From positions 1,632-65,631 of the forward strand of contig JAISYD010000211.1 of the NCBI GenBank assembly GCA_031270145.1: a stretch of DNA of 64,000 nt, in the 5' to 3' direction. Positions 1 to 64,000 of the stretch are shown here, in pieces. Origin of the DNA: Planctomycetota bacterium (GTDB taxonomy: Bacteria; Planctomycetota; SZUA-567). The position numbers were made by a program, and so were the translations under genes. The notes beneath the pieces are model-generated. The model saw only the letters and a list, made by a program, of their open reading frames with translations. It did not search any database and was not told the DNA's origin. Positions within the stretch are counted from its first letter, which is position 1; each line of letters begins with the position of its first letter.

Positions 1-1
1 T

Positions 2-583
2 TTCATCATGTGGCCCACCTGGAAGGCTGCCTGGAAGGACGGGCTCGCCCCCTATTTCAACGGGGAATACGTGCAGATTTCCCCCGGGGAGATGCGCCGG
101 CTCCGCCAGGCCGAGGCGCTGGAGAGAAGCATGGCGCCCATCCGCAAATTCATGCTCGAGTGCCTGGCCGCCAACGACGGGCGGGAGGAATTGTACTTCT
201 TCCTGGGCGCGGCCGGCATGAAGGACGCGGCCAGCCTGGAAAACCAGGGCCGCCTGCTGCCGGCCGACATTCCCACCACCTCGCTCATCCCGGCCTTCAT
301 CTGCTCCGAACTCAAGCGCGCCTTCTGGATGGGATTCCTCCTCTACCTCCCCTTCCTGGTGCTGGACGTGGTAATCTCCTCCATCCTCATGGCCATGGGA
401 ATGATGATGCTGCCGCCGGTCATGATTTCGCTGCCGTTCAAGATCATAATTTTCGTCATCGTCGACGGCTGGCGGCTCCTTTTCGAAGGCATGATAACCA
501 GTTTTCCCGTCAGCGTCATCCAGGATCTCATCGCCCCGGCGGCCGGGGCGGTCGGGGCGGGCCTGGGGACGGGCGGTTTCTAA
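2..583 (+). CDS. fliP: Flagellar export-gate protein FliP (5' truncated by window edge)
   Basis: Frame is open from the window edge. Contains the FliP hallmark SLIPAFICSELKRAFWMGFLLYLPFLVLDVVISSILMAMGMMMLPPVMISLPFKIIIFVIVDGW. Followed by fliQ and fliR. Confidence 0.9.
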   Translation, partial: FIMWPTWKAAWKDGLAPYFNGEYVQISPGEMRRLRQAEALERSMAPIRKFMLECLAANDGREELYFFLGAAGMKDAASLENQGRLLPADIPTTSLIPAFICSELKRAFWMGFLLYLPFLVLDVVISSILMAMGMMMLPPVMISLPFKIIIFVIVDGWRLLFEGMITSFPVSVIQDLIAPAAGAVGAGLGTGGF

Positions 584-602
584 TTTCGTACGGGGGCCGG
601 GC

Positions 603-875
603 ATGGTGCCGGAAGTCCAGGACATCATCGACGTGGCCAACGGCATGCTGTGGACCTGCCTCATGCTGTCGCTGCCCCCCCTGCTGACCGCCCTGGTGGT
701 GGGCGTCCTGGTGTCGCTGATGCAAACGGTCACCAGCATCCAGGAAATGACCCTCACCTTCGTCCCCAAGCTGGTGGCGGTGGTGGGAGTGGTGTCGCTG
801 GCCCTTTCCTGGCTTATCGATTTCATAACCAACTACTTCGAGAACGCCTTGCGGATGTTCTCGAGCTATTATTGA
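603..875 (+). CDS. fliQ: Flagellar export-gate protein FliQ
   Basis: 90 aa with two hydrophobic helices. Contains the FliQ-type stretch QTVTSIQEMTLTFVPKL. Sits between fliP and fliR. Confidence 0.9.
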   Translation: MVPEVQDIIDVANGMLWTCLMLSLPPLLTALVVGVLVSLMQTVTSIQEMTLTFVPKLVAVVGVVSLALSWLIDFITNYFENALRMFSSYY

Positions 876-888
876 CGGGCGGGGAAGC

Positions 889-1749
889 ATGAGCGAGGAC
901 ATGTTCCAGGTCAGCCGCATCCTCTCGGCCTTTTTAACCTATGTCCTGGTGCTTCTGCGTTGCGGATCCCTGGTCCTCTTCGCGCCGTTTTTCAGTTCCG
1001 AGGTTTTCCCGGGGCGGTTCCGGATCCAGTTCGCGGCGGTTTTCCCGCTGCTGTTCCTTCCCCTGGCCTCGCGGACGGCCGAAATACCGAAAAACCTGGA
1101 CATGACCCAACTGGCCATCCTCGCCGGCCAGGAATTTTGCCTGGGCATGACCATTTCCTACCTGGGGACGCTCATCTTCACCGGGGTGCAGTTCGCCGGC
1201 GAAGTGGCGGGCCAGCAGATAGGCTTCGCCATGGCCAGCGTTCTCGACCCCCAGTCCGGGGTGGAAATGCCGATGCTCGGGTTCATCAACATCAACCTGG
1301 CCGTCATGGTCTTCGTGACCGCCAACCTCCACCTCGTTTTCATTTACATCATGATGAAAAGCTATGAATACCTGGGAATCGGCGCCCTCCTGCCGGAGGT
1401 CAACCTCAACAGCCCGGCCCTCGCCATGACCTATGTCCAGGCCACCGCCCTTATTCGGCTGGGCGTCCAGATGGCCGCCCCGGTCATCCTGGTGATGCTC
1501 CTGACCAGCATCGCCGAGGGCTTCATCACCAAGACCATGCCGCAACTCAACATCCAGGTGTTTGGAATCCCGGTGAAGGTGGCGGTCGGCCTTTGCACCC
1601 TGATTTTCCTCTATCCCGCCATCTGCGCCCTGCTGGTCCCCGCCGATTGGCGGTTCAATCTCCAGGAAATGCCCGAGGGTCCGTTCGGGGATTCGCTGAC
1701 CGAATTGCAACAGATGGTCCGCGACCTGAAGCCGGGATCGGACGGATAG
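889..1749 (+). CDS. fliR: Flagellar export-gate protein FliR
   Basis: 286-aa polytopic membrane protein in the canonical fliPQR-flhBA order. Confidence 0.85.
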   Translation: MSEDMFQVSRILSAFLTYVLVLLRCGSLVLFAPFFSSEVFPGRFRIQFAAVFPLLFLPLASRTAEIPKNLDMTQLAILAGQEFCLGMTISYLGTLIFTGVQFAGEVAGQQIGFAMASVLDPQSGVEMPMLGFININLAVMVFVTANLHLVFIYIMMKSYEYLGIGALLPEVNLNSPALAMTYVQATALIRLGVQMAAPVILVMLLTSIAEGFITKTMPQLNIQVFGIPVKVAVGLCTLIFLYPAICALLVPADWRFNLQEMPEGPFGDSLTELQQMVRDLKPGSDG

Positions 1750-1782
1750 CGGTCGGAAAAGGCCAAGGAAGGATGACGGCAA

Positions 1783-2871
1783 ATGGCGGCCGGCGCCGAA
1801 GAAAAGACGGAGGAACCAACCGCCAAAAGGAAGTCGGACGCCCGAAAACGCGGCAACATCCCCAAAAGCCGGGACTTGACGGCGGCGCTGGAGTTGCTGG
1901 GGGCCATCTACATCCTGCGCTATATCGGTCCGGCCATGGCCGGATATATGGAAAGTTTCATGCTTAAAATGCTGGGGCATGATTTTGGCGGCCTGCCCAT
2001 TCCGGAGGGGAAGGAGATTGTCGCCCACGCCGGCGACTGGGGCAAGTGGCTGGCGCTGATTCTGACGCCCTTCCTGATTCTCGCCTGCGTGATCGCCCTG
2101 GCCGTCAATGTCCTGCAGGTGGGGTTGAACGTCAGCTTTGAATCGGTGAAGCTCAATCTCGGCAAATTGAATCCGGTTTCAGGGGTCAAGAGGCTCTTCA
2201 GTGCGCGGAACCTAGTGCACCTGCTAATGAATCTGGGCAAGCTGGCGCTGGTCATCCCGGTCGCCTGGTGGGTGATAAACCTGGAATTCCGGAACATCCT
2301 GCCCCTGTTGGAAATGGGGACGGGCGGAATCCTGGTTCACCTGGTCGATCGCACCCTGGGACTGGCGAGGAATCTGGCCCTGCTGCTCCTGGCCCTGGGA
2401 CTGGCGGACTATTATTACCAAAAACGCAAGCACAACAATGAATTGAAGATGACCAAGCAGGAGGTGAAGGAGGAATTCAAGCAAATGGAGGGCTCGCCGG
2501 AAGTGAAGTCGAAAATCCGCCAGAAGCAGCGGGAAGCGGCCCAACGGCGGATGATGGCCGAGGTTCCCCAAGCCGAGGTGGTGGTGAGGAACCCCACCCA
2601 CTTCGCGGTGGCGATTTCCTACAAGCCGGACATGCCGGCGCCCATGGTGGTGGCGAAGGGCAAGGACCGGCTGGCGCTAAGGATCATCGAAATCGCCGAG
2701 GCGGCCGGAGTTCCGATCTGGTCGGACCCCCCCTTGGCCCGGGAACTCCACAAAAAAGTGGAGATCGGGGAGGATATCCCGGCGGAGCTTTACGCCGCCG
2801 TGGCCGAGGTATTCAGCGTCGTCTTTTCCCCGGAGAAAAAGCGAAGGCTCATGGAGGCGAGCGCGGCGTAA
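1783..2871 (+). CDS. flhB: Flagellar export switch protein FlhB
   Basis: N-terminus EEKTEEPTAKRKSDARKRGNIPKSRDL. Autocleavage motif NPTH in VVRNPTHFAVAISY. AAGGAAGGA lies upstream of the ATG. Confidence 0.9.
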   Translation: MAAGAEEKTEEPTAKRKSDARKRGNIPKSRDLTAALELLGAIYILRYIGPAMAGYMESFMLKMLGHDFGGLPIPEGKEIVAHAGDWGKWLALILTPFLILACVIALAVNVLQVGLNVSFESVKLNLGKLNPVSGVKRLFSARNLVHLLMNLGKLALVIPVAWWVINLEFRNILPLLEMGTGGILVHLVDRTLGLARNLALLLLALGLADYYYQKRKHNNELKMTKQEVKEEFKQMEGSPEVKSKIRQKQREAAQRRMMAEVPQAEVVVRNPTHFAVAISYKPDMPAPMVVAKGKDRLALRIIEIAEAAGVPIWSDPPLARELHKKVEIGEDIPAELYAAVAEVFSVVFSPEKKRRLMEASAA

Positions 2872-5070
2872 ATGAGCGCGATACCGCAACAGGGCAGGGA
2901 ATTGCTGAGGCTCTCGGGCGACCGGCTTATGCGGCTGCTGGGGCGCGAAGGCAACAAGAACATCCTGATCTCCGTCTTCGTGATTTGCGCCCTGGCGGCC
3001 ATGCTGGTGCCCCTGCCCGCCTTTTTCATGGACATCGCGGTCGGGATCAACATCCTCCTGGCCCTAATCCTCCTGATGATGACCATCTTCGTGGAACAGC
3101 CGCTCAACTTCAGCACCTTCCCCTCGGTGCTGCTGGTCCTGACCCTCTTCCGGCTGTCCCTGAACATTTCCTCCACCCGCCTCATCCTCAGCCGGGGGCA
3201 GGAAGGCATCGGGGCGGCCGGCAACCTCATCGCCACCTTCGGCGCCTTCGTGGGGGGCGGCGGCAGCGTCGAGGGCATCAACCGCCTGAGCTCCCTGGCG
3301 GTCGGGGTGACCATCTTCATCATTCTCGTGATTATCCAATACCTGGTCATCACCCGGGGCTCGACCCGGGTGGCCGAGGTGGCGGCCAGGTTCACCCTGG
3401 ACGCCATGCCGGGAAAGCAGATGGCCATCGACGCCGATCTCAACTCCGGCATAATCACCGAACAGGAGGCGGTCGCCCGGCGGCTGGAAATCCAGCGCCA
3501 GGCCGCCTTCTTCGGGGCCATGGACGGCGCCGCCAAGTTCGTTTCCGGCGACACCGTCGCCGGCATCATCATCACCGGCATCAACATCCTCTTCGGCTTC
3601 GTCATCGGCGTCTTCATCCACGGGATGGAGTTCGTCGAGGCGGCCAGGGTATTCACCATCCTGACCATAGGCGACGGCCTGGCCGCCCAGATACCGGCCC
3701 TGCTCATCAGCGTGGGGGCCGGCCTCCTGGTGACCCGCAACGCCGAACGCGCCGAGTTCGGCGGCGAAGTCCTGGGGCAGTTCTTCGGGCAGCACAAGCC
3801 CATCGCGGCGGCCACGGTGATGGTGGCCGGCCTCGGCCTCTCCGGGCTGGTGGGCCTGACCCCCTTCCCGCCCCTGCCCCTCTTCGTCGTCTCGGGAATC
3901 TGCTTCTGCCTATGGCTGGTGGCGCGAAGGTCGGCGGCCGCCGCGACCCTGGAAGCCCGGGAAAAGGCCGAAGCCAAAAAGGACGAGGCCGGGGCGAAGC
4001 CGGCCGAGGCCGACAGCGTGGAAAAACTCCTGGCCATCGACGCCCTGGGGGTCGAGGTCGGCTACGGGGTGGTGCCGCTGGTCGACAAGCAGCAGCCCGG
4101 CGGGGGCGGGCTGCTGCAGCGGGTGCAGATGATCCGCCAGCAACTGGCGGTGGAGCTGGGCATCATAGTTCCCCCCATCCGCATCCGGGACAACCTCGAA
4201 CTGGAGGCCAACGATTACGTGGTGAAGATTCAGGGCGCCCCGGTGGCCAGGGGCTCGGTCGAGGCGGACAGGCTCCTGGCCATAGATTCCGGGGCCGCCA
4301 CCGAAAAGCTCGAGGGCGACGCCACCGTGGAGCCGGCCTTCGGGATGCCGGCGGTGTGGATTTATCCCTCCGGCCGCGAATACGCCGAGCGGGTCGGCTA
4401 CACGGTGGTCGACGCCGAGACGGTGATGGCGACCCACCTGACGGAAATCATCCGCTCCCGCGCCGCCGAGCTGCTGACCCGGGACGAGATGCGCAAGCTC
4501 CTCGAAACCCTGAAGAAAAATTCCCCGGGGGCGGTGGAGGAGGTGGTGCCCGGAATTCTTTCCGCGGCCGAGGTGCAGAAGGTCCTGCAGAACCTCCTCC
4601 AGGAGAAGGTGTCGATCCGCAATCTCGGGGCCATCCTCGAGGTGCTGGGGGACGTCGGCCGCCGCACCAAGGACCCCGACATCCTCACCGAATTCGCCAG
4701 GAACGGCCTGAAGCGCTGGCTCTGCAACGAATACGCCGCCCCCGGAACCCGCAAATTGCACGTGATCACCCTGGATCCGCGGCTGGAGGAGCAAATTCAG
4801 CAGCATGTCGAGCACACGGACGGGGGATCGTTCCTCACCCTGCGCCCGGCCGCCAGCCAGCGCTTGGTGGAGGCCATCTCGGCCGAGGTCCAGCGCCAGG
4901 TCCAGGGCGGCAACAATCCGCTTCTCCTGACCGGCCCGCAGGTGCGGCTGCACGTCAAGCGGATGACCCAGGCCCGCCTGCCGATGCTGGCCGTCATTTC
5001 CTACAATGAAATTCTCCAGGATTACGAGTCGATATCGGTTGGGATGGTGAAACTCGACTTGAACCAGTAA
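2872..5070 (+). CDS. flhA: Flagellar export apparatus protein FlhA (FHIPEP family)
   Basis: 732 aa. TAA-ATG abuts flhB. N-terminal polytopic domain carries the FHIPEP-type stretch RFTLDAMPGKQMAIDADLNSGIITEQEA, followed by a large cytoplasmic C-domain. Confidence 0.95.
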   Translation: MSAIPQQGRELLRLSGDRLMRLLGREGNKNILISVFVICALAAMLVPLPAFFMDIAVGINILLALILLMMTIFVEQPLNFSTFPSVLLVLTLFRLSLNISSTRLILSRGQEGIGAAGNLIATFGAFVGGGGSVEGINRLSSLAVGVTIFIILVIIQYLVITRGSTRVAEVAARFTLDAMPGKQMAIDADLNSGIITEQEAVARRLEIQRQAAFFGAMDGAAKFVSGDTVAGIIITGINILFGFVIGVFIHGMEFVEAARVFTILTIGDGLAAQIPALLISVGAGLLVTRNAERAEFGGEVLGQFFGQHKPIAAATVMVAGLGLSGLVGLTPFPPLPLFVVSGICFCLWLVARRSAAAATLEAREKAEAKKDEAGAKPAEADSVEKLLAIDALGVEVGYGVVPLVDKQQPGGGGLLQRVQMIRQQLAVELGIIVPPIRIRDNLELEANDYVVKIQGAPVARGSVEADRLLAIDSGAATEKLEGDATVEPAFGMPAVWIYPSGREYAERVGYTVVDAETVMATHLTEIIRSRAAELLTRDEMRKLLETLKKNSPGAVEEVVPGILSAAEVQKVLQNLLQEKVSIRNLGAILEVLGDVGRRTKDPDILTEFARNGLKRWLCNEYAAPGTRKLHVITLDPRLEEQIQQHVEHTDGGSFLTLRPAASQRLVEAISAEVQRQVQGGNNPLLLTGPQVRLHVKRMTQARLPMLAVISYNEILQDYESISVGMVKLDLNQ

Positions 5071-5076
5071 GGGATC

Positions 5077-5208
5077 GTCCATAAACAACTTATACAAGTT
5101 TATACCGCGTCGCCAACGTCGCTCTCGTAAATTTTTGCCCAATCACGGGCGAAAATTTACCGCCGCGACTCGGTTCCCTGTCTAAACATGTATAAGTTAT
5201 TTATGGAC
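5077..5208. repeat. Nested-hairpin inverted-repeat element A (flhA-flhF intergenic)
   Basis: Outer arms 5077..5102 gtccataaacaacttatacaagttta and 5183..5208 taaacatgtataagttatttatggac match 24/26 as reverse complements. Inner hairpin: 5127..5140 gtaaatttttgccc, loop aatcac, 5147..5160 gggcgaaaatttac. Confidence 0.7.
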
Positions 5209-5262
5209 AGACCCCAAGGGTCCGCGGGACGCTCGGGGAAGTCCCCCGAATGGAAAGGACGC

Positions 5263-6576
5263 ATGGGCGGGGCCGACGGGAAAACCCACATCTTTCGCGG
5301 CAAGACCTGCGCCGAAGCCGTCAGCAAGGCCAAGAGCAAGCTGGGGCGGGACATCGTCGTGGTCAAACGGAGAAACGTCCGCCTGGAGACCCTGTTCAGC
5401 CGCCTGACCTCGGGGAAACTAGGGGGGGATTCGCTCGAGGTCGAATTGGAGGTGGCGGAGGCTTCCCGGAACGGGAAGGAGGACGCCGCCGCCCGGCCGG
5501 ACAAGCCGCCGAATCCGTTGCTCCGGACCTACGCCAAGGCCTTGGAGGGACTGGAAAAATACAATCCCGAAACCAGGAAGGCCATGGAATCGGCCGCCGC
5601 CCCCTTTTTGCGGCTGGGGGAAACCGCCACCGGGATAACCGGGCGCCTGGACAAACTGCAGCTGGAGCTGGAACAAAGCCGGCGGGAAAGCGCCGACAAA
5701 TGGGAGGAAATACTTTCCCTCATCTCCCTCCAGGCCCGGGGGGGGGTGCCGGCCGTTTCCAACGAACTGCTGTCCATCCACCGATCCCTGGTCGCCAAGG
5801 GCATTGACGAGAACCTGGCCCGGGAAATAGTGGAGGAGGTGGAGGAAACCGGGGACGAATCCCCGGAAAAATTGAACGCCGAGCTTTTCCGGGCGGTGTC
5901 CCGGCGCCTGCCGGTCGCCGCCCCGGTGCTGCTCCGGGAGACCGGACCCACCGTGGTGGCGGCGATTGGCCCCTCGGGGATGGGCAAAACCACCACCATC
6001 GCCAAGCTGGCCATCCAGTTCGGCGTCAAGGACAGGCGCCGGGTGGGGTTGATCAACGAGGATTTCCGCCGGCCCGGCGCCGAGGGCCAGATCAACAACC
6101 TGGGCAGGATGTTCGGCCTGGCCATCGCCACCGCCAGCGGGCCCGGGGAAATGCGCGAGGCGGTGGAATCCCTGGCCGGCCAGGAATTAATCCTCATCGA
6201 CACCTCGGGGAGATCGCCATTGGACGGGGACGCCATCGGCGCCCTGACCGAAACGCTCCGGGCCGCCGGGGTGCATGAAACGCACCTGGTGCTGTCCAGC
6301 CTGGCCTCCGACCGGACCCTGGCCGGACTGGCGGAACGCTTCCGGCCGGCCGGATTCGATCGCATCATCATGACCAAGCTGGACGAATCCCTGTGCCGCG
6401 GCGACATCCTCAACGCCATGTCGCGGCTGGCCGACGGCCTGAGCTACGTCACCAGCAGTCCGGACTACTCCGCCCCCATCCGGGCCGCCGACCGCGCCTG
6501 GCTGGCCGAATTGATCCTGGGCAATCCCGGAGGGGAAGGAAGAACCGGCGGCGAATATGGAGAAGCGGCGACATGA
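5263..6576 (+). CDS. flhF: Flagellar SRP-type GTPase FlhF
   Basis: G1 GPSGMGKTTTIAKLA, G3 DTSGRS, G4 TKLDE. FlhF-like N-terminus KTHIFRGKTCAEAVSKAKSKLGRDIVVV. ATG 5263 is preferred because GGAAAGGA lies upstream. The ORF-track start 5188 lies inside the right arm of element A. Confidence 0.85.
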   Translation: MGGADGKTHIFRGKTCAEAVSKAKSKLGRDIVVVKRRNVRLETLFSRLTSGKLGGDSLEVELEVAEASRNGKEDAAARPDKPPNPLLRTYAKALEGLEKYNPETRKAMESAAAPFLRLGETATGITGRLDKLQLELEQSRRESADKWEEILSLISLQARGGVPAVSNELLSIHRSLVAKGIDENLAREIVEEVEETGDESPEKLNAELFRAVSRRLPVAAPVLLRETGPTVVAAIGPSGMGKTTTIAKLAIQFGVKDRRRVGLINEDFRRPGAEGQINNLGRMFGLAIATASGPGEMREAVESLAGQELILIDTSGRSPLDGDAIGALTETLRAAGVHETHLVLSSLASDRTLAGLAERFRPAGFDRIIMTKLDESLCRGDILNAMSRLADGLSYVTSSPDYSAPIRAADRAWLAELILGNPGGEGRTGGEYGEAAT

Positions 6577-6893
6577 TGGCGAAAAAGATGGCCGGCTTCT
6601 TCTCCATCATCGGCGTCATCGTCTTCCTCGGCAACTGGCTGTACTTCTGCCTGCTGCCCAGGGACTTCGACCGGGAGCCGATGACCGCCGAAACCGCCTG
6701 GGAGGTCGGCATCTATTTGTCGGCCGCCTTCTTCCTGCTAGGCCTCTTCGTCTCCACCCTTGGGATAGCCCTGGTGCAGGAGGCGCTGGCGGAGAACAGA
6801 AGCCGCGACATCGAAAAGAAATTCCGGGCCAAATCGGCCTATGATCTGGCGATGGCCGAAACAATGAAGACCGCCGGACAGTCAAAATCGTAA
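6573..6893 (+). CDS. Small two-TM membrane protein, translationally coupled to flhF
   Basis: The ATG at 6573 overlaps the flhF TGA (ATGA). 106 aa, MMAKKMAGFFSIIGVIVFLGNWLYF... with two hydrophobic segments. I recognise no family. Confidence 0.55.
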   Translation: MMAKKMAGFFSIIGVIVFLGNWLYFCLLPRDFDREPMTAETAWEVGIYLSAAFFLLGLFVSTLGIALVQEALAENRSRDIEKKFRAKSAYDLAMAETMKTAGQSKS

Positions 6894-6967
6894 CCCGCCC
6901 GGATTCCGTTCCTTGACGGGGTCCGAACCCGGATTCGGGGCGAATAAGCCAAATGGAGGCCGCGAAC

Positions 6968-7774
6968 ATGAACGACTACCTTGACGATTACACCCCCCCG
7001 CCGCCCCTGGGCGAAAGGGAGGAGACGGAACTGTGGCGGAGATACCGGAAGGAAAACGACGACGAGGCCAGATGCAAATTGATCGAGAACTACATGCCGC
7101 TGGTCATCGAAATGGCGGAACGGATGGCCAAGAAACTGCCGACCTTCCTGGACGTGCAGGACCTGTGCAGCTCCGGGAACTTCGGCCTGATCGACGCCGT
7201 CGAAAAATTCGATCCCGACGAGGGCGTCAAGTTTTCCACCTACTGCAACCTGCGCATCAACGGGGCGATCAAGGACGAATTGCGCCGGCAGGACTGGCCG
7301 TCCCGCCAGGTGCGCCAGAAGGCCAACACCGTCAGGCGCACCCGCGACGAATTGGAAAACCGCCTGGGACGGATTCCCGACGACGGCGAAATGGCGGAAT
7401 ACCTGGGCCTGGACCGGAAAAAATACGACGATCTCCTGCGGGACAGCCAAATCAAGACCATGGTCTCCCTGGACCGCAAGTGGGACGACAACGACGACAA
7501 CGAGATCGGCCACATTGAAATGCTCCCCGACGCCAAGGCGGCGGATCCGCTGGCCGAGCTTTCCCGGGCCGAAATAAAGGAGGTGGCCCTGCGCGGCCTC
7601 TCGGAGGATCAAAAAAGGGTGCTTACCCTCTATTATTACGAGAATCTCAATCTCAAGGAAATCGGCCTGGCGCTGGATCTTTCGGAAAGCCGGGTCTGCC
7701 AAATTCACCAGCAGACCCTGGAGTTCCTGAAGAAGAAATTCATCCAGCGCCAGATCACCCCCTTTTCCCTGTGA
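6968..7774 (+). CDS. fliA: Flagellar sigma factor FliA (sigma-28)
   Basis: Sigma-70 family regions 2 to 4 (YMPLVIEMAERMAKKLP...; LKEIGLALDLSESRVCQIHQQTL). GGAGG at 6955..6959 lies 8 nt before ATG 6968; the alternative start is 6953. Location downstream of flhF is typical. Confidence 0.85.
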   Translation: MNDYLDDYTPPPPLGEREETELWRRYRKENDDEARCKLIENYMPLVIEMAERMAKKLPTFLDVQDLCSSGNFGLIDAVEKFDPDEGVKFSTYCNLRINGAIKDELRRQDWPSRQVRQKANTVRRTRDELENRLGRIPDDGEMAEYLGLDRKKYDDLLRDSQIKTMVSLDRKWDDNDDNEIGHIEMLPDAKAADPLAELSRAEIKEVALRGLSEDQKRVLTLYYYENLNLKEIGLALDLSESRVCQIHQQTLEFLKKKFIQRQITPFSL

Positions 7775-7948
7775 GTCGACTTTTAGAGCGTGTTGTTAAA
7801 TACCGGATCGCCCGGGTTAGACAAGGAAAAAGGCGCTGGCAGGATGATTTTTGGCCGGCGGTCAGGGGTAAAAATCATCCGAGAAGCGGCTTTTGACGCA
7901 GTATAACCCGACGAGACGGCATTTAACAACACGCCCTAAAAGTCAACT
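7774..7948. repeat. Nested-hairpin inverted-repeat element B (fills the fliA-gltL convergent gap)
   Basis: Arms 7774..7801 agtcgacttttagagcgtgttgttaaat and 7921..7948 atttaacaacacgccctaaaagtcaact match 26/28. Inner hairpin 7842..7852 ggatgattttt and 7870..7880 aaaaatcatcc. The ends abut or overlap both stop codons (fliA TGA 7772..7774, gltL stop 7947..7949). Confidence 0.7.
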
Positions 7949-8678
7949 AGCAATGGGTGAGTATCTTGTTCAGGAAATCCTTGGCCCGGTCGGTCTTCGG
8001 ATTGGCGAAAAACTCGTCCTTGGGGGTGTCCTCCATGATTTTGCCCTCGTCCATGAACACCACCCGGTGCGCCACCTTGTGCGCGAATCCCATTTCATGG
8101 GTGACGACCATCATGGTCATGCCCTCGTTGGCCAGCTTCACCATGACTTCGAGCACTTCGTTAATCATCTCCGGGTCGAGGGCGCTGGTGGGCTCGTCGA
8201 AAAGCATGGCCACCGGATCCATGCACAGGGCCCGGACGATGGCCACCCGTTGCTGCTGGCCGCCGGAAAGCTGGCCGGGATACTTGTGCGCATGGCCGGA
8301 GAGCCCGACCCGTTCCAGGAGGATGTTGGCCTTTTCCGCCGCCTCTTGCCGCGAACGGCGCAAAACCTTGATTTGCGGCAGGAGCAGGTTGCGGAGGATG
8401 GTGAGGTGGGGGAACAGTTCGAAATGTTGGAAAACCATCCCGACATGCGCCCTGAGCTTGGCCAGGTTGGTGTTGTAGCCGGTCACCGCCGTCTGGTTGA
8501 CGATGATTTCCCCCTTTTGAATCGGTTCCAGGCCGTTCACCGTTTGGATAAGGGTTGATTTGCCGCTTCCGGAAGGTCCGCAAATGACCACCACCTCGCC
8601 CTTGTCCACATGGGTGGAGCAGCCGTCGAGGACCTTGAAATGACCATACCATTTGGAAACGTTATTGAGATAGATCAT
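7947..8678 (-). CDS. gltL: Polar amino-acid (glutamate/aspartate) ABC transporter ATPase
   Basis: Walker [10 protein letters not shown], signature [15 protein letters not shown], Walker [12 protein letters not shown]. Last gene of a gltIJKL-ordered operon. Confidence 0.85.
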
Positions 8679-8682
8679 GGAA

Positions 8683-9375
8683 TCACGCCCTCAGCTTTTT
8701 CAGGGCTACCCGCCGCTTAAGATAGTCGACCGTCTGGGAAGCCAGGAAGCAGGCGATGAAATACATCCCGCCCGCGAAGAGAACCAATCCGGGATAAAGC
8801 CCGGCGTTCTTGCCCAGATTGGCCGAGGTTCGGAAAAAATCCCCCAGGCCGATGATGTACACCAGCGAACTGTCCTGGAAAATTACGATGCTGTGGGTGA
8901 GGAGAACCGGAATCATGTTGCGAAACGCCTGGGGCAGAAGCACCAGCAGCATCACCTGGGATCGGGTCATGCCCAGGGCCAGGGCCGCCTTGGCCTGGGA
9001 ACGGGGAACGCTGTTAAGCCCGGCCCGGAAAATTTCCGCGTAGAAGGACGACTCGAAAATCACGAAGGCGGTGATGGCCGAAATCAGGCGGATGTCGGTT
9101 TCGGGCGCCAAATTGAGCAGATTGGCCACCACTTGGGGGACCACGAGATAGAACCACAGCAGGATCATGACCTTGGGAATGACGCGAAAAAAATTGATGT
9201 AGGACATGGCGAGCCAGCGGAGGGGCGGCAGCGGCGATACGGCGGCCACGGCCAGGACGACCCCGAACAGCATCCCCAGCGCCACCGCCACTCCGGTTAT
9301 CTGGAGGGTGAGCAGAGCCCCCCTCCATAGCAGCGGGGCGGTCTCCCATATCATCCCCCAATCGATTTCAATCAT
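8683..9375 (-). CDS. gltK: Glutamate/aspartate ABC transporter permease
   Basis: 230-aa HisM/GlnP-type permease. Second permease of the operon, with a 4-nt overlap with gltJ. Confidence 0.8.
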
Positions 9376-10106
9376 GCCTTGGTCCTAGGGGTGGTGGACA
9401 GGCGGATGCGCCGCTCGACGAAACGCATGATTCCCAGGGTGATTAGGCAAAGGAAGACGTAGGCCAGGGTGATGGCGGTGAAGGATTCGTAGGAATAGGC
9501 GGAAAAATCAAGCAGCCGGTAAGCCTGGAACGTGAGGTCGATTAGGCCGATGGTGGAGGCGACCGCGGTGTTCTTTATCAGGTTCAGCGATTCCGAGGTG
9601 AGCGGGGGCATGATGATGCGGTAGGCGTTGGGCATGAGGATGTAGCGGTAGGTTTGGGCCAAGGTCATGCCCAGGGCCAGGGCGGCCTTGCGCTGTCCGC
9701 CGGACAGGGCCTCTATGCCGCTTCTGACCTGTTCGGCGATGCGCCCCCCGGTGAACAGCCCCAGGCAAATGACGGAAAAGACGAACGACTGGAGGGGGGG
9801 ATCGATCCGCTTCACCCAAATGCCCAGGTTGCGGGGCAACAGTTCCGGAGCCACCACGTACCAGAGGAAGAACTGGACCAGAAGCGGGATGTTCCGGAAA
9901 AACTCGACATAAAGGGTTCCCAGCAACCGCAGGAAACGGTTGGGGAGGGTTCGAAAAATGCCCACCAGGGAACCGGCGATGAATGCCAGGAGCCAAGCGC
10001 AAACAAACAGCGCCACCGTGTTCCGAAAACCTTCCAGCAACCACTGATAATACTTGACGCCCCCAAAGGGGGCGTCTTCGAAGAAAATACCCCAATTAAG
10101 CCCCAT
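9372..10106 (-). CDS. gltJ: Glutamate/aspartate ABC transporter permease
   Basis: 244-aa HisM/GlnP-type permease immediately downstream of the binding-protein gene. Confidence 0.8.
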   Translation of the reverse strand: MGLNWGIFFEDAPFGGVKYYQWLLEGFRNTVALFVCAWLLAFIAGSLVGIFRTLPNRFLRLLGTLYVEFFRNIPLLVQFFLWYVVAPELLPRNLGIWVKRIDPPLQSFVFSVICLGLFTGGRIAEQVRSGIEALSGGQRKAALALGMTLAQTYRYILMPNAYRIIMPPLTSESLNLIKNTAVASTIGLIDLTFQAYRLLDFSAYSYESFTAITLAYVFLCLITLGIMRFVERRIRLSTTPRTKA

Positions 10107-10124
10107 GCTAATCCTTTTTGGCCT

Positions 10125-11012
10125 TTATTGGAACGCCTTGTCATTGGGGTTGGCGAACAGTTTCTCGAGGGCGTCGGGAACTTCGAAGTTCATGTTCATT
10201 CCCCGGGGCGGGATGGGGTTTTGGAACCATTTCTTGAAAGATTCAAGCGCCTTGCCGGAGGTTTGGGCGTCGGCTATCACCTTGTCCACGAAAGCCTTGA
10301 ATTTTGGATCGCCCTTGCGCAGCATGCAGCCGTAAGCTTCGAAGCTTTGCGGGGTGCCGACGATTATCCAGTCGCCGGGATTGCGCGACTTGGCCCGTTC
10401 GCCGGCCAGGAGGGCGTCGTCTATGAAGAAGGCGTCGGCCCGGCCGGATTCCACCGCCCGGAAGGAATCGACGTGGTCGGTGAGACTGATGATGTTCACG
10501 TCAAGCTTTTTCTCATCCTTCATCTGGAAGGCGAGCCGTTCGGAAGTGGTGCCGCTGGTGACGGCCAGGGTTTTGCCCTTAAGATCGGGAAAATCCTTGA
10601 TCCCGGAATCCTTGTGGACGAGAAGGCGGGTTCCGATGATGAAGAGGGTGTTGGAAAAGGCCACCTGCTTCTGGCGTTCCAGGTTGTTGGTGGTGGAGCC
10701 GCATTCAAAATCATAGGTGCCGTTTTGCAACAGGGGAATGCGGTTCTGGGAAGTTATGGGGATCAGCTTGACCTTCAGGTTGGGCAGGCCAAGCTCTTTT
10801 TTAAGCGCTTCGACAATCAGGTTGGAATAGTCTTGGGAATAGCCGATGACATTCTGGTTGTTGTCGTAATAGGAAAAGGGGACGGATGATTCGCGATGGC
10901 CGACGATGACCTGGCCGGTTTCCTTGATGCGCGCCAGGGTGTCGGTGATTTCCCCGGCCCCGGCCAAACTGGCGGACAGACAAAGCAAGGTCAATAGAAT
11001 GATTTTTTTCAC
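10125..11012 (-). CDS. gltI: Glutamate/aspartate periplasmic binding protein
   Basis: GTG start preceded by GGAGGAGG, followed by a signal peptide. Long stretches match E. coli GltI as I recall it (VGHRESSVPFSYYDN, GYSQDYSN, KLIPITSQNRIPLLQNGT.DFECGSTTNN.ERQKQ, DDALLAGERAK, EAYGCMLRK.DP.FK, NPIPP...NMNFE). Confidence 0.85.
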   Translation of the reverse strand: MKKIILLTLLCLSASLAGAGEITDTLARIKETGQVIVGHRESSVPFSYYDNNQNVIGYSQDYSNLIVEALKKELGLPNLKVKLIPITSQNRIPLLQNGTYDFECGSTTNNLERQKQVAFSNTLFIIGTRLLVHKDSGIKDFPDLKGKTLAVTSGTTSERLAFQMKDEKKLDVNIISLTDHVDSFRAVESGRADAFFIDDALLAGERAKSRNPGDWIIVGTPQSFEAYGCMLRKGDPKFKAFVDKVIADAQTSGKALESFKKWFQNPIPPRGMNMNFEVPDALEKLFANPNDKAFQ

Positions 11013-11090
11013 GATTGTCCTCCTCCGGCTTCTTCAAGCGGTGTTCCCGGCCTTCCAGAGGCCGGGAAAAAAATGCCCGGATGCAAATGC

Positions 11091-11351
11091 CTATTTACGA
11101 ACCGTCGGGTCGCCGCCCCGGCCGATAGCCAATCCAATCACCCGCCCGGGGTTATAAAAAATGGCGCCCGCCGCGTTTATTGAAAACCCGTCTACGCAAT
11201 ATCTCTTTCCCGAAATTGTCAAGCCAATTTGGGCTCCGGCCCGATATGGAATCCGGAAACCATTATAGCCAACCCCGATAATTATGTCAACCGTGGGATT
11301 TTCAAAAACGGCCGCCGTCGTTTTTGGGGAAGGTCCGAAGGTTGCCCCCAT
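11091..11351 (-). CDS. Hypothetical small protein (weak call)
   Basis: 86-aa ORF with Gly/Ile-rich, beta-like composition and no clear RBS. It is the only plausible ORF in this AT-richer stretch upstream of gltI. Confidence 0.3.
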   Translation of the reverse strand: MGATFGPSPKTTAAVFENPTVDIIIGVGYNGFRIPYRAGAQIGLTISGKRYCVDGFSINAAGAIFYNPGRVIGLAIGRGGDPTVRK

Positions 11352-11469
11352 GTCTTTTTATTCACTTTACAGTTTTGGGCTTCCGCTCCCGCGAATGTTT
11401 TTTGGCCAGGCCGCTTGTTTTCCCGGGCCGGCAAAAAACAATCTCCTTGCGATGCAAGGCGTTATAAAC

Positions 11470-11510
11470 TTTAAAGGAAATCGGGCGGCGGCCGGCGAGA
11501 TTTTTTTAAA
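11470..11510. repeat. Degenerate member of the TTTAAAGGAAATC hairpin family
   Basis: tttaaaggaaatc (11470..11482), 16-nt centre gggcggcggccggcga, then gatttttttaaa (11499..11510). Confidence 0.45.
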
Positions 11511-11754
11511 AGCCAACAAGGAAATCGGCGAAGTATTTTGATATGGCCGGCCGTACGGTGTTGGCCAGCGGGTTTTTGGATACGCTTTCGGGCGGACGAA
11601 GATCGGGCCGCTGGCCGAGATCGATTACGCCGGCCGGCGGTCACCGAGACCGGCGGGCCTTCCGCCCTCCGGGTGAATTCGGCCGGCTGCCACTCGCTCC
11701 GCTCCGGCCTGGGGGTGCGGCTCGCCCACGCCGCCGGCTCCCGCTCCGCCTTTT

Positions 11755-12040
11755 TTACGGATACTTGTTAAAATCCCTTGGATTGGAAGGCTTGAACAAG
11801 CCCTTGTCCTCCATCGACGCCCAGAACATTCCGTTCAGGTACAAACCCGCGCAGGTAAAGGCTACGAACCCGGCCGCCATCAGAAGGTTGATCTCAAGGG
11901 CGGCGCCAGCCGCCAACCCGGCGAATCCTCCGATCAATATTCCCACGGCCGTGGTTATGCCGTTCGAGGACGACTCCGTTTTCTGAACCGAGACTTTTTT
12001 CGAACCGACGAATCTCTTGGTGCTCATCGTCGTACTCATG
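11755..12040 (-). CDS. Small membrane protein with glycine-zipper-like helix, hypothetical
   Basis: ATG at 12040 is preceded by AAGGAG. 95 aa, MSTTMSTKRF...GILIGGFAGLAAGAALEINLLMAAGFVAF. The ORF-track start at 12099 is less likely. Confidence 0.5.
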
Positions 12041-12193
12041 GCTTTCTCCTTTTCGAAATCGGGATAAGCCGGCGTTGCATGGCGAACGCCGGTTATCAAT
12101 CTCCCGCGGTTGGCTCTTTACTAAATGCCGGATCATCGGGTTGGACGACGGTTCCGGCTTTCGCGCCTATCCATTATATATATGTCGGAACCC

Positions 12194-13912
12194 CTAGCGT
12201 TTCCTCCACGCCTGGCCATGCGCGGTCGTCTTGCGGGCCGCGAAATCGAACGCTGACTTGACGGCGATGTTCGTGATCGCGATAAGCATGCCCATGGCGG
12301 CGGCGGCGGCGGTGTCGCCGGCGTCGTCCATGTTCACCACCGCCACCGAGGCCAGGGCGGTGTCCGGCGTGTACAGGAAAATCACCGCCGACACCGTGGT
12401 CATGGAGCTGACGAAGTAGAATCCGGCGATATCCAATACCGCCGGGAGGCAAATGGGAAGGGTGACGCGAAGGAAGGCGGTGTAAAACGGGATCGCCAGG
12501 GATTCCGCCGCCGCCTCGAACTCCAAATCGAGTTGCCGCAGGGCGGTGGAGGCGGTCAGGAAGCCGACGGTGTAAAAGTGCACGATGTTGCAAATCACGA
12601 GGAGGGCCATGGTGCCGTAAAGGCCGAACAGGGGGTTGGGGATTTCCAGGCCGAACAGGCGCAGGCTGGGCGAGTTGAACAGAAAGATATAGGCGAGACC
12701 GATGACCAGGCCCGGCAGGGCCAGCGGCACGAGCGAGAGAAGCGAGGCGAACCGCCGCAACGTCCGCGAATCCCGGGTCTTTTCGATTAGATAAGCGGAA
12801 CCAAAGGTCAAGGCGGTCCCGAAGACGGCGCTGTAGGCGGCGAGACGCAGACTGTTCCAGAACGAGGCGTATCCGCCGCCGCCATAATGCGAAAAGTCGT
12901 AATGCCACAATCCCGGCCGCAGGTTGTAGGGCCAGGACTTGACGACGGACGCCAGCCCGGCGGAGGCGAATACCGCGAGTATCGCCCCGGCCGCCAGGGC
13001 GCAAAAGACGAAGCCAGCCGCGTCGCGGCGCTTGCTTTTCGCCGGACGCAGCGGCGCCGCCCGGGAGCCGATCGCCGCGTTGTGCCGCCGCCGAACCCAA
13101 CTGTCGGCCAGAAAGGCGAGAAGGGTGGGGGCAATCATGACGAGGCTCACCGTCGCCCCCATGTTGAAGTTTTGCTGCCCCACGACATGTTTGTAAATGT
13201 CGGTGGCCAGGACCGGGTAATTGCCGCCCACGACCTTCGGGGCCCCGAAGTCGGTGAACACCATGGTGAAGGAGACGAAGGCGGCGCTGACAAGGCCATG
13301 CCGGGCGCCCGGAATCGTTACGGTCCAGAAAATTTCCGGACCGCCGGCGCCCAGCGATTCCGCCGCCTCGTACAGGCGGGCGTCGCCGTCGTCGAGGGCG
13401 GCGAGGAGGATCATCGCCGCCGGGGGAAAGGCGAGGATGGCCTCGGCCAGAATGATGCCGGTGGAACCATACAGCCCGATGTCCGCCGAGAGAAACGGGA
13501 GGCGGTCGAAAAACCCGGTGGTTATCAACCCCTTCTTGCCGAACAGGTACAGCAGGGAGATCCCCGCAAGCATGGAGGGGGCGTATAGCGGCAGCATGGC
13601 CAATTGCCGGAAAACCGGCTTCAGGGGCATGGCGGTGCGGGTGACGGCGTAGGCGAACGCGAATGCCGGGGGCACGGTGATCGCGGTGGCCGCGACCGAC
13701 ACATAGATGCTGTTCCACAACGCCCGGCTGAGGGATGGGCTGCCGAAAAAGGCGGCGAAATTGGCGAAACCCGCGTAACCCCCGTCGGCGTCGGACAGGC
13801 TTTTGACCGCCAATTCCGCCAGCGGCAGCGCGAGTCCGATCCCGAGGAAGGCGACGGAACCCCACAAGAGGGCTTTTCTCAGCGCCTCGGAGCCGCTCCC
13901 CGGGCCCGCCAT
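12194..13912 (-). CDS. 2-aminoethylphosphonate-type ABC transporter fused permease (12 TM)
   Basis: 572-aa duplicated CysW/PotB-like permease. TGATG overlap with the upstream ATPase gene. Lies in a locus with phnW and phnX. Confidence 0.8.
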   Translation of the reverse strand: MAGPGSGSEALRKALLWGSVAFLGIGLALPLAELAVKSLSDADGGYAGFANFAAFFGSPSLSRALWNSIYVSVAATAITVPPAFAFAYAVTRTAMPLKPVFRQLAMLPLYAPSMLAGISLLYLFGKKGLITTGFFDRLPFLSADIGLYGSTGIILAEAILAFPPAAMILLAALDDGDARLYEAAESLGAGGPEIFWTVTIPGARHGLVSAAFVSFTMVFTDFGAPKVVGGNYPVLATDIYKHVVGQQNFNMGATVSLVMIAPTLLAFLADSWVRRRHNAAIGSRAAPLRPAKSKRRDAAGFVFCALAAGAILAVFASAGLASVVKSWPYNLRPGLWHYDFSHYGGGGYASFWNSLRLAAYSAVFGTALTFGSAYLIEKTRDSRTLRRFASLLSLVPLALPGLVIGLAYIFLFNSPSLRLFGLEIPNPLFGLYGTMALLVICNIVHFYTVGFLTASTALRQLDLEFEAAAESLAIPFYTAFLRVTLPICLPAVLDIAGFYFVSSMTTVSAVIFLYTPDTALASVAVVNMDDAGDTAAAAAMGMLIAITNIAVKSAFDFAARKTTAHGQAWRKR

Positions 13913-15093
13913 CAGTCAATTCCGTCCAGGGGCGGCGTTTCATCCGGTTCGGCGCGGTCGAAGCAGAGAAGGGATTCGGCCGGCAGGGACACGGTGACGC
14001 ACTCGCCGGACCGCAAGCGGAGAAACGCGTATTCCCGGGGGGGCACGATCGCGTCTAGCCGTTGCGCCCGGGTGGACCGGTTGTTGGGTATTTTCAGGGT
14101 CACCCGGTAGGAGGAACCCTTGAATTCCACCGCCTCCACATGGGCGATCAGTTGATTGGCGCCGAAGCCGTCGCGGCCGATCCGCACATCCTCCGGCCGG
14201 ATGGCGAGGGTGATGTTGACCTTGCCGCTTTCCGGATATCCGGCCAGCGCCAGCGAACAGGAGCCGTACCGCGCCAGGCCGGACTCCAGCCGCCACCTCG
14301 GAAGAAAGTTCATGGAACCGATGAAATCCGCCACGAAAGGGGTGGAGGGAAGGCGATAGATCTCCTCGGGGCTGGCGAATTGCGCCAGGCCGCCGTTCAC
14401 CATGACCACCACCCGGTCGGCCATGGTCAGCGCCTCCTCCTGATCATGCGTCACCATGACGGCGGTGATGCCGAGGCGCCGTTGGAGCGATCGGATCTCC
14501 CGGCGCAGGTCGGCCCGCACCTTGGCGTCGAGGGCGGAGAGGGGCTCGTCCAGGAGCAGCATGGCCGGTTCGGTGGCGAGGGCGCGGGCGAGGGCGATGC
14601 GCTGCTGCTGCCCGCCCGACATCTGGGCCGGATATTTTCCCGCGCATTCCTCCAGTCCCACCAGCGACAGGAGCTCCCCGGCGCGCCGCCTGACGTCGCG
14701 CCGGCTCCAACCCGGCCGCCGTATGCCGAAGGCGACGTTCCGCATGGCGTCGAGGTTGGGGAAGAGCGCGTAGGACTGGAACACTATGCCGACGCCCCGG
14801 CGCGAAACCGGGGCGTCGGTGACGTCGAACCCTTCGATGCGGACCGTGCCGGAATCCGGCTTTTCAAGGCCGGCGATGACGCGGAGAAGCGTTGTCTTGC
14901 CGCATCCCGAGGGGCCGAGGATGCACACGAATTCGCCCTTGCCGACCGTCAGGGTCACATTTCGGAGCGCCGGGAAGGCGCCGAAACGTTTGTTGATCCC
15001 CGATATTTCCAGGCTCCGCCCGGCGAATCCGGCCGCCGGGCGGGGCGAATCGCCGGCGCCGATCAATTCAGCGGGATTCGCTCTTGCCGTCAT
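13912..15093 (-). CDS. 2-aminoethylphosphonate-type ABC transporter ATPase
   Basis: Walker [10 protein letters not shown], signature [15 protein letters not shown], Walker [12 protein letters not shown], plus a C-terminal TOBE-like regulatory domain. Confidence 0.85.
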
Positions 15094-16093
15094 AGCGTTT
15101 GCTCCACTCGGCGAGGACGCGGTCGCGTTCGGACGCCGCCTTGGCGAGATCGTTCTTGATGATGAGGGACACGGGATCGGCGGGATAGCCTTCGGGTACG
15201 GGTAAGCCGCTTTCGATCGACGTGATGGGGTAGATGGACGCGTACATCCTCATAACATCCTCCCCGAGGGCGAAGTCGAGGAAGGTTTTGGCCGCGTCCT
15301 TGATTTTCGCCTTCCTCACCAGGGCATTGGCCTCGAGATCCCAGCCGGCTCCGGAAGCGGGCCACACCGTTTCCACCGGCTCGCCATTGGCTTTTTGCTT
15401 GAGCCCCCGGTAGCCGAAGGAAATTCCTATCACCGCTTCGCCCTGGCCGGCCATCTTGGCCGGTTTCGAGCCGGAATGGGTGTATTGCATGATGTTTCGG
15501 TGCAACTGGTCGAGGTAGTTCCAGGCCTCCCTCTCGCCCATGAGTTGAATGAGGGCGGAGACGGTCAGATAGCCGGTACCGGAACTGGCGGGGTTCGGCA
15601 TGGCGATCAGGCCCTGGTAGGCGGGATTGAGGAGATCGCGGTAGTCCCCGGGCATGGGCAGGCCAAGTTTTTTCAACTCGATCGTGTTGACGACGATGCC
15701 GGTTTCCCAAGCCTTGATCCCGACCCAGGCGGGAGGATTGGCGGCGTCCCGAAGCATGGGGTTCACCTTTTCCAGGCGTTTCGGGGCATACGGTTCAAGC
15801 ATGCCCCGCTTTTCGGCCAGGATGAGGCCGGTGGCGGCGAGTCCCCACACCACGTCGGCCCGGGGATTGTTCTTTTCGGCCAACAGCTTGGCCGTGACGA
15901 TGCCGGTGGAGTCGCGGACAATCTTGACCTCGATGTCCGGGCGCTGTTTTTTGAACAGTTCGAGGTAGCCAGGGTACTCGTCGTCCTCCAGGGCGGTGTA
16001 TACCACGATGGCTTCGCCGGCGGAGGGACGGCCCGCCGGCGCGAGGCAGAACATCGTTCCAAGAACCAAGGACATCAATACGGTTTTTCGCAT
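15068..16093 (-). CDS. 2-aminoethylphosphonate-type ABC transporter periplasmic binding protein
   Basis: Probable start is [21 protein letters not shown] (signal peptide). Fe3+/thiamine-like SBP fold ([11 protein letters not shown]...VVWG). Adjacent to phnX. Confidence 0.8.
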
Positions 16094-16128
16094 GGCGTTC
16101 TCCTTTTTGCGGTCGGGTGGAATAAGCC

Positions 16129-17052
16129 TCATTCGCGAGCGGCAACCGCCGACGCGGTTGGTCGTTCAAGGGGGGCGATCGATTGGCGATTGTTCCGCGT
16201 CCGCCGGCTTTTCGGCGATGGCCCCGGCGACAATCCCGGTTTTTCCGGATGACGTCCCTTCTCGATAGCCAGGCGCGCGGCCGACAATACGAGCGGCATG
16301 TCGGCCAGGGAATCAATCACCATATGCGCCCCGGCTTCAGCCATTTTCCCGCGGACGGGGATAAGGGACGCCTCCAGCTCGGCCTTCGTCATTTTTTCAA
16401 CCGCCCGGCGCGAAAGACCGAGCAGATTGCCGGTCATGGCCACGCCAACCGTCCACACTCCGGCATTGAGTCCGGCCTCGATGTCGGCGATGGTGTCGCC
16501 GATCTTAATGACGGCGGACGGCGGATACGCGTTGGCCGCCTCCATGCAACGGAAGATCATCCACGGCGCCGGCCGGCCGGCCGGAACCTCGGCGGCGCAG
16601 CGGGAAAAATCGAAGGTCAAGCCCCGCCTCTTCGCGGCGGCCAGGACAATGTCCGTCATCGGCCGGTTGTACCCGGTCGTGGCCGCGACCTTGATCTTTA
16701 GCGACCGGCATAGTTCCACCGCCTCCGCCGCGCCGGGAACGACCTCTGAATGGGCCTCCAGCAATTCGGTTTGGATAGGCATGAATTCCTTGAACAGCAT
16801 GTCCAGGTCCGCGGCGGTGGAATCGCGGCCGTGTTGCTTTCGCCATTGCGCGGCTATCGGCGGCAGGGAAAGCATGCGTTCGAGGTGATCGCGCTTGTCC
16901 ATGCCCATGGGCCCGCGGGTTTCGGCTTCCGAGGCGATCACCCCATGCCGGCCGAAAACTTCGATGAACGCCGCGAGGGGGGCCCGGCTGCCATAATCGA
17001 CGGTGGTGCCGGCCAAGTCGCAGACAACCAGGGAGACGGGGTTGGTTTTCAT
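16129..17052 (-). CDS. phnX: Phosphonoacetaldehyde hydrolase (phosphonatase)
   Basis: HAD motif [13 protein letters not shown], catalytic-Lys region [10 protein letters not shown], and GRPAPWM...[15 protein letters not shown]. Carries a roughly 40-aa Arg/Pro-rich C-terminal tail of uncertain reality. Confidence 0.9.
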
Positions 17053-18191
17053 TCGGGGATCTTTCCCGGGGCCATGGCGACGCCCATTTTCGCCAGCGAC
17101 CTGCGCATGGCGTCGATGAGGCAGGAGACATCGGACGGAGCGATGCGGCCGACGTTGCCGACGCGGAAGAGATCGGCGTTGTCGACCTTTCCCGGATAAA
17201 TGACGAAACCGTCGTCCCTGAGGAGGTTGTAGAAATTGTCAAAGGAGAAGGCGGTATTTCGCGGATACCGGAAGGAGGTTATTATCCAGCCGTGGTCGTC
17301 CGGGGCGAGATATTCCTCGAAGCCGAGTTCGGCCATTCCCTCCCTCAGGGTCCGGCAATTCCGGCGGTAGCGCTTCATCCGGGCCTCCACGCCTCCCTCC
17401 GCCTCCAGTTCGAGAAGCGCCCGATGGAAGGCGAGGACGGCGTGGACGGGGGGCGTGTAGCGGAACTGCCCGTTCCTCCGCATGTCCTCGTTTTGCGCGT
17501 GCAAATCCAGGCACAGGCTGCGGGCATTGCCGGCGCTGGCCGCCAGGGCCTTGTTCTCGACTATGACGAAGGAGAACCCGGGCACGCCCTCGACGCATTT
17601 GTTGGCCGAGGAGACGAGCCAGCGGATATCCCACTTGTCAATCTTTATCTCCGCCGCCCCGAAGCTGGACATGGCGTCGACGATGAAGACGCGCTTCCGC
17701 TTGGAGACGATTTTGCCGACCTCCTTGACCGGGTTGAAAATGCCGGACGCCGTTTCGCAATGGACCATGGCCACGTGGGTGATGCCGTCGTCGTTTTTCA
17801 GCCTTTCCCCGACGTCCTCCGGCTTGACGGGGGCGTTTTCCGGATAGTCCAGCGTTTCCACCGGCATGTTCATGACCCGGGCCATATCGGAGATGCGTTT
17901 GCCGTAGGCGCCGTTGATTGCGACCAAAAGCTTGCCACCCTTTTTGGGAACGGCGCAACCGACGGCCGCCTCCACGCCCATGCTGCCGCAGCCTTGCATC
18001 AGGACAACGGTGTATTTGTCCCCGTCCACCTCCGCCAGATCGAGAAGCCGTTTTTTGACGTCGAGGACGATTTTCAGGAAATCGGCGTCCCGGGCGCCGA
18101 GATCGCGCAACATGGCCGTCTTCACCGCCGGACTGGTGGTCAAGGGGCCGGGGGTGAACAATATCTTGTCCTTCCATGACTCGCGCGGCAT
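17049..18191 (-). CDS. phnW: 2-aminoethylphosphonate:pyruvate aminotransferase
   Basis: Class-V aminotransferase (FTPGPLTTSPAVKTAML; SSANKCVEGVPGFSF with the PLP lysine). ATG 18191 has GGGAGG 8 nt upstream. 4-nt overlap with phnX. Confidence 0.9.
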   Translation of the reverse strand: MPRESWKDKILFTPGPLTTSPAVKTAMLRDLGARDADFLKIVLDVKKRLLDLAEVDGDKYTVVLMQGCGSMGVEAAVGCAVPKKGGKLLVAINGAYGKRISDMARVMNMPVETLDYPENAPVKPEDVGERLKNDDGITHVAMVHCETASGIFNPVKEVGKIVSKRKRVFIVDAMSSFGAAEIKIDKWDIRWLVSSANKCVEGVPGFSFVIVENKALAASAGNARSLCLDLHAQNEDMRRNGQFRYTPPVHAVLAFHRALLELEAEGGVEARMKRYRRNCRTLREGMAELGFEEYLAPDDHGWIITSFRYPRNTAFSFDNFYNLLRDDGFVIYPGKVDNADLFRVGNVGRIAPSDVSCLIDAMRRSLAKMGVAMAPGKIPE

Positions 18192-18557
18192 GGCGATTGA
18201 CCTCCCTTGGGGGAACACCGGTCCCGTATCGGCGCCGGATCGTATTTGGACCACGAGCGGGAGTATATCCCCGATTGTTGGAAAATTATGAGGATAGGGT
18301 TGGAAACGCGTTATTTCCGATCTCCGCAACGAGGGCGGATTTTTCCCGGATGCGGTTCAATCCGCCGGGAGTTTCCCGGCGATCCTTTTCCCGGCGTCGT
18401 CCCGCCCTTGCCGAAGCCCCGCCTTCAGGCTTCGCCGCCGGGATTAATTATGGCAATTTGAACGCCGTTTTGGCCGACAAATAATAAGGGAACCTCATAC
18501 GGTCTTTTGGATGTTCCCCAAGCATCTCCATTCCGTCGGGAAGGGAACTATAAGTCC

Positions 18558-19946
18558 ATGCCGTATTTCCGCCTCGCTTGGCGGTACGCTGTCCGCCGCC
18601 CGGTAAATTTTATCGCCGTGCTGGCCATCGGCCTGGCCCTGGCGGTGCAAATCGTCGCCATGGCGGTGTTGGACGGCATGCTGGCGGATTTGGAGCAGCG
18701 CCTCATGAATCTGGGCGAACAGGTGACGGTCAGGCCGGAAGGCGGCTTGCTGGACAAGGCCGATTTCTCGAGGGCGGCCGGAGCCGTGGAAAGCCTGGAC
18801 GGGGTTCTGGCGGTGACCCCCCTGATTCAGAAGGCGGGCTTCCTGAAGTCCGGCGGCGGCGCCGAATACGTCTGGGTCCAGGGAATCGATTTGGCGTCCG
18901 AATTGGCCCACAGCTCCCTGGCCAGGCACCTTATTTCCTATAAGCCATCCCGGGCGAATCCGGCTTGGGGGACTACTGGCCCCAGGCCCGGCCTGTTCAT
19001 GGGAGAACAACTGGCCCGGCGCCTTCAGGCGGCTCCGGGGAGCGAGATCGAGCTTTTTTACGCCGAGCGGAACCCGGACGGCGGCTTGACCGCCAGATCC
19101 CGCGCTTTTGAAATCGTGTCCCTGTTCCGGAGCGGCAGCTTTGAAAAGGACAATTACGGCGTCTATATTCCCATCGGGGAAGCCGGAAAATTTTACCACG
19201 CCGCCGATTATCCGGACGCGGAATCCCGGGTGGAAATTTTGGTCGCCTGGCTGGAAAATCCCGCCCTGGCCGACGAACTGGAATCGGACATCGTCCGGGC
19301 CGCGCGGCTGGCTCTGGCCGGAACCGGGCCGGAAGGGCCGGTCCTGGTCTCGAATACCTGGCAAAAGCGCTGGGGCGAAATCGCCCGGGGCATGAAACAT
19401 GAAAACAACCTGATGGAATTGGTGTTGTTTCTGAACGACGGGGCCGGCGGCTTTTGCGTCTTCGCCATTTTGGTCACCCTGGTCAGCCGGCGTCTCCGGG
19501 ACGTCGGCCTGCTCCGCTGCCTGGGAGCCACCCGCCTGGGGGTGATGACGGTTTTCCTTTGCGTGGGATTGCTGCTCGGCGCCGCCGGGGGGCTGCTGGG
19601 GGGAATCCTGGGGACTTTCCTCGCCGGTCCGCTGAGAAGCGAAAATGTCGGCGGAAACAGGCGCCTGGCCGCCGGCGGGGCCGTGACGGCTCCTCTTTCC
19701 GGCCTGGAAACGGCGGCCGGAAGGCGCCCCCGCATAGACGTCTACTATGAAAGAATCACCGGCCAGCCGCTGTATCCCCCCCGCCTGTTCGGCCTGGCCG
19801 GGGAGGCCGGCCTGCCGCTGGTAATCCACCCCTGGAAACTGGCGCTGTATTTCGGGGCCGCCGTATTGGTTTCCGTGCTGGCGGCCGGCTACCCGGCCGC
19901 CTGGGCCGCTTGCCGGGAGCCCATGTCGGCCCTGCGCGAGGATTGA
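18558..19946 (+). CDS. LolC/LolE-MacB family ABC permease (FtsX domain)
   Basis: N-terminal TM (FIAVLAIGLALAVQIVAMAV), a large periplasmic domain, and a C-terminal FtsX-type TM bundle. Followed by a LolD-like ATPase. Confidence 0.8.
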   Translation: MPYFRLAWRYAVRRPVNFIAVLAIGLALAVQIVAMAVLDGMLADLEQRLMNLGEQVTVRPEGGLLDKADFSRAAGAVESLDGVLAVTPLIQKAGFLKSGGGAEYVWVQGIDLASELAHSSLARHLISYKPSRANPAWGTTGPRPGLFMGEQLARRLQAAPGSEIELFYAERNPDGGLTARSRAFEIVSLFRSGSFEKDNYGVYIPIGEAGKFYHAADYPDAESRVEILVAWLENPALADELESDIVRAARLALAGTGPEGPVLVSNTWQKRWGEIARGMKHENNLMELVLFLNDGAGGFCVFAILVTLVSRRLRDVGLLRCLGATRLGVMTVFLCVGLLLGAAGGLLGGILGTFLAGPLRSENVGGNRRLAAGGAVTAPLSGLETAAGRRPRIDVYYERITGQPLYPPRLFGLAGEAGLPLVIHPWKLALYFGAAVLVSVLAAGYPAAWAACREPMSALRED

Positions 19947-19947
19947 A

Positions 19948-20649
19948 ATGGCGGGAAACGTCCTGGAAGCCGAAAAACTTTCCAAAACCTACCGCGACGG
20001 GGAGAAGAGGCTCCCGGTCCTGCGCGATCTCGACCTGGCGGTGGCGGAGGGCGAGGTGATCGCCATTGTCGGGCGCAGCGGCTCGGGGAAAACCACCCTC
20101 CTCAACCTGTGCGGGCTTCTTGACCGGCCCGATACCGGGGAAATACGTCTGCGCGGCCTTCCCGCCTCCCGGCTGCCGGATTCCCGGCGGACCGCCCTTA
20201 GGGGACGGGAAATCGGCTTTGTTTTTCAAAACTACCATCTGCTTCCCGATTTTTCCGTGCTGGAAAACGTCATGCTAGGCGCCGCGCTCAGCGGGTTGGG
20301 CATGGGGGGGCGGAGCCGCCGGGGCGCCCTTGATTGGTTGGAACGCCTGGGACTGTCCGGGCGTCGGGATCACCGCCCTTCCCAGTTGTCCGGGGGCGAG
20401 AGGCAACGGGCGGCCATCGCCCGGGCGCTTCTGCCCGGCCCCGGATTGTTGTTGTGCGACGAGCCGACCGGCAATCTGGACGCCGATACCGGGGAGGAGG
20501 TGTCGGCCTGGCTGTGGCGGATGGTGGGGGAGGCCGGCATGGCCGTGATTGTCGTCACCCATGAATCGGCCCTGGCCGCCAGGGCCGATCGGATTTTCCG
20601 GCTGGAAGCCGGCCGGCTGGCGGCGGTGGCGAGGGCGGGGGGGATTTGA
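19948..20649 (+). CDS. LolD/MacB-type ABC ATPase
   Basis: Walker A GRSGSGKTT, signature LSGGERQRAAIARAL, Walker B LLLCDEPTGNLD. GAGGA RBS. Confidence 0.85.
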   Translation: MAGNVLEAEKLSKTYRDGEKRLPVLRDLDLAVAEGEVIAIVGRSGSGKTTLLNLCGLLDRPDTGEIRLRGLPASRLPDSRRTALRGREIGFVFQNYHLLPDFSVLENVMLGAALSGLGMGGRSRRGALDWLERLGLSGRRDHRPSQLSGGERQRAAIARALLPGPGLLLCDEPTGNLDADTGEEVSAWLWRMVGEAGMAVIVVTHESALAARADRIFRLEAGRLAAVARAGGI

Positions 20650-20687
20650 AGCCTCCGGAAATGGTCGGGGCTGGGAAAGGCGCGGAT

Positions 20688-22634
20688 ATGGCGGGCAAGC
20701 TTGGGGAAATTCTGTTTGGTTACGGACGCGGCCGGGCGGGTTCGATTGCCGCCGGTCTGGCCGTCCTGGCGCTGGCTCCGCTGATTGGCGGCTGCGACGA
20801 GCGGCTGTTCAGTTACCGGACCGGCGACGGCCCCCCTCCGGCTTCCCAAAAGGTCCTTATCCTGCCGTTCCTGGACACCCGCACCTTCGTGGATCCCGGG
20901 GACGCCCATAAGGACGATTTAGGCGAACACGCCCGGGAAATTTTCGCTTCCGCCCTGCGGAGCAGCAAATTCGGCCCGGCGGTGGAAATACTGGCGCCGC
21001 CCTTGCCGCGCCGGGAAGCTTCCCTCACCAATGCCCAAGCCGCTGAAATCGGCCGCCGGCAGGGGGCGGATTTGGTTGTGGCCGGGCAGATTTTCAGTTT
21101 TACCGGCACCAGGGCCGCCAGCATACCTTCCCGGGCCGGAATGTTTGTCCGGGTGATCGACGCCGACCGGGGGGTGCTGCTGTTTGTGGGAGACAACTAC
21201 CAGGCGGCGGCCATGCCCGGCGCCGCCGGCGGCCGGGAGCGCCAGGCTCGGGCCGTGGCGGCGAGGATAATCGACGGCTTCTTTCAACGGACGGCGGCTT
21301 CCCTGTCGCGCCTGGGATTTTCTTCCGACCAAGCCCTGGCTTCCCTTATAGCCGGGCGATACCGGAATGAGCCGGCGAAAGAGGATTATCCCGGAGAGGG
21401 CGAAGCCGACCCACCCCTGCCGATGCCGCCGCCGTTTCTGGAATCGGAAAGGGAGGAAGAAGTTACGGATCCGGGGATCGCGGCCGAAAGCGGCCCGATC
21501 CCGGAATCCGGGGATGCCGCGACGGTCGCCGAAACCGGCGGCGGCGAGTCCGGAGCGGAGGAGGAGGCGGAAGAACGGTTCGAGGCGGGGGCGGACGATT
21601 CGCCGTCGCCGGCCGATATTGGGGAACTTGACGAACTGGCTCTCCGGCTTACCGGGGACGATTTGGCGGCCGACATATTTGCCGAAGGCGAAGAACTATT
21701 GGCCGAAGCGCTGGCTTTTCGGCCGGTGGTGATCGGCTCCGGCCGGACGGCCGAGACGGCGGCCGGCGAATCGGAGTCCCTGGCGGAAACCATCGGACCG
21801 CCTGATTCGCCGGAACCGGGAGGGCCGGAGGCTTTGAAGGCGAATCCGGAGGGTCTCGATTCCGCCCCGGAGATTTCGCCGGCGGAAATCGCGGCGGAAA
21901 ATCCTTCGGTCGCGGAAACGCTTTACGCCGATGGTCCGGTGGTCAGTCTTCCCCTTGTTTCGGAACAGCCATGGCTGGCAAGCGGGGACCCGCGGACGGC
22001 GGCCCGGGCGTCGAAGGAATTGGGGGGGAAGGAAGTCGGGGTTTTGTTGCTTCCCTACCATGATCGCGACAATCCCAACAATCTCATCGCCGCGACCGGG
22101 GGAGGGGAGGTGGTGACCGGGGTTTTCGGAGCCGGACTGTCCGGGGTTTCCGGCCTCCGGTTGCTGTGGGACGCCACCGGCCAGGCCACCCATGACCAAT
22201 TGCTCAGTCCGGACGAGGCGGTGCGCATGGGCCGGATTGCCGGAGCCGATTTCGTTGTCCGGGGGCAGGTGGTTGAATTCCGCCGTTCCCAGTCGGTTCC
22301 CAGCCTTTATTCGGCGGTCATTTCCACCGCCATCCTGGCGGCGCAAATCATGTTCGCCGAAATGACCGGGGTCGATGTGGCGACCGAGGTTTACCGGGTC
22401 TCCGACGGCCGCTGCGTAGTTTCGCGCCGGGATCGGGCTCAGCAGAAATATGTGGTGCAGGCGGAAAAAACCGTACGCCGGATAACGGCCGGCGTTGTCG
22501 CCGGCCTGGCGGAGGTTTTCCGGGAAGAGGATCCCCCGGAGATGGATCCCCTGATCGATACCCTTCTCCCGGTGACGGTTTTCACCAATCCCCGCCGGGG
22601 GAGGCCGGCGGAGGAATTCCCGGCGGCCAATTGA
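20688..22634 (+). CDS. Large lipoprotein with two CsgG/LpoB-like modules and an acidic linker, hypothetical
   Basis: Lipobox in LAVLALAPLIGGC. Two modules end in GADLVVAGQIFSF and GADFVVRGQVVEF. Between them lies a central Glu/Asp/Pro/Ala low-complexity region of roughly 200 aa. Start is uncertain (20646 TTG, 20661 or 20688 ATG). Confidence 0.7.
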   Translation: MAGKLGEILFGYGRGRAGSIAAGLAVLALAPLIGGCDERLFSYRTGDGPPPASQKVLILPFLDTRTFVDPGDAHKDDLGEHAREIFASALRSSKFGPAVEILAPPLPRREASLTNAQAAEIGRRQGADLVVAGQIFSFTGTRAASIPSRAGMFVRVIDADRGVLLFVGDNYQAAAMPGAAGGRERQARAVAARIIDGFFQRTAASLSRLGFSSDQALASLIAGRYRNEPAKEDYPGEGEADPPLPMPPPFLESEREEEVTDPGIAAESGPIPESGDAATVAETGGGESGAEEEAEERFEAGADDSPSPADIGELDELALRLTGDDLAADIFAEGEELLAEALAFRPVVIGSGRTAETAAGESESLAETIGPPDSPEPGGPEALKANPEGLDSAPEISPAEIAAENPSVAETLYADGPVVSLPLVSEQPWLASGDPRTAARASKELGGKEVGVLLLPYHDRDNPNNLIAATGGGEVVTGVFGAGLSGVSGLRLLWDATGQATHDQLLSPDEAVRMGRIAGADFVVRGQVVEFRRSQSVPSLYSAVISTAILAAQIMFAEMTGVDVATEVYRVSDGRCVVSRRDRAQQKYVVQAEKTVRRITAGVVAGLAEVFREEDPPEMDPLIDTLLPVTVFTNPRRGRPAEEFPAAN

Positions 22635-22637
22635 GGG

Positions 22638-23732
22638 TCAAGCGGTTGTTTCGCCGCGCGCGGTTCCCTCCAGGCGTTTGCTTATGAAGGCGGCAACGGC
22701 CGGCCCGGTTAGAAGCACAAAAATGAAACGGCCGGTTTGAACCGCCATGACCAGGGGCACGTCTCCCCCGATCGAGGCGGTGATGATGGCTACGGTATCC
22801 ATGCCTCCGGGACAGGAGGCCAAGAGGGCGGTCAGGGGATCGATGCCCGCCGCGGCCACGAAAATCCAGGCCAGGATTCCGCAAGCCGCTATCATGGCGA
22901 GGATGGTGGCCAAAATGCGGGAAAAGGCGTGCAGGGCATAGGACACGATGGAACGGGTGAAGCGCATGCCCACGTTCCAACCCACCACGCAATAGGACGC
23001 GGCGTAAAGTTGCCAAGGCAGGCGCAGGGGGCCCAGCCCGGCGGCGGCGAGAAAGGGAAGCACTAGTATCGGCAATAGCATCGGTCCCGACGGGAAATGG
23101 CACAAACCGCGCAGGAATGTTCCCGCAACCGCCAATCCCAAGGCCAGGAATATGGAGCCGGGATCGAAAATTTCCGCCGCCCGTTCCGGGGGCGAGGCGG
23201 CTATGGCTATGTCCCAAACCAGCGGCAGGGTGGTGGCGAACAGGGTGACCGTCAGTACCCGCAAATATTGCATGAAGGCGACCAGCCGGGAATCGGCGCC
23301 GAAATTTTCCGACATCAAGGTCATCAGCAGGGCCGCTCCGGGCGAAGTGCCCCAGATGGCGGTGGATCCCGGCAATATCCGGGTCCTGGCCAGAAGCCAG
23401 CCCAGGAAGGTGCTTATCGCCGACACCGACAGCACCATGGAGATGAAAAATGGCCAGTTTCGCCCGATGGTGTCCAGGGTCGCCGGGGAGATTGAGCCCG
23501 CCACCAGGCAGCCGACCATTCCCTGGGCCAGGGAAAAGGCGATTCCCGGCGTTTGTATTTGGCCTTCCGCCAGGGCCATGACGATTGCCGCCCCCATGGC
23601 CCCCATGAGGATGCCGGCCGGCAGCCGCAGCGAAACCAGTATAAAGGAAAAAATCAGGGTCAGTCCGGCCAGCAAGGCCCAGCGCAGCCGGGCGGGAAGG
23701 CGGGAAAAATCAAGTCGCTCAAGAAATTTCAT
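22638..23732 (-). CDS. AbrB-family (COG3180-like) duplicated membrane protein
   Basis: 364 aa with about 10 TM in two similar halves. The N-terminus LAGLTLIFSFILVSLRLPAGILMGAMGAAIVMAL is typical of this family as I recall it. Confidence 0.6.
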   Translation of the reverse strand: MKFLERLDFSRLPARLRWALLAGLTLIFSFILVSLRLPAGILMGAMGAAIVMALAEGQIQTPGIAFSLAQGMVGCLVAGSISPATLDTIGRNWPFFISMVLSVSAISTFLGWLLARTRILPGSTAIWGTSPGAALLMTLMSENFGADSRLVAFMQYLRVLTVTLFATTLPLVWDIAIAASPPERAAEIFDPGSIFLALGLAVAGTFLRGLCHFPSGPMLLPILVLPFLAAAGLGPLRLPWQLYAASYCVVGWNVGMRFTRSIVSYALHAFSRILATILAMIAACGILAWIFVAAAGIDPLTALLASCPGGMDTVAIITASIGGDVPLVMAVQTGRFIFVLLTGPAVAAFISKRLEGTARGETTA

Positions 23733-23773
23733 GCCGCGCCTCCCAAACTGGCGGCGCCGGACTCAACATCGGA

Positions 23774-23824
23774 GGATTTTAAAGGAAATCAAGCGGGGGT
23801 TTGGTTCGATTTCTTTAAAAGTCC
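23774..23824. repeat. TTTAAAGGAAATC hairpin-family member
   Basis: tttaaaggaaatc (23778..23790), 17-nt centre aagcgggggtttggttc, then gatttctttaaa (23808..23819). Intergenic. Confidence 0.6.
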
Positions 23825-23873
23825 ACCACCCGGCAAGGTGGCAATTGTTTCACAAGCCCGCCTGGAACCGGCT

Positions 23874-24848
23874 CTACTTGTTCACCACGTTTACGGGACT
23901 GCCCTTGGCGAAGGCGGCCAGGTTGTCCACCGCTATGTTCATCAGCCGGATGCGCGCCTCCTTGGGAGCCCAGGCTATGTGGGGAGTGATATGGCAGTTC
24001 CGGGTTCGGGGCAATTTGTTGTCGGGGGCGATGGGTTCAACCTCGACCACGTCCGAGCCGAAACCGGCCACCTTGCCGCTTTCCAAGGCTTCGACCATGT
24101 CCTCCTCCACCACTAGGGGTCCGCGGGAGGTGTTGATGATGATGACCCCGTCCTTCATCCTGGCTATGGTCGACTTGTTGATCAATCCCCGGGTGGAATC
24201 AAAAAGCGGGACATGCAGGCTGATTACGTCCGATTTGGCCAGGGCGTCGTCGAGAGAGGCGTATTTAATCGAATCGGTTTCCCGGGATTTATCCACATAT
24301 TCATCGTAGGCAAGCACCTTCATGCCGAAAGCGACGGCGATCCCGGCCACCGTTTGTCCGATGCGGCCAAACCCGATTATCCCCATCGTCTTGCCCGCCA
24401 GTTCAATCAGGGGGTAGTCCCAATAGCAAAAATCCTCGGATTTTGCCCAGCGGCCGTTCTTGACCGTCTCGGCGTGATGCGCCACATGATGGCAGAATTC
24501 CAGCAAATGGGCGAAAACGAACTGGGCCACGGCGGTGGTTCCGTAGGTGGGGATGTTGGTGACGACAACCCCCTTTTCCCTGGCGGCGTCGACATCCACG
24601 ACATTGTAACCGGTGGCGAGGACCCCGATATATTTCACTTTTGGCTTGGAGTCGAGTATTTCCCGGGTTATGGGCGTCTTGTTGGTTATGACCGCGTCGG
24701 CGTCGGCGATGCGGTCGATAATTTTGGCCGTCTCCTCCTTTTTGGTGGTGGTGCGGTCATAGCAGACCAATTCCCCCAGTTTTTTGAAGCCGTTCCAGTC
24801 GATGTCGCCGGGATTTAGGGTGTAACCGTCCAATACGACAATTTTCAT
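23874..24848 (-). CDS. D-isomer-specific 2-hydroxyacid (glycerate-type) dehydrogenase
   Basis: NAD fold GIIGFGRIGQTVAGIAVAFGMKVLAYD. Catalytic-region motifs INTSRGPLV and ITPHIAW. ATG 24848 follows AAGGGAG. Confidence 0.85.
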   Translation of the reverse strand: MKIVVLDGYTLNPGDIDWNGFKKLGELVCYDRTTTKKEETAKIIDRIADADAVITNKTPITREILDSKPKVKYIGVLATGYNVVDVDAAREKGVVVTNIPTYGTTAVAQFVFAHLLEFCHHVAHHAETVKNGRWAKSEDFCYWDYPLIELAGKTMGIIGFGRIGQTVAGIAVAFGMKVLAYDEYVDKSRETDSIKYASLDDALAKSDVISLHVPLFDSTRGLINKSTIARMKDGVIIINTSRGPLVVEEDMVEALESGKVAGFGSDVVEVEPIAPDNKLPRTRNCHITPHIAWAPKEARIRLMNIAVDNLAAFAKGSPVNVVNK

Positions 24849-24958
24849 GGCGTCCACTCCCTTTTGGAAAACGAGATGGAAATTGGGGCTCGGCGGAAAA
24901 TAAGCACCGCGAGTTTATCCGGCGCCTCAACAATACTCCGGCCGGTTGGAAGAACAAT

Positions 24959-25909
24959 TCATTTTCCCTTCTTGCGCGAAAGGACCCTTTTGGCCTTTTC
25001 CACGATTCTGTCGGGTGAAAGGCCATATTTTTCAAGGAGTTTTCCGTAATCGCCGGATTCCGCGAAACAATCCTCGATCCCCAGGATCTCCAGGGGAACC
25101 GGGGATTCGCGGCCAAGGACCTCGGCCACCGCCGCGCCCAGGCCGCCGATGACGTTGTGTTCCTCGCAGGTTACCACCGCCCCGGTTTCCCTGGCGCATT
25201 TCGCAATCAGGGAGGCGTCGATGGGCTTGATGGTATGAATGTTGACTATCCGGGCGCGGATGCCCTCCTTGGCCAAAAGTTCCCCCGCCCGCAACGCCTG
25301 GACGTTCATGAAGCCGGTGGCGACAAGGGTGAGATCCGAGCCTTCGCGGGCCACGTACCCCTTGCCGTATTCGAATTCGTAACCGGCTCCGAAAAGGCTT
25401 TTGGGTACTTCGGCCCGGGAAATGCGCAGATATACCGGGCCCGCCAGGCCGGCGGCGAAGCGGACCGCCCGCCGGGTTTCCTCCCCGTCGGCCGGGGAAA
25501 TCACTTTCATGTTGGGCAGGGCCCGGAAAAAGGAGATGTCGGATATGGCGTGGTGGCTGGCGCCGTCATAGGAATCGGAAAGGCCGGCATAGGTGCCGCA
25601 GAATTTTACCGGCAGGTTCTGGTAACAGGCGAGGCTGCGTATGGGATCGCCGGCCCGGAGCATCATGAAGGCGGCGAAGCAATGTACAAACGGGAGTTTT
25701 CCCTTTAGCGCCAGGCCGGCGGCCATTCCGGCCATATTCGCTTCGGCGATGCCGACATTGAAAAAGCGCTCGGGGAATTTGGCGCCGAAAAGGGAACTCT
25801 TGGAGGAGCCGGCCACATCGGCGTCCAGGACCACCAGGTTGGGCAATTCAGAGCCGAGTTCGGCCAGGGCCGCCCCGTAGGCGTCGCGCATGGCGATGGT
25901 TTCCATCAT
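24959..25909 (-). CDS. Transketolase, C-terminal (pyrimidine-binding) subunit
   Basis: 316 aa with FFNVGIAEANMAGMAAGLA and the transketolase C-domain. 4-nt overlap with the N-terminal subunit gene. Confidence 0.9.
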   Translation of the reverse strand: MMETIAMRDAYGAALAELGSELPNLVVLDADVAGSSKSSLFGAKFPERFFNVGIAEANMAGMAAGLALKGKLPFVHCFAAFMMLRAGDPIRSLACYQNLPVKFCGTYAGLSDSYDGASHHAISDISFFRALPNMKVISPADGEETRRAVRFAAGLAGPVYLRISRAEVPKSLFGAGYEFEYGKGYVAREGSDLTLVATGFMNVQALRAGELLAKEGIRARIVNIHTIKPIDASLIAKCARETGAVVTCEEHNVIGGLGAAVAEVLGRESPVPLEILGIEDCFAESGDYGKLLEKYGLSPDRIVEKAKRVLSRKKGK

Positions 25910-26736
25910 TTGGCCTCCAGTTCTTCGAGGGCGGCGGAGAATTCCGCATCCCCTATGGGTTTGCCGTGCCAGGCGTGATTGCCTTCCATGAACGACACTC
26001 CCTTGCCCTTTACGGTTTTGGCTATGACGATGACGGGTCCGCCGTTTTTGAGATCCCTGGCCTGGAGCATCCGCTCATGGATTTCGGCCAGATTGTGCCC
26101 GTCCATTTCCAGGCAGTTCCAACCGAAGGCGGTCCATTTGGCCTTGACGTCGCCTAGCGGCATGATGTCGTCGACCTTGCCGTCGAGTTGAACCCCGTTG
26201 TGGTCGAGAATGGCGACAAGGTTGTCCAGCCGGTATTTGCCGGCGGCCATGGCCGCCTCCCAGACAATGCCTTCCTGGATTTCCCCGTCGCCGAGAAGGA
26301 TGAAGACATTTTCCCCGGTTTTGTCGAGCTTCCCGGCCAGGGCGCGTCCGACCGCGGCGGAAATGCCGAGCCCAAGCGGTCCGGTGGAAAGTTCTATGCC
26401 GGGGAGCTTGTTGGCGCAGGGATGGCCCTGGAGCCGGCTGCCGAGTTGGCGGAGGCTGGCGAGTTCCTCCCCGGGAAAAAACCCCAGGTCGGCCAATATG
26501 ATATACAGGATGGGGGCTCCGTGGCCCTTCCCTAGGATAAAAATGTCCCGATCCGGCTTTTCGGGGTTTCGGGGATCGAGACGCAGGATCTCGTTGTAGA
26601 GAATCGTGAGAATTTCCACGGCCGACAACGAACCGCCCGGATGGCCGGTTTGGATTTTGTGCAAAAGCTTAATCAGGCCGATCCTGAATTGCCCGCATTT
26701 CCCTTCGTATCGGGCGATCTTTTCCGCCGACAACAT
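25906..26736 (-). CDS. Transketolase, N-terminal (TPP-binding) subunit
   Basis: Start MLSAEK at 26736 follows GGGGAGG. Motifs GHPGGSLSAVEIL, GKGHGAP, LLGDGEIQEGIVWEA. The ORF-track N-terminal extension to 26982 is rejected. Confidence 0.9.
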   Translation of the reverse strand: MLSAEKIARYEGKCGQFRIGLIKLLHKIQTGHPGGSLSAVEILTILYNEILRLDPRNPEKPDRDIFILGKGHGAPILYIILADLGFFPGEELASLRQLGSRLQGHPCANKLPGIELSTGPLGLGISAAVGRALAGKLDKTGENVFILLGDGEIQEGIVWEAAMAAGKYRLDNLVAILDHNGVQLDGKVDDIMPLGDVKAKWTAFGWNCLEMDGHNLAEIHERMLQARDLKNGGPVIVIAKTVKGKGVSFMEGNHAWHGKPIGDAEFSAALEELEAK

Positions 26737-26801
26737 ATGTTTGGGCCTCCCCTGACAAGAATGAACCCGGAAACCTCCAGATGAAAAGTATATTTTAGTT
26801 T

Positions 26802-26840
26802 GATTTTTAGGCAAGCGGTTTGGCCGGCGAATTGATTTCC
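26802..26840. repeat. Degenerate fragment related to the hairpin family
   Basis: gatttttaggcaagcggtttggccggcgaattgatttcc shares GCAAGCGGTTT and GATTTCC with the copies at 30141..30170 and 23791..23812. Its mirror is at 54279..54317. Confidence 0.35.
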
Positions 26841-26998
26841 CCCCCGGATCAACCGTGAATTCCGCCGGGCGCTCGCCCGGTCGGCGGCGAAGGTAAGCGG
26901 ATCGGAGGCGAAACTGGAGAAGATTACGGGGTTGTTTTTCGTGAGCCCTTGGACCGCCTCGAACGCCGCTTCCCTTGCCCAAGGCTGGCCCCCGGCTC

Positions 26999-29659
26999 TC
27001 AGGTTTCGTCCCGCAGCCGGATGGAAATGCGGCGGTTGGCCGAGGCTTGGGCGGCGGCTTCGCCGGGACAGGCGGCTTCGATGATGTTTATGCCGCAGCC
27101 GGCCGACCGGCCCAGCGAGTTGACCACGTCCATAAAAATAATGCCGGCGCGAATTTCGCACAATCCCTGTTCATTCCGTTTTTCATGGTTTTTCCTGACC
27201 AGGCTGCTTTTGGACTTGAAATCCTTTTCCAGCCGCTTGCCGTCGTCAAGAAGCTTCTTGCGGAGAACCGCCCCCCCGCCGGACGTTTCAATGCCGTCGG
27301 CATTGATGGTGATCGTTTTTTCCGCCAGTTTTAGTATCTCGTCGGCCGTCGACCTCAACTGGTTCATGTCGTTCACCGCCTCGGGGGTCAGGGCGATGGA
27401 TTGACGGTTGGCCCGCCGGGCCAATTTCGAAATATGCTTGCCGATATCGGCCACTTTTTCCGCGTCGTTGACCGCATGGACCAGGCGGGGAAACATTTCG
27501 GCTTGGTTTTCGTTCAGGGTGGTTAGGGAAATTCCGCCTAGATATTTGGTGATGGCGGTTTTCAGTTCGTCCGTCTCCTCCTCCAGGTTTTTGGCGGCCC
27601 GGACCAGGTTTTCGTCCCAATCCGGCGTCGGCGCGTGCAGAAGGGCGGCATAGCCTTCGCGTTGGGATTCGCGGGCCTTGCCCAGCATTACCCCCACCTC
27701 GGCCCAAACCTGCCGGATCGCCAGGTAGGGAGTGGAAAGAAGATGGGGTTCAAGTATTCGCCGGGCGTCGCCCTCGTATTCATCCTCGGCGGGGGCGGAA
27801 TGGATTAGAAAGCGGCAGAGGCGGGCGAATTGGGGAACGAAAAGAACAAAGACGGCGGTGCAGGTCGCATTGAAAAGCGTATGGGCGTTGGCCAGGAAAC
27901 GCGGCAGATTCTCGTTCCCGACGAAAACGTCGCCGGGGGTGAGAAGGTTGGCTAACTCCATGAAAATCGGCCGGCCCGGCCGGCCCGGCCACTCCACGTA
28001 ATTAAGCAGGATCATTATCGCGACCCCGAAAACATTGAACATGACGTGGAAGCAGGCGGCGCGCTTGGCCGCGGCGCCGGTCCCTATGGAGGCGAGGGCG
28101 GCGGTTATGGTGGTTCCTATGTTGTCCCCCAGGAGTATTCCGAAGGCGGCATAGGGATCAATCAACCCGGCCGCGGCCACGGTGATGAGCATGCCGATTG
28201 TGGCCGCCGAACTTTGGAGGACGAGGGTGACCGCCAAGCCGCAACCGACCGCCTTCATGAATTGCCAGATCGGGATGAAGCCGCCGGGTTCCGGCCGGCA
28301 ATTGAGCCCCCGGAACAAGCTGGTCACCAGCAACGAATCGCGCAACTGCAGCAGTTCATCCGACATGACGGTCATGCCAAGGAACAGCATGCCGAATCCT
28401 ATGATGACGGACGCCCATGATTTGACCGCCTGGCGCTTGGCCAGGAAGAGGATGACCACGCCGATGGTGATGGCCGGCAAGGCCATTCGGGCGAGATTCA
28501 AGGAGATGATCTGGGCGGTGAGGGTGGTCCCTATATTGGCCCCCATTATCACCCCGATGGCTTGTTCGAGCCGCATCAGGCCGGCGTTGACGAATCCCAC
28601 CACCATGACCGTACAGGCGCTGGAACTTTGGATCAGCGCCGTCACCATCGCCCCCGCCCCGACCGCCATGAAGCGGTTGGTGGTAAGCAGGCTGAGAAGA
28701 TAGCGGAGTTTTTCCCCGGCCACGAACTGGAGGGATTCGGACATCATCCGCATGCCGAAGAGAAAAAGGGCCACCCCCCCCAGGAGCGATGTCGCGGACG
28801 ACCAGGCGTCCAAGGCGAACAAGCTCACCACTATTGGTTCAAGGAAGGAGGTATTGCCCGGCAATCCCTTCAGGATGGAAATCCCCACGTCTATTCTGCC
28901 TTGGGAATCGCCGAATCTGAGATCGCTGACCGCCAGACCCGAGGCGTCGCTATACGCCAGCTTCCCCGAAAGCCTGGTTCCGGGGGGAGCCATCAACAGA
29001 TTGAACCTGACCTCGCCTTCGTCCTCCCCCACATAAACGCCCGGGGCTTTTTCCAGCCGCACCGCCAGGGGGGAAGCGGCGGTCTGGCCGACCCGGCCAT
29101 CCTGGGGGGCGCCGGTTATTTGTACCCCGCCCAGGACGGTAACCGATATTGGCGGGATCGTCCGGTAATCCGGAGCGTAAGCCTCAATCCGATAGATGCC
29201 CGGCCGGTCGCCAACCAGGAAATCGACTTCGGCGGTTCCGGCCGCGTCGGTCACGGCCTCCGAGGGAATCAATTCGCCGTTTTCGGCGCCGGCCGGCCGT
29301 TCCGCCAGCCGGAAGGCTAGGCGGATTCCCGCAACCGGGGCATCGGCGCCGGATTGGTCCCGGCCGAAGACCATGAAACGCGGTTTTTGATCAAGCCGGC
29401 TTGCCAATGGGCTGGTCCTGGCGCCAACTCCATAAAGGGTCAGGCGGGTCGGAACCGGAGGTTCGGTTTCCTCGCAGCCGGAAATCAACATTAAGGAAAA
29501 GGATAGGACGATTATGGGAAAAAGGCGAACCGGGAGGGATGAAAAATTTGGGACCGCGCAACCGGAAAAATTCAACCTGATTGGGTAATATAGGGATCGG
29601 TTTATTGGCTGGTTCAATCTTTTAGCCACCAACCACCCTTTCGGAAAAGGCTTGTGCAT
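26999..29659 (-). CDS. Na/Pi cotransporter (NptA/YjbB-like) with C-terminal PhoU-like domain and N-terminal Ig-like extension
   Basis: The core shows duplicated Na/Pi motifs (QSSSACTVMVVGFVNAG, LQSSAATIGM) and a PhoU-like helical C-terminus. The N-terminal 300 aa or so is beta-rich after the lipobox-like LMLISGC. Start is uncertain (29659 MHK or 29776). Confidence 0.8.
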   Translation of the reverse strand: MHKPFPKGWLVAKRLNQPINRSLYYPIRLNFSGCAVPNFSSLPVRLFPIIVLSFSLMLISGCEETEPPVPTRLTLYGVGARTSPLASRLDQKPRFMVFGRDQSGADAPVAGIRLAFRLAERPAGAENGELIPSEAVTDAAGTAEVDFLVGDRPGIYRIEAYAPDYRTIPPISVTVLGGVQITGAPQDGRVGQTAASPLAVRLEKAPGVYVGEDEGEVRFNLLMAPPGTRLSGKLAYSDASGLAVSDLRFGDSQGRIDVGISILKGLPGNTSFLEPIVVSLFALDAWSSATSLLGGVALFLFGMRMMSESLQFVAGEKLRYLLSLLTTNRFMAVGAGAMVTALIQSSSACTVMVVGFVNAGLMRLEQAIGVIMGANIGTTLTAQIISLNLARMALPAITIGVVILFLAKRQAVKSWASVIIGFGMLFLGMTVMSDELLQLRDSLLVTSLFRGLNCRPEPGGFIPIWQFMKAVGCGLAVTLVLQSSAATIGMLITVAAAGLIDPYAAFGILLGDNIGTTITAALASIGTGAAAKRAACFHVMFNVFGVAIMILLNYVEWPGRPGRPIFMELANLLTPGDVFVGNENLPRFLANAHTLFNATCTAVFVLFVPQFARLCRFLIHSAPAEDEYEGDARRILEPHLLSTPYLAIRQVWAEVGVMLGKARESQREGYAALLHAPTPDWDENLVRAAKNLEEETDELKTAITKYLGGISLTTLNENQAEMFPRLVHAVNDAEKVADIGKHISKLARRANRQSIALTPEAVNDMNQLRSTADEILKLAEKTITINADGIETSGGGAVLRKKLLDDGKRLEKDFKSKSSLVRKNHEKRNEQGLCEIRAGIIFMDVVNSLGRSAGCGINIIEAACPGEAAAQASANRRISIRLRDET

Positions 29660-29815
29660 TGTTCGGGACGGAATTATACTTGGCTGAAAACAAAGCGCGA
29701 ATAGGTTCACGAAGGCAACCGGCCGCCCCGCGGAGGGGAAATCCCCGTCGAACCGGTTGGGCTTTGACCATACCAAAATATATCCTCGATTCGGGGTTTT
29801 GGCAAGGAGAAAACC

Positions 29816-29974
29816 ATGATTGAAAACAATGCCTGTTTAAACCGGGAAAACAACCAACGGAATTGCAATTGCTCCAATACCGCCTGCGACAATCACGGCA
29901 TCTGCTGTCGGTGCGTTTTGGCTCACCGGGACAAGGCGCATCCGCCGGCCTGCCTGAGACATTTTGAAAAATGA
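29816..29974 (+). CDS. 52-aa Cys-rich small protein (below ORF-track cutoff)
   Basis: My own translation is MIENNACLNRENNQRNCNCSNTACDNHGICCRCVLAHRDKAHPPACLRHFEK. It has 8 Cys. AAGGAG lies about 7 nt upstream of the ATG, and the stop is TGA at 29972..29974. Confidence 0.55.
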   Translation: MIENNACLNRENNQRNCNCSNTACDNHGICCRCVLAHRDKAHPPACLRHFEK

Positions 29975-30090
29975 GGGGGACATGGCTGTCTGGCGTTGCA
30001 AGGTGAAACATTTCAACCCGTGACAAAATCGTTACCGCCATGGAGAGGTTTTTCCCCAAGCGAATATTTGTTTCGGAGATTCCCCGAAGT

Positions 30091-30182
30091 TGTCGACTTT
30101 TAAAGGAAATCGGGCCAACCGCCGCCCGATTTCCTTTAAAGATTAAACCGCTTGCGTTTGTTTGATTTCCTTCAAAAGTCAA
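30091..30182. repeat. Composite TTTAAAGGAAATC element (three arms), MITE/REP-like
   Basis: Arm a 30091..30110 gtcgacttttaaaggaaatc pairs with arm b 30127..30140 gatttcctttaaag, or with arm c 30163..30182 gatttccttcaaaagtcaac (18/20). GAAGTTG occurs on both flanks (30085..30091 and 30184..30190). Confidence 0.7.
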
Positions 30183-30398
30183 CTGAAGTTGTTTGAATTG
30201 TTTTTCCCTTGCGTTTCAATTAATTCCATTTAAGATACTCGGAGGAAGGGCAAAATTCACGTCTCTCAACCCATAATTCCAGGCTAACGCTTGGGAAAAG
30301 GTTTAATTGCCCGGCAATTCAAGCGAATTGGGTCGGAAGTTTTGAGGGACTATTGTTGTAACGTTCACAAAATCATGATCTTCACCAAATTATAGCAT

Positions 30399-30437
30399 TG
30401 TCGTCCGGAGTCGGTTCCGGACGGCGGTTTTTATTTT
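30399..30437 (+). terminator. Intrinsic terminator-like hairpin just upstream of the rplS RBS
   Basis: Stem cgtccgga (30402..30409), loop gtcggt, stem tccggacg (30416..30423), then gcggtttttatttt. The rplS GGAG and ATG follow within 15 nt. Confidence 0.6.
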
Positions 30438-30451
30438 CCCTGGAGTGAATC

Positions 30452-30841
30452 ATGAATCCGATTATTGCCGAGTTGGAAAAGGAAAACAGCAAAAAAACCA
30501 TTGATTCCTTTTGGGTGGGGGATACGGTTGATGTGCATGTGAGAATCATCGAAGGCGAAAAGGAACGCATTCAGATTTTCAATGGCGTGGTCATCGCCAA
30601 AAAGAAGGGCGGCATGAATGCGAGTTTCACGGTTCGGCGTCTGGTGGCGGGAGAAGGCGTCGAACGGGTTTTCCCTCTTCACGCCCCCAGGGTGGAGAAG
30701 ATCGTAGTCAAGCGGCGTGGCCGTTCCCAGCGGGCCAAACTGTATTATCTGCGGGATCGGGTGGGCAAAGCCACCCGGCTCAAGGAGGAAAACCGTCCTT
30801 CACGAGGCTTGGCCAGGGAAAAGGATGCGGCCGGAAAATAA
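30452..30841 (+). CDS. rplS: 50S ribosomal protein L19
   Basis: 129 aa with [44 protein letters not shown]...[16 protein letters not shown], classic L19. Confidence 0.95.
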
Positions 30842-32324
30842 TCTCGCGGCCCTGGCGGCGATTTTCTGGCTGTCCTCCGGCGTCATATCGGCCTTGGCCG
30901 GCGAATCCCTGGACGAATGGCTGGATCGGGCCGCCGATCCAGTCTTAAGCCGGCGCGAGCGGGAATTCGCCTCAAGACAAGTTTTAATGCTTGCCGACGA
31001 TTCGGCAAGCATTATTGTTTCCGCCTTGGCGGAAAGGGATCCCGGCAAACGTCTTCGCCGCCAGGCGGCGGCCAGACTTTTGGGAGAGTTGGCCCTTCCC
31101 GAAGCCGAGGCGCCGCTTATCGAGGCGTTTTTCGCGGAGGATCCGATTTTAAGCGAAACCGCCGGAGCGGCTCTGGCCAAGTTGTATTCCCGGCTGGATC
31201 CCGCCAATTTATCGCGTCTGTTAAGCCAGGACAAGCCAATCGCCGCGGGGTTCCCGCCCCCACCCGGAAGCGGACTTGACGACTGGCTGTCCCTGTCGCT
31301 GGCGGGGAGCGGGTCCACCGAGCGTTTTCGAGCCGTGGTCATGCGGGCGATAGCCGTCAAATATGCCCGAACCGGAGGTCTTGACCAAAGGCTTCTGCCG
31401 CAGGTCTTGGCCTGCCTTTCGAATGGCGGGACGGAACTGCGGATCTGGTCGGTCCAAGCCGCCGCCCTGTCCGGCGAAGCGGCGGCGGCGGAAAAAATAG
31501 TAACGCTACTCTATTACGAGACTCATCCCGGTTTGTTGATTCAGGCTCTCCGGTTCTTGGCGGAGTCGCGGCTGGCCGCCTACCTTCCGGCGGCGGAACG
31601 CCAGGCGGCGCACGCCGATCCCTTGGTGGCCATTGAAGCCCTTGCCGCCCTTGCCGCCCTTGGCTATGGAGGGGCCGTGTTTCCCCCCGGTCCCGGCGCC
31701 CGGTCCATCGCCGGCTATATTCATCACCCTTCCACTCCGGTCCGGCGGCGGGCCATAGAACTGCTGGGCTTGAGCAGGAACCCCGCCGCCATCGAATATT
31801 TGGAAGCCGCCCTGTTTGATCGGGTCGGAGCCAATCGGGCCGCCGCCGTTCGCGCCCTGGCGAAGATCGGCTTCGCCGGTTTGGCCGGGAGCCTGTCGCC
31901 GCTTCTGCGGGACGGCCGGCCCGAGGTGAGGACCGAGGCCGCCATCGCCCTGGCCGGAATGGGAGTGGTGGGAGTCACCGCCAGGGTGTTGGAGGATTTG
32001 GCCGGCGAGTCGCCGCCTTTTCGCCGGGCGGCGGCGAGGAGCCTGGGCGCGATGGGCGATGCCAGGGCGATCCCGGCGCTCTTGGAGGCCCTGGAGGATC
32101 AAGATTTGGAACTGGCCTGCCTGGCGGCCGAATCACTGGGGGAAATGGCCGGAAAGGAATTGGGCGCCAACCTGTTCGCTCGCCTTGTCTCCCGCGGTAA
32201 TCCCGTGCTAGCCGACGCCATCCGTCTGGCGCTAAGGAAAATTTACCAGGACGATCCGGGCGATTCGCCCGGAGCTTGGGGATCCTGGGCCAGACGGAAC
32301 CGCTTGTCGGGAGGTTCCCCTTGA
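30825..32324 (+). CDS. HEAT-repeat (PBS-lyase-like) protein with signal/anchor
   Basis: Probable start [27 protein letters not shown]. Repeated units of the type [60 protein letters not shown]. Confidence 0.7.
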
Positions 32325-33563
32325 ATGAATCCCGACGGATTTGATTATCCCCCCAAACCAGTCGCCTCCGCGAGTCCGGGCCGGCCTTCCAAATGGGAAT
32401 GGCTCCCGCCCGTCTGTTGGCTGCTTCTGCTGTTGTTCCAATTGGCGGATTATTGCTTCAATTTCCGCCCGCCATTCCGGGAGTCCGCGGGAGCGGACAG
32501 CCGCGATTTCGTTATGCTCCTGTTTTTTATGTTGTCGCCGGGGACGCTCTGGCGGCTGCTGGGACACGGGTCGTGGAATGTCCACCGAATTTGTTTCGCC
32601 GCCTTTCTGGTTGCCCTGGTGGCGCTCAATCCCTTGCTTCGTCCCGATGCCGGGATTTTGAGCCGGGTTTTCGACAATTGGCTTTTGTCCCTGCTAGGCT
32701 GCGGAATTTCCTTCACCCAGCCTTTTCTAGGAGCGTTGAGGCTGCATAGATTGCTGGGCGACCGCGGGATTGCCATGTCCCTCTTCGCGACCTTCAGGTT
32801 ATGTCTGGCGGGAACGTTTTTCAATATTTTTCTGCCGGGTTCCACCGGCGGGGACGCCTATCGGGTTTATGCCCTTGGTCGCGGCTTGGGAACGGGATTC
32901 GCTCCGGCCCTGGCGTCAATTACCTTGGATCGGGTGTTGGGGTTTCCTTCCCTGATTTTGGTGGTTTTGCTGGGCATGGGACTGAATTACCGCTTTTTGT
33001 TGGGCAATTCGCCGCTGACGAAACTGGTTCCCTTCGTGGCCGCGGCCGGGGTGGTTTGCCTGGGCATGGTTTTTTATCTGGCCTGGGCGGGTCGGGGGGG
33101 CGGGGCGAACCCGGATCCTGGAAAGGGAAATCCAAGATCAAGCCGTCCCGGCCGGTTGCGACGGCTTCATTTGTTGATTGCCGGCAATGTCCGGCGCCCG
33201 GCCACCTTGCCTTTGGCGCTAATTTATGGCGGGTTGTCCCATCTGGCCACCATAGCGTCCTGCCAATGCTTCGCCCTGGCGTTGGGAGTCTCCGGATTGC
33301 CCTGGATGCGCTATTACCTGATAATACCCCTGGCCATGACCATCAATGCCATACCGGGGGCACCCGGAGGGTTGGGGCAGGGTGAACTTGCCATGGCGGC
33401 GCTTCTTGGCCTGGCCGATCCCGGAGGGATAAATCCCCGGGCCGGGGTCGCCTTGATGCTTCTTTTCCGCCTGTCCAACTTGTTCCTGGGGTTGATCGGC
33501 GGAGCGGATTACGCCTTGGGCGGCCTTAAAAAACGGGCCGGTTCCTCATCGGCGGAGCGGTGA
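32325..33563 (+). CDS. Lysylphosphatidylglycerol-synthase-TM-like (UPF0104) membrane protein
   Basis: Polytopic. Family hallmark FFNIFLPGSTGGDAYRVYAL. The ATG directly follows the HEAT gene TGA. Confidence 0.7.
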   Translation: MNPDGFDYPPKPVASASPGRPSKWEWLPPVCWLLLLLFQLADYCFNFRPPFRESAGADSRDFVMLLFFMLSPGTLWRLLGHGSWNVHRICFAAFLVALVALNPLLRPDAGILSRVFDNWLLSLLGCGISFTQPFLGALRLHRLLGDRGIAMSLFATFRLCLAGTFFNIFLPGSTGGDAYRVYALGRGLGTGFAPALASITLDRVLGFPSLILVVLLGMGLNYRFLLGNSPLTKLVPFVAAAGVVCLGMVFYLAWAGRGGGANPDPGKGNPRSSRPGRLRRLHLLIAGNVRRPATLPLALIYGGLSHLATIASCQCFALALGVSGLPWMRYYLIIPLAMTINAIPGAPGGLGQGELAMAALLGLADPGGINPRAGVALMLLFRLSNLFLGLIGGADYALGGLKKRAGSSSAER

Positions 33564-33569
33564 CCGGCC

Positions 33570-34568
33570 ATGGCCACGGATCCGGCCAAGCCGTTTGATC
33601 ATGATTTTACGGTCGGCCCCTCCCGGGATCGCTTCCGCCTGGATGTTTTCATCAAGTCCATGTTCCCGTCGCTAAGCCGTACCAAGGCGCAATTGCGCAT
33701 TTCCGAAGGAAGGGTGACGGTCAACGGCTTTCCCCGGCCCGCCAATTGGCGGGTATTGGCGGGAGATCGGGTATCGTTGCATTATCCCCCCCCGGACTTA
33801 GCTTCGGCCGAGGCGGGTCGGCATATCCCCCTGGACATAATTTACGAGGACGATGATTTGGCGGTGGTGAACAAACCTCCGGGACTGGTTGTGCACCCGG
33901 TGGGGAGGCACAGACATGACACCCTCCTGAACGCTCTTTATTGGCGGTACCGCGATTTGCTGCCGGAAGGGGAGTCGGTGACTCTGGCCAACCGGCTGGA
34001 CCAGCACACTTCCGGGATTGTTCTTGCGGTCAAGAACATCCGGGCCAAACGTATTATTCAGGAAGGTTTCGAGAGGCGGGAGATGGGCAAGACCTATTTC
34101 GCCTTGTGCCACGGGTTGATTCGGGACGATAAAGGTGAAATCGATCTGCCGATCGGAAGGGATCCCGACGAATCCGATCATTGCCGAATGGCTATTCGTT
34201 TGGGAGGGGACGGCAAGCCGTCCCGCACCTTATATCGGGTGGAAGAGCGTTTTGCCGCCGGCTTCACCCTGGTCGGTCTTAAACCCGTGACCGGCAGGCA
34301 ACACCAGTTGCGGCTGCATTTGTCGGCCATTGGACATCCCCTGGTTGCGGATCCGCGCTACGGCGGCGGGGATCGGCTGGAGTTGAGAGGCCTGGATGGG
34401 GGCTCCGTCAAATTGGAACGGCACGCCTTGCATGCCTTTGAATTGACGTTTCGCCATCCCGGGGATCGCCGGAATATGCGGCTGGCGGCCCCCTTGGCTT
34501 CCGATCTCCTAGAAGTGATTGAATGGCTGCGAAAAGAAACGAACCGGAACATTTCTCCGAATCGCTGA
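33570..34568 (+). CDS. rluD: RluA/RluD-family pseudouridine synthase
   Basis: S4-like N-terminal domain, VVNKPPGLVVHP, catalytic-Asp motif NRLDQHTSGIVLAVKN, and LHAFELTFRHP. Confidence 0.85.
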   Translation: MATDPAKPFDHDFTVGPSRDRFRLDVFIKSMFPSLSRTKAQLRISEGRVTVNGFPRPANWRVLAGDRVSLHYPPPDLASAEAGRHIPLDIIYEDDDLAVVNKPPGLVVHPVGRHRHDTLLNALYWRYRDLLPEGESVTLANRLDQHTSGIVLAVKNIRAKRIIQEGFERREMGKTYFALCHGLIRDDKGEIDLPIGRDPDESDHCRMAIRLGGDGKPSRTLYRVEERFAAGFTLVGLKPVTGRQHQLRLHLSAIGHPLVADPRYGGGDRLELRGLDGGSVKLERHALHAFELTFRHPGDRRNMRLAAPLASDLLEVIEWLRKETNRNISPNR

Positions 34569-34658
34569 ATCCTTCCCGAAATCGATGCCGGCAATCGCGT
34601 TTTTGAAGCCGCGACCCCCACTTTCCCCCTTCTCTCGAGTTTCGCGGCAGGCCGGGGC

Positions 34659-34686
34659 TTGCCTGGCCGCCGAACCGTGTTATAAT
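34659..34686 (+). promoter_or_regulatory. Candidate sigma-70 promoter with extended -10
   Basis: TTGCCT (34659..34664), a 16-nt spacer ending in TGT, then TATAAT (34681..34686). Lies about 100 nt upstream of the 34784-cinA operon. Sequence match only. Confidence 0.4.
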
Positions 34687-34783
34687 TGCCGCTGGGGCGC
34701 CTTTCCTCCGGGTTGGGAGCCAAATCACCCAAGAGGCGGGGGAATTTATTATTATGACGGGTTTGAAGCGAAGGTCGGGATGA

Positions 34784-35224
34784 ATGGCGGAAACAATCCG
34801 TTCAAGGCCAGTCGAATATTATAACCCCCGTCCCCCGATTCTGGGAACCTGCTTTTTCCTGGGCGTTGTTTTCGGGTTCTGCCTTTATCTGTTCCGGGCC
34901 CAGGATCCCGTTACGGTCCCGCCAATTCCGGCAATGGAACCCGCCATTACGATTCCCCCGGCCCCAGCCTCGGAACTTGAGCGCCGACGCCTGGATGCGC
35001 CGGACATCGCGGAAGTGGGGCCGGCGCCGGCGGTTGAAACCAACCGGAATCCCAGATTCGAAGACCTTGAGATCGGATCGCCGGCGGTGATTCTGAATAC
35101 CGAGGGCGGCCTGACCGGCCGGAACGCCAAGCCCCTTAGCCGGCGGAGAGTCCCGGCCGCGCCCGGCCTGAAATCCTATCCGGGAGCCGCGAATCCGCCG
35201 CCCCTTCCCGATCTTATGCCGTGA
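34784..35224 (+). CDS. N-terminally anchored Pro-rich hypothetical protein
   Basis: 146 aa with one TM (ILGTCFFLGVVFGFCLYLF) and a Pro/Ala-rich tail. Ends 18 nt before cinA. Confidence 0.45.
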   Translation: MAETIRSRPVEYYNPRPPILGTCFFLGVVFGFCLYLFRAQDPVTVPPIPAMEPAITIPPAPASELERRRLDAPDIAEVGPAPAVETNRNPRFEDLEIGSPAVILNTEGGLTGRNAKPLSRRRVPAAPGLKSYPGAANPPPLPDLMP

Positions 35225-35242
35225 GGCAGGAGGAAAAATTAC

Positions 35243-36556
35243 ATGAGACAACCGACCGTTTATCTTCTCTCCTGCGGCGACGAGCTGCTTTTCGGCCATA
35301 CCGTGGACACCAACTCCGCCTGGCTGGCCGAGCAATGCACCCTCCAGGGTTGGCGCCTCGTCGGGCACCGCACCATCGGCGACATCACTCCCGATATCGT
35401 CTCCGCTCTTCTAGAGGCTTCCGCCCTGGCCGAGGCGGTTATTCTCACCGGCGGCCTGGGGCCCACCCGGGACGACCGGACCCGCCAGGCCCTGGCCCAT
35501 GCCCTCGGCGTTGAATTGCGCGAAGATCCGGAGGCGCTGGCCGAAATCCAGGCCATATTCAAGCGATACAATCGGCCCATGGCCGAGGCCAACCGGGTCC
35601 AAGCCCTGATTCCGGCCGGAGCCGGACGCATCGTCAATCCCAACGGCACCGCCCCGGGAATCCGAGCCGTCCTTCGGGACGCCAAGATTTTTTGCCTGCC
35701 CGGGGTTCCCCGGGAAATGCGGGAAATGTTCAAGCAGTCGATCCTCCCCGTTCTCAAGGGGGCGGAGGGGGCGGCCCAGGAAGTAATGCGCCGGCTGCAT
35801 CTGTGCGGCCGGGGAGAATCCGACATCGGGGCGGCCATCCGCCACCTGATGGGGGAACGCTCCAACCCCGAAGTTGGCACCGCCGTGGCCGAATCAATCG
35901 TGACGGTTCGCCTTTACGCCAAGGGCGATACCCGGACCGAAGCCGAAAGAACCGCCGCCGAGGCGGAGGCGGACATCCGCAAGGCCTTGGGACACGATGT
36001 TTACGGCGTGGACGACGAAACCTTGGCCGGTTGCGTGGTTAAACTTCTGGCGGAGCGGTCCGCCTCCCTGGTTGTCGGCGAATCCTGTACCGGAGGCCTG
36101 CTTTCCAGCCTTATTGTCGATGTTCCCGGCGCCTCCTCGGTATTTCGCCAGGGTATTGTCGCCTATGCCAACGCCGCCAAAACCGATCTGCTGGGAGTGC
36201 CGGCCGGGATAATCGGGAAGCACGGGGCCGTAAGCCGGGAAACCGTTTCCGCCATGGCGGAAAATCACCTTCGCCGGACTAATTTCCCCCTTCCCGCCTA
36301 TTCCATCGCCACCACCGGCATCGCCGGCCCCGACGGCGGCACCCCGGAAAAACCGGTTGGCACCGTTTGGATTGCCTGTTCCCGCCTTGATCCCGATGGG
36401 GGCGGGATTACCCGATCCTTTCGTCTGAACACGGTTACGGATCGCCGCGGCGTCCGCATGCGGGCCGCCAATGCCGCCCTGGATTTAGCCAGAAGAACCA
36501 TCCTGGGTTACCCCTCCAATTACCAAGTGGAGGAGAGCAATTGGAAAAAAGACTGA
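35243..36556 (+). CDS. cinA: CinA-family protein (MoCF-binding domain plus PncC-type NMN amidohydrolase)
   Basis: N-terminal SCGDELLFGHTVDTNSAWL...LTGGLGPTRDDRTRQAL. C-terminal ESCTGGLLSS...ATTGIAGPDGG. Confidence 0.9.
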   Translation: MRQPTVYLLSCGDELLFGHTVDTNSAWLAEQCTLQGWRLVGHRTIGDITPDIVSALLEASALAEAVILTGGLGPTRDDRTRQALAHALGVELREDPEALAEIQAIFKRYNRPMAEANRVQALIPAGAGRIVNPNGTAPGIRAVLRDAKIFCLPGVPREMREMFKQSILPVLKGAEGAAQEVMRRLHLCGRGESDIGAAIRHLMGERSNPEVGTAVAESIVTVRLYAKGDTRTEAERTAAEAEADIRKALGHDVYGVDDETLAGCVVKLLAERSASLVVGESCTGGLLSSLIVDVPGASSVFRQGIVAYANAAKTDLLGVPAGIIGKHGAVSRETVSAMAENHLRRTNFPLPAYSIATTGIAGPDGGTPEKPVGTVWIACSRLDPDGGGITRSFRLNTVTDRRGVRMRAANAALDLARRTILGYPSNYQVEESNWKKD

Positions 36557-38040
36557 ACCGTCTCCGCCATTTTGCCGATCCCGGAACGGTTGACGGCCGG
36601 GGCGGGGCGGGCAAAAGACCATGCGGCTGGTTTACGTTGGCTTCCATTCCGGCGCGTTTGCCTGTTTTGGCCGTGATCCTATGCCTGCCTCCCCTTCTTT
36701 CCGCCGCCGGGGAAGACGGAAGAGCTTTTCTCTGGCCAGAAGAGTCCCTTGGCGAATCGGGACAGCGCGGCCTGGATGAAATCGAAAGCGTTCCCACCCG
36801 GATTGCCGCCTGCCCGGTATGTTCCTTCCCAACCTTGATTCCGGAAGCGGATCGCCTGATGCTCCGGCCGTCCGCCACCGGCGAACCCGTTGAATGGCGG
36901 ATGGACGCCAGCGGACGGGATTCGGATTTCTGCCCCCATCCCGGACGGAACAAGCTGTCATTCCGGGCCGATTTGGCGGTTTGCCCCTCCTGCGGCTACG
37001 TCAGTCGATCCCAATGGTTCGATAGGCCGGTATCGTCCGCTCTGGCGGCTTGGGCGCTGTCGGTCCTCCGTCCTGAAATCCGGGCGTACCAGAAGGAATT
37101 TCTCGGGGCCGGGGCGGCGGGAATGGAAGATGCGGAAATCGCCGATTTTTTCAATCGGCAGGAGGAAATACCCGACCCCCTTCGCCTGGAACACGCCCGG
37201 GTAATAGCCGAAGCAAGGGGAGATCCCATCCGTACTCAAGCCGAAGCGACTTGGTCGGTCGCCTGGGCTCTTCGCCGGGAACTGGCATCCCCCCCCCGGG
37301 GCGCGGTTCTCCGCCGCTTGGCCGATCAGGTTCGCGAGGCGCTCCTCAAGTCGGAAAAATTTACCGCCGGAAAGGTGGAGGAAGAGGCGGCGGCTCTCCG
37401 CCGGCTGATTTCCCGTTCCCGCCGGACCGCGGGCAAAAACGCCCCGACCCGGCCGGAACGTTTGGCCGCTCCCCTGGCGTTGGCCGGATTGCTGGACCGT
37501 TTGGGTTTCGGGGTCGAGGCGGAAGAGGAGTTGGCGGCGGCCGCCGCCGCGTTCGGCGAGCGTTTTGCCCGGCCGGAACAGGATCCCCTGTGGGCCGCCG
37601 CCTCACCCCGCAACCGGCATTCCCGCCGGCTGGAGGAACTGGAAGATATTCGCCGGGAAGCGGAACGGGAAACCAGGAACCGGCTGGAATTGTTGCGGCG
37701 GGAAAGAGGCTACCTGGAGATGGCGGTCGATTTGATCCGTCAGGCCATCCTGGCCGGCGAGTACGATGGCGATCCCGAATACGCCTTTTTCCATGTCTAT
37801 CTGGCCGGCGATTTTCTTCGGCGCGTCGGCAATTTCCCCCTGGCCGCGGAATGGCTGAAAACCCTCGCGGCTTTGGTCCCCGGCGACTCGCCTTCCGGTC
37901 GGGCGGCGGAAAATCTGCTGGCCATCCTGCGCCACCAAGCTGGCGACCGGGTTAACCTTCTTTCCGCCCTGGGAGAGGACAGCGGGGTGTTCATGAAAAT
38001 CAGGGAAATAAACCGCGTCGGGATTGCGAAAAGACCATGA
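36541..38040 (+). CDS. DUF2225-like zinc-ribbon/helical-repeat protein, hypothetical
   Basis: CPVCSF...(about 60 aa)...CPSCGY pair followed by a long helical region. Hydrophobic N-terminal segment LPVLAVILCLPPLLSAAG. The start (TTG 36541) is uncertain and overlaps the cinA end. Confidence 0.6.
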   Translation: MEKRLNRLRHFADPGTVDGRGGAGKRPCGWFTLASIPARLPVLAVILCLPPLLSAAGEDGRAFLWPEESLGESGQRGLDEIESVPTRIAACPVCSFPTLIPEADRLMLRPSATGEPVEWRMDASGRDSDFCPHPGRNKLSFRADLAVCPSCGYVSRSQWFDRPVSSALAAWALSVLRPEIRAYQKEFLGAGAAGMEDAEIADFFNRQEEIPDPLRLEHARVIAEARGDPIRTQAEATWSVAWALRRELASPPRGAVLRRLADQVREALLKSEKFTAGKVEEEAAALRRLISRSRRTAGKNAPTRPERLAAPLALAGLLDRLGFGVEAEEELAAAAAAFGERFARPEQDPLWAAASPRNRHSRRLEELEDIRREAERETRNRLELLRRERGYLEMAVDLIRQAILAGEYDGDPEYAFFHVYLAGDFLRRVGNFPLAAEWLKTLAALVPGDSPSGRAAENLLAILRHQAGDRVNLLSALGEDSGVFMKIREINRVGIAKRP

Positions 38041-39218
38041 AGGACGCCCTCTCCTTTTTTTCGGCCCCGACGTTCCGGCTGCTTTGCGGACTGGCCGGAT
38101 TGATTGTCCCGCTGGCGGCGGCTGCGGAGCCGGCCGGGGAGGTGGCGCTTCGCTGTCGCTGGCCGGCTCCGGCCGGCGAGAGCCTGGAGTTGGTATTTTC
38201 CGCCAACCCGTTGATCCTCGTCCAGGCGGGCGCCGAGTTCGAGATTTCCGCCGTTTCCGCCGACTTCCCCGAAACCGATCTGATTGTCATGCGCGACGGT
38301 CTTCCCCTCCGCCGGGAAAGAACCCTTTTTTTCACGGCGCCGGAACAGCCGGGAGCCTATTACCTCGGCTTGGCGGCGGCGGCGCCCGGCGGCAACCGGG
38401 AAAAGACGCTTTGCGTCGTGATTGCCCACCGGGCGGAGGAAAAACGGACGGGGGAGGGGAGTGAACTTTTTGTGGACGGCGAGAGGATCGGCCGCTACCG
38501 CCATCCCTCCCGATCCGGCAACCTCAAGGTGAAAAAACATCCCGAAAGTTATCGGCCGCCGGTATGGTGGCTGAAACTCACTCCGGGCAACTCGACTTTT
38601 GAGGTGGTCCCCGGCCTCGCGGCGGGCGACTTGGTGTCCCCCCCCGAGGATGGCGGCCCCCGGCATACCGATTTGGCGCCTGTTTGCTATCCCATGTGGT
38701 TGGCAATCCGCAGCCTCCGGGAAGCGCTTCCCGCCCTGGGATTGCCGGCGGAATCGTTAAGGATTATCAGCATGTTCCGCTCCCCCGCCCACAATCGCGG
38801 CATCGGCTCCAATTCCTTCAGCCGGCATCTCTACGGCGACGCCTTCGATTTCTATATCGGGCTCGACGGCAGCGGCAAGGCGGCCGATCTCAATCATGAC
38901 GGCCGGTTGGACCACCGGGACGCTTATCCCCTAATCGGACTGATGGAAGATCTCCAGGCCGAAGGAAAAATACCACTGGGCGGCTTGGGAGTCTACAACA
39001 CCGTCGGAGGGGATCACGAGGTGACCCTGCATCTTGATTTGCGTGGCCATCGGGCTACCTGGGGCTATATTTACGGGGCTTCTGGAAAGCGAAGTGAATT
39101 CGCCTGGGCCAGTCGCCGTTTCGCCGATCTTGACCGCCGGGACGAACAGGAGGCGGCCGGACAGGCGGCCCGGGAAAACCGGAAATACCTTCCTCCCCGC
39201 CGGGAACCGTTGCCGTAG
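38037..39218 (+). CDS. Secreted peptidase M15 (LAS zinc-peptidase, YcbK/DUF882-like) domain protein
   Basis: ATGA coupling to the upstream gene. Signal peptide. The C-terminus FRSPAHNRGIGSNSFSRHLYGDAFDF...HLDLR fits the H-x6-D...H LAS metal-site pattern. Confidence 0.65.
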   Translation: MKDALSFFSAPTFRLLCGLAGLIVPLAAAAEPAGEVALRCRWPAPAGESLELVFSANPLILVQAGAEFEISAVSADFPETDLIVMRDGLPLRRERTLFFTAPEQPGAYYLGLAAAAPGGNREKTLCVVIAHRAEEKRTGEGSELFVDGERIGRYRHPSRSGNLKVKKHPESYRPPVWWLKLTPGNSTFEVVPGLAAGDLVSPPEDGGPRHTDLAPVCYPMWLAIRSLREALPALGLPAESLRIISMFRSPAHNRGIGSNSFSRHLYGDAFDFYIGLDGSGKAADLNHDGRLDHRDAYPLIGLMEDLQAEGKIPLGGLGVYNTVGGDHEVTLHLDLRGHRATWGYIYGASGKRSEFAWASRRFADLDRRDEQEAAGQAARENRKYLPPRREPLP

Positions 39219-39319
39219 GAATGGGAAAGTCCACTTTGAGTGAACCGAAGGGGAATTCGCTTCCTCGGAGGCGGAAGTTGGCTGAACCGGGGGCGGTAGG
39301 CCCGCCATAAGGTTTTCCC

Positions 39320-40495
39320 TTATACCGGTTCGGCGACCGGCGTCAAGGCCCCGTGCCGGGCATAAACCGCCGCCAGCCTTTGCGCCGATCCTTCCCAGGT
39401 GAAGGCGGTTTCCGCCGCCACCCGCCCGTTTCGTCCCATCCAGGCGGAGGTTTCCGGATCCGCGAAGGAGGAAAGCATGACCCGGGCCAGGGCGGCGGGT
39501 TCAGCTTCGGTCACCCAGCCGTTTTGGCCGGGGAGGACGAATTCGCCCGGAACCGTTCCCGCCAGGACGGCGGCCGGACGGGAAGCGGCCCAGGCCGGCA
39601 GTACCGCCCGACCGCTGAAATCGCGGCGGAAAGGGACCAAAACCAGGTTGGAGAAAGAGTAGAATTCGGGGGGAACGGCGCCTCCCTCGGGGGGAAAAAA
39701 CACCGCCGCGTCGCCGGCTTCCCTTCGCATTTCATTTTCAAGCGGGCCTTCCCCGATGAAAATGAACCTGGCTTCGGGAAAATGTTTTGCGGCCAGCCGG
39801 CAGGCCCGGGCGGCGAGATCGCCGCCTCCAGAGCGGGAAAACCGCCCGGCAAACAATACCGCCGGGGCATTCGGGGCCAAACCGGATATTTCCTGGATTC
39901 GGAATGTCCTTTCCGCCGTCCCCGGGTCCGGGAAGTCGGTCCCGTAGGAAACCACCTCGCATTTCCAATCGGGAGGATGGAATTGCTCCTGGATCTTTTG
40001 TTTTGTCCAGCGTGAAACCGCAACCACGGCGTCGGCCGCTTCAATTCCCCGGCGTTCCAGTTCGGCGATGCGGGCCGAATCGCCGGAATCCGGCCATATC
40101 CCGGTTCGTCCCCATTCGGTCGAGTGGAAGCTTGTCGCCAAGCGGGCGCCGCACAGTTCGGCCGCCCCGATTCCCGCTCCGATGGTCAGCCAATCATGGC
40201 AATGCACCACGTCATAACCGCCCCCGTCCCTCAGGGAATCGGCGAAATAATGAATGAAAGATCGGGAAAGGGCGGCGATCTCGTCGCAAAAAACCGGCTT
40301 GCGATCCCAGGAGCAACGGCGAATCATGACCCCGTTCACCGCCCCTTCCATGGCTTGGCCGTTTCCCCGGCGGGTGAACAGCCTAACCCGGTGCCCCGCC
40401 TTGGCCAGGGCGGCGGCCAGGCGGCTGGCATACAACGCCCCTCCGCCCACCGTTATTCCCTCCAGGGCTTCCCAGGCGAACATGGCTATGTTCAT
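39320..40495 (-). CDS. GT-B glycosyltransferase (GT4/GT5-like)
   Basis: N-terminus MNIAMFAWEALEGITVGGGALYASRLAAALAKAGHRV is typical of glycosyltransferases, with a C-terminal GT1-type domain. Its start faces the palindrome axis 64 nt away. Confidence 0.8.
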   Translation of the reverse strand: MNIAMFAWEALEGITVGGGALYASRLAAALAKAGHRVRLFTRRGNGQAMEGAVNGVMIRRCSWDRKPVFCDEIAALSRSFIHYFADSLRDGGGYDVVHCHDWLTIGAGIGAAELCGARLATSFHSTEWGRTGIWPDSGDSARIAELERRGIEAADAVVAVSRWTKQKIQEQFHPPDWKCEVVSYGTDFPDPGTAERTFRIQEISGLAPNAPAVLFAGRFSRSGGGDLAARACRLAAKHFPEARFIFIGEGPLENEMRREAGDAAVFFPPEGGAVPPEFYSFSNLVLVPFRRDFSGRAVLPAWAASRPAAVLAGTVPGEFVLPGQNGWVTEAEPAALARVMLSSFADPETSAWMGRNGRVAAETAFTWEGSAQRLAAVYARHGALTPVAEPV

Positions 40496-40533
40496 TCGCT
40501 TCCCATCCGCTTCGGGGTTGGGGAACTTCCGGC

Positions 40534-40585
40534 GGGCTTTTAAAGAAAATCAAGCCAAGCTTGGCTTGATTTTCTTTAAAAGCCC
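40534..40585. repeat. Axis hairpin: perfect 52-bp palindrome, member of the TTTAAAGGAAATC family
   Basis: gggcttttaaagaaaatcaagccaag|cttggcttgattttctttaaaagccc. Arm 40539..40551, 16-nt centre 40552..40567, arm 40568..40580. Confidence 0.85.
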
Positions 40586-40623
40586 GCCGGAAGTTCCCCA
40601 ACCCCGAAGCGGATGGGAAGCGA

Positions 40624-41799
40624 ATGAACATAGCCATGTTCGCCTGGGAAGCCCTGGAGGGAATAACGGTGGGCGGAGGGGCGTTGTATGCCAGCCGCCT
40701 GGCCGCCGCCCTGGCCAAGGCGGGGCACCGGGTTAGGCTGTTCACCCGCCGGGGAAACGGCCAAGCCATGGAAGGGGCGGTGAACGGGGTCATGATTCGC
40801 CGTTGCTCCTGGGATCGCAAGCCGGTTTTTTGCGACGAGATCGCCGCCCTTTCCCGATCTTTCATTCATTATTTCGCCGATTCCCTGAGGGACGGGGGCG
40901 GTTATGACGTGGTGCATTGCCATGATTGGCTGACCATCGGAGCGGGAATCGGGGCGGCCGAACTGTGCGGCGCCCGCTTGGCGACAAGCTTCCACTCGAC
41001 CGAATGGGGACGAACCGGGATATGGCCGGATTCCGGCGATTCGGCCCGCATCGCCGAACTGGAACGCCGGGGAATTGAAGCGGCCGACGCCGTGGTTGCG
41101 GTTTCACGCTGGACAAAACAAAAGATCCAGGAGCAATTCCATCCTCCCGATTGGAAATGCGAGGTGGTTTCCTACGGGACCGACTTCCCGGACCCGGGGA
41201 CGGCGGAAAGGACATTCCGAATCCAGGAAATATCCGGTTTGGCCCCGAATGCCCCGGCGGTATTGTTTGCCGGGCGGTTTTCCCGCTCTGGAGGCGGCGA
41301 TCTCGCCGCCCGGGCCTGCCGGCTGGCCGCAAAACATTTTCCCGAAGCCAGGTTCATTTTCATCGGGGAAGGCCCGCTTGAAAATGAAATGCGAAGGGAA
41401 GCCGGCGACGCGGCGGTGTTTTTTCCCCCCGAGGGAGGCGCCGTTCCCCCCGAATTCTACTCTTTCTCCAACCTGGTTTTGGTCCCTTTCCGCCGCGATT
41501 TCAGCGGTCGGGCGGTACTGCCGGCCTGGGCCGCTTCCCGTCCGGCCGCCGTCCTGGCGGGAACGGTTCCGGGCGAATTCGTCCTCCCCGGCCAAAACGG
41601 CTGGGTGACCGAAGCTGAACCCGCCGCCCTGGCCCGGGTCATGCTTTCCTCCTTCGCGGATCCGGAAACCTCCGCCTGGATGGGACGAAACGGGCGGGTG
41701 GCGGCGGAAACCGCCTTCACCTGGGAAGGATCGGCGCAAAGGCTGGCGGCGGTTTATGCCCGGCACGGGGCCTTGACGCCGGTCGCCGAACCGGTATAA
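40624..41799 (+). CDS. GT-B glycosyltransferase (mirror copy)
   Basis: Reverse-complement twin of 39320..40495 with identical 391-aa translation. Confidence 0.8.
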   Translation: MNIAMFAWEALEGITVGGGALYASRLAAALAKAGHRVRLFTRRGNGQAMEGAVNGVMIRRCSWDRKPVFCDEIAALSRSFIHYFADSLRDGGGYDVVHCHDWLTIGAGIGAAELCGARLATSFHSTEWGRTGIWPDSGDSARIAELERRGIEAADAVVAVSRWTKQKIQEQFHPPDWKCEVVSYGTDFPDPGTAERTFRIQEISGLAPNAPAVLFAGRFSRSGGGDLAARACRLAAKHFPEARFIFIGEGPLENEMRREAGDAAVFFPPEGGAVPPEFYSFSNLVLVPFRRDFSGRAVLPAWAASRPAAVLAGTVPGEFVLPGQNGWVTEAEPAALARVMLSSFADPETSAWMGRNGRVAAETAFTWEGSAQRLAAVYARHGALTPVAEPV

Positions 41800-41900
41800 G
41801 GGAAAACCTTATGGCGGGCCTACCGCCCCCGGTTCAGCCAACTTCCGCCTCCGAGGAAGCGAATTCCCCTTCGGTTCACTCAAAGTGGACTTTCCCATTC

Positions 41901-43082
41901 CTACGGCAACGGTTCCCGGCGGGGAGGAAGGTATTTCCGGTTTTCCCGGGCCGCCTGTCCGGCCGCCTCCTGTTCGTCCCGGCGGTCAAGATCGGCGAAA
42001 CGGCGACTGGCCCAGGCGAATTCACTTCGCTTTCCAGAAGCCCCGTAAATATAGCCCCAGGTAGCCCGATGGCCACGCAAATCAAGATGCAGGGTCACCT
42101 CGTGATCCCCTCCGACGGTGTTGTAGACTCCCAAGCCGCCCAGTGGTATTTTTCCTTCGGCCTGGAGATCTTCCATCAGTCCGATTAGGGGATAAGCGTC
42201 CCGGTGGTCCAACCGGCCGTCATGATTGAGATCGGCCGCCTTGCCGCTGCCGTCGAGCCCGATATAGAAATCGAAGGCGTCGCCGTAGAGATGCCGGCTG
42301 AAGGAATTGGAGCCGATGCCGCGATTGTGGGCGGGGGAGCGGAACATGCTGATAATCCTTAACGATTCCGCCGGCAATCCCAGGGCGGGAAGCGCTTCCC
42401 GGAGGCTGCGGATTGCCAACCACATGGGATAGCAAACAGGCGCCAAATCGGTATGCCGGGGGCCGCCATCCTCGGGGGGGGACACCAAGTCGCCCGCCGC
42501 GAGGCCGGGGACCACCTCAAAAGTCGAGTTGCCCGGAGTGAGTTTCAGCCACCATACCGGCGGCCGATAACTTTCGGGATGTTTTTTCACCTTGAGGTTG
42601 CCGGATCGGGAGGGATGGCGGTAGCGGCCGATCCTCTCGCCGTCCACAAAAAGTTCACTCCCCTCCCCCGTCCGTTTTTCCTCCGCCCGGTGGGCAATCA
42701 CGACGCAAAGCGTCTTTTCCCGGTTGCCGCCGGGCGCCGCCGCCGCCAAGCCGAGGTAATAGGCTCCCGGCTGTTCCGGCGCCGTGAAAAAAAGGGTTCT
42801 TTCCCGGCGGAGGGGAAGACCGTCGCGCATGACAATCAGATCGGTTTCGGGGAAGTCGGCGGAAACGGCGGAAATCTCGAACTCGGCGCCCGCCTGGACG
42901 AGGATCAACGGGTTGGCGGAAAATACCAACTCCAGGCTCTCGCCGGCCGGAGCCGGCCAGCGACAGCGAAGCGCCACCTCCCCGGCCGGCTCCGCAGCCG
43001 CCGCCAGCGGGACAATCAATCCGGCCAGTCCGCAAAGCAGCCGGAACGTCGGGGCCGAAAAAAAGGAGAGGGCGTCCTTCAT
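41901..43082 (-). CDS. Peptidase M15 domain protein (mirror copy)
   Basis: Twin of 38037..39218 with identical translation. Confidence 0.65.
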   Translation of the reverse strand: MKDALSFFSAPTFRLLCGLAGLIVPLAAAAEPAGEVALRCRWPAPAGESLELVFSANPLILVQAGAEFEISAVSADFPETDLIVMRDGLPLRRERTLFFTAPEQPGAYYLGLAAAAPGGNREKTLCVVIAHRAEEKRTGEGSELFVDGERIGRYRHPSRSGNLKVKKHPESYRPPVWWLKLTPGNSTFEVVPGLAAGDLVSPPEDGGPRHTDLAPVCYPMWLAIRSLREALPALGLPAESLRIISMFRSPAHNRGIGSNSFSRHLYGDAFDFYIGLDGSGKAADLNHDGRLDHRDAYPLIGLMEDLQAEGKIPLGGLGVYNTVGGDHEVTLHLDLRGHRATWGYIYGASGKRSEFAWASRRFADLDRRDEQEAAGQAARENRKYLPPRREPLP

Positions 43083-44578
43083 GGTCTTTTCGCAATCCCG
43101 ACGCGGTTTATTTCCCTGATTTTCATGAACACCCCGCTGTCCTCTCCCAGGGCGGAAAGAAGGTTAACCCGGTCGCCAGCTTGGTGGCGCAGGATGGCCA
43201 GCAGATTTTCCGCCGCCCGACCGGAAGGCGAGTCGCCGGGGACCAAAGCCGCGAGGGTTTTCAGCCATTCCGCGGCCAGGGGGAAATTGCCGACGCGCCG
43301 AAGAAAATCGCCGGCCAGATAGACATGGAAAAAGGCGTATTCGGGATCGCCATCGTACTCGCCGGCCAGGATGGCCTGACGGATCAAATCGACCGCCATC
43401 TCCAGGTAGCCTCTTTCCCGCCGCAACAATTCCAGCCGGTTCCTGGTTTCCCGTTCCGCTTCCCGGCGAATATCTTCCAGTTCCTCCAGCCGGCGGGAAT
43501 GCCGGTTGCGGGGTGAGGCGGCGGCCCACAGGGGATCCTGTTCCGGCCGGGCAAAACGCTCGCCGAACGCGGCGGCGGCCGCCGCCAACTCCTCTTCCGC
43601 CTCGACCCCGAAACCCAAACGGTCCAGCAATCCGGCCAACGCCAGGGGAGCGGCCAAACGTTCCGGCCGGGTCGGGGCGTTTTTGCCCGCGGTCCGGCGG
43701 GAACGGGAAATCAGCCGGCGGAGAGCCGCCGCCTCTTCCTCCACCTTTCCGGCGGTAAATTTTTCCGACTTGAGGAGCGCCTCGCGAACCTGATCGGCCA
43801 AGCGGCGGAGAACCGCGCCCCGGGGGGGGGATGCCAGTTCCCGGCGAAGAGCCCAGGCGACCGACCAAGTCGCTTCGGCTTGAGTACGGATGGGATCTCC
43901 CCTTGCTTCGGCTATTACCCGGGCGTGTTCCAGGCGAAGGGGGTCGGGTATTTCCTCCTGCCGATTGAAAAAATCGGCGATTTCCGCATCTTCCATTCCC
44001 GCCGCCCCGGCCCCGAGAAATTCCTTCTGGTACGCCCGGATTTCAGGACGGAGGACCGACAGCGCCCAAGCCGCCAGAGCGGACGATACCGGCCTATCGA
44101 ACCATTGGGATCGACTGACGTAGCCGCAGGAGGGGCAAACCGCCAAATCGGCCCGGAATGACAGCTTGTTCCGTCCGGGATGGGGGCAGAAATCCGAATC
44201 CCGTCCGCTGGCGTCCATCCGCCATTCAACGGGTTCGCCGGTGGCGGACGGCCGGAGCATCAGGCGATCCGCTTCCGGAATCAAGGTTGGGAAGGAACAT
44301 ACCGGGCAGGCGGCAATCCGGGTGGGAACGCTTTCGATTTCATCCAGGCCGCGCTGTCCCGATTCGCCAAGGGACTCTTCTGGCCAGAGAAAAGCTCTTC
44401 CGTCTTCCCCGGCGGCGGAAAGAAGGGGAGGCAGGCATAGGATCACGGCCAAAACAGGCAAACGCGCCGGAATGGAAGCCAACGTAAACCAGCCGCATGG
44501 TCTTTTGCCCGCCCCGCCCCGGCCGTCAACCGTTCCGGGATCGGCAAAATGGCGGAGACGGTTCAGTCTTTTTTCCAA
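43079..44578 (-). CDS. DUF2225-like zinc-ribbon protein (mirror copy)
   Basis: Twin of 36541..38040 with identical translation. Confidence 0.6.
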   Translation of the reverse strand: MEKRLNRLRHFADPGTVDGRGGAGKRPCGWFTLASIPARLPVLAVILCLPPLLSAAGEDGRAFLWPEESLGESGQRGLDEIESVPTRIAACPVCSFPTLIPEADRLMLRPSATGEPVEWRMDASGRDSDFCPHPGRNKLSFRADLAVCPSCGYVSRSQWFDRPVSSALAAWALSVLRPEIRAYQKEFLGAGAAGMEDAEIADFFNRQEEIPDPLRLEHARVIAEARGDPIRTQAEATWSVAWALRRELASPPRGAVLRRLADQVREALLKSEKFTAGKVEEEAAALRRLISRSRRTAGKNAPTRPERLAAPLALAGLLDRLGFGVEAEEELAAAAAAFGERFARPEQDPLWAAASPRNRHSRRLEELEDIRREAERETRNRLELLRRERGYLEMAVDLIRQAILAGEYDGDPEYAFFHVYLAGDFLRRVGNFPLAAEWLKTLAALVPGDSPSGRAAENLLAILRHQAGDRVNLLSALGEDSGVFMKIREINRVGIAKRP

Positions 44579-45876
44579 TTGCTCTCCTCCACTTGGTAAT
44601 TGGAGGGGTAACCCAGGATGGTTCTTCTGGCTAAATCCAGGGCGGCATTGGCGGCCCGCATGCGGACGCCGCGGCGATCCGTAACCGTGTTCAGACGAAA
44701 GGATCGGGTAATCCCGCCCCCATCGGGATCAAGGCGGGAACAGGCAATCCAAACGGTGCCAACCGGTTTTTCCGGGGTGCCGCCGTCGGGGCCGGCGATG
44801 CCGGTGGTGGCGATGGAATAGGCGGGAAGGGGGAAATTAGTCCGGCGAAGGTGATTTTCCGCCATGGCGGAAACGGTTTCCCGGCTTACGGCCCCGTGCT
44901 TCCCGATTATCCCGGCCGGCACTCCCAGCAGATCGGTTTTGGCGGCGTTGGCATAGGCGACAATACCCTGGCGAAATACCGAGGAGGCGCCGGGAACATC
45001 GACAATAAGGCTGGAAAGCAGGCCTCCGGTACAGGATTCGCCGACAACCAGGGAGGCGGACCGCTCCGCCAGAAGTTTAACCACGCAACCGGCCAAGGTT
45101 TCGTCGTCCACGCCGTAAACATCGTGTCCCAAGGCCTTGCGGATGTCCGCCTCCGCCTCGGCGGCGGTTCTTTCGGCTTCGGTCCGGGTATCGCCCTTGG
45201 CGTAAAGGCGAACCGTCACGATTGATTCGGCCACGGCGGTGCCAACTTCGGGGTTGGAGCGTTCCCCCATCAGGTGGCGGATGGCCGCCCCGATGTCGGA
45301 TTCTCCCCGGCCGCACAGATGCAGCCGGCGCATTACTTCCTGGGCCGCCCCCTCCGCCCCCTTGAGAACGGGGAGGATCGACTGCTTGAACATTTCCCGC
45401 ATTTCCCGGGGAACCCCGGGCAGGCAAAAAATCTTGGCGTCCCGAAGGACGGCTCGGATTCCCGGGGCGGTGCCGTTGGGATTGACGATGCGTCCGGCTC
45501 CGGCCGGAATCAGGGCTTGGACCCGGTTGGCCTCGGCCATGGGCCGATTGTATCGCTTGAATATGGCCTGGATTTCGGCCAGCGCCTCCGGATCTTCGCG
45601 CAATTCAACGCCGAGGGCATGGGCCAGGGCCTGGCGGGTCCGGTCGTCCCGGGTGGGCCCCAGGCCGCCGGTGAGAATAACCGCCTCGGCCAGGGCGGAA
45701 GCCTCTAGAAGAGCGGAGACGATATCGGGAGTGATGTCGCCGATGGTGCGGTGCCCGACGAGGCGCCAACCCTGGAGGGTGCATTGCTCGGCCAGCCAGG
45801 CGGAGTTGGTGTCCACGGTATGGCCGAAAAGCAGCTCGTCGCCGCAGGAGAGAAGATAAACGGTCGGTTGTCTCAT
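44563..45876 (-). CDS. cinA: CinA-family protein (mirror copy)
   Basis: Twin of 35243..36556 with identical translation. Confidence 0.9.
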   Translation of the reverse strand: MRQPTVYLLSCGDELLFGHTVDTNSAWLAEQCTLQGWRLVGHRTIGDITPDIVSALLEASALAEAVILTGGLGPTRDDRTRQALAHALGVELREDPEALAEIQAIFKRYNRPMAEANRVQALIPAGAGRIVNPNGTAPGIRAVLRDAKIFCLPGVPREMREMFKQSILPVLKGAEGAAQEVMRRLHLCGRGESDIGAAIRHLMGERSNPEVGTAVAESIVTVRLYAKGDTRTEAERTAAEAEADIRKALGHDVYGVDDETLAGCVVKLLAERSASLVVGESCTGGLLSSLIVDVPGASSVFRQGIVAYANAAKTDLLGVPAGIIGKHGAVSRETVSAMAENHLRRTNFPLPAYSIATTGIAGPDGGTPEKPVGTVWIACSRLDPDGGGITRSFRLNTVTDRRGVRMRAANAALDLARRTILGYPSNYQVEESNWKKD

Positions 45877-45894
45877 GTAATTTTTCCTCCTGCC

Positions 45895-46335
45895 TCACGG
45901 CATAAGATCGGGAAGGGGCGGCGGATTCGCGGCTCCCGGATAGGATTTCAGGCCGGGCGCGGCCGGGACTCTCCGCCGGCTAAGGGGCTTGGCGTTCCGG
46001 CCGGTCAGGCCGCCCTCGGTATTCAGAATCACCGCCGGCGATCCGATCTCAAGGTCTTCGAATCTGGGATTCCGGTTGGTTTCAACCGCCGGCGCCGGCC
46101 CCACTTCCGCGATGTCCGGCGCATCCAGGCGTCGGCGCTCAAGTTCCGAGGCTGGGGCCGGGGGAATCGTAATGGCGGGTTCCATTGCCGGAATTGGCGG
46201 GACCGTAACGGGATCCTGGGCCCGGAACAGATAAAGGCAGAACCCGAAAACAACGCCCAGGAAAAAGCAGGTTCCCAGAATCGGGGGACGGGGGTTATAA
46301 TATTCGACTGGCCTTGAACGGATTGTTTCCGCCAT
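45895..46335 (-). CDS. Pro-rich anchored hypothetical (mirror copy)
   Basis: Twin of 34784..35224. Confidence 0.45.
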   Translation of the reverse strand: MAETIRSRPVEYYNPRPPILGTCFFLGVVFGFCLYLFRAQDPVTVPPIPAMEPAITIPPAPASELERRRLDAPDIAEVGPAPAVETNRNPRFEDLEIGSPAVILNTEGGLTGRNAKPLSRRRVPAAPGLKSYPGAANPPPLPDLMP

Positions 46336-46550
46336 TCATCCCGACCTTCGCTTCAAACCCGTCATAATAATAAATTCCCCCGCCTCTTGGGTGATTTGGC
46401 TCCCAACCCGGAGGAAAGGCGCCCCAGCGGCAATTATAACACGGTTCGGCGGCCAGGCAAGCCCCGGCCTGCCGCGAAACTCGAGAGAAGGGGGAAAGTG
46501 GGGGTCGCGGCTTCAAAAACGCGATTGCCGGCATCGATTTCGGGAAGGAT

Positions 46551-47549
46551 TCAGCGATTCGGAGAAATGTTCCGGTTCGTTTCTTTTCGCAGCCATTCAA
46601 TCACTTCTAGGAGATCGGAAGCCAAGGGGGCCGCCAGCCGCATATTCCGGCGATCCCCGGGATGGCGAAACGTCAATTCAAAGGCATGCAAGGCGTGCCG
46701 TTCCAATTTGACGGAGCCCCCATCCAGGCCTCTCAACTCCAGCCGATCCCCGCCGCCGTAGCGCGGATCCGCAACCAGGGGATGTCCAATGGCCGACAAA
46801 TGCAGCCGCAACTGGTGTTGCCTGCCGGTCACGGGTTTAAGACCGACCAGGGTGAAGCCGGCGGCAAAACGCTCTTCCACCCGATATAAGGTGCGGGACG
46901 GCTTGCCGTCCCCTCCCAAACGAATAGCCATTCGGCAATGATCGGATTCGTCGGGATCCCTTCCGATCGGCAGATCGATTTCACCTTTATCGTCCCGAAT
47001 CAACCCGTGGCACAAGGCGAAATAGGTCTTGCCCATCTCCCGCCTCTCGAAACCTTCCTGAATAATACGTTTGGCCCGGATGTTCTTGACCGCAAGAACA
47101 ATCCCGGAAGTGTGCTGGTCCAGCCGGTTGGCCAGAGTCACCGACTCCCCTTCCGGCAGCAAATCGCGGTACCGCCAATAAAGAGCGTTCAGGAGGGTGT
47201 CATGTCTGTGCCTCCCCACCGGGTGCACAACCAGTCCCGGAGGTTTGTTCACCACCGCCAAATCATCGTCCTCGTAAATTATGTCCAGGGGGATATGCCG
47301 ACCCGCCTCGGCCGAAGCTAAGTCCGGGGGGGGATAATGCAACGATACCCGATCTCCCGCCAATACCCGCCAATTGGCGGGCCGGGGAAAGCCGTTGACC
47401 GTCACCCTTCCTTCGGAAATGCGCAATTGCGCCTTGGTACGGCTTAGCGACGGGAACATGGACTTGATGAAAACATCCAGGCGGAAGCGATCCCGGGAGG
47501 GGCCGACCGTAAAATCATGATCAAACGGCTTGGCCGGATCCGTGGCCAT
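46551..47549 (-). CDS. rluD: RluD-family pseudouridine synthase (mirror copy)
   Basis: Twin of 33570..34568. Confidence 0.85.
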   Translation of the reverse strand: MATDPAKPFDHDFTVGPSRDRFRLDVFIKSMFPSLSRTKAQLRISEGRVTVNGFPRPANWRVLAGDRVSLHYPPPDLASAEAGRHIPLDIIYEDDDLAVVNKPPGLVVHPVGRHRHDTLLNALYWRYRDLLPEGESVTLANRLDQHTSGIVLAVKNIRAKRIIQEGFERREMGKTYFALCHGLIRDDKGEIDLPIGRDPDESDHCRMAIRLGGDGKPSRTLYRVEERFAAGFTLVGLKPVTGRQHQLRLHLSAIGHPLVADPRYGGGDRLELRGLDGGSVKLERHALHAFELTFRHPGDRRNMRLAAPLASDLLEVIEWLRKETNRNISPNR

Positions 47550-47555
47550 GGCCGG

Positions 47556-48794
47556 TCACCGCTCCGCCGATGAGGAACCGGCCCGTTTTTTAAGGCCGCC
47601 CAAGGCGTAATCCGCTCCGCCGATCAACCCCAGGAACAAGTTGGACAGGCGGAAAAGAAGCATCAAGGCGACCCCGGCCCGGGGATTTATCCCTCCGGGA
47701 TCGGCCAGGCCAAGAAGCGCCGCCATGGCAAGTTCACCCTGCCCCAACCCTCCGGGTGCCCCCGGTATGGCATTGATGGTCATGGCCAGGGGTATTATCA
47801 GGTAATAGCGCATCCAGGGCAATCCGGAGACTCCCAACGCCAGGGCGAAGCATTGGCAGGACGCTATGGTGGCCAGATGGGACAACCCGCCATAAATTAG
47901 CGCCAAAGGCAAGGTGGCCGGGCGCCGGACATTGCCGGCAATCAACAAATGAAGCCGTCGCAACCGGCCGGGACGGCTTGATCTTGGATTTCCCTTTCCA
48001 GGATCCGGGTTCGCCCCGCCCCCCCGACCCGCCCAGGCCAGATAAAAAACCATGCCCAGGCAAACCACCCCGGCCGCGGCCACGAAGGGAACCAGTTTCG
48101 TCAGCGGCGAATTGCCCAACAAAAAGCGGTAATTCAGTCCCATGCCCAGCAAAACCACCAAAATCAGGGAAGGAAACCCCAACACCCGATCCAAGGTAAT
48201 TGACGCCAGGGCCGGAGCGAATCCCGTTCCCAAGCCGCGACCAAGGGCATAAACCCGATAGGCGTCCCCGCCGGTGGAACCCGGCAGAAAAATATTGAAA
48301 AACGTTCCCGCCAGACATAACCTGAAGGTCGCGAAGAGGGACATGGCAATCCCGCGGTCGCCCAGCAATCTATGCAGCCTCAACGCTCCTAGAAAAGGCT
48401 GGGTGAAGGAAATTCCGCAGCCTAGCAGGGACAAAAGCCAATTGTCGAAAACCCGGCTCAAAATCCCGGCATCGGGACGAAGCAAGGGATTGAGCGCCAC
48501 CAGGGCAACCAGAAAGGCGGCGAAACAAATTCGGTGGACATTCCACGACCCGTGTCCCAGCAGCCGCCAGAGCGTCCCCGGCGACAACATAAAAAACAGG
48601 AGCATAACGAAATCGCGGCTGTCCGCTCCCGCGGACTCCCGGAATGGCGGGCGGAAATTGAAGCAATAATCCGCCAATTGGAACAACAGCAGAAGCAGCC
48701 AACAGACGGGCGGGAGCCATTCCCATTTGGAAGGCCGGCCCGGACTCGCGGAGGCGACTGGTTTGGGGGGATAATCAAATCCGTCGGGATTCAT
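47556..48794 (-). CDS. LPG-synthase-TM-like membrane protein (mirror copy)
   Basis: Twin of 32325..33563. Confidence 0.7.
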   Translation of the reverse strand: MNPDGFDYPPKPVASASPGRPSKWEWLPPVCWLLLLLFQLADYCFNFRPPFRESAGADSRDFVMLLFFMLSPGTLWRLLGHGSWNVHRICFAAFLVALVALNPLLRPDAGILSRVFDNWLLSLLGCGISFTQPFLGALRLHRLLGDRGIAMSLFATFRLCLAGTFFNIFLPGSTGGDAYRVYALGRGLGTGFAPALASITLDRVLGFPSLILVVLLGMGLNYRFLLGNSPLTKLVPFVAAAGVVCLGMVFYLAWAGRGGGANPDPGKGNPRSSRPGRLRRLHLLIAGNVRRPATLPLALIYGGLSHLATIASCQCFALALGVSGLPWMRYYLIIPLAMTINAIPGAPGGLGQGELAMAALLGLADPGGINPRAGVALMLLFRLSNLFLGLIGGADYALGGLKKRAGSSSAER

Positions 48795-50294
48795 TCAAGG
48801 GGAACCTCCCGACAAGCGGTTCCGTCTGGCCCAGGATCCCCAAGCTCCGGGCGAATCGCCCGGATCGTCCTGGTAAATTTTCCTTAGCGCCAGACGGATG
48901 GCGTCGGCTAGCACGGGATTACCGCGGGAGACAAGGCGAGCGAACAGGTTGGCGCCCAATTCCTTTCCGGCCATTTCCCCCAGTGATTCGGCCGCCAGGC
49001 AGGCCAGTTCCAAATCTTGATCCTCCAGGGCCTCCAAGAGCGCCGGGATCGCCCTGGCATCGCCCATCGCGCCCAGGCTCCTCGCCGCCGCCCGGCGAAA
49101 AGGCGGCGACTCGCCGGCCAAATCCTCCAACACCCTGGCGGTGACTCCCACCACTCCCATTCCGGCCAGGGCGATGGCGGCCTCGGTCCTCACCTCGGGC
49201 CGGCCGTCCCGCAGAAGCGGCGACAGGCTCCCGGCCAAACCGGCGAAGCCGATCTTCGCCAGGGCGCGAACGGCGGCGGCCCGATTGGCTCCGACCCGAT
49301 CAAACAGGGCGGCTTCCAAATATTCGATGGCGGCGGGGTTCCTGCTCAAGCCCAGCAGTTCTATGGCCCGCCGCCGGACCGGAGTGGAAGGGTGATGAAT
49401 ATAGCCGGCGATGGACCGGGCGCCGGGACCGGGGGGAAACACGGCCCCTCCATAGCCAAGGGCGGCAAGGGCGGCAAGGGCTTCAATGGCCACCAAGGGA
49501 TCGGCGTGCGCCGCCTGGCGTTCCGCCGCCGGAAGGTAGGCGGCCAGCCGCGACTCCGCCAAGAACCGGAGAGCCTGAATCAACAAACCGGGATGAGTCT
49601 CGTAATAGAGTAGCGTTACTATTTTTTCCGCCGCCGCCGCTTCGCCGGACAGGGCGGCGGCTTGGACCGACCAGATCCGCAGTTCCGTCCCGCCATTCGA
49701 AAGGCAGGCCAAGACCTGCGGCAGAAGCCTTTGGTCAAGACCTCCGGTTCGGGCATATTTGACGGCTATCGCCCGCATGACCACGGCTCGAAAACGCTCG
49801 GTGGACCCGCTCCCCGCCAGCGACAGGGACAGCCAGTCGTCAAGTCCGCTTCCGGGTGGGGGCGGGAACCCCGCGGCGATTGGCTTGTCCTGGCTTAACA
49901 GACGCGATAAATTGGCGGGATCCAGCCGGGAATACAACTTGGCCAGAGCCGCTCCGGCGGTTTCGCTTAAAATCGGATCCTCCGCGAAAAACGCCTCGAT
50001 AAGCGGCGCCTCGGCTTCGGGAAGGGCCAACTCTCCCAAAAGTCTGGCCGCCGCCTGGCGGCGAAGACGTTTGCCGGGATCCCTTTCCGCCAAGGCGGAA
50101 ACAATAATGCTTGCCGAATCGTCGGCAAGCATTAAAACTTGTCTTGAGGCGAATTCCCGCTCGCGCCGGCTTAAGACTGGATCGGCGGCCCGATCCAGCC
50201 ATTCGTCCAGGGATTCGCCGGCCAAGGCCGATATGACGCCGGAGGACAGCCAGAAAATCGCCGCCAGGGCCGCGAGATTATTTTCCGGCCGCAT
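48795..50294 (-). CDS. HEAT-repeat protein (mirror copy)
   Basis: Twin of 30825..32324. Confidence 0.7.
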
Positions 50295-50667
50295 CCTTTT
50301 CCCTGGCCAAGCCTCGTGAAGGACGGTTTTCCTCCTTGAGCCGGGTGGCTTTGCCCACCCGATCCCGCAGATAATACAGTTTGGCCCGCTGGGAACGGCC
50401 ACGCCGCTTGACTACGATCTTCTCCACCCTGGGGGCGTGAAGAGGGAAAACCCGTTCGACGCCTTCTCCCGCCACCAGACGCCGAACCGTGAAACTCGCA
50501 TTCATGCCGCCCTTCTTTTTGGCGATGACCACGCCATTGAAAATCTGAATGCGTTCCTTTTCGCCTTCGATGATTCTCACATGCACATCAACCGTATCCC
50601 CCACCCAAAAGGAATCAATGGTTTTTTTGCTGTTTTCCTTTTCCAACTCGGCAATAATCGGATTCAT
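50278..50667 (-). CDS. rplS: 50S ribosomal protein L19 (mirror copy)
   Basis: Twin of 30452..30841. Confidence 0.95.
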
Positions 50668-50681
50668 GATTCACTCCAGGG

Positions 50682-50720
50682 AAAATAAAAACCGCCGTCC
50701 GGAACCGACTCCGGACGACA
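50682..50720 (-). terminator. Terminator-like hairpin upstream of rplS (mirror copy)
   Basis: Twin of 30399..30437. Confidence 0.6.
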
Positions 50721-50936
50721 ATGCTATAATTTGGTGAAGATCATGATTTTGTGAACGTTACAACAATAGTCCCTCAAAACTTCCGACCCAATTCGCTTGA
50801 ATTGCCGGGCAATTAAACCTTTTCCCAAGCGTTAGCCTGGAATTATGGGTTGAGAGACGTGAATTTTGCCCTTCCTCCGAGTATCTTAAATGGAATTAAT
50901 TGAAACGCAAGGGAAAAACAATTCAAACAACTTCAG

Positions 50937-51028
50937 TTGACTTTTGAAGGAAATCAAACAAACGCAAGCGGTTTAATCTTTAAAGGAAATCGGGCGGCGG
51001 TTGGCCCGATTTCCTTTAAAAGTCGACA
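50937..51028. repeat. Composite TTTAAAGGAAATC element (mirror copy)
   Basis: Twin of 30091..30182. Confidence 0.7.
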
Positions 51029-51144
51029 ACTTCGGGGAATCTCCGAAACAAATATTCGCTTGGGGAAAAACCTCTCCATGGCGGTAACGATTTTGTCACG
51101 GGTTGAAATGTTTCACCTTGCAACGCCAGACAGCCATGTCCCCC

Positions 51145-51303
51145 TCATTTTTCAAAATGTCTCAGGCAGGCCGGCGGATGCGCCTTGTCCCGGTGAGCCA
51201 AAACGCACCGACAGCAGATGCCGTGATTGTCGCAGGCGGTATTGGAGCAATTGCAATTCCGTTGGTTGTTTTCCCGGTTTAAACAGGCATTGTTTTCAAT
51301 CAT
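51145..51303 (-). CDS. 52-aa Cys-rich small protein (mirror copy)
   Basis: Twin of 29816..29974. Confidence 0.55.
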   Translation of the reverse strand: MIENNACLNRENNQRNCNCSNTACDNHGICCRCVLAHRDKAHPPACLRHFEK

Positions 51304-51459
51304 GGTTTTCTCCTTGCCAAAACCCCGAATCGAGGATATATTTTGGTATGGTCAAAGCCCAACCGGTTCGACGGGGATTTCCCCTCCGCGGGGCGGCCGG
51401 TTGCCTTCGTGAACCTATTCGCGCTTTGTTTTCAGCCAAGTATAATTCCGTCCCGAACA

Positions 51460-54120
51460 ATGCACAAGCCTTTTCCGAAAGGGTGGTTGGTGGCTAAAAG
51501 ATTGAACCAGCCAATAAACCGATCCCTATATTACCCAATCAGGTTGAATTTTTCCGGTTGCGCGGTCCCAAATTTTTCATCCCTCCCGGTTCGCCTTTTT
51601 CCCATAATCGTCCTATCCTTTTCCTTAATGTTGATTTCCGGCTGCGAGGAAACCGAACCTCCGGTTCCGACCCGCCTGACCCTTTATGGAGTTGGCGCCA
51701 GGACCAGCCCATTGGCAAGCCGGCTTGATCAAAAACCGCGTTTCATGGTCTTCGGCCGGGACCAATCCGGCGCCGATGCCCCGGTTGCGGGAATCCGCCT
51801 AGCCTTCCGGCTGGCGGAACGGCCGGCCGGCGCCGAAAACGGCGAATTGATTCCCTCGGAGGCCGTGACCGACGCGGCCGGAACCGCCGAAGTCGATTTC
51901 CTGGTTGGCGACCGGCCGGGCATCTATCGGATTGAGGCTTACGCTCCGGATTACCGGACGATCCCGCCAATATCGGTTACCGTCCTGGGCGGGGTACAAA
52001 TAACCGGCGCCCCCCAGGATGGCCGGGTCGGCCAGACCGCCGCTTCCCCCCTGGCGGTGCGGCTGGAAAAAGCCCCGGGCGTTTATGTGGGGGAGGACGA
52101 AGGCGAGGTCAGGTTCAATCTGTTGATGGCTCCCCCCGGAACCAGGCTTTCGGGGAAGCTGGCGTATAGCGACGCCTCGGGTCTGGCGGTCAGCGATCTC
52201 AGATTCGGCGATTCCCAAGGCAGAATAGACGTGGGGATTTCCATCCTGAAGGGATTGCCGGGCAATACCTCCTTCCTTGAACCAATAGTGGTGAGCTTGT
52301 TCGCCTTGGACGCCTGGTCGTCCGCGACATCGCTCCTGGGGGGGGTGGCCCTTTTTCTCTTCGGCATGCGGATGATGTCCGAATCCCTCCAGTTCGTGGC
52401 CGGGGAAAAACTCCGCTATCTTCTCAGCCTGCTTACCACCAACCGCTTCATGGCGGTCGGGGCGGGGGCGATGGTGACGGCGCTGATCCAAAGTTCCAGC
52501 GCCTGTACGGTCATGGTGGTGGGATTCGTCAACGCCGGCCTGATGCGGCTCGAACAAGCCATCGGGGTGATAATGGGGGCCAATATAGGGACCACCCTCA
52601 CCGCCCAGATCATCTCCTTGAATCTCGCCCGAATGGCCTTGCCGGCCATCACCATCGGCGTGGTCATCCTCTTCCTGGCCAAGCGCCAGGCGGTCAAATC
52701 ATGGGCGTCCGTCATCATAGGATTCGGCATGCTGTTCCTTGGCATGACCGTCATGTCGGATGAACTGCTGCAGTTGCGCGATTCGTTGCTGGTGACCAGC
52801 TTGTTCCGGGGGCTCAATTGCCGGCCGGAACCCGGCGGCTTCATCCCGATCTGGCAATTCATGAAGGCGGTCGGTTGCGGCTTGGCGGTCACCCTCGTCC
52901 TCCAAAGTTCGGCGGCCACAATCGGCATGCTCATCACCGTGGCCGCGGCCGGGTTGATTGATCCCTATGCCGCCTTCGGAATACTCCTGGGGGACAACAT
53001 AGGAACCACCATAACCGCCGCCCTCGCCTCCATAGGGACCGGCGCCGCGGCCAAGCGCGCCGCCTGCTTCCACGTCATGTTCAATGTTTTCGGGGTCGCG
53101 ATAATGATCCTGCTTAATTACGTGGAGTGGCCGGGCCGGCCGGGCCGGCCGATTTTCATGGAGTTAGCCAACCTTCTCACCCCCGGCGACGTTTTCGTCG
53201 GGAACGAGAATCTGCCGCGTTTCCTGGCCAACGCCCATACGCTTTTCAATGCGACCTGCACCGCCGTCTTTGTTCTTTTCGTTCCCCAATTCGCCCGCCT
53301 CTGCCGCTTTCTAATCCATTCCGCCCCCGCCGAGGATGAATACGAGGGCGACGCCCGGCGAATACTTGAACCCCATCTTCTTTCCACTCCCTACCTGGCG
53401 ATCCGGCAGGTTTGGGCCGAGGTGGGGGTAATGCTGGGCAAGGCCCGCGAATCCCAACGCGAAGGCTATGCCGCCCTTCTGCACGCGCCGACGCCGGATT
53501 GGGACGAAAACCTGGTCCGGGCCGCCAAAAACCTGGAGGAGGAGACGGACGAACTGAAAACCGCCATCACCAAATATCTAGGCGGAATTTCCCTAACCAC
53601 CCTGAACGAAAACCAAGCCGAAATGTTTCCCCGCCTGGTCCATGCGGTCAACGACGCGGAAAAAGTGGCCGATATCGGCAAGCATATTTCGAAATTGGCC
53701 CGGCGGGCCAACCGTCAATCCATCGCCCTGACCCCCGAGGCGGTGAACGACATGAACCAGTTGAGGTCGACGGCCGACGAGATACTAAAACTGGCGGAAA
53801 AAACGATCACCATCAATGCCGACGGCATTGAAACGTCCGGCGGGGGGGCGGTTCTCCGCAAGAAGCTTCTTGACGACGGCAAGCGGCTGGAAAAGGATTT
53901 CAAGTCCAAAAGCAGCCTGGTCAGGAAAAACCATGAAAAACGGAATGAACAGGGATTGTGCGAAATTCGCGCCGGCATTATTTTTATGGACGTGGTCAAC
54001 TCGCTGGGCCGGTCGGCCGGCTGCGGCATAAACATCATCGAAGCCGCCTGTCCCGGCGAAGCCGCCGCCCAAGCCTCGGCCAACCGCCGCATTTCCATCC
54101 GGCTGCGGGACGAAACCTGA
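51460..54120 (+). CDS. Ig-like/Na-Pi cotransporter/PhoU fusion (mirror copy)
   Basis: Twin of 26999..29659. Confidence 0.8.
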   Translation: MHKPFPKGWLVAKRLNQPINRSLYYPIRLNFSGCAVPNFSSLPVRLFPIIVLSFSLMLISGCEETEPPVPTRLTLYGVGARTSPLASRLDQKPRFMVFGRDQSGADAPVAGIRLAFRLAERPAGAENGELIPSEAVTDAAGTAEVDFLVGDRPGIYRIEAYAPDYRTIPPISVTVLGGVQITGAPQDGRVGQTAASPLAVRLEKAPGVYVGEDEGEVRFNLLMAPPGTRLSGKLAYSDASGLAVSDLRFGDSQGRIDVGISILKGLPGNTSFLEPIVVSLFALDAWSSATSLLGGVALFLFGMRMMSESLQFVAGEKLRYLLSLLTTNRFMAVGAGAMVTALIQSSSACTVMVVGFVNAGLMRLEQAIGVIMGANIGTTLTAQIISLNLARMALPAITIGVVILFLAKRQAVKSWASVIIGFGMLFLGMTVMSDELLQLRDSLLVTSLFRGLNCRPEPGGFIPIWQFMKAVGCGLAVTLVLQSSAATIGMLITVAAAGLIDPYAAFGILLGDNIGTTITAALASIGTGAAAKRAACFHVMFNVFGVAIMILLNYVEWPGRPGRPIFMELANLLTPGDVFVGNENLPRFLANAHTLFNATCTAVFVLFVPQFARLCRFLIHSAPAEDEYEGDARRILEPHLLSTPYLAIRQVWAEVGVMLGKARESQREGYAALLHAPTPDWDENLVRAAKNLEEETDELKTAITKYLGGISLTTLNENQAEMFPRLVHAVNDAEKVADIGKHISKLARRANRQSIALTPEAVNDMNQLRSTADEILKLAEKTITINADGIETSGGGAVLRKKLLDDGKRLEKDFKSKSSLVRKNHEKRNEQGLCEIRAGIIFMDVVNSLGRSAGCGINIIEAACPGEAAAQASANRRISIRLRDET

Positions 54121-54382
54121 GAGCCGGGGGCCAGCCTTGGGCAAGGGAAGCGGCGTTCGAGGCGGTCCAAGGGCTCACGAAAAACAACCCCGTAATCTTC
54201 TCCAGTTTCGCCTCCGATCCGCTTACCTTCGCCGCCGACCGGGCGAGCGCCCGGCGGAATTCACGGTTGATCCGGGGGGGAAATCAATTCGCCGGCCAAA
54301 CCGCTTGCCTAAAAATCAAACTAAAATATACTTTTCATCTGGAGGTTTCCGGGTTCATTCTTGTCAGGGGAGGCCCAAACAT

Positions 54383-55213
54383 ATGTTGTCGGCGGAAAAG
54401 ATCGCCCGATACGAAGGGAAATGCGGGCAATTCAGGATCGGCCTGATTAAGCTTTTGCACAAAATCCAAACCGGCCATCCGGGCGGTTCGTTGTCGGCCG
54501 TGGAAATTCTCACGATTCTCTACAACGAGATCCTGCGTCTCGATCCCCGAAACCCCGAAAAGCCGGATCGGGACATTTTTATCCTAGGGAAGGGCCACGG
54601 AGCCCCCATCCTGTATATCATATTGGCCGACCTGGGGTTTTTTCCCGGGGAGGAACTCGCCAGCCTCCGCCAACTCGGCAGCCGGCTCCAGGGCCATCCC
54701 TGCGCCAACAAGCTCCCCGGCATAGAACTTTCCACCGGACCGCTTGGGCTCGGCATTTCCGCCGCGGTCGGACGCGCCCTGGCCGGGAAGCTCGACAAAA
54801 CCGGGGAAAATGTCTTCATCCTTCTCGGCGACGGGGAAATCCAGGAAGGCATTGTCTGGGAGGCGGCCATGGCCGCCGGCAAATACCGGCTGGACAACCT
54901 TGTCGCCATTCTCGACCACAACGGGGTTCAACTCGACGGCAAGGTCGACGACATCATGCCGCTAGGCGACGTCAAGGCCAAATGGACCGCCTTCGGTTGG
55001 AACTGCCTGGAAATGGACGGGCACAATCTGGCCGAAATCCATGAGCGGATGCTCCAGGCCAGGGATCTCAAAAACGGCGGACCCGTCATCGTCATAGCCA
55101 AAACCGTAAAGGGCAAGGGAGTGTCGTTCATGGAAGGCAATCACGCCTGGCACGGCAAACCCATAGGGGATGCGGAATTCTCCGCCGCCCTCGAAGAACT
55201 GGAGGCCAAATGA
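54383..55213 (+). CDS. Transketolase N-terminal subunit (mirror copy)
   Basis: Twin of 25906..26736. Confidence 0.9.
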   Translation: MLSAEKIARYEGKCGQFRIGLIKLLHKIQTGHPGGSLSAVEILTILYNEILRLDPRNPEKPDRDIFILGKGHGAPILYIILADLGFFPGEELASLRQLGSRLQGHPCANKLPGIELSTGPLGLGISAAVGRALAGKLDKTGENVFILLGDGEIQEGIVWEAAMAAGKYRLDNLVAILDHNGVQLDGKVDDIMPLGDVKAKWTAFGWNCLEMDGHNLAEIHERMLQARDLKNGGPVIVIAKTVKGKGVSFMEGNHAWHGKPIGDAEFSAALEELEAK

Positions 55214-56160
55214 TGGAAACCATCGCCATGCGCGACGCCTACGGGGCGGCCCTGGCCGAACTCGGCTCTGAATTGCCCAACCTGGTGGTCCTGGACGCCG
55301 ATGTGGCCGGCTCCTCCAAGAGTTCCCTTTTCGGCGCCAAATTCCCCGAGCGCTTTTTCAATGTCGGCATCGCCGAAGCGAATATGGCCGGAATGGCCGC
55401 CGGCCTGGCGCTAAAGGGAAAACTCCCGTTTGTACATTGCTTCGCCGCCTTCATGATGCTCCGGGCCGGCGATCCCATACGCAGCCTCGCCTGTTACCAG
55501 AACCTGCCGGTAAAATTCTGCGGCACCTATGCCGGCCTTTCCGATTCCTATGACGGCGCCAGCCACCACGCCATATCCGACATCTCCTTTTTCCGGGCCC
55601 TGCCCAACATGAAAGTGATTTCCCCGGCCGACGGGGAGGAAACCCGGCGGGCGGTCCGCTTCGCCGCCGGCCTGGCGGGCCCGGTATATCTGCGCATTTC
55701 CCGGGCCGAAGTACCCAAAAGCCTTTTCGGAGCCGGTTACGAATTCGAATACGGCAAGGGGTACGTGGCCCGCGAAGGCTCGGATCTCACCCTTGTCGCC
55801 ACCGGCTTCATGAACGTCCAGGCGTTGCGGGCGGGGGAACTTTTGGCCAAGGAGGGCATCCGCGCCCGGATAGTCAACATTCATACCATCAAGCCCATCG
55901 ACGCCTCCCTGATTGCGAAATGCGCCAGGGAAACCGGGGCGGTGGTAACCTGCGAGGAACACAACGTCATCGGCGGCCTGGGCGCGGCGGTGGCCGAGGT
56001 CCTTGGCCGCGAATCCCCGGTTCCCCTGGAGATCCTGGGGATCGAGGATTGTTTCGCGGAATCCGGCGATTACGGAAAACTCCTTGAAAAATATGGCCTT
56101 TCACCCGACAGAATCGTGGAAAAGGCCAAAAGGGTCCTTTCGCGCAAGAAGGGAAAATGA
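55210..56160 (+). CDS. Transketolase C-terminal subunit (mirror copy)
   Basis: Twin of 24959..25909. Confidence 0.9.
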   Translation: MMETIAMRDAYGAALAELGSELPNLVVLDADVAGSSKSSLFGAKFPERFFNVGIAEANMAGMAAGLALKGKLPFVHCFAAFMMLRAGDPIRSLACYQNLPVKFCGTYAGLSDSYDGASHHAISDISFFRALPNMKVISPADGEETRRAVRFAAGLAGPVYLRISRAEVPKSLFGAGYEFEYGKGYVAREGSDLTLVATGFMNVQALRAGELLAKEGIRARIVNIHTIKPIDASLIAKCARETGAVVTCEEHNVIGGLGAAVAEVLGRESPVPLEILGIEDCFAESGDYGKLLEKYGLSPDRIVEKAKRVLSRKKGK

Positions 56161-56270
56161 ATTGTTCTTCCAACCGGCCGGAGTATTGTTGAGGCGCCGG
56201 ATAAACTCGCGGTGCTTATTTTCCGCCGAGCCCCAATTTCCATCTCGTTTTCCAAAAGGGAGTGGACGCC

Positions 56271-57245
56271 ATGAAAATTGTCGTATTGGACGGTTACACC
56301 CTAAATCCCGGCGACATCGACTGGAACGGCTTCAAAAAACTGGGGGAATTGGTCTGCTATGACCGCACCACCACCAAAAAGGAGGAGACGGCCAAAATTA
56401 TCGACCGCATCGCCGACGCCGACGCGGTCATAACCAACAAGACGCCCATAACCCGGGAAATACTCGACTCCAAGCCAAAAGTGAAATATATCGGGGTCCT
56501 CGCCACCGGTTACAATGTCGTGGATGTCGACGCCGCCAGGGAAAAGGGGGTTGTCGTCACCAACATCCCCACCTACGGAACCACCGCCGTGGCCCAGTTC
56601 GTTTTCGCCCATTTGCTGGAATTCTGCCATCATGTGGCGCATCACGCCGAGACGGTCAAGAACGGCCGCTGGGCAAAATCCGAGGATTTTTGCTATTGGG
56701 ACTACCCCCTGATTGAACTGGCGGGCAAGACGATGGGGATAATCGGGTTTGGCCGCATCGGACAAACGGTGGCCGGGATCGCCGTCGCTTTCGGCATGAA
56801 GGTGCTTGCCTACGATGAATATGTGGATAAATCCCGGGAAACCGATTCGATTAAATACGCCTCTCTCGACGACGCCCTGGCCAAATCGGACGTAATCAGC
56901 CTGCATGTCCCGCTTTTTGATTCCACCCGGGGATTGATCAACAAGTCGACCATAGCCAGGATGAAGGACGGGGTCATCATCATCAACACCTCCCGCGGAC
57001 CCCTAGTGGTGGAGGAGGACATGGTCGAAGCCTTGGAAAGCGGCAAGGTGGCCGGTTTCGGCTCGGACGTGGTCGAGGTTGAACCCATCGCCCCCGACAA
57101 CAAATTGCCCCGAACCCGGAACTGCCATATCACTCCCCACATAGCCTGGGCTCCCAAGGAGGCGCGCATCCGGCTGATGAACATAGCGGTGGACAACCTG
57201 GCCGCCTTCGCCAAGGGCAGTCCCGTAAACGTGGTGAACAAGTAG
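56271..57245 (+). CDS. 2-hydroxyacid dehydrogenase (mirror copy)
   Basis: Twin of 23874..24848. ATG at 56271 follows AAGGGAG. Confidence 0.85.
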   Translation: MKIVVLDGYTLNPGDIDWNGFKKLGELVCYDRTTTKKEETAKIIDRIADADAVITNKTPITREILDSKPKVKYIGVLATGYNVVDVDAAREKGVVVTNIPTYGTTAVAQFVFAHLLEFCHHVAHHAETVKNGRWAKSEDFCYWDYPLIELAGKTMGIIGFGRIGQTVAGIAVAFGMKVLAYDEYVDKSRETDSIKYASLDDALAKSDVISLHVPLFDSTRGLINKSTIARMKDGVIIINTSRGPLVVEEDMVEALESGKVAGFGSDVVEVEPIAPDNKLPRTRNCHITPHIAWAPKEARIRLMNIAVDNLAAFAKGSPVNVVNK

Positions 57246-57294
57246 AGCCGGTTCCAGGCGGGCTTGTGAAACAATTGCCACCTTGCCGGGTGGT

Positions 57295-57345
57295 GGACTT
57301 TTAAAGAAATCGAACCAAACCCCCGCTTGATTTCCTTTAAAATCC
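57295..57345. repeat. Hairpin-family member (mirror copy)
   Basis: Twin of 23774..23824. Confidence 0.6.
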
Positions 57346-57386
57346 TCCGATGTTGAGTCCGGCGCCGCCAGTTTGGGAGGCGCGGC

Positions 57387-58481
57387 ATGAAATTTCTTGA
57401 GCGACTTGATTTTTCCCGCCTTCCCGCCCGGCTGCGCTGGGCCTTGCTGGCCGGACTGACCCTGATTTTTTCCTTTATACTGGTTTCGCTGCGGCTGCCG
57501 GCCGGCATCCTCATGGGGGCCATGGGGGCGGCAATCGTCATGGCCCTGGCGGAAGGCCAAATACAAACGCCGGGAATCGCCTTTTCCCTGGCCCAGGGAA
57601 TGGTCGGCTGCCTGGTGGCGGGCTCAATCTCCCCGGCGACCCTGGACACCATCGGGCGAAACTGGCCATTTTTCATCTCCATGGTGCTGTCGGTGTCGGC
57701 GATAAGCACCTTCCTGGGCTGGCTTCTGGCCAGGACCCGGATATTGCCGGGATCCACCGCCATCTGGGGCACTTCGCCCGGAGCGGCCCTGCTGATGACC
57801 TTGATGTCGGAAAATTTCGGCGCCGATTCCCGGCTGGTCGCCTTCATGCAATATTTGCGGGTACTGACGGTCACCCTGTTCGCCACCACCCTGCCGCTGG
57901 TTTGGGACATAGCCATAGCCGCCTCGCCCCCGGAACGGGCGGCGGAAATTTTCGATCCCGGCTCCATATTCCTGGCCTTGGGATTGGCGGTTGCGGGAAC
58001 ATTCCTGCGCGGTTTGTGCCATTTCCCGTCGGGACCGATGCTATTGCCGATACTAGTGCTTCCCTTTCTCGCCGCCGCCGGGCTGGGCCCCCTGCGCCTG
58101 CCTTGGCAACTTTACGCCGCGTCCTATTGCGTGGTGGGTTGGAACGTGGGCATGCGCTTCACCCGTTCCATCGTGTCCTATGCCCTGCACGCCTTTTCCC
58201 GCATTTTGGCCACCATCCTCGCCATGATAGCGGCTTGCGGAATCCTGGCCTGGATTTTCGTGGCCGCGGCGGGCATCGATCCCCTGACCGCCCTCTTGGC
58301 CTCCTGTCCCGGAGGCATGGATACCGTAGCCATCATCACCGCCTCGATCGGGGGAGACGTGCCCCTGGTCATGGCGGTTCAAACCGGCCGTTTCATTTTT
58401 GTGCTTCTAACCGGGCCGGCCGTTGCCGCCTTCATAAGCAAACGCCTGGAGGGAACCGCGCGCGGCGAAACAACCGCTTGA
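57387..58481 (+). CDS. AbrB-family membrane protein (mirror copy)
   Basis: Twin of 22638..23732. Confidence 0.6.
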   Translation: MKFLERLDFSRLPARLRWALLAGLTLIFSFILVSLRLPAGILMGAMGAAIVMALAEGQIQTPGIAFSLAQGMVGCLVAGSISPATLDTIGRNWPFFISMVLSVSAISTFLGWLLARTRILPGSTAIWGTSPGAALLMTLMSENFGADSRLVAFMQYLRVLTVTLFATTLPLVWDIAIAASPPERAAEIFDPGSIFLALGLAVAGTFLRGLCHFPSGPMLLPILVLPFLAAAGLGPLRLPWQLYAASYCVVGWNVGMRFTRSIVSYALHAFSRILATILAMIAACGILAWIFVAAAGIDPLTALLASCPGGMDTVAIITASIGGDVPLVMAVQTGRFIFVLLTGPAVAAFISKRLEGTARGETTA

Positions 58482-58484
58482 CCC

Positions 58485-60431
58485 TCAATTGGCCGCCGGG
58501 AATTCCTCCGCCGGCCTCCCCCGGCGGGGATTGGTGAAAACCGTCACCGGGAGAAGGGTATCGATCAGGGGATCCATCTCCGGGGGATCCTCTTCCCGGA
58601 AAACCTCCGCCAGGCCGGCGACAACGCCGGCCGTTATCCGGCGTACGGTTTTTTCCGCCTGCACCACATATTTCTGCTGAGCCCGATCCCGGCGCGAAAC
58701 TACGCAGCGGCCGTCGGAGACCCGGTAAACCTCGGTCGCCACATCGACCCCGGTCATTTCGGCGAACATGATTTGCGCCGCCAGGATGGCGGTGGAAATG
58801 ACCGCCGAATAAAGGCTGGGAACCGACTGGGAACGGCGGAATTCAACCACCTGCCCCCGGACAACGAAATCGGCTCCGGCAATCCGGCCCATGCGCACCG
58901 CCTCGTCCGGACTGAGCAATTGGTCATGGGTGGCCTGGCCGGTGGCGTCCCACAGCAACCGGAGGCCGGAAACCCCGGACAGTCCGGCTCCGAAAACCCC
59001 GGTCACCACCTCCCCTCCCCCGGTCGCGGCGATGAGATTGTTGGGATTGTCGCGATCATGGTAGGGAAGCAACAAAACCCCGACTTCCTTCCCCCCCAAT
59101 TCCTTCGACGCCCGGGCCGCCGTCCGCGGGTCCCCGCTTGCCAGCCATGGCTGTTCCGAAACAAGGGGAAGACTGACCACCGGACCATCGGCGTAAAGCG
59201 TTTCCGCGACCGAAGGATTTTCCGCCGCGATTTCCGCCGGCGAAATCTCCGGGGCGGAATCGAGACCCTCCGGATTCGCCTTCAAAGCCTCCGGCCCTCC
59301 CGGTTCCGGCGAATCAGGCGGTCCGATGGTTTCCGCCAGGGACTCCGATTCGCCGGCCGCCGTCTCGGCCGTCCGGCCGGAGCCGATCACCACCGGCCGA
59401 AAAGCCAGCGCTTCGGCCAATAGTTCTTCGCCTTCGGCAAATATGTCGGCCGCCAAATCGTCCCCGGTAAGCCGGAGAGCCAGTTCGTCAAGTTCCCCAA
59501 TATCGGCCGGCGACGGCGAATCGTCCGCCCCCGCCTCGAACCGTTCTTCCGCCTCCTCCTCCGCTCCGGACTCGCCGCCGCCGGTTTCGGCGACCGTCGC
59601 GGCATCCCCGGATTCCGGGATCGGGCCGCTTTCGGCCGCGATCCCCGGATCCGTAACTTCTTCCTCCCTTTCCGATTCCAGAAACGGCGGCGGCATCGGC
59701 AGGGGTGGGTCGGCTTCGCCCTCTCCGGGATAATCCTCTTTCGCCGGCTCATTCCGGTATCGCCCGGCTATAAGGGAAGCCAGGGCTTGGTCGGAAGAAA
59801 ATCCCAGGCGCGACAGGGAAGCCGCCGTCCGTTGAAAGAAGCCGTCGATTATCCTCGCCGCCACGGCCCGAGCCTGGCGCTCCCGGCCGCCGGCGGCGCC
59901 GGGCATGGCCGCCGCCTGGTAGTTGTCTCCCACAAACAGCAGCACCCCCCGGTCGGCGTCGATCACCCGGACAAACATTCCGGCCCGGGAAGGTATGCTG
60001 GCGGCCCTGGTGCCGGTAAAACTGAAAATCTGCCCGGCCACAACCAAATCCGCCCCCTGCCGGCGGCCGATTTCAGCGGCTTGGGCATTGGTGAGGGAAG
60101 CTTCCCGGCGCGGCAAGGGCGGCGCCAGTATTTCCACCGCCGGGCCGAATTTGCTGCTCCGCAGGGCGGAAGCGAAAATTTCCCGGGCGTGTTCGCCTAA
60201 ATCGTCCTTATGGGCGTCCCCGGGATCCACGAAGGTGCGGGTGTCCAGGAACGGCAGGATAAGGACCTTTTGGGAAGCCGGAGGGGGGCCGTCGCCGGTC
60301 CGGTAACTGAACAGCCGCTCGTCGCAGCCGCCAATCAGCGGAGCCAGCGCCAGGACGGCCAGACCGGCGGCAATCGAACCCGCCCGGCCGCGTCCGTAAC
60401 CAAACAGAATTTCCCCAAGCTTGCCCGCCAT
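58485..60431 (-). CDS. Acidic two-module lipoprotein (mirror copy)
   Basis: Twin of 20688..22634. Confidence 0.7.
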   Translation of the reverse strand: MAGKLGEILFGYGRGRAGSIAAGLAVLALAPLIGGCDERLFSYRTGDGPPPASQKVLILPFLDTRTFVDPGDAHKDDLGEHAREIFASALRSSKFGPAVEILAPPLPRREASLTNAQAAEIGRRQGADLVVAGQIFSFTGTRAASIPSRAGMFVRVIDADRGVLLFVGDNYQAAAMPGAAGGRERQARAVAARIIDGFFQRTAASLSRLGFSSDQALASLIAGRYRNEPAKEDYPGEGEADPPLPMPPPFLESEREEEVTDPGIAAESGPIPESGDAATVAETGGGESGAEEEAEERFEAGADDSPSPADIGELDELALRLTGDDLAADIFAEGEELLAEALAFRPVVIGSGRTAETAAGESESLAETIGPPDSPEPGGPEALKANPEGLDSAPEISPAEIAAENPSVAETLYADGPVVSLPLVSEQPWLASGDPRTAARASKELGGKEVGVLLLPYHDRDNPNNLIAATGGGEVVTGVFGAGLSGVSGLRLLWDATGQATHDQLLSPDEAVRMGRIAGADFVVRGQVVEFRRSQSVPSLYSAVISTAILAAQIMFAEMTGVDVATEVYRVSDGRCVVSRRDRAQQKYVVQAEKTVRRITAGVVAGLAEVFREEDPPEMDPLIDTLLPVTVFTNPRRGRPAEEFPAAN

Positions 60432-60469
60432 ATCCGCGCCTTTCCCAGCCCCGACCATTTCCGGAGGCT

Positions 60470-61171
60470 TCAAATCCCCCCCGCCCTCGCCACCGCCGCC
60501 AGCCGGCCGGCTTCCAGCCGGAAAATCCGATCGGCCCTGGCGGCCAGGGCCGATTCATGGGTGACGACAATCACGGCCATGCCGGCCTCCCCCACCATCC
60601 GCCACAGCCAGGCCGACACCTCCTCCCCGGTATCGGCGTCCAGATTGCCGGTCGGCTCGTCGCACAACAACAATCCGGGGCCGGGCAGAAGCGCCCGGGC
60701 GATGGCCGCCCGTTGCCTCTCGCCCCCGGACAACTGGGAAGGGCGGTGATCCCGACGCCCGGACAGTCCCAGGCGTTCCAACCAATCAAGGGCGCCCCGG
60801 CGGCTCCGCCCCCCCATGCCCAACCCGCTGAGCGCGGCGCCTAGCATGACGTTTTCCAGCACGGAAAAATCGGGAAGCAGATGGTAGTTTTGAAAAACAA
60901 AGCCGATTTCCCGTCCCCTAAGGGCGGTCCGCCGGGAATCCGGCAGCCGGGAGGCGGGAAGGCCGCGCAGACGTATTTCCCCGGTATCGGGCCGGTCAAG
61001 AAGCCCGCACAGGTTGAGGAGGGTGGTTTTCCCCGAGCCGCTGCGCCCGACAATGGCGATCACCTCGCCCTCCGCCACCGCCAGGTCGAGATCGCGCAGG
61101 ACCGGGAGCCTCTTCTCCCCGTCGCGGTAGGTTTTGGAAAGTTTTTCGGCTTCCAGGACGTTTCCCGCCAT
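60470..61171 (-). CDS. LolD/MacB-type ABC ATPase (mirror copy)
   Basis: Twin of 19948..20649. Confidence 0.85.
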   Translation of the reverse strand: MAGNVLEAEKLSKTYRDGEKRLPVLRDLDLAVAEGEVIAIVGRSGSGKTTLLNLCGLLDRPDTGEIRLRGLPASRLPDSRRTALRGREIGFVFQNYHLLPDFSVLENVMLGAALSGLGMGGRSRRGALDWLERLGLSGRRDHRPSQLSGGERQRAAIARALLPGPGLLLCDEPTGNLDADTGEEVSAWLWRMVGEAGMAVIVVTHESALAARADRIFRLEAGRLAAVARAGGI

Positions 61172-61172
61172 T

Positions 61173-62561
61173 TCAATCCTCGCGCAGGGCCGACATGGGC
61201 TCCCGGCAAGCGGCCCAGGCGGCCGGGTAGCCGGCCGCCAGCACGGAAACCAATACGGCGGCCCCGAAATACAGCGCCAGTTTCCAGGGGTGGATTACCA
61301 GCGGCAGGCCGGCCTCCCCGGCCAGGCCGAACAGGCGGGGGGGATACAGCGGCTGGCCGGTGATTCTTTCATAGTAGACGTCTATGCGGGGGCGCCTTCC
61401 GGCCGCCGTTTCCAGGCCGGAAAGAGGAGCCGTCACGGCCCCGCCGGCGGCCAGGCGCCTGTTTCCGCCGACATTTTCGCTTCTCAGCGGACCGGCGAGG
61501 AAAGTCCCCAGGATTCCCCCCAGCAGCCCCCCGGCGGCGCCGAGCAGCAATCCCACGCAAAGGAAAACCGTCATCACCCCCAGGCGGGTGGCTCCCAGGC
61601 AGCGGAGCAGGCCGACGTCCCGGAGACGCCGGCTGACCAGGGTGACCAAAATGGCGAAGACGCAAAAGCCGCCGGCCCCGTCGTTCAGAAACAACACCAA
61701 TTCCATCAGGTTGTTTTCATGTTTCATGCCCCGGGCGATTTCGCCCCAGCGCTTTTGCCAGGTATTCGAGACCAGGACCGGCCCTTCCGGCCCGGTTCCG
61801 GCCAGAGCCAGCCGCGCGGCCCGGACGATGTCCGATTCCAGTTCGTCGGCCAGGGCGGGATTTTCCAGCCAGGCGACCAAAATTTCCACCCGGGATTCCG
61901 CGTCCGGATAATCGGCGGCGTGGTAAAATTTTCCGGCTTCCCCGATGGGAATATAGACGCCGTAATTGTCCTTTTCAAAGCTGCCGCTCCGGAACAGGGA
62001 CACGATTTCAAAAGCGCGGGATCTGGCGGTCAAGCCGCCGTCCGGGTTCCGCTCGGCGTAAAAAAGCTCGATCTCGCTCCCCGGAGCCGCCTGAAGGCGC
62101 CGGGCCAGTTGTTCTCCCATGAACAGGCCGGGCCTGGGGCCAGTAGTCCCCCAAGCCGGATTCGCCCGGGATGGCTTATAGGAAATAAGGTGCCTGGCCA
62201 GGGAGCTGTGGGCCAATTCGGACGCCAAATCGATTCCCTGGACCCAGACGTATTCGGCGCCGCCGCCGGACTTCAGGAAGCCCGCCTTCTGAATCAGGGG
62301 GGTCACCGCCAGAACCCCGTCCAGGCTTTCCACGGCTCCGGCCGCCCTCGAGAAATCGGCCTTGTCCAGCAAGCCGCCTTCCGGCCTGACCGTCACCTGT
62401 TCGCCCAGATTCATGAGGCGCTGCTCCAAATCCGCCAGCATGCCGTCCAACACCGCCATGGCGACGATTTGCACCGCCAGGGCCAGGCCGATGGCCAGCA
62501 CGGCGATAAAATTTACCGGGCGGCGGACAGCGTACCGCCAAGCGAGGCGGAAATACGGCAT
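61173..62561 (-). CDS. LolC/E-MacB family permease (mirror copy)
   Basis: Twin of 18558..19946. Confidence 0.8.
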   Translation of the reverse strand: MPYFRLAWRYAVRRPVNFIAVLAIGLALAVQIVAMAVLDGMLADLEQRLMNLGEQVTVRPEGGLLDKADFSRAAGAVESLDGVLAVTPLIQKAGFLKSGGGAEYVWVQGIDLASELAHSSLARHLISYKPSRANPAWGTTGPRPGLFMGEQLARRLQAAPGSEIELFYAERNPDGGLTARSRAFEIVSLFRSGSFEKDNYGVYIPIGEAGKFYHAADYPDAESRVEILVAWLENPALADELESDIVRAARLALAGTGPEGPVLVSNTWQKRWGEIARGMKHENNLMELVLFLNDGAGGFCVFAILVTLVSRRLRDVGLLRCLGATRLGVMTVFLCVGLLLGAAGGLLGGILGTFLAGPLRSENVGGNRRLAAGGAVTAPLSGLETAAGRRPRIDVYYERITGQPLYPPRLFGLAGEAGLPLVIHPWKLALYFGAAVLVSVLAAGYPAAWAACREPMSALRED

Positions 62562-62927
62562 GGACTTATAGTTCCCTTCCCGACGGAATGGAGATGCTTG
62601 GGGAACATCCAAAAGACCGTATGAGGTTCCCTTATTATTTGTCGGCCAAAACGGCGTTCAAATTGCCATAATTAATCCCGGCGGCGAAGCCTGAAGGCGG
62701 GGCTTCGGCAAGGGCGGGACGACGCCGGGAAAAGGATCGCCGGGAAACTCCCGGCGGATTGAACCGCATCCGGGAAAAATCCGCCCTCGTTGCGGAGATC
62801 GGAAATAACGCGTTTCCAACCCTATCCTCATAATTTTCCAACAATCGGGGATATACTCCCGCTCGTGGTCCAAATACGATCCGGCGCCGATACGGGACCG
62901 GTGTTCCCCCAAGGGAGGTCAATCGCC

Positions 62928-64000
62928 ATGCCGCGCGAGTCATGGAAGGACAAGATATTGTTCACCCCCGGCCCCTTGACCACCAGTCCGGCGGTGAAGA
63001 CGGCCATGTTGCGCGATCTCGGCGCCCGGGACGCCGATTTCCTGAAAATCGTCCTCGACGTCAAAAAACGGCTTCTCGATCTGGCGGAGGTGGACGGGGA
63101 CAAATACACCGTTGTCCTGATGCAAGGCTGCGGCAGCATGGGCGTGGAGGCGGCCGTCGGTTGCGCCGTTCCCAAAAAGGGTGGCAAGCTTTTGGTCGCA
63201 ATCAACGGCGCCTACGGCAAACGCATCTCCGATATGGCCCGGGTCATGAACATGCCGGTGGAAACGCTGGACTATCCGGAAAACGCCCCCGTCAAGCCGG
63301 AGGACGTCGGGGAAAGGCTGAAAAACGACGACGGCATCACCCACGTGGCCATGGTCCATTGCGAAACGGCGTCCGGCATTTTCAACCCGGTCAAGGAGGT
63401 CGGCAAAATCGTCTCCAAGCGGAAGCGCGTCTTCATCGTCGACGCCATGTCCAGCTTCGGGGCGGCGGAGATAAAGATTGACAAGTGGGATATCCGCTGG
63501 CTCGTCTCCTCGGCCAACAAATGCGTCGAGGGCGTGCCCGGGTTCTCCTTCGTCATAGTCGAGAACAAGGCCCTGGCGGCCAGCGCCGGCAATGCCCGCA
63601 GCCTGTGCCTGGATTTGCACGCGCAAAACGAGGACATGCGGAGGAACGGGCAGTTCCGCTACACGCCCCCCGTCCACGCCGTCCTCGCCTTCCATCGGGC
63701 GCTTCTCGAACTGGAGGCGGAGGGAGGCGTGGAGGCCCGGATGAAGCGCTACCGCCGGAATTGCCGGACCCTGAGGGAGGGAATGGCCGAACTCGGCTTC
63801 GAGGAATATCTCGCCCCGGACGACCACGGCTGGATAATAACCTCCTTCCGGTATCCGCGAAATACCGCCTTCTCCTTTGACAATTTCTACAACCTCCTCA
63901 GGGACGACGGTTTCGTCATTTATCCGGGAAAGGTCGACAACGCCGATCTCTTCCGCGTCGGCAACGTCGGCCGCATCGCTCCGTCCGATGTCTCCTGCCT
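62928..64000 (+). CDS. phnW: 2-aminoethylphosphonate:pyruvate aminotransferase (mirror copy, 3' truncated by window end)
   Basis: ATG at 62928 follows GGGAGG. Reads MPRESWKDKILFTPGPL..., the twin of 17049..18191. It is absent from the ORF track because it has no stop inside the window. Confidence 0.9.
   Translation, partial: MPRESWKDKILFTPGPLTTSPAVKTAMLRDLGARDADFLKIVLDVKKRLLDLAEVDGDKYTVVLMQGCGSMGVEAAVGCAVPKKGGKLLVAINGAYGKRISDMARVMNMPVETLDYPENAPVKPEDVGERLKNDDGITHVAMVHCETASGIFNPVKEVGKIVSKRKRVFIVDAMSSFGAAEIKIDKWDIRWLVSSANKCVEGVPGFSFVIVENKALAASAGNARSLCLDLHAQNEDMRRNGQFRYTPPVHAVLAFHRALLELEAEGGVEARMKRYRRNCRTLREGMAELGFEEYLAPDDHGWIITSFRYPRNTAFSFDNFYNLLRDDGFVIYPGKVDNADLFRVGNVGRIAPSDVSC

Follow-up and report, generated by a model that had tools for sequence, protein, structure and literature searches.

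The 64,000-nucleotide stretch of uncultured Planctomycetota DNA analysed here (the window) raises the question of whether the giant perfect palindrome that it contains is part of a bacterial chromosome or came about when the deposited contig was made. We judge the mirror to be most likely a fold-back artefact in a deposited MAG contig rather than real biology: about 42 kb of the genome would have been recorded twice, as mirror image, and the symmetry would reflect no real structure of the chromosome. The palindrome had already been observed in an earlier note on this DNA; the finding that goes beyond it is that the axis of the mirror lies on the dyad of a dispersed hairpin repeat.

Results

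The giant perfect palindrome is really present in the deposited sequence. When every x in 17119..40559 is compared with 81119-x, the reverse complement of 17119-40559 matches 40560-64000 throughout (0 mismatches in 23,441 bp, no N), and at the centre CAAGCCAAG is followed directly by CTTGGCTTG, leaving a spacer of zero, as the earlier note had described. The three ORF pairs that it quoted all satisfy x + x' = 81119, though one of their members, 17292..18179 (+), lies antisense to the PhnW-like gene and is a spurious ORF. A chance origin of the mirror is excluded, since the unique 40,559 bp contain no other zero-spacer palindrome longer than 18 bp, the next longest being just 18 bp. According to its Pfam identities, the left arm in the portion mirrored inside the window (17119..40559) is chromosomal DNA that runs from the PhnW-like gene to a gene for a GT4-family glycosyltransferase; the right arm (40560..64000) is cut by the window end. 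The glycosyltransferase gene (P0001, MDR1520112.1; 39320..40495, minus strand) is the gene closest to the axis, with its ATG 64 bp away, and its twin (MDR1520113.1) occupies 40624..41799 on the plus strand.

Paired accession numbers indicate that the palindrome itself goes on past the window. To the left of the mirrored portion, at 889..17118, lie the flagellar export genes fliR, flhB, flhA, flhF and fliA, an amino-acid ABC transporter, a 2-aminoethylphosphonate ABC transporter and phnX, whose mirror falls beyond the window end. Every protein tested from this region, ten genes in all, has two NCBI accessions; all of these belong to a single contig of 84,380 bp, and within each pair the numbers are mirrored, with a constant sum (FliR MDR1520080/145, PhnX 095/130, glycosyltransferase 112/113). 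The expectation that the mirror would continue through the flagellar genes is thus borne out at least as far as FliR, and since the pairs extend to that gene each arm must be at least 39,671 bp long; the earlier figure of at least 23.4 kb per arm agrees with the exact mirror in the window but is an underestimate of the arms. The mirrored portion amounts to at least 79,342 of 84,380 bp, or at least 94% of the MAG contig. The offset of the window in the contig is constrained to 0-4150, a palindrome of the whole contig (2 x 42,190) needs an offset of 1631, and 84,380 is an even number. By NCBI numbering, 17 protein genes are mirrored inside the window (096-112) and at least 33 are duplicated overall (080-112), which replaces the previous count of 21; rplS, rluD and cinA do, as had been claimed, occur twice.

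The axis coincides with a copy of a 44-bp palindromic hairpin element at 40538..40581, TTTTAAAGAAAATCAAGCCAAG followed by CTTGGCTTGATTTTCTTTAAAA, whose dyad centre is the fold-back axis between 40559 and 40560. The element is made up of a pair of motifs, at 40538 (+) and 40568-40581 (-), with a span of 44 bp equal to that of internal copies, and is directly flanked by the 9-mer CCGGCGGGC (40529..40537, plus strand), of which the mirror copy is GCCCGCCGG (40582-40590). A random junction would fall exactly on the dyad centre of such an element at about 8 of 40,559 positions (~2e-4).

The same element occurs at three further sites in the unique half: an imperfect intergenic copy at 11469..11512, a 45-bp copy with an asymmetric loop at 23777..23821 (mirror at 57298-57342), and a copy upstream of rplS at 30098..30141 (mirror at 50978-51021) that has a perfect 18-bp stem and a non-palindromic 8-nt loop, CAACCGCC. 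The hairpin motif has 14 matches against 0.68 expected, a number reached in 0 of 100 shuffles, and in the unique half it is always paired, as inverted copies that span 44-45 bp (11469, 23777, 30098 and 40538). All four window copies are intergenic by the ORF map, and 20 further copies were found in other metagenome contigs. The element is therefore REP-like: it is short, its palindrome is imperfect, and its conserved sequence is scattered over many intergenic sites. In all 23 natural copies that can be inspected (3 in the window and 20 in other contigs) the centre is a loop of 4-8 nt that is not palindromic, and the same holds for an additional copy in L073, a contig described below. The axis copy as deposited, in contrast to all 23, is symmetric through its centre, CAAG meeting CTTG.

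The position of the axis bears on how a fold-back could have arisen. The earlier note ranked an artefactual fold-back first, as we do, and listed as its source MDA, adapter-less SMRTbell and nanopore template-to-complement chimeras. With such chimeras a read would turn back at a random fragment end or template switch, and the contig would then be extended symmetrically. Fold-back reads account for 1-4% of long genomic reads, and in some cases for a much larger share (PMC12870357), and polished long-read contigs would be compatible with identical arms and a zero spacer. Palindromic contigs have also been seen in amplified single-cell data. MDA inverted chimeras, however, usually join nearby but different positions and leave the centre asymmetric. 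The mechanisms listed imply an essentially random junction, yet the one seen here matches, to the base, the dyad centre of a natural 44-bp element, and they fit poorly for this reason; a fold-back started at a natural palindrome fits better. One random chimeric read would moreover not normally outweigh the true spanning reads, and the genes are intact, with none of the frameshift noise typical of long-read-only assemblies apparent. We consider an origin from random-end chimeric reads unlikely.

The gene order around the glycosyltransferase suggests what is missing at the axis. In L047, L050, L051/L052 and L074 (75% identity, 27-bp gap) the gene immediately upstream of the orthologous glycosyltransferase gene, in the same orientation, encodes an MscS channel, and a paralogous pair inside the same MAG (MDR1519663/664) has the same arrangement. 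The adjacency is thus found in five related contexts, and in the window the mirror starts where MscS would be expected. The proteins with MDR15 accessions and the ncbi+jgi source signature include only two MscS channels and only two glycosyltransferases of this family; one channel and one glycosyltransferase are encoded side by side, and each of the remaining two proteins is encoded at a contig break. One contig, L073, carries an orphan MscS gene 143 bp from its end. It breaks inside a 99%-identical copy of a long imperfect palindromic repeat of 172 nt that is found in the window at 7775..7946, between fliA and an ABC ATPase gene, and that has a predicted folding energy of -89.5 kcal/mol. L073 has a GC content of 0.610, and its tetranucleotide correlation with the window (r = 0.982) is as high as that within the window itself. 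The 9-mer at the flank of the axis also occurs in L073, where it directly precedes the palindromic repeat just after the MscS stop codon. L073 comes from a different MAG, however, and the repeat beside its 9-mer is the large one, not the small, so the case for L073 as the true neighbour of the axis is at most suggestive. We found no sequence of this population that continues past the axis.

The loss of a conserved neighbour is also relevant to a second reading, which the earlier note had ranked second, namely that the mirror turns at a telomere of a linear replicon, either at the tip of a covalently closed hairpin or at a replicated telomere junction, and that the DNA really ends there, 64 bp upstream of the glycosyltransferase gene. 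A read that passes round a hairpin end yields exactly a zero-spacer perfect palindrome, as long-read assemblies of Borrelia show (bioRxiv 10.1101/2025.07.18.665644), and the failure to find a continuation past the axis would be expected of a true end. A telomere would also account, without further assumptions, for the symmetry of the axis copy against the asymmetric loops of all the others. The linear replicons of Borrelia, with their ResT system, resemble the present case in the perfect inverse duplication, the lack of a spacer at the turn-round and a moderately AT-rich palindromic tip. Their wrap-around is, however, restricted to 5-18 kb at both ends of complete, full-length replicon contigs, with a tip sequence specific to telomeres and devoid of Illumina coverage (bioRxiv 10.1101/2025.07.18.665644), whereas here at least 94% of the contig is mirrored. 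The terminal 22-bp motif is likewise not specific to an end, since complete hairpins of it also stand between genes at three internal sites of the same 40 kb, and others were found in 20 unrelated contigs. The genes adjoining the axis are ordinary core chromosomal genes (rplS, rluD, cinA and transketolase, 5-15 kb away). A scan of 20 ORFs between 11.5 and 40.5 kb turned up no gene for a resolvase (telomere resolvases included), recombinase or transposase, and none of a phage or plasmid; the lineage has no known resolvase, and hairpin-ended replicons in Planctomycetes did not come up in our literature search. MscS, the conserved neighbour, is absent, and an orphan MscS gene ends a contig of matching composition. 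These observations weaken the telomere reading, which we regard as very improbable. A particular form of it, in which a real hairpin end of a linear chromosome, or a replicating junction, was created at or evolved from a member of the dispersed REP-like family, would explain why only the axis copy is symmetric through its loop, and appears to us just as remote.

Discussion

Our results suggest that the palindrome is very probably an artefactual fold-back with its start at a natural palindrome. The contig would hold a single real stretch of planctomycete chromosome, about 42 kb long, first forwards and then as its reverse complement, turning round at a natural short dispersed hairpin of the REP-like type that lies 43 bp upstream of the glycosyltransferase gene. 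The most likely route would be through the assembly graph. If the axis copy is exactly palindromic over a length no shorter than the smallest k-mer overlap, the end of a path in the assembly graph could join its own reverse complement in an inverted self-loop, and with nothing longer than 18 bp elsewhere in the unique 40.5 kb the axis is the only candidate site for such a loop at k >= 21. The true continuation might have been lost at the repeat through a coverage gap, tip clipping or a repeat tangle; we would expect it to be an MscS channel gene, possibly the one at the end of JGI contig Ga0466715_058757. The assembler would then emit the left stretch, the palindrome and the reverse complement of the left stretch as a single contig. 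Identical arms and a zero spacer follow by construction when a graph path crosses one edge twice, and the halves of the contig are indeed exact reverse complements with no spacer between them. A library chimera formed at the same exact palindrome could be an alternative route to the same outcome. The evidence for ranking an artefact at a natural palindrome above the other readings is circumstantial, coming from the deposited sequence and its relatives.

The zero spacer is also the main point against a fold-back of this kind. Fold-backs at inverted repeats, whether by snap-back priming, PDSM, cruciform resolution or a stem-loop-stem walk through the graph, keep the loop as a spacer, and the contig has none, so that the explanation needs an axis copy that is exact through its centre. 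For any one copy this is improbable, at about 0.4% if loops are random. An exact axis copy becomes plausible only because hundreds of copies would be present in the genome and exact ones are what the artefact picks out.

The absence of a spacer also counts against a third reading, a genuine giant inverted duplication formed in vivo. Here the chromosome would have broken at or beside the short palindromic element, the break would have been capped or fused head-to-head before replication, and at least some of the cells would carry the product. In yeast, Tetrahymena and E. coli, a double-strand break close to a short inverted repeat is known to be able to set off the formation of a large palindrome, and the axis does lie on such a repeat; if both loops of an extruded cruciform were cut at their centres, a blunt break exactly at the dyad could result. 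Palindromes that arise from inverted repeats keep the natural loop as a spacer, however, and the zero spacer stands against natural loops that are asymmetric and 4-8 nt long. Long perfect palindromes are in any case unstable in bacteria, where SbcCD cleavage prevents their stable replication, and a core-chromosome duplication of this kind, inverted and at least 40 kb long, would be dicentric-like. Symmetry of a whole contig is, on the other hand, the signature of a known assembler artefact, and we think a duplication in the cell quite unlikely.

End-to-end palindromic contigs are a documented artefact of assemblers (PMC9528984, PMC9455707, bioRxiv 10.1101/2023.06.06.543983). Rahman and Medvedev (2022, PMC9528984) have shown that inverted loops at k-mers whose suffix is self-complementary give rise to palindromic unitigs, that a unitig may be "unsafe" even with error-free data, and that SPAdes and MEGAHIT emit palindromic unitigs whole, without splitting them. 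The de Bruijn palindromic unitigs in their work and in the practical reports come from organisms with ordinary circular chromosomes and start at an exact palindrome. The present case would be a large example, with at least 39.7 kb per arm, that was carried into a MAG deposited at NCBI/IMG. It differs from those in that the starting palindrome belongs to a dispersed hairpin family whose other copies are inexact, and in that its inverted loop is a putative one.

The closest match to the small element among known repeats are elements of the REP/BIME type. It resembles these in its size of about 44 bp, imperfect palindrome and strictly intergenic position, and also in being scattered over each genome in numerous copies, in the conserved sequence of its stem and loop and in occasional composite clusters. 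It has no sequence relation to the REPs of either enterobacteria or Pseudomonas; no Rfam match was found for it, and no RAYT transposase was seen near it. The 172-nt repeat and the small element have a common end sequence (GTCGAC TTTTAGAG...). Occurrences of the motif CTTTAAAGRAAATC seen so far are confined to this Planctomycetota lineage and to contigs from the QMCD01/QMCE01 metagenomes.

A mirror that extends beyond the window

Comparison of every position x from 17119 to 40559 with position 81119-x found 0 mismatches over 23,441 bp, which contain no ambiguous base, and the two arms meet at CAAGCCAAG|CTTGGCTTG with zero spacer. The ORF pairs quoted in the earlier note obey the same sum rule, x + x' = 81119. 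The giant palindrome is far beyond chance expectation: elsewhere in the unique 40,559 bp scanned, the longest palindrome without a spacer measures 18 bp.

The glycosyltransferase encoded next to the axis is 100% identical to a protein of 'MAG: Planctomycetota bacterium', present in both NCBI and JGI/IMG, where a single contig of 84,380 bp holds it under the consecutive accessions MDR1520112.1 and MDR1520113.1. The two accessions stand for the copy on each arm, adjacent in the deposited record. Ten proteins encoded left of 17119, and hence outside the visible mirror, were also queried. Nine were found, and each of the nine has two accessions on that 84,380-bp contig with mirrored numbers: FliR (080/145), FlhB (081/144), FlhA (082/143), FliA (085/140), an ABC ATPase (086/139), a permease (088/137), the AEP permease (092/133), a binding protein (094/131) and PhnX (095/130). 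The mirrored pairs mean that the palindrome passes the window end and reaches at least the mirror of position 889, which bears out the earlier suggestion that it might continue. Each arm is therefore at least 39,671 bp, and both arms make up at least 94% of the contig. The permitted offset of the window within the contig is 0-4150. The contig has an even number of base pairs, and for it to be one palindrome throughout (2 x 42,190 bp) the window would have to start at offset 1631. Counted by NCBI numbers, the duplication takes in 17 protein genes within the window and no fewer than 33 in total, so the count of 21 duplicated genes given previously was inexact.

A hairpin element at the axis

A check of short repeats brought out the motif CTTTAAAGRAAATC, which has 14 occurrences in the window where 0.68 would be expected, a total of 14 being reached in 0 of 100 shuffles. 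In the unique half it lies every time in inverted pairs spanning 44-45 bp. Three of the resulting elements are internal and intergenic (11469-11512; 23777-23821, mirrored at 57298-57342; and 30098-30141, mirrored at 50978-51021), and the fourth, also intergenic, occupies 40538-40581 and is centred exactly on 40559|40560. Folding gives the three internal copies hairpin stems of 17-18 bp, with pairing that ends about 22 nt from the centre, and central loops of 4-8 nt that are non-palindromic. When JGI metagenome contigs were scanned for the pattern, 20 further, near-identical copies (L053-L072) came to light in the QMCD01/QMCE01 assemblies, on contigs that have no protein similarity to the window. 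Their strongly conserved consensus is cctgaaacTTTAAAGGAAATCAAAC-GGCGGTTT-GTTTGATTTCCTTTAAAagtccact, with a loop of about GGCGGTTT that is asymmetric in all 20, and none of these 20 element-bearing contigs is a fold-back contig. The element has no match in Rfam. With a density of four copies per 40 kb, we regard it on sequence grounds as a REP-like dispersed palindromic family, previously unannotated.

Some metagenome copies sit within composite repeats. The QMCD01 elements are often paired about 147 bp apart (in L058, and also in L054, L062, L063, L064, L067 and L071), and in L058 the pairs form part of a composite unit of about 203 nt that occurs twice (726-928 and 1086-1288), with 84% identity between its copies. 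This arrangement resembles BIME-like or MITE-like mosaics.

A random fold-back would hit the dyad of an element at only about 8 of 40,559 junction positions, and the location of the axis on such a dyad therefore ties the fold-back causally to the element. For the same reason chimeric reads that fold back at random ends, as may arise by nanopore, SMRTbell or MDA, fit the exact coincidence poorly, and we consider them an improbable source of the contig.

Two other readings of the axis were rejected. The hairpin is unlikely to be an intrinsic terminator of the upstream gene: terminator-like calls occur at chance level (6 against 6.2 expected), and three of the four element copies lie upstream of gene starts. 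The central hexamer, 40557-40562, is the HindIII site AAGCTT. An origin by restriction and ligation is opposed by nine internal HindIII sites in the arm, which is thus not a complete-digest fragment. Zero-spacer palindromes always have a palindromic hexamer at their centre, a random fold-back would have AAGCTT there at 1.4% of positions, and the site at the axis is probably a post hoc coincidence.

Probable origin of the mirrored contig

We think it most likely that the contig is an artefact of fold-back, the reading that the earlier note had ranked first, and that the fold-back started at a natural palindromic repeat, although all the evidence for this, drawn from the deposited contig and related sequences, is circumstantial. 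End-to-end palindromic contigs have been reported as assembly errors: 81 such contigs were found in SPAdes assemblies of M. bovis, whose chromosome is circular (PMC9455707), and they have also been reported in single-cell assemblies. Rahman and Medvedev (PMC9528984) describe how an inverted loop forms where the suffix of a k-mer equals its own reverse complement, so that when this loop is the only continuation the maximal unitig becomes a palindrome, which both SPAdes and MEGAHIT output unsplit. Even error-free reads can yield unitigs that are absent from the genome (PMC9528984). Within the arm, the axis palindrome alone is exact over a length that suffices for k >= 21. In the proposed mechanism, the axis copy of the element would be an exact palindrome in the real genome, with the centre CAAGCTTG; the true branch to a gene for an MscS-family channel would have been lost at this repeat-rich spot, and the assembler would then have retraced the same edge backwards. 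A library chimera formed at the exact palindrome would be an equivalent route (PMC10908179).

Routes that start from an imperfect inverted repeat, namely snap-back priming, PDSM, cruciform resolution and a stem-loop-stem walk in the graph, leave the loop as a central spacer. The centre is symmetric in the contig and in 0 of the 23 natural copies inspected. An artefactual origin consequently demands that the axis copy chance to be an exact palindrome, for which we estimate about 0.4% per copy if loops are random. This is plausible only because hundreds of copies are expected per genome at the observed density and because the artefact would arise just at those copies that are exact.

The symmetric centre would follow directly from a hairpin telomere or from a blunt head-to-head fusion, which is why we keep a small residual probability for each. 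Of the two, a true palindrome in vivo is marginally less probable than random-end chimeric reads. The telomere, in which reads would run around the closed end of a linear replicon, is the least probable of all: the motif at its supposed tip recurs at internal sites, core genes lie within 5-15 kb of the axis, MscS is missing, the 20 ORFs examined from 11.5 to 40.5 kb include no resolvase, and our literature search found no hairpin-ended replicon in Planctomycetes. In Borrelia, moreover, wrap-arounds of 5-18 kb end complete replicons, whereas here the mirror fills nearly the whole contig.

Exact-protein look-ups with the glycosyltransferase, FlhA and the second GlnQ copy returned no independent assembly of the population, and an exact 35-mer is absent from the JGI contig collection. 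Relatives in the genome collection reach at most 33% identity. At 90% clustering every protein of the contig is a singleton, so there is no second assembly in which the junction could be compared. Related contigs come from samples 3300042616, 3300042620 and 3300042621 of JGI IMG, whose 33000426xx series includes the source metagenome.

The expected neighbour beyond the axis

Downstream of the glycosyltransferase, the window and its relatives share no conserved gene order, and only the upstream adjacency to MscS is usable for synteny. In the related contigs L047, L050, L051/L052 and L074, a co-oriented gene for an MscS-family channel immediately precedes the glycosyltransferase gene, 27-204 bp away; these glycosyltransferases include the closest relative of ours (75% identity in L074; 68% in L047). 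The same holds for a paralogous pair in the same MAG, where MDR1519663.1 (MscS) adjoins MDR1519664.1 (a glycosyltransferase of 73% identity). The sole exception is L048, with DctP upstream. In the window, the mirror begins at the position expected for MscS.

A candidate for the missing side is the JGI contig L073 (Ga0466715_058757; 10,801 bp), which NCBI also lists under another MAG and in which an MscS gene ends 143 bp from the contig end. Its GC content is that of the window (0.610), and its tetranucleotide usage correlates with that of the window at 0.982. The corresponding values are 0.91-0.98 within the window itself and 0.81-0.96 for the remaining relatives of the glycosyltransferase lineage. 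It carries a copy of the hairpin element at 404-448. The 9-mer CCGGCGGGC abuts the palindromic repeat in both sequences, at 40529-40537 of the window and after the stop codon of the MscS gene in L073. The 14-nt match between L073 and the window, CCGGCGGGCTTTTA, would be at chance level as a free match, with about 3 expected; it is notable only for its position against the element boundary in both sequences, and we take it as a lead, not proof. Matches with the combined NCBI and JGI signature and MDR15 accessions comprise two MscS proteins and two glycosyltransferases of the family. One MscS-glycosyltransferase pair is adjacent, and the other two genes each lie at a contig break. An orphan MscS and an orphan glycosyltransferase are what an artificial break and fold-back predicts, which is circumstantial support for it.

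Consequences for the public MAG

As a biological feature the palindrome is most likely not real. In both NCBI and IMG, the public MAG has two copies of about 42 kb with no fewer than 33 protein genes, among which are single-copy markers, rplS for example. This inflates estimates of contamination and duplication, introduces false paralogues into counts of gene families and pangenomes, and leaves twin accessions in protein databases. Were reads divided between the arms, the apparent depth of the contig would be halved, which could have placed it in the wrong bin. Other contigs of the same submission carry diverged second copies of genes found here: the glycosyltransferase (73% identity) with its MscS neighbour (MDR1519664/663; P0002/P0124) on a contig of 15,782 bp, and a GlnQ-type ABC ATPase (90% identity; MDR1519999; P0094) on one of 9,282 bp. 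Two related species may be mixed in the bin, and mis-binning of this kind could be caused by the halved apparent depth of a fold-back contig. The contig can be corrected by cutting it at the axis, window position 40559. Besides quality control of a public MAG, the value of the case lies in a diagnostic link: an axis that falls exactly on a natural palindromic repeat points to an artefact that arose in the graph or was started by a palindrome, and away from random chimeric reads. Should the artefact be refuted, the alternative would be a linear Planctomycetota chromosome with hairpin ends, a highly surprising result.

Gene content of the arm and other repeats

The genes of the arm are ordinary chromosomal genes. 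Nearest the axis is the GT4-family glycosyltransferase, 39320..40495 (-), with its ATG 64 bp from the axis. Outward from it follow an M15-like protein, a DUF2225-like protein, CinA and an RluD-type pseudouridine synthase, then an LPG-synthase-like membrane protein, a HEAT-repeat protein, ribosomal protein L19 and a Na/Pi cotransporter, and finally a split transketolase, a 2-hydroxyacid dehydrogenase, an AbrB-family membrane protein, an ABC exporter and a PhnW-like aminotransferase. No tRNA genes or Rfam families were found in the arm. Two 160-aa ORFs that cross the axis, 40254-40736 (+) and 40383-40865 (-), are created by the mirror only and should not be annotated.

The rplS gene for L19 is solitary and does not follow trmD. 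The 675-bp intergenic region before it (29777-30451) is of lower GC and contains the hairpin element together with a further half-site (30164-30177). The transketolase, 24959-26982 (-), is encoded by separate N-terminal and C-terminal genes. A second split pair, of about 72-76% nucleotide identity to it, lies in a sugar-nucleotide gene cluster of L073 (2566-3438 and 4618-5571). Between two transporter operons, the 1.1-kb stretch 11013-12173 is of lower GC (0.555) and contains one hairpin element and a 147-aa ORF (11543..11986) without a Pfam match.

Between fliA and the ABC ATPase gene, at 7775-7946, lies an imperfect palindrome of 172 nt with a predicted folding energy of -89.5 kcal/mol. Two copies occur in L073, at 440-602 and 10684-10801 (90% and 99% identity), the second of which contains the contig end and matches window positions 7780-7897. 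The ends of this repeat (GTCGAC TTTTAGAGCG...CGCCCTAAAAGTC) are similar to those of the small hairpin element, and the repeat is possibly a MITE or else a structured RNA.

Follow-up and report, generated by a model that had tools for sequence, protein, structure and literature searches.

A perfect palindrome in a planctomycete contig, centred on the terminal hairpin of a MITE-like element and probably of technical origin

MITEs and REP/REPIN elements are small intergenic repeats of 90-200 bp, which are non-coding, present in multiple copies, often located beside the starts or ends of genes and able to form hairpins, all of which are properties shared by the repeat family that we describe here. 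Like this family, MITEs also possess terminal inverted repeats, together with short flanking duplications that have a possible counterpart in direct repeats beside some of the family's copies, and the Correia elements of Neisseria provide an example of MITEs in which the terminal repeats are structured. On a far larger scale, the rDNA of Tetrahymena is a giant palindrome nucleated by a short inverted repeat, while the hairpin telomeres of Borrelia, of phage N15 and of the linear chromosome of Agrobacterium yield a zero-spacer palindrome when they are read around.

A further set of described systems is technical in nature. In work on single-cell genomes, palindromic contigs that were exact mirrors were discarded as artefacts (10.1101/2023.06.06.543983), and the assemblers SPAdes and MEGAHIT fully traverse palindromic unitigs instead of splitting them, a self-mirror edge requiring an exact palindrome of at least k-1 (PMC9528984). 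Chimeras are also generated at inverted repeats during library preparation, where multi-base changes arise at the centres of near-palindromes (PMC10908179, PMC6941819), and long-read data contain 0.5-0.6% of fold-back reads, which are able to tangle assembly graphs (PMC12870357). The locus considered here lies in a 64,000-nt stretch of DNA from a Planctomycetota bacterium (the window, by which we mean the whole of the stretch analysed) and combines a perfect palindrome with an axis that falls within the loop of a dispersed, MITE-like hairpin.

The palindrome and its genomic setting

Positions 17119-40559 and 40560-64000 of the 64-kb window are exact reverse complements of one another, forming arms of 23,441 nt that are 100% identical and separated by a spacer of 0 nt; as the right arm ends only where the window itself ends, 23,441 nt represents a lower bound. 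The axis is located between 40559 and 40560, in the middle of the hexamer AAGCTT, with AAG on its left and CTT on its right. The left arm (17119-40559, forward strand) is presumably real genomic sequence, and this real sequence extends further left to position 1, while the mirror arm (40560-64000), which copies 17119-40559 on the reverse strand, is most likely an artefactual duplication.

Immediately around the axis, tttaaagaaaatc at 40539-40551, aagccaagcttggctt at 40552-40567 and gattttctttaaa at 40568-40580 bear out the 13 + 16 + 13 architecture that a first-pass annotation of this DNA had described for 40539-40580. The region runs from GGGC through TTTTAAAGAAAATC and AAGCCAAG up to the axis, and from there through CTTGGCTT and GATTTTCTTTAAA to AGCCC; the sequence to the left ends in ATCAAGCCAAG at 40559, and the string across the junction is AAGCCAAGCTTGGCTT. 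On the forward strand, a degenerate tip, GCGGGCT (40532-40538), which differs at two positions from the GTSGACT preceding the outer arm in relatives, constitutes the outer, gene-proximal end of the repeat element. It is followed by a genuine 13-nt outer arm, TTTAAAGAAAATC (40539-40551), with one mismatch to the family consensus, and by a genuine half-spacer (40552-40559) composed of the inner-stem half AAGC and the first four loop bases, CAAG. What follows on the same strand at 40560-40580 (CTTG, GCTT and GATTTTCTTTAAA) is the mirror of 40539-40559 and not an observed native right arm. Both the right arm at 40568-40580 and the right half-spacer exist by construction of the palindrome and therefore offer no independent evidence; of the symmetric element at 40534-40585, one half is real and the other its mirror. 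The central AAGCTT is likewise uninformative, since some palindromic hexamer is inevitable at such a centre and nine further AAGCTT sites, against 5.3 expected, are intact in the unique half of the window.

The start codon of a gene encoding a GT4 glycosyltransferase (39320-40495, reverse strand; Pfam Glycos_transf_1 / Glyco_trans_4; P0001, 100% identity) is 44 nt from the outer arm, which places the axis in the upstream region of this gene. Neighbouring genes encode FliR, FlhB, FlhA and FlhF, parts of an ABC transporter, a class-V aminotransferase, a Na/Pi cotransporter, a HEAT-repeat protein, a pseudouridine synthase, CinA and an M15 peptidase, and the neighbourhood of the axis is an ordinary chromosomal region. 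Neither a telomere resolvase nor a phage gene was found among 21 ORFs of the unique 40.5 kb (20 scanned against Pfam, together with the precomputed domains of the GT4 protein).

In a collection of 15 billion proteins, the exact GT4 sequence forms a single-member cluster assigned to a Planctomycetota bacterium MAG and to one contig of 84,380 nt, with no occurrence on any other contig. It carries two consecutive NCBI accessions, MDR1520112.1 and MDR1520113.1. Two adjacent accessions for one sequence are what is expected of mirrored gene copies, and thus the palindrome is present within the deposited record. The deposited length corresponds to 2 x 42,190 nt, which fits a mirror of the entire contig with its axis at 42,190, in which case both arms would end together. 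The next-best GT4 protein (MDR1519664.1) is 73% identical, and the closeness of its accession suggests that it belongs to the same submission.

Searches for the unduplicated locus covered both protein and DNA. No record matched the two axis-proximal proteins, P0001 or P0002 in exact look-ups, and the left flank plus arm, searched as exact DNA, gave 0 matches as a 27-mer in viral contigs and 0 as a 23-mer in metagenome contigs. A scan of genome contigs with the GT4 protein reached at best 33% identity among the matches listed, and the nearest relative that could be retrieved (L167, 68% identity) has a different upstream gene and no element. As the source genome itself is apparently absent from the collections searched, the missing continuation carries no weight.

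A dispersed hairpin family

The arm sequence at the axis belongs to a repeat that recurs in the window. With up to 2 mismatches allowed, TTTAAAGGAAATC has 16 matches in the window compared with 1.4 expected, a number reached in 0 of 100 shuffles, and the tip motif GTSRACTTTTRRAG has 7 matches compared with 0.23 expected. The non-mirrored 40.5 kb contains four family loci, at 11470-11512, 23778-23820 and 30099-30140 and at the axis, where the left arm (40539-40551) alone represents independent data. The three copies away from the axis had already been noticed, starting at 11470, 23778 and 30098, and all are recovered here, the last shifted by one base.

The hairpin at 30099-30140 (forward strand; TTTAAAGGAAATC / GGGCCAACCGCCGCCC / GATTTCCTTTAAA) forms part of a complete mini-element of 92 bp (30092-30183, forward strand), which comprises the tip GTCGACT, the hairpin with its loop CAACCGCC, a 23-nt core and the inverted tip GATTTCCTTCAAAAGTCAAC at 30164-30183. 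The inverted tips of this mini-element are 20 nt long, and it is flanked by GAAGTT at 30086-30091 and again at 30185-30190, with an offset of 1 nt. Folded as DNA it reaches -18 kcal/mol (z -5.8), and the intact copies range from -15 to -18 kcal/mol (z -5.8 to -7.6). A solo copy (23778-23826, forward strand) has the stop of a 2-hydroxyacid dehydrogenase gene on one side and the start of an AbrB-family gene on the other; it has a 17-nt spacer, a right arm with one indel (the hairpin itself spanning 23778-23820) and the tip GTCCAC. The copy at 11470-11512 (forward strand) is degenerate, with an intact left arm and a decayed right arm, and now folds poorly (z -0.98). Finally, a 175-bp element at 7774-7948 (forward strand) has terminal inverted repeats of 42 nt with tips AGTCGACTTTTAGAG and CTAAAAGTCAACT; it shares the GTYGACTTTT end of the hairpin elements around a different interior.

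Relatives beyond the window were identified by scanning metagenome contigs for both arms separated by a gap of 14-19 nt. The scan returned 20 contigs, which without exception belong to the WGS sets QMCD01 and QMCE01, accessions for which a literature search gave no match, and in 20 of 20 the spacer is 16 nt long, made up of an 8-nt loop between two inner-stem halves of 4 nt (AAAC-GGCGGTTT-GTTT or, on the opposite strand, AAAC-AAACCGCC-GTTT). A profile search of these 20 contigs and the window yielded approximately 45 hairpins, in which both arms are present save for a few degenerate copies. The family, with about 45 copies in two organisms, thus has a 13+4+8+4+13 layout adding up to a 42-nt hairpin, which consists of an AT-rich outer stem of 13 bp, a variable inner stem of 4 bp and a conserved, asymmetric 8-nt loop, MAACCGCC. 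The string given for family copies is GTSGACTTTTRAAGRAAATC.

In an alignment of 24 sequences, pairing holds in 91% of cells and both partners have changed in 6 of 17 pairs, a level equalled in 0 of 500 shuffles; sliding the partner by one column lowers pairing to 54-61%. Covarying inner stems are of the AAAC/GTTT, GGGC/GCCC, GAGC/GCTC and AAGC/GCTT types, and one outer pair has changed from A-T to C-G. Judged by this covariation, the family hairpin is genuine, selected and structurally constrained.

Further resolution of the family comes from a composite of about 198 bp in the other metagenome, which carries a hairpin at each end, in inverted orientation, around a conserved core of about 95 nt, its tips being AGTCGAG at one end and AGTCCAC at the other. 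Direct repeats of 4-6 bp (TTTT, ATAA, GGAG, GTTCTG and AGTAT) flank 5 of the 9 composites that could be evaluated, the other copies having none. About 8 composite copies are located directly upstream of start codons and about 7 beside convergent gene ends, and this mixed placement at gene starts and ends points to an intergenic mobile repeat and not to a dedicated leader or terminator. Terminal inverted repeats, as in MITEs, were found in the 198-bp composite and in the elements at 30092-30183 and 7774-7948, and the copies are small, non-coding, multiple and dispersed (4 in 40.5 kb of the window and about 45 hairpins in the 20 contigs). On the strength of these sequence features we regard the family as a previously undescribed MITE-like element in which the terminal inverted repeats are hairpins. 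The 21 window ORFs compared with Pfam included no transposase, Rfam 15 gave 0 matches at gathering score for the window and five related loci, neither the composite nor the window mini-element showed similarity to plasmid records in BLAST searches, and viral contigs searched with the 15-mer arm gave single chance matches only.

Two other classifications do not fit. An intrinsic terminator or riboswitch-like leader was rejected, being at odds with the A+T-rich outer 13 bp, with the mixed orientation of the copies relative to genes and with the structure of inverted repeats and flanking duplications; the hairpin is followed by A(A)GTCCAC and not by a T-run, and copies precede gene starts as often as they follow gene ends. 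As for REP/REPIN elements, no GTAG adjoins the hairpins, and the window ORFs that were examined yielded no Y1 or IS200-like protein.

The contigs of the other metagenome also indicate who carries the family. On a 9.4-kb contig there is an amidase gene, and the relatives of its product that bear a name come from Elusimicrobiota MAGs (52-67% identity); the G+C content of these contigs is 46-60% compared with about 62% in the window. The family therefore occurs in a second, probably distantly related organism. Its occurrence both in a Planctomycetota MAG and in Elusimicrobiota-like contigs hints at a hairpin-recognising transposition system that may have moved between lineages.

Set against this family, the left half of the axis copy fits well. 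Its half-spacer, AAGC-CAAG, follows the RRRC-MAAC pattern of the family, agreeing in 3 of the 4 loop bases, and its inner-stem half, AAGC, is of a type found in relatives; the G at 40559 is off-family, this position being C in 22 of 24 aligned copies and G in none. The mirrored half-loop, CTTG, matches the family CGCC at 1 of 4 positions, and no symmetric loop occurs among the roughly 45 relatives, in line with the earlier observation that the loops of other copies are asymmetric. With a left half that resembles the family and a right half that does not, 40560-40580 is best read as a mirror image, no native right arm having been observed; since nearly all relatives carry both arms, the native locus probably possesses a right arm together with the rest of the element.

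The distance from the 13-nt arm to the axis is 8 nt, which is precisely the mid-spacer position of the hairpin family. Given six arm-like sites in 40,559 unique bases, we calculate a probability of about 1.5e-4 that a junction placed at random would come to lie exactly 8 nt past such a site. Taken together, this probability and the mid-spacer position provide good support for a non-random fold-back at the apex of a pre-existing hairpin element. The initial proposal that the fold-back point is not random is accordingly upheld, in that the point is the geometric centre of one member of a hairpin family whose covariation is matched by 0 of 500 shuffles and which numbers about 45 copies.

Origin of the mirror

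We put at roughly 80% the probability that the palindrome is a technical fold-back (chimeric library molecules and/or assembler traversal), nucleated at the terminal hairpin of a MITE-like element in an ordinary chromosomal region; the technical status of the mirror is something that we infer rather than demonstrate. It is favoured by the 100% identity over more than 23 kb, the even length of 84,380 nt, the single source contig and the housekeeping context. According to this explanation, the sequence up to 40559 would be normal Planctomycetota chromosome, in which the GT4 gene is preceded by one end of a MITE-like element, and the sequence from 40560 onward would be the same sequence on the opposite strand, technical in origin and with no second genomic copy. 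The hairpin would render the site prone to fold-back in the library, a strand becoming joined to its own reverse complement, and in the assembly graph SPAdes or MEGAHIT would pass through the existing self-mirroring junction to produce a palindromic contig.

The hairpin by itself is not enough. Assembly proceeded normally across the other three family hairpins of the contig, and in the second metagenome 0 of 20 contigs share a 30-mer with their own reverse complement, all of their loops being asymmetric, from which it follows that the element predisposes to fold-back and is not a sufficient cause. A pure de Bruijn-graph artefact arising from the family hairpin was rejected for k of at least 21, as the stems are 17 bp and the loops asymmetric, the exception being a native centre that forms an exact palindrome of at least k-1. 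Some contigs of the second metagenome end in or beside an element (L172, L174 and L185), an ordinary repeat effect that does not occur at the apex.

A key feature that complicates this explanation is the perfect symmetry of the centre. Snap-back mediated by the arms should leave the loop asymmetric, such that a perfect centre calls for an extra assumption; the 8-nt loop or its complement would be kept not only by such snap-back but also by cruciform resolution, by fold-back priming and by pairing of the PDSM type. The first-pass annotation had likewise reasoned that snap-back would preserve an asymmetric loop, and biological fold-back inversions do retain their spacer (PMC10622511). Two routes to symmetry can be envisaged within the technical explanation, and we consider them to have roughly equal odds. 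In the first, the centre (CAAGCTTG) would be natively palindromic, and any snap-back or self-mirror edge would turn it into a perfect palindrome. In the second, a turn-around or break would occur exactly at the apex, for example when a strand-displacing polymerase switches to the displaced strand, giving a sequence joined to its own reverse complement without a spacer, or when two molecules broken at the same loop position are joined head to head. A natively symmetric centre would be an outlier, 3-4 changes away from the conserved loop, and one templated event of quasi-palindrome correction could produce it. If the next native base is the family C, the junction would contain a 2-nt GC microhomology.

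One competing explanation is that the mirror is physical, the DNA either ending in or being duplicated around a covalently closed turn-around exactly at the apex of the MITE hairpin. We regard this as unlikely; were it true, the hairpins of a mobile element would serve as sites of hairpin ends or of giant palindromes in an uncultured planctomycete. Also unlikely is an in-vivo inverted duplication at the hairpin through fold-back priming after a nearby break, a replication template switch or the fusion of sisters after a break in the loop. Short inverted repeats near breaks are known to nucleate inversions via hairpin-capped intermediates, and the axis does lie within such a repeat, but inversions primed by fold-back retain a spacer at their centre (PMC10622511) and none is present here. 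The deposited length of exactly 2 x 42,190 nt furthermore suggests arms that end together, as expected of a mirrored path and not of an embedded duplication. In a bacterial chromosome, moreover, great instability would be expected of a palindrome that measures at least 47 kb and has no spacer.

A similarly small chance attaches to coincidence, that is, to a decayed solo left arm with an unrelated fold-back 8 nt away, the hairpin then being a product of the mirroring. In its favour, the right arm owes its existence to the mirroring and so adds no independent evidence, decay is seen in other copies (little is left of the right arm at 11470-11512), and the axis copy is divergent both at the tip motif and at 40559, where it has G. 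The exact mid-spacer landing, at about 1.5e-4, tells against it, as do the 8 nt that follow the arm, which conform to the family in both inner stem (RRRC) and loop (MAAx), and the two-armed state of the approximately 45 relatives, a few degenerate copies excepted.

About as improbable is a covalently closed hairpin end, the telomere of a linear replicon whose tip was read around or replicated. Such a read-around would yield the exact symmetry and the 100% identical arms that are seen, but an exact palindrome is common to telomere read-around and to artefact and does not discriminate between them; similarly, the native continuation was found in no collection, an absence deprived of weight by the apparent lack of the source genome from those collections. 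The tip would have to sit in a housekeeping region of flagellar and transporter genes, 44 nt upstream of a GT4 gene that is itself ordinary, and nothing resembling a telomere resolvase turned up in the 21 ORFs compared with Pfam. The site, moreover, represents one half of a MITE hairpin that is dispersed, with its other copies in internal positions and with asymmetric loops. To our knowledge, linear chromosomes are not known in Planctomycetota. The replicated, hairpin-capped end that had been put forward for this locus is consequently possible but unlikely, the housekeeping context in particular disfavouring it.

The weakest candidate is a head-to-head ligation of two HindIII ends at a native AAGCTT, through restriction cloning or proximity ligation: joining two identical A^AGCTT ends does give a zero-spacer palindrome and the central hexamer is AAGCTT, but any zero-spacer palindrome has a palindromic hexamer at its centre, a given one arising in 1 of 64 cases, the loop would have to be CAAGCTTN, off the conserved family loop at 3-4 of 8 positions, and with the nine other AAGCTT sites intact in the unique half (5.3 expected) we rejected this origin as unsupported.

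Comparison with known systems

If the technical reading is correct, a public 84-kb MAG contig is probably only half real, with its genes deposited twice, as in the case of the one GT4 protein under two accessions. The locus would then exemplify how short structured repeats can seed fold-backs of whole contigs, and it is a reason to check assemblies for contigs that are their own reverse complement before undertaking gene counts, analyses of duplication or searches for inverted terminal repeats. The real biological finding is modest, namely a MITE-like family with self-folding hairpin terminal repeats.

Among described systems, the whole-contig palindromic contigs reported previously (10.1101/2023.06.06.543983; PMC9528984) are likewise exact mirrors; their axis is not tied to a repeat family, whereas here it lies in the loop of a MITE hairpin. 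The PDSM/HyperPlus chimeras (PMC10908179, PMC6941819) similarly join a strand to its own reverse complement at inverted repeats, with changes that perfect the centres of palindromes, but these are low-frequency, read-level events in human panels, whereas here the event dominates the contig. In the fold-back inversions of yeast sae2/mre11 mutants (PMC10622511), a short inverted repeat also centres a large inverted duplication; in that system the spacer is kept and the process is demonstrated in vivo, whereas the present palindrome has no spacer and is known from the deposited sequence. Hairpin telomeres differ from this locus in that here no resolvase gene was found among the ORFs examined, the context is one of housekeeping genes and the site is one half of a repeat that is dispersed and has copies in internal positions. 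The family itself, while sharing the general form of MITEs and REPs, stands apart in that it lacks the GTAG motif typical of REPs and that a full hairpin, its loop conserved and its inner stem covarying, makes up each terminal repeat.

Elements sharing ends with the hairpin family

A 175-bp element at window positions 7774-7948 carries 42-nt terminal inverted repeats with the tips AGTCGACTTTTAGAG and CTAAAAGTCAACT. These tips have the GTYGACTTTT end in common with the hairpin elements, the MITE-like family whose terminal repeats fold into a 13-nt outer arm, a 4-nt inner stem and a conserved 8-nt loop, and the interior of the 175-bp element is unrelated to theirs. The 175-bp element is probably a second MITE type, mobilised through the ends common to both. 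A 92-bp mini-element at 30092-30183 (30086-30190 with its flanks) has GAAGTT on either side, the right-hand hexamer being offset by 1 nt. The reverse complement, AACTTC, occurs 2 nt before the tip of the hairpin copy at the mirror axis (between 40559 and 40560). The presence of this hexamer beside both the mini-element and the axis copy may reflect either a target preference or coincidence.

Strand asymmetry within the hairpin

In the 24-sequence hairpin alignment, pair 9/36 is an AxC mismatch in 13 of the 24 copies when read on the strand whose loop is C-rich, and these same copies read as a G.T (G.U) wobble on the opposite strand. If the hairpin works as a single strand, the strand bearing the G-rich loop (GGCGGTTK) would be the favoured one. 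At the axis, this strand is the sense strand of the adjacent family-4 glycosyltransferase gene (GT4).

Related composites in a second metagenome

The 20 contigs of the WGS sets QMCD01 and QMCE01 (L168-L187) contain a composite repeat of ~198 bp, in which hairpin terminal repeats accompany a conserved core of ~95 nt that includes CAGTTGACTTGGCAATAATTGCCTGCGCAAACGG; a start codon often lies 15-40 nt beyond its end. Three of these contigs (L172, L174 and L185) end within the repeat or precisely at its edge, bases 1-42 of L174 being the hairpin itself. None of the three contig ends coincides with the loop apex; they are ordinary repeat-induced fragmentation. An amidase encoded at 4786-6063 of L174 is 52-67% identical to proteins named Elusimicrobiota, and the G+C content of the QMCD/QMCE loci is 46-60%, compared to ~62% for the window. 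On the evidence of the L174 amidase, a single protein, the host of these elements looks Elusimicrobiota-like, and the repeat family may therefore be common to more than one phylum.

Gene content and double deposition

The MAG is labelled Planctomycetota, and positions 1-6600 of the window hold a flagellar export gene cluster encoding FliR, FlhB, FlhA and an FlhF-like SRP54-type GTPase. The GT4 gene (39320-40495; mirror copy at 40624-41799) is represented by one protein under two consecutive public accessions, MDR1520112.1 and MDR1520113.1. Every gene of the mirrored arm has therefore presumably been deposited twice, which inflates the gene totals and the apparent duplications of this Planctomycetota MAG.
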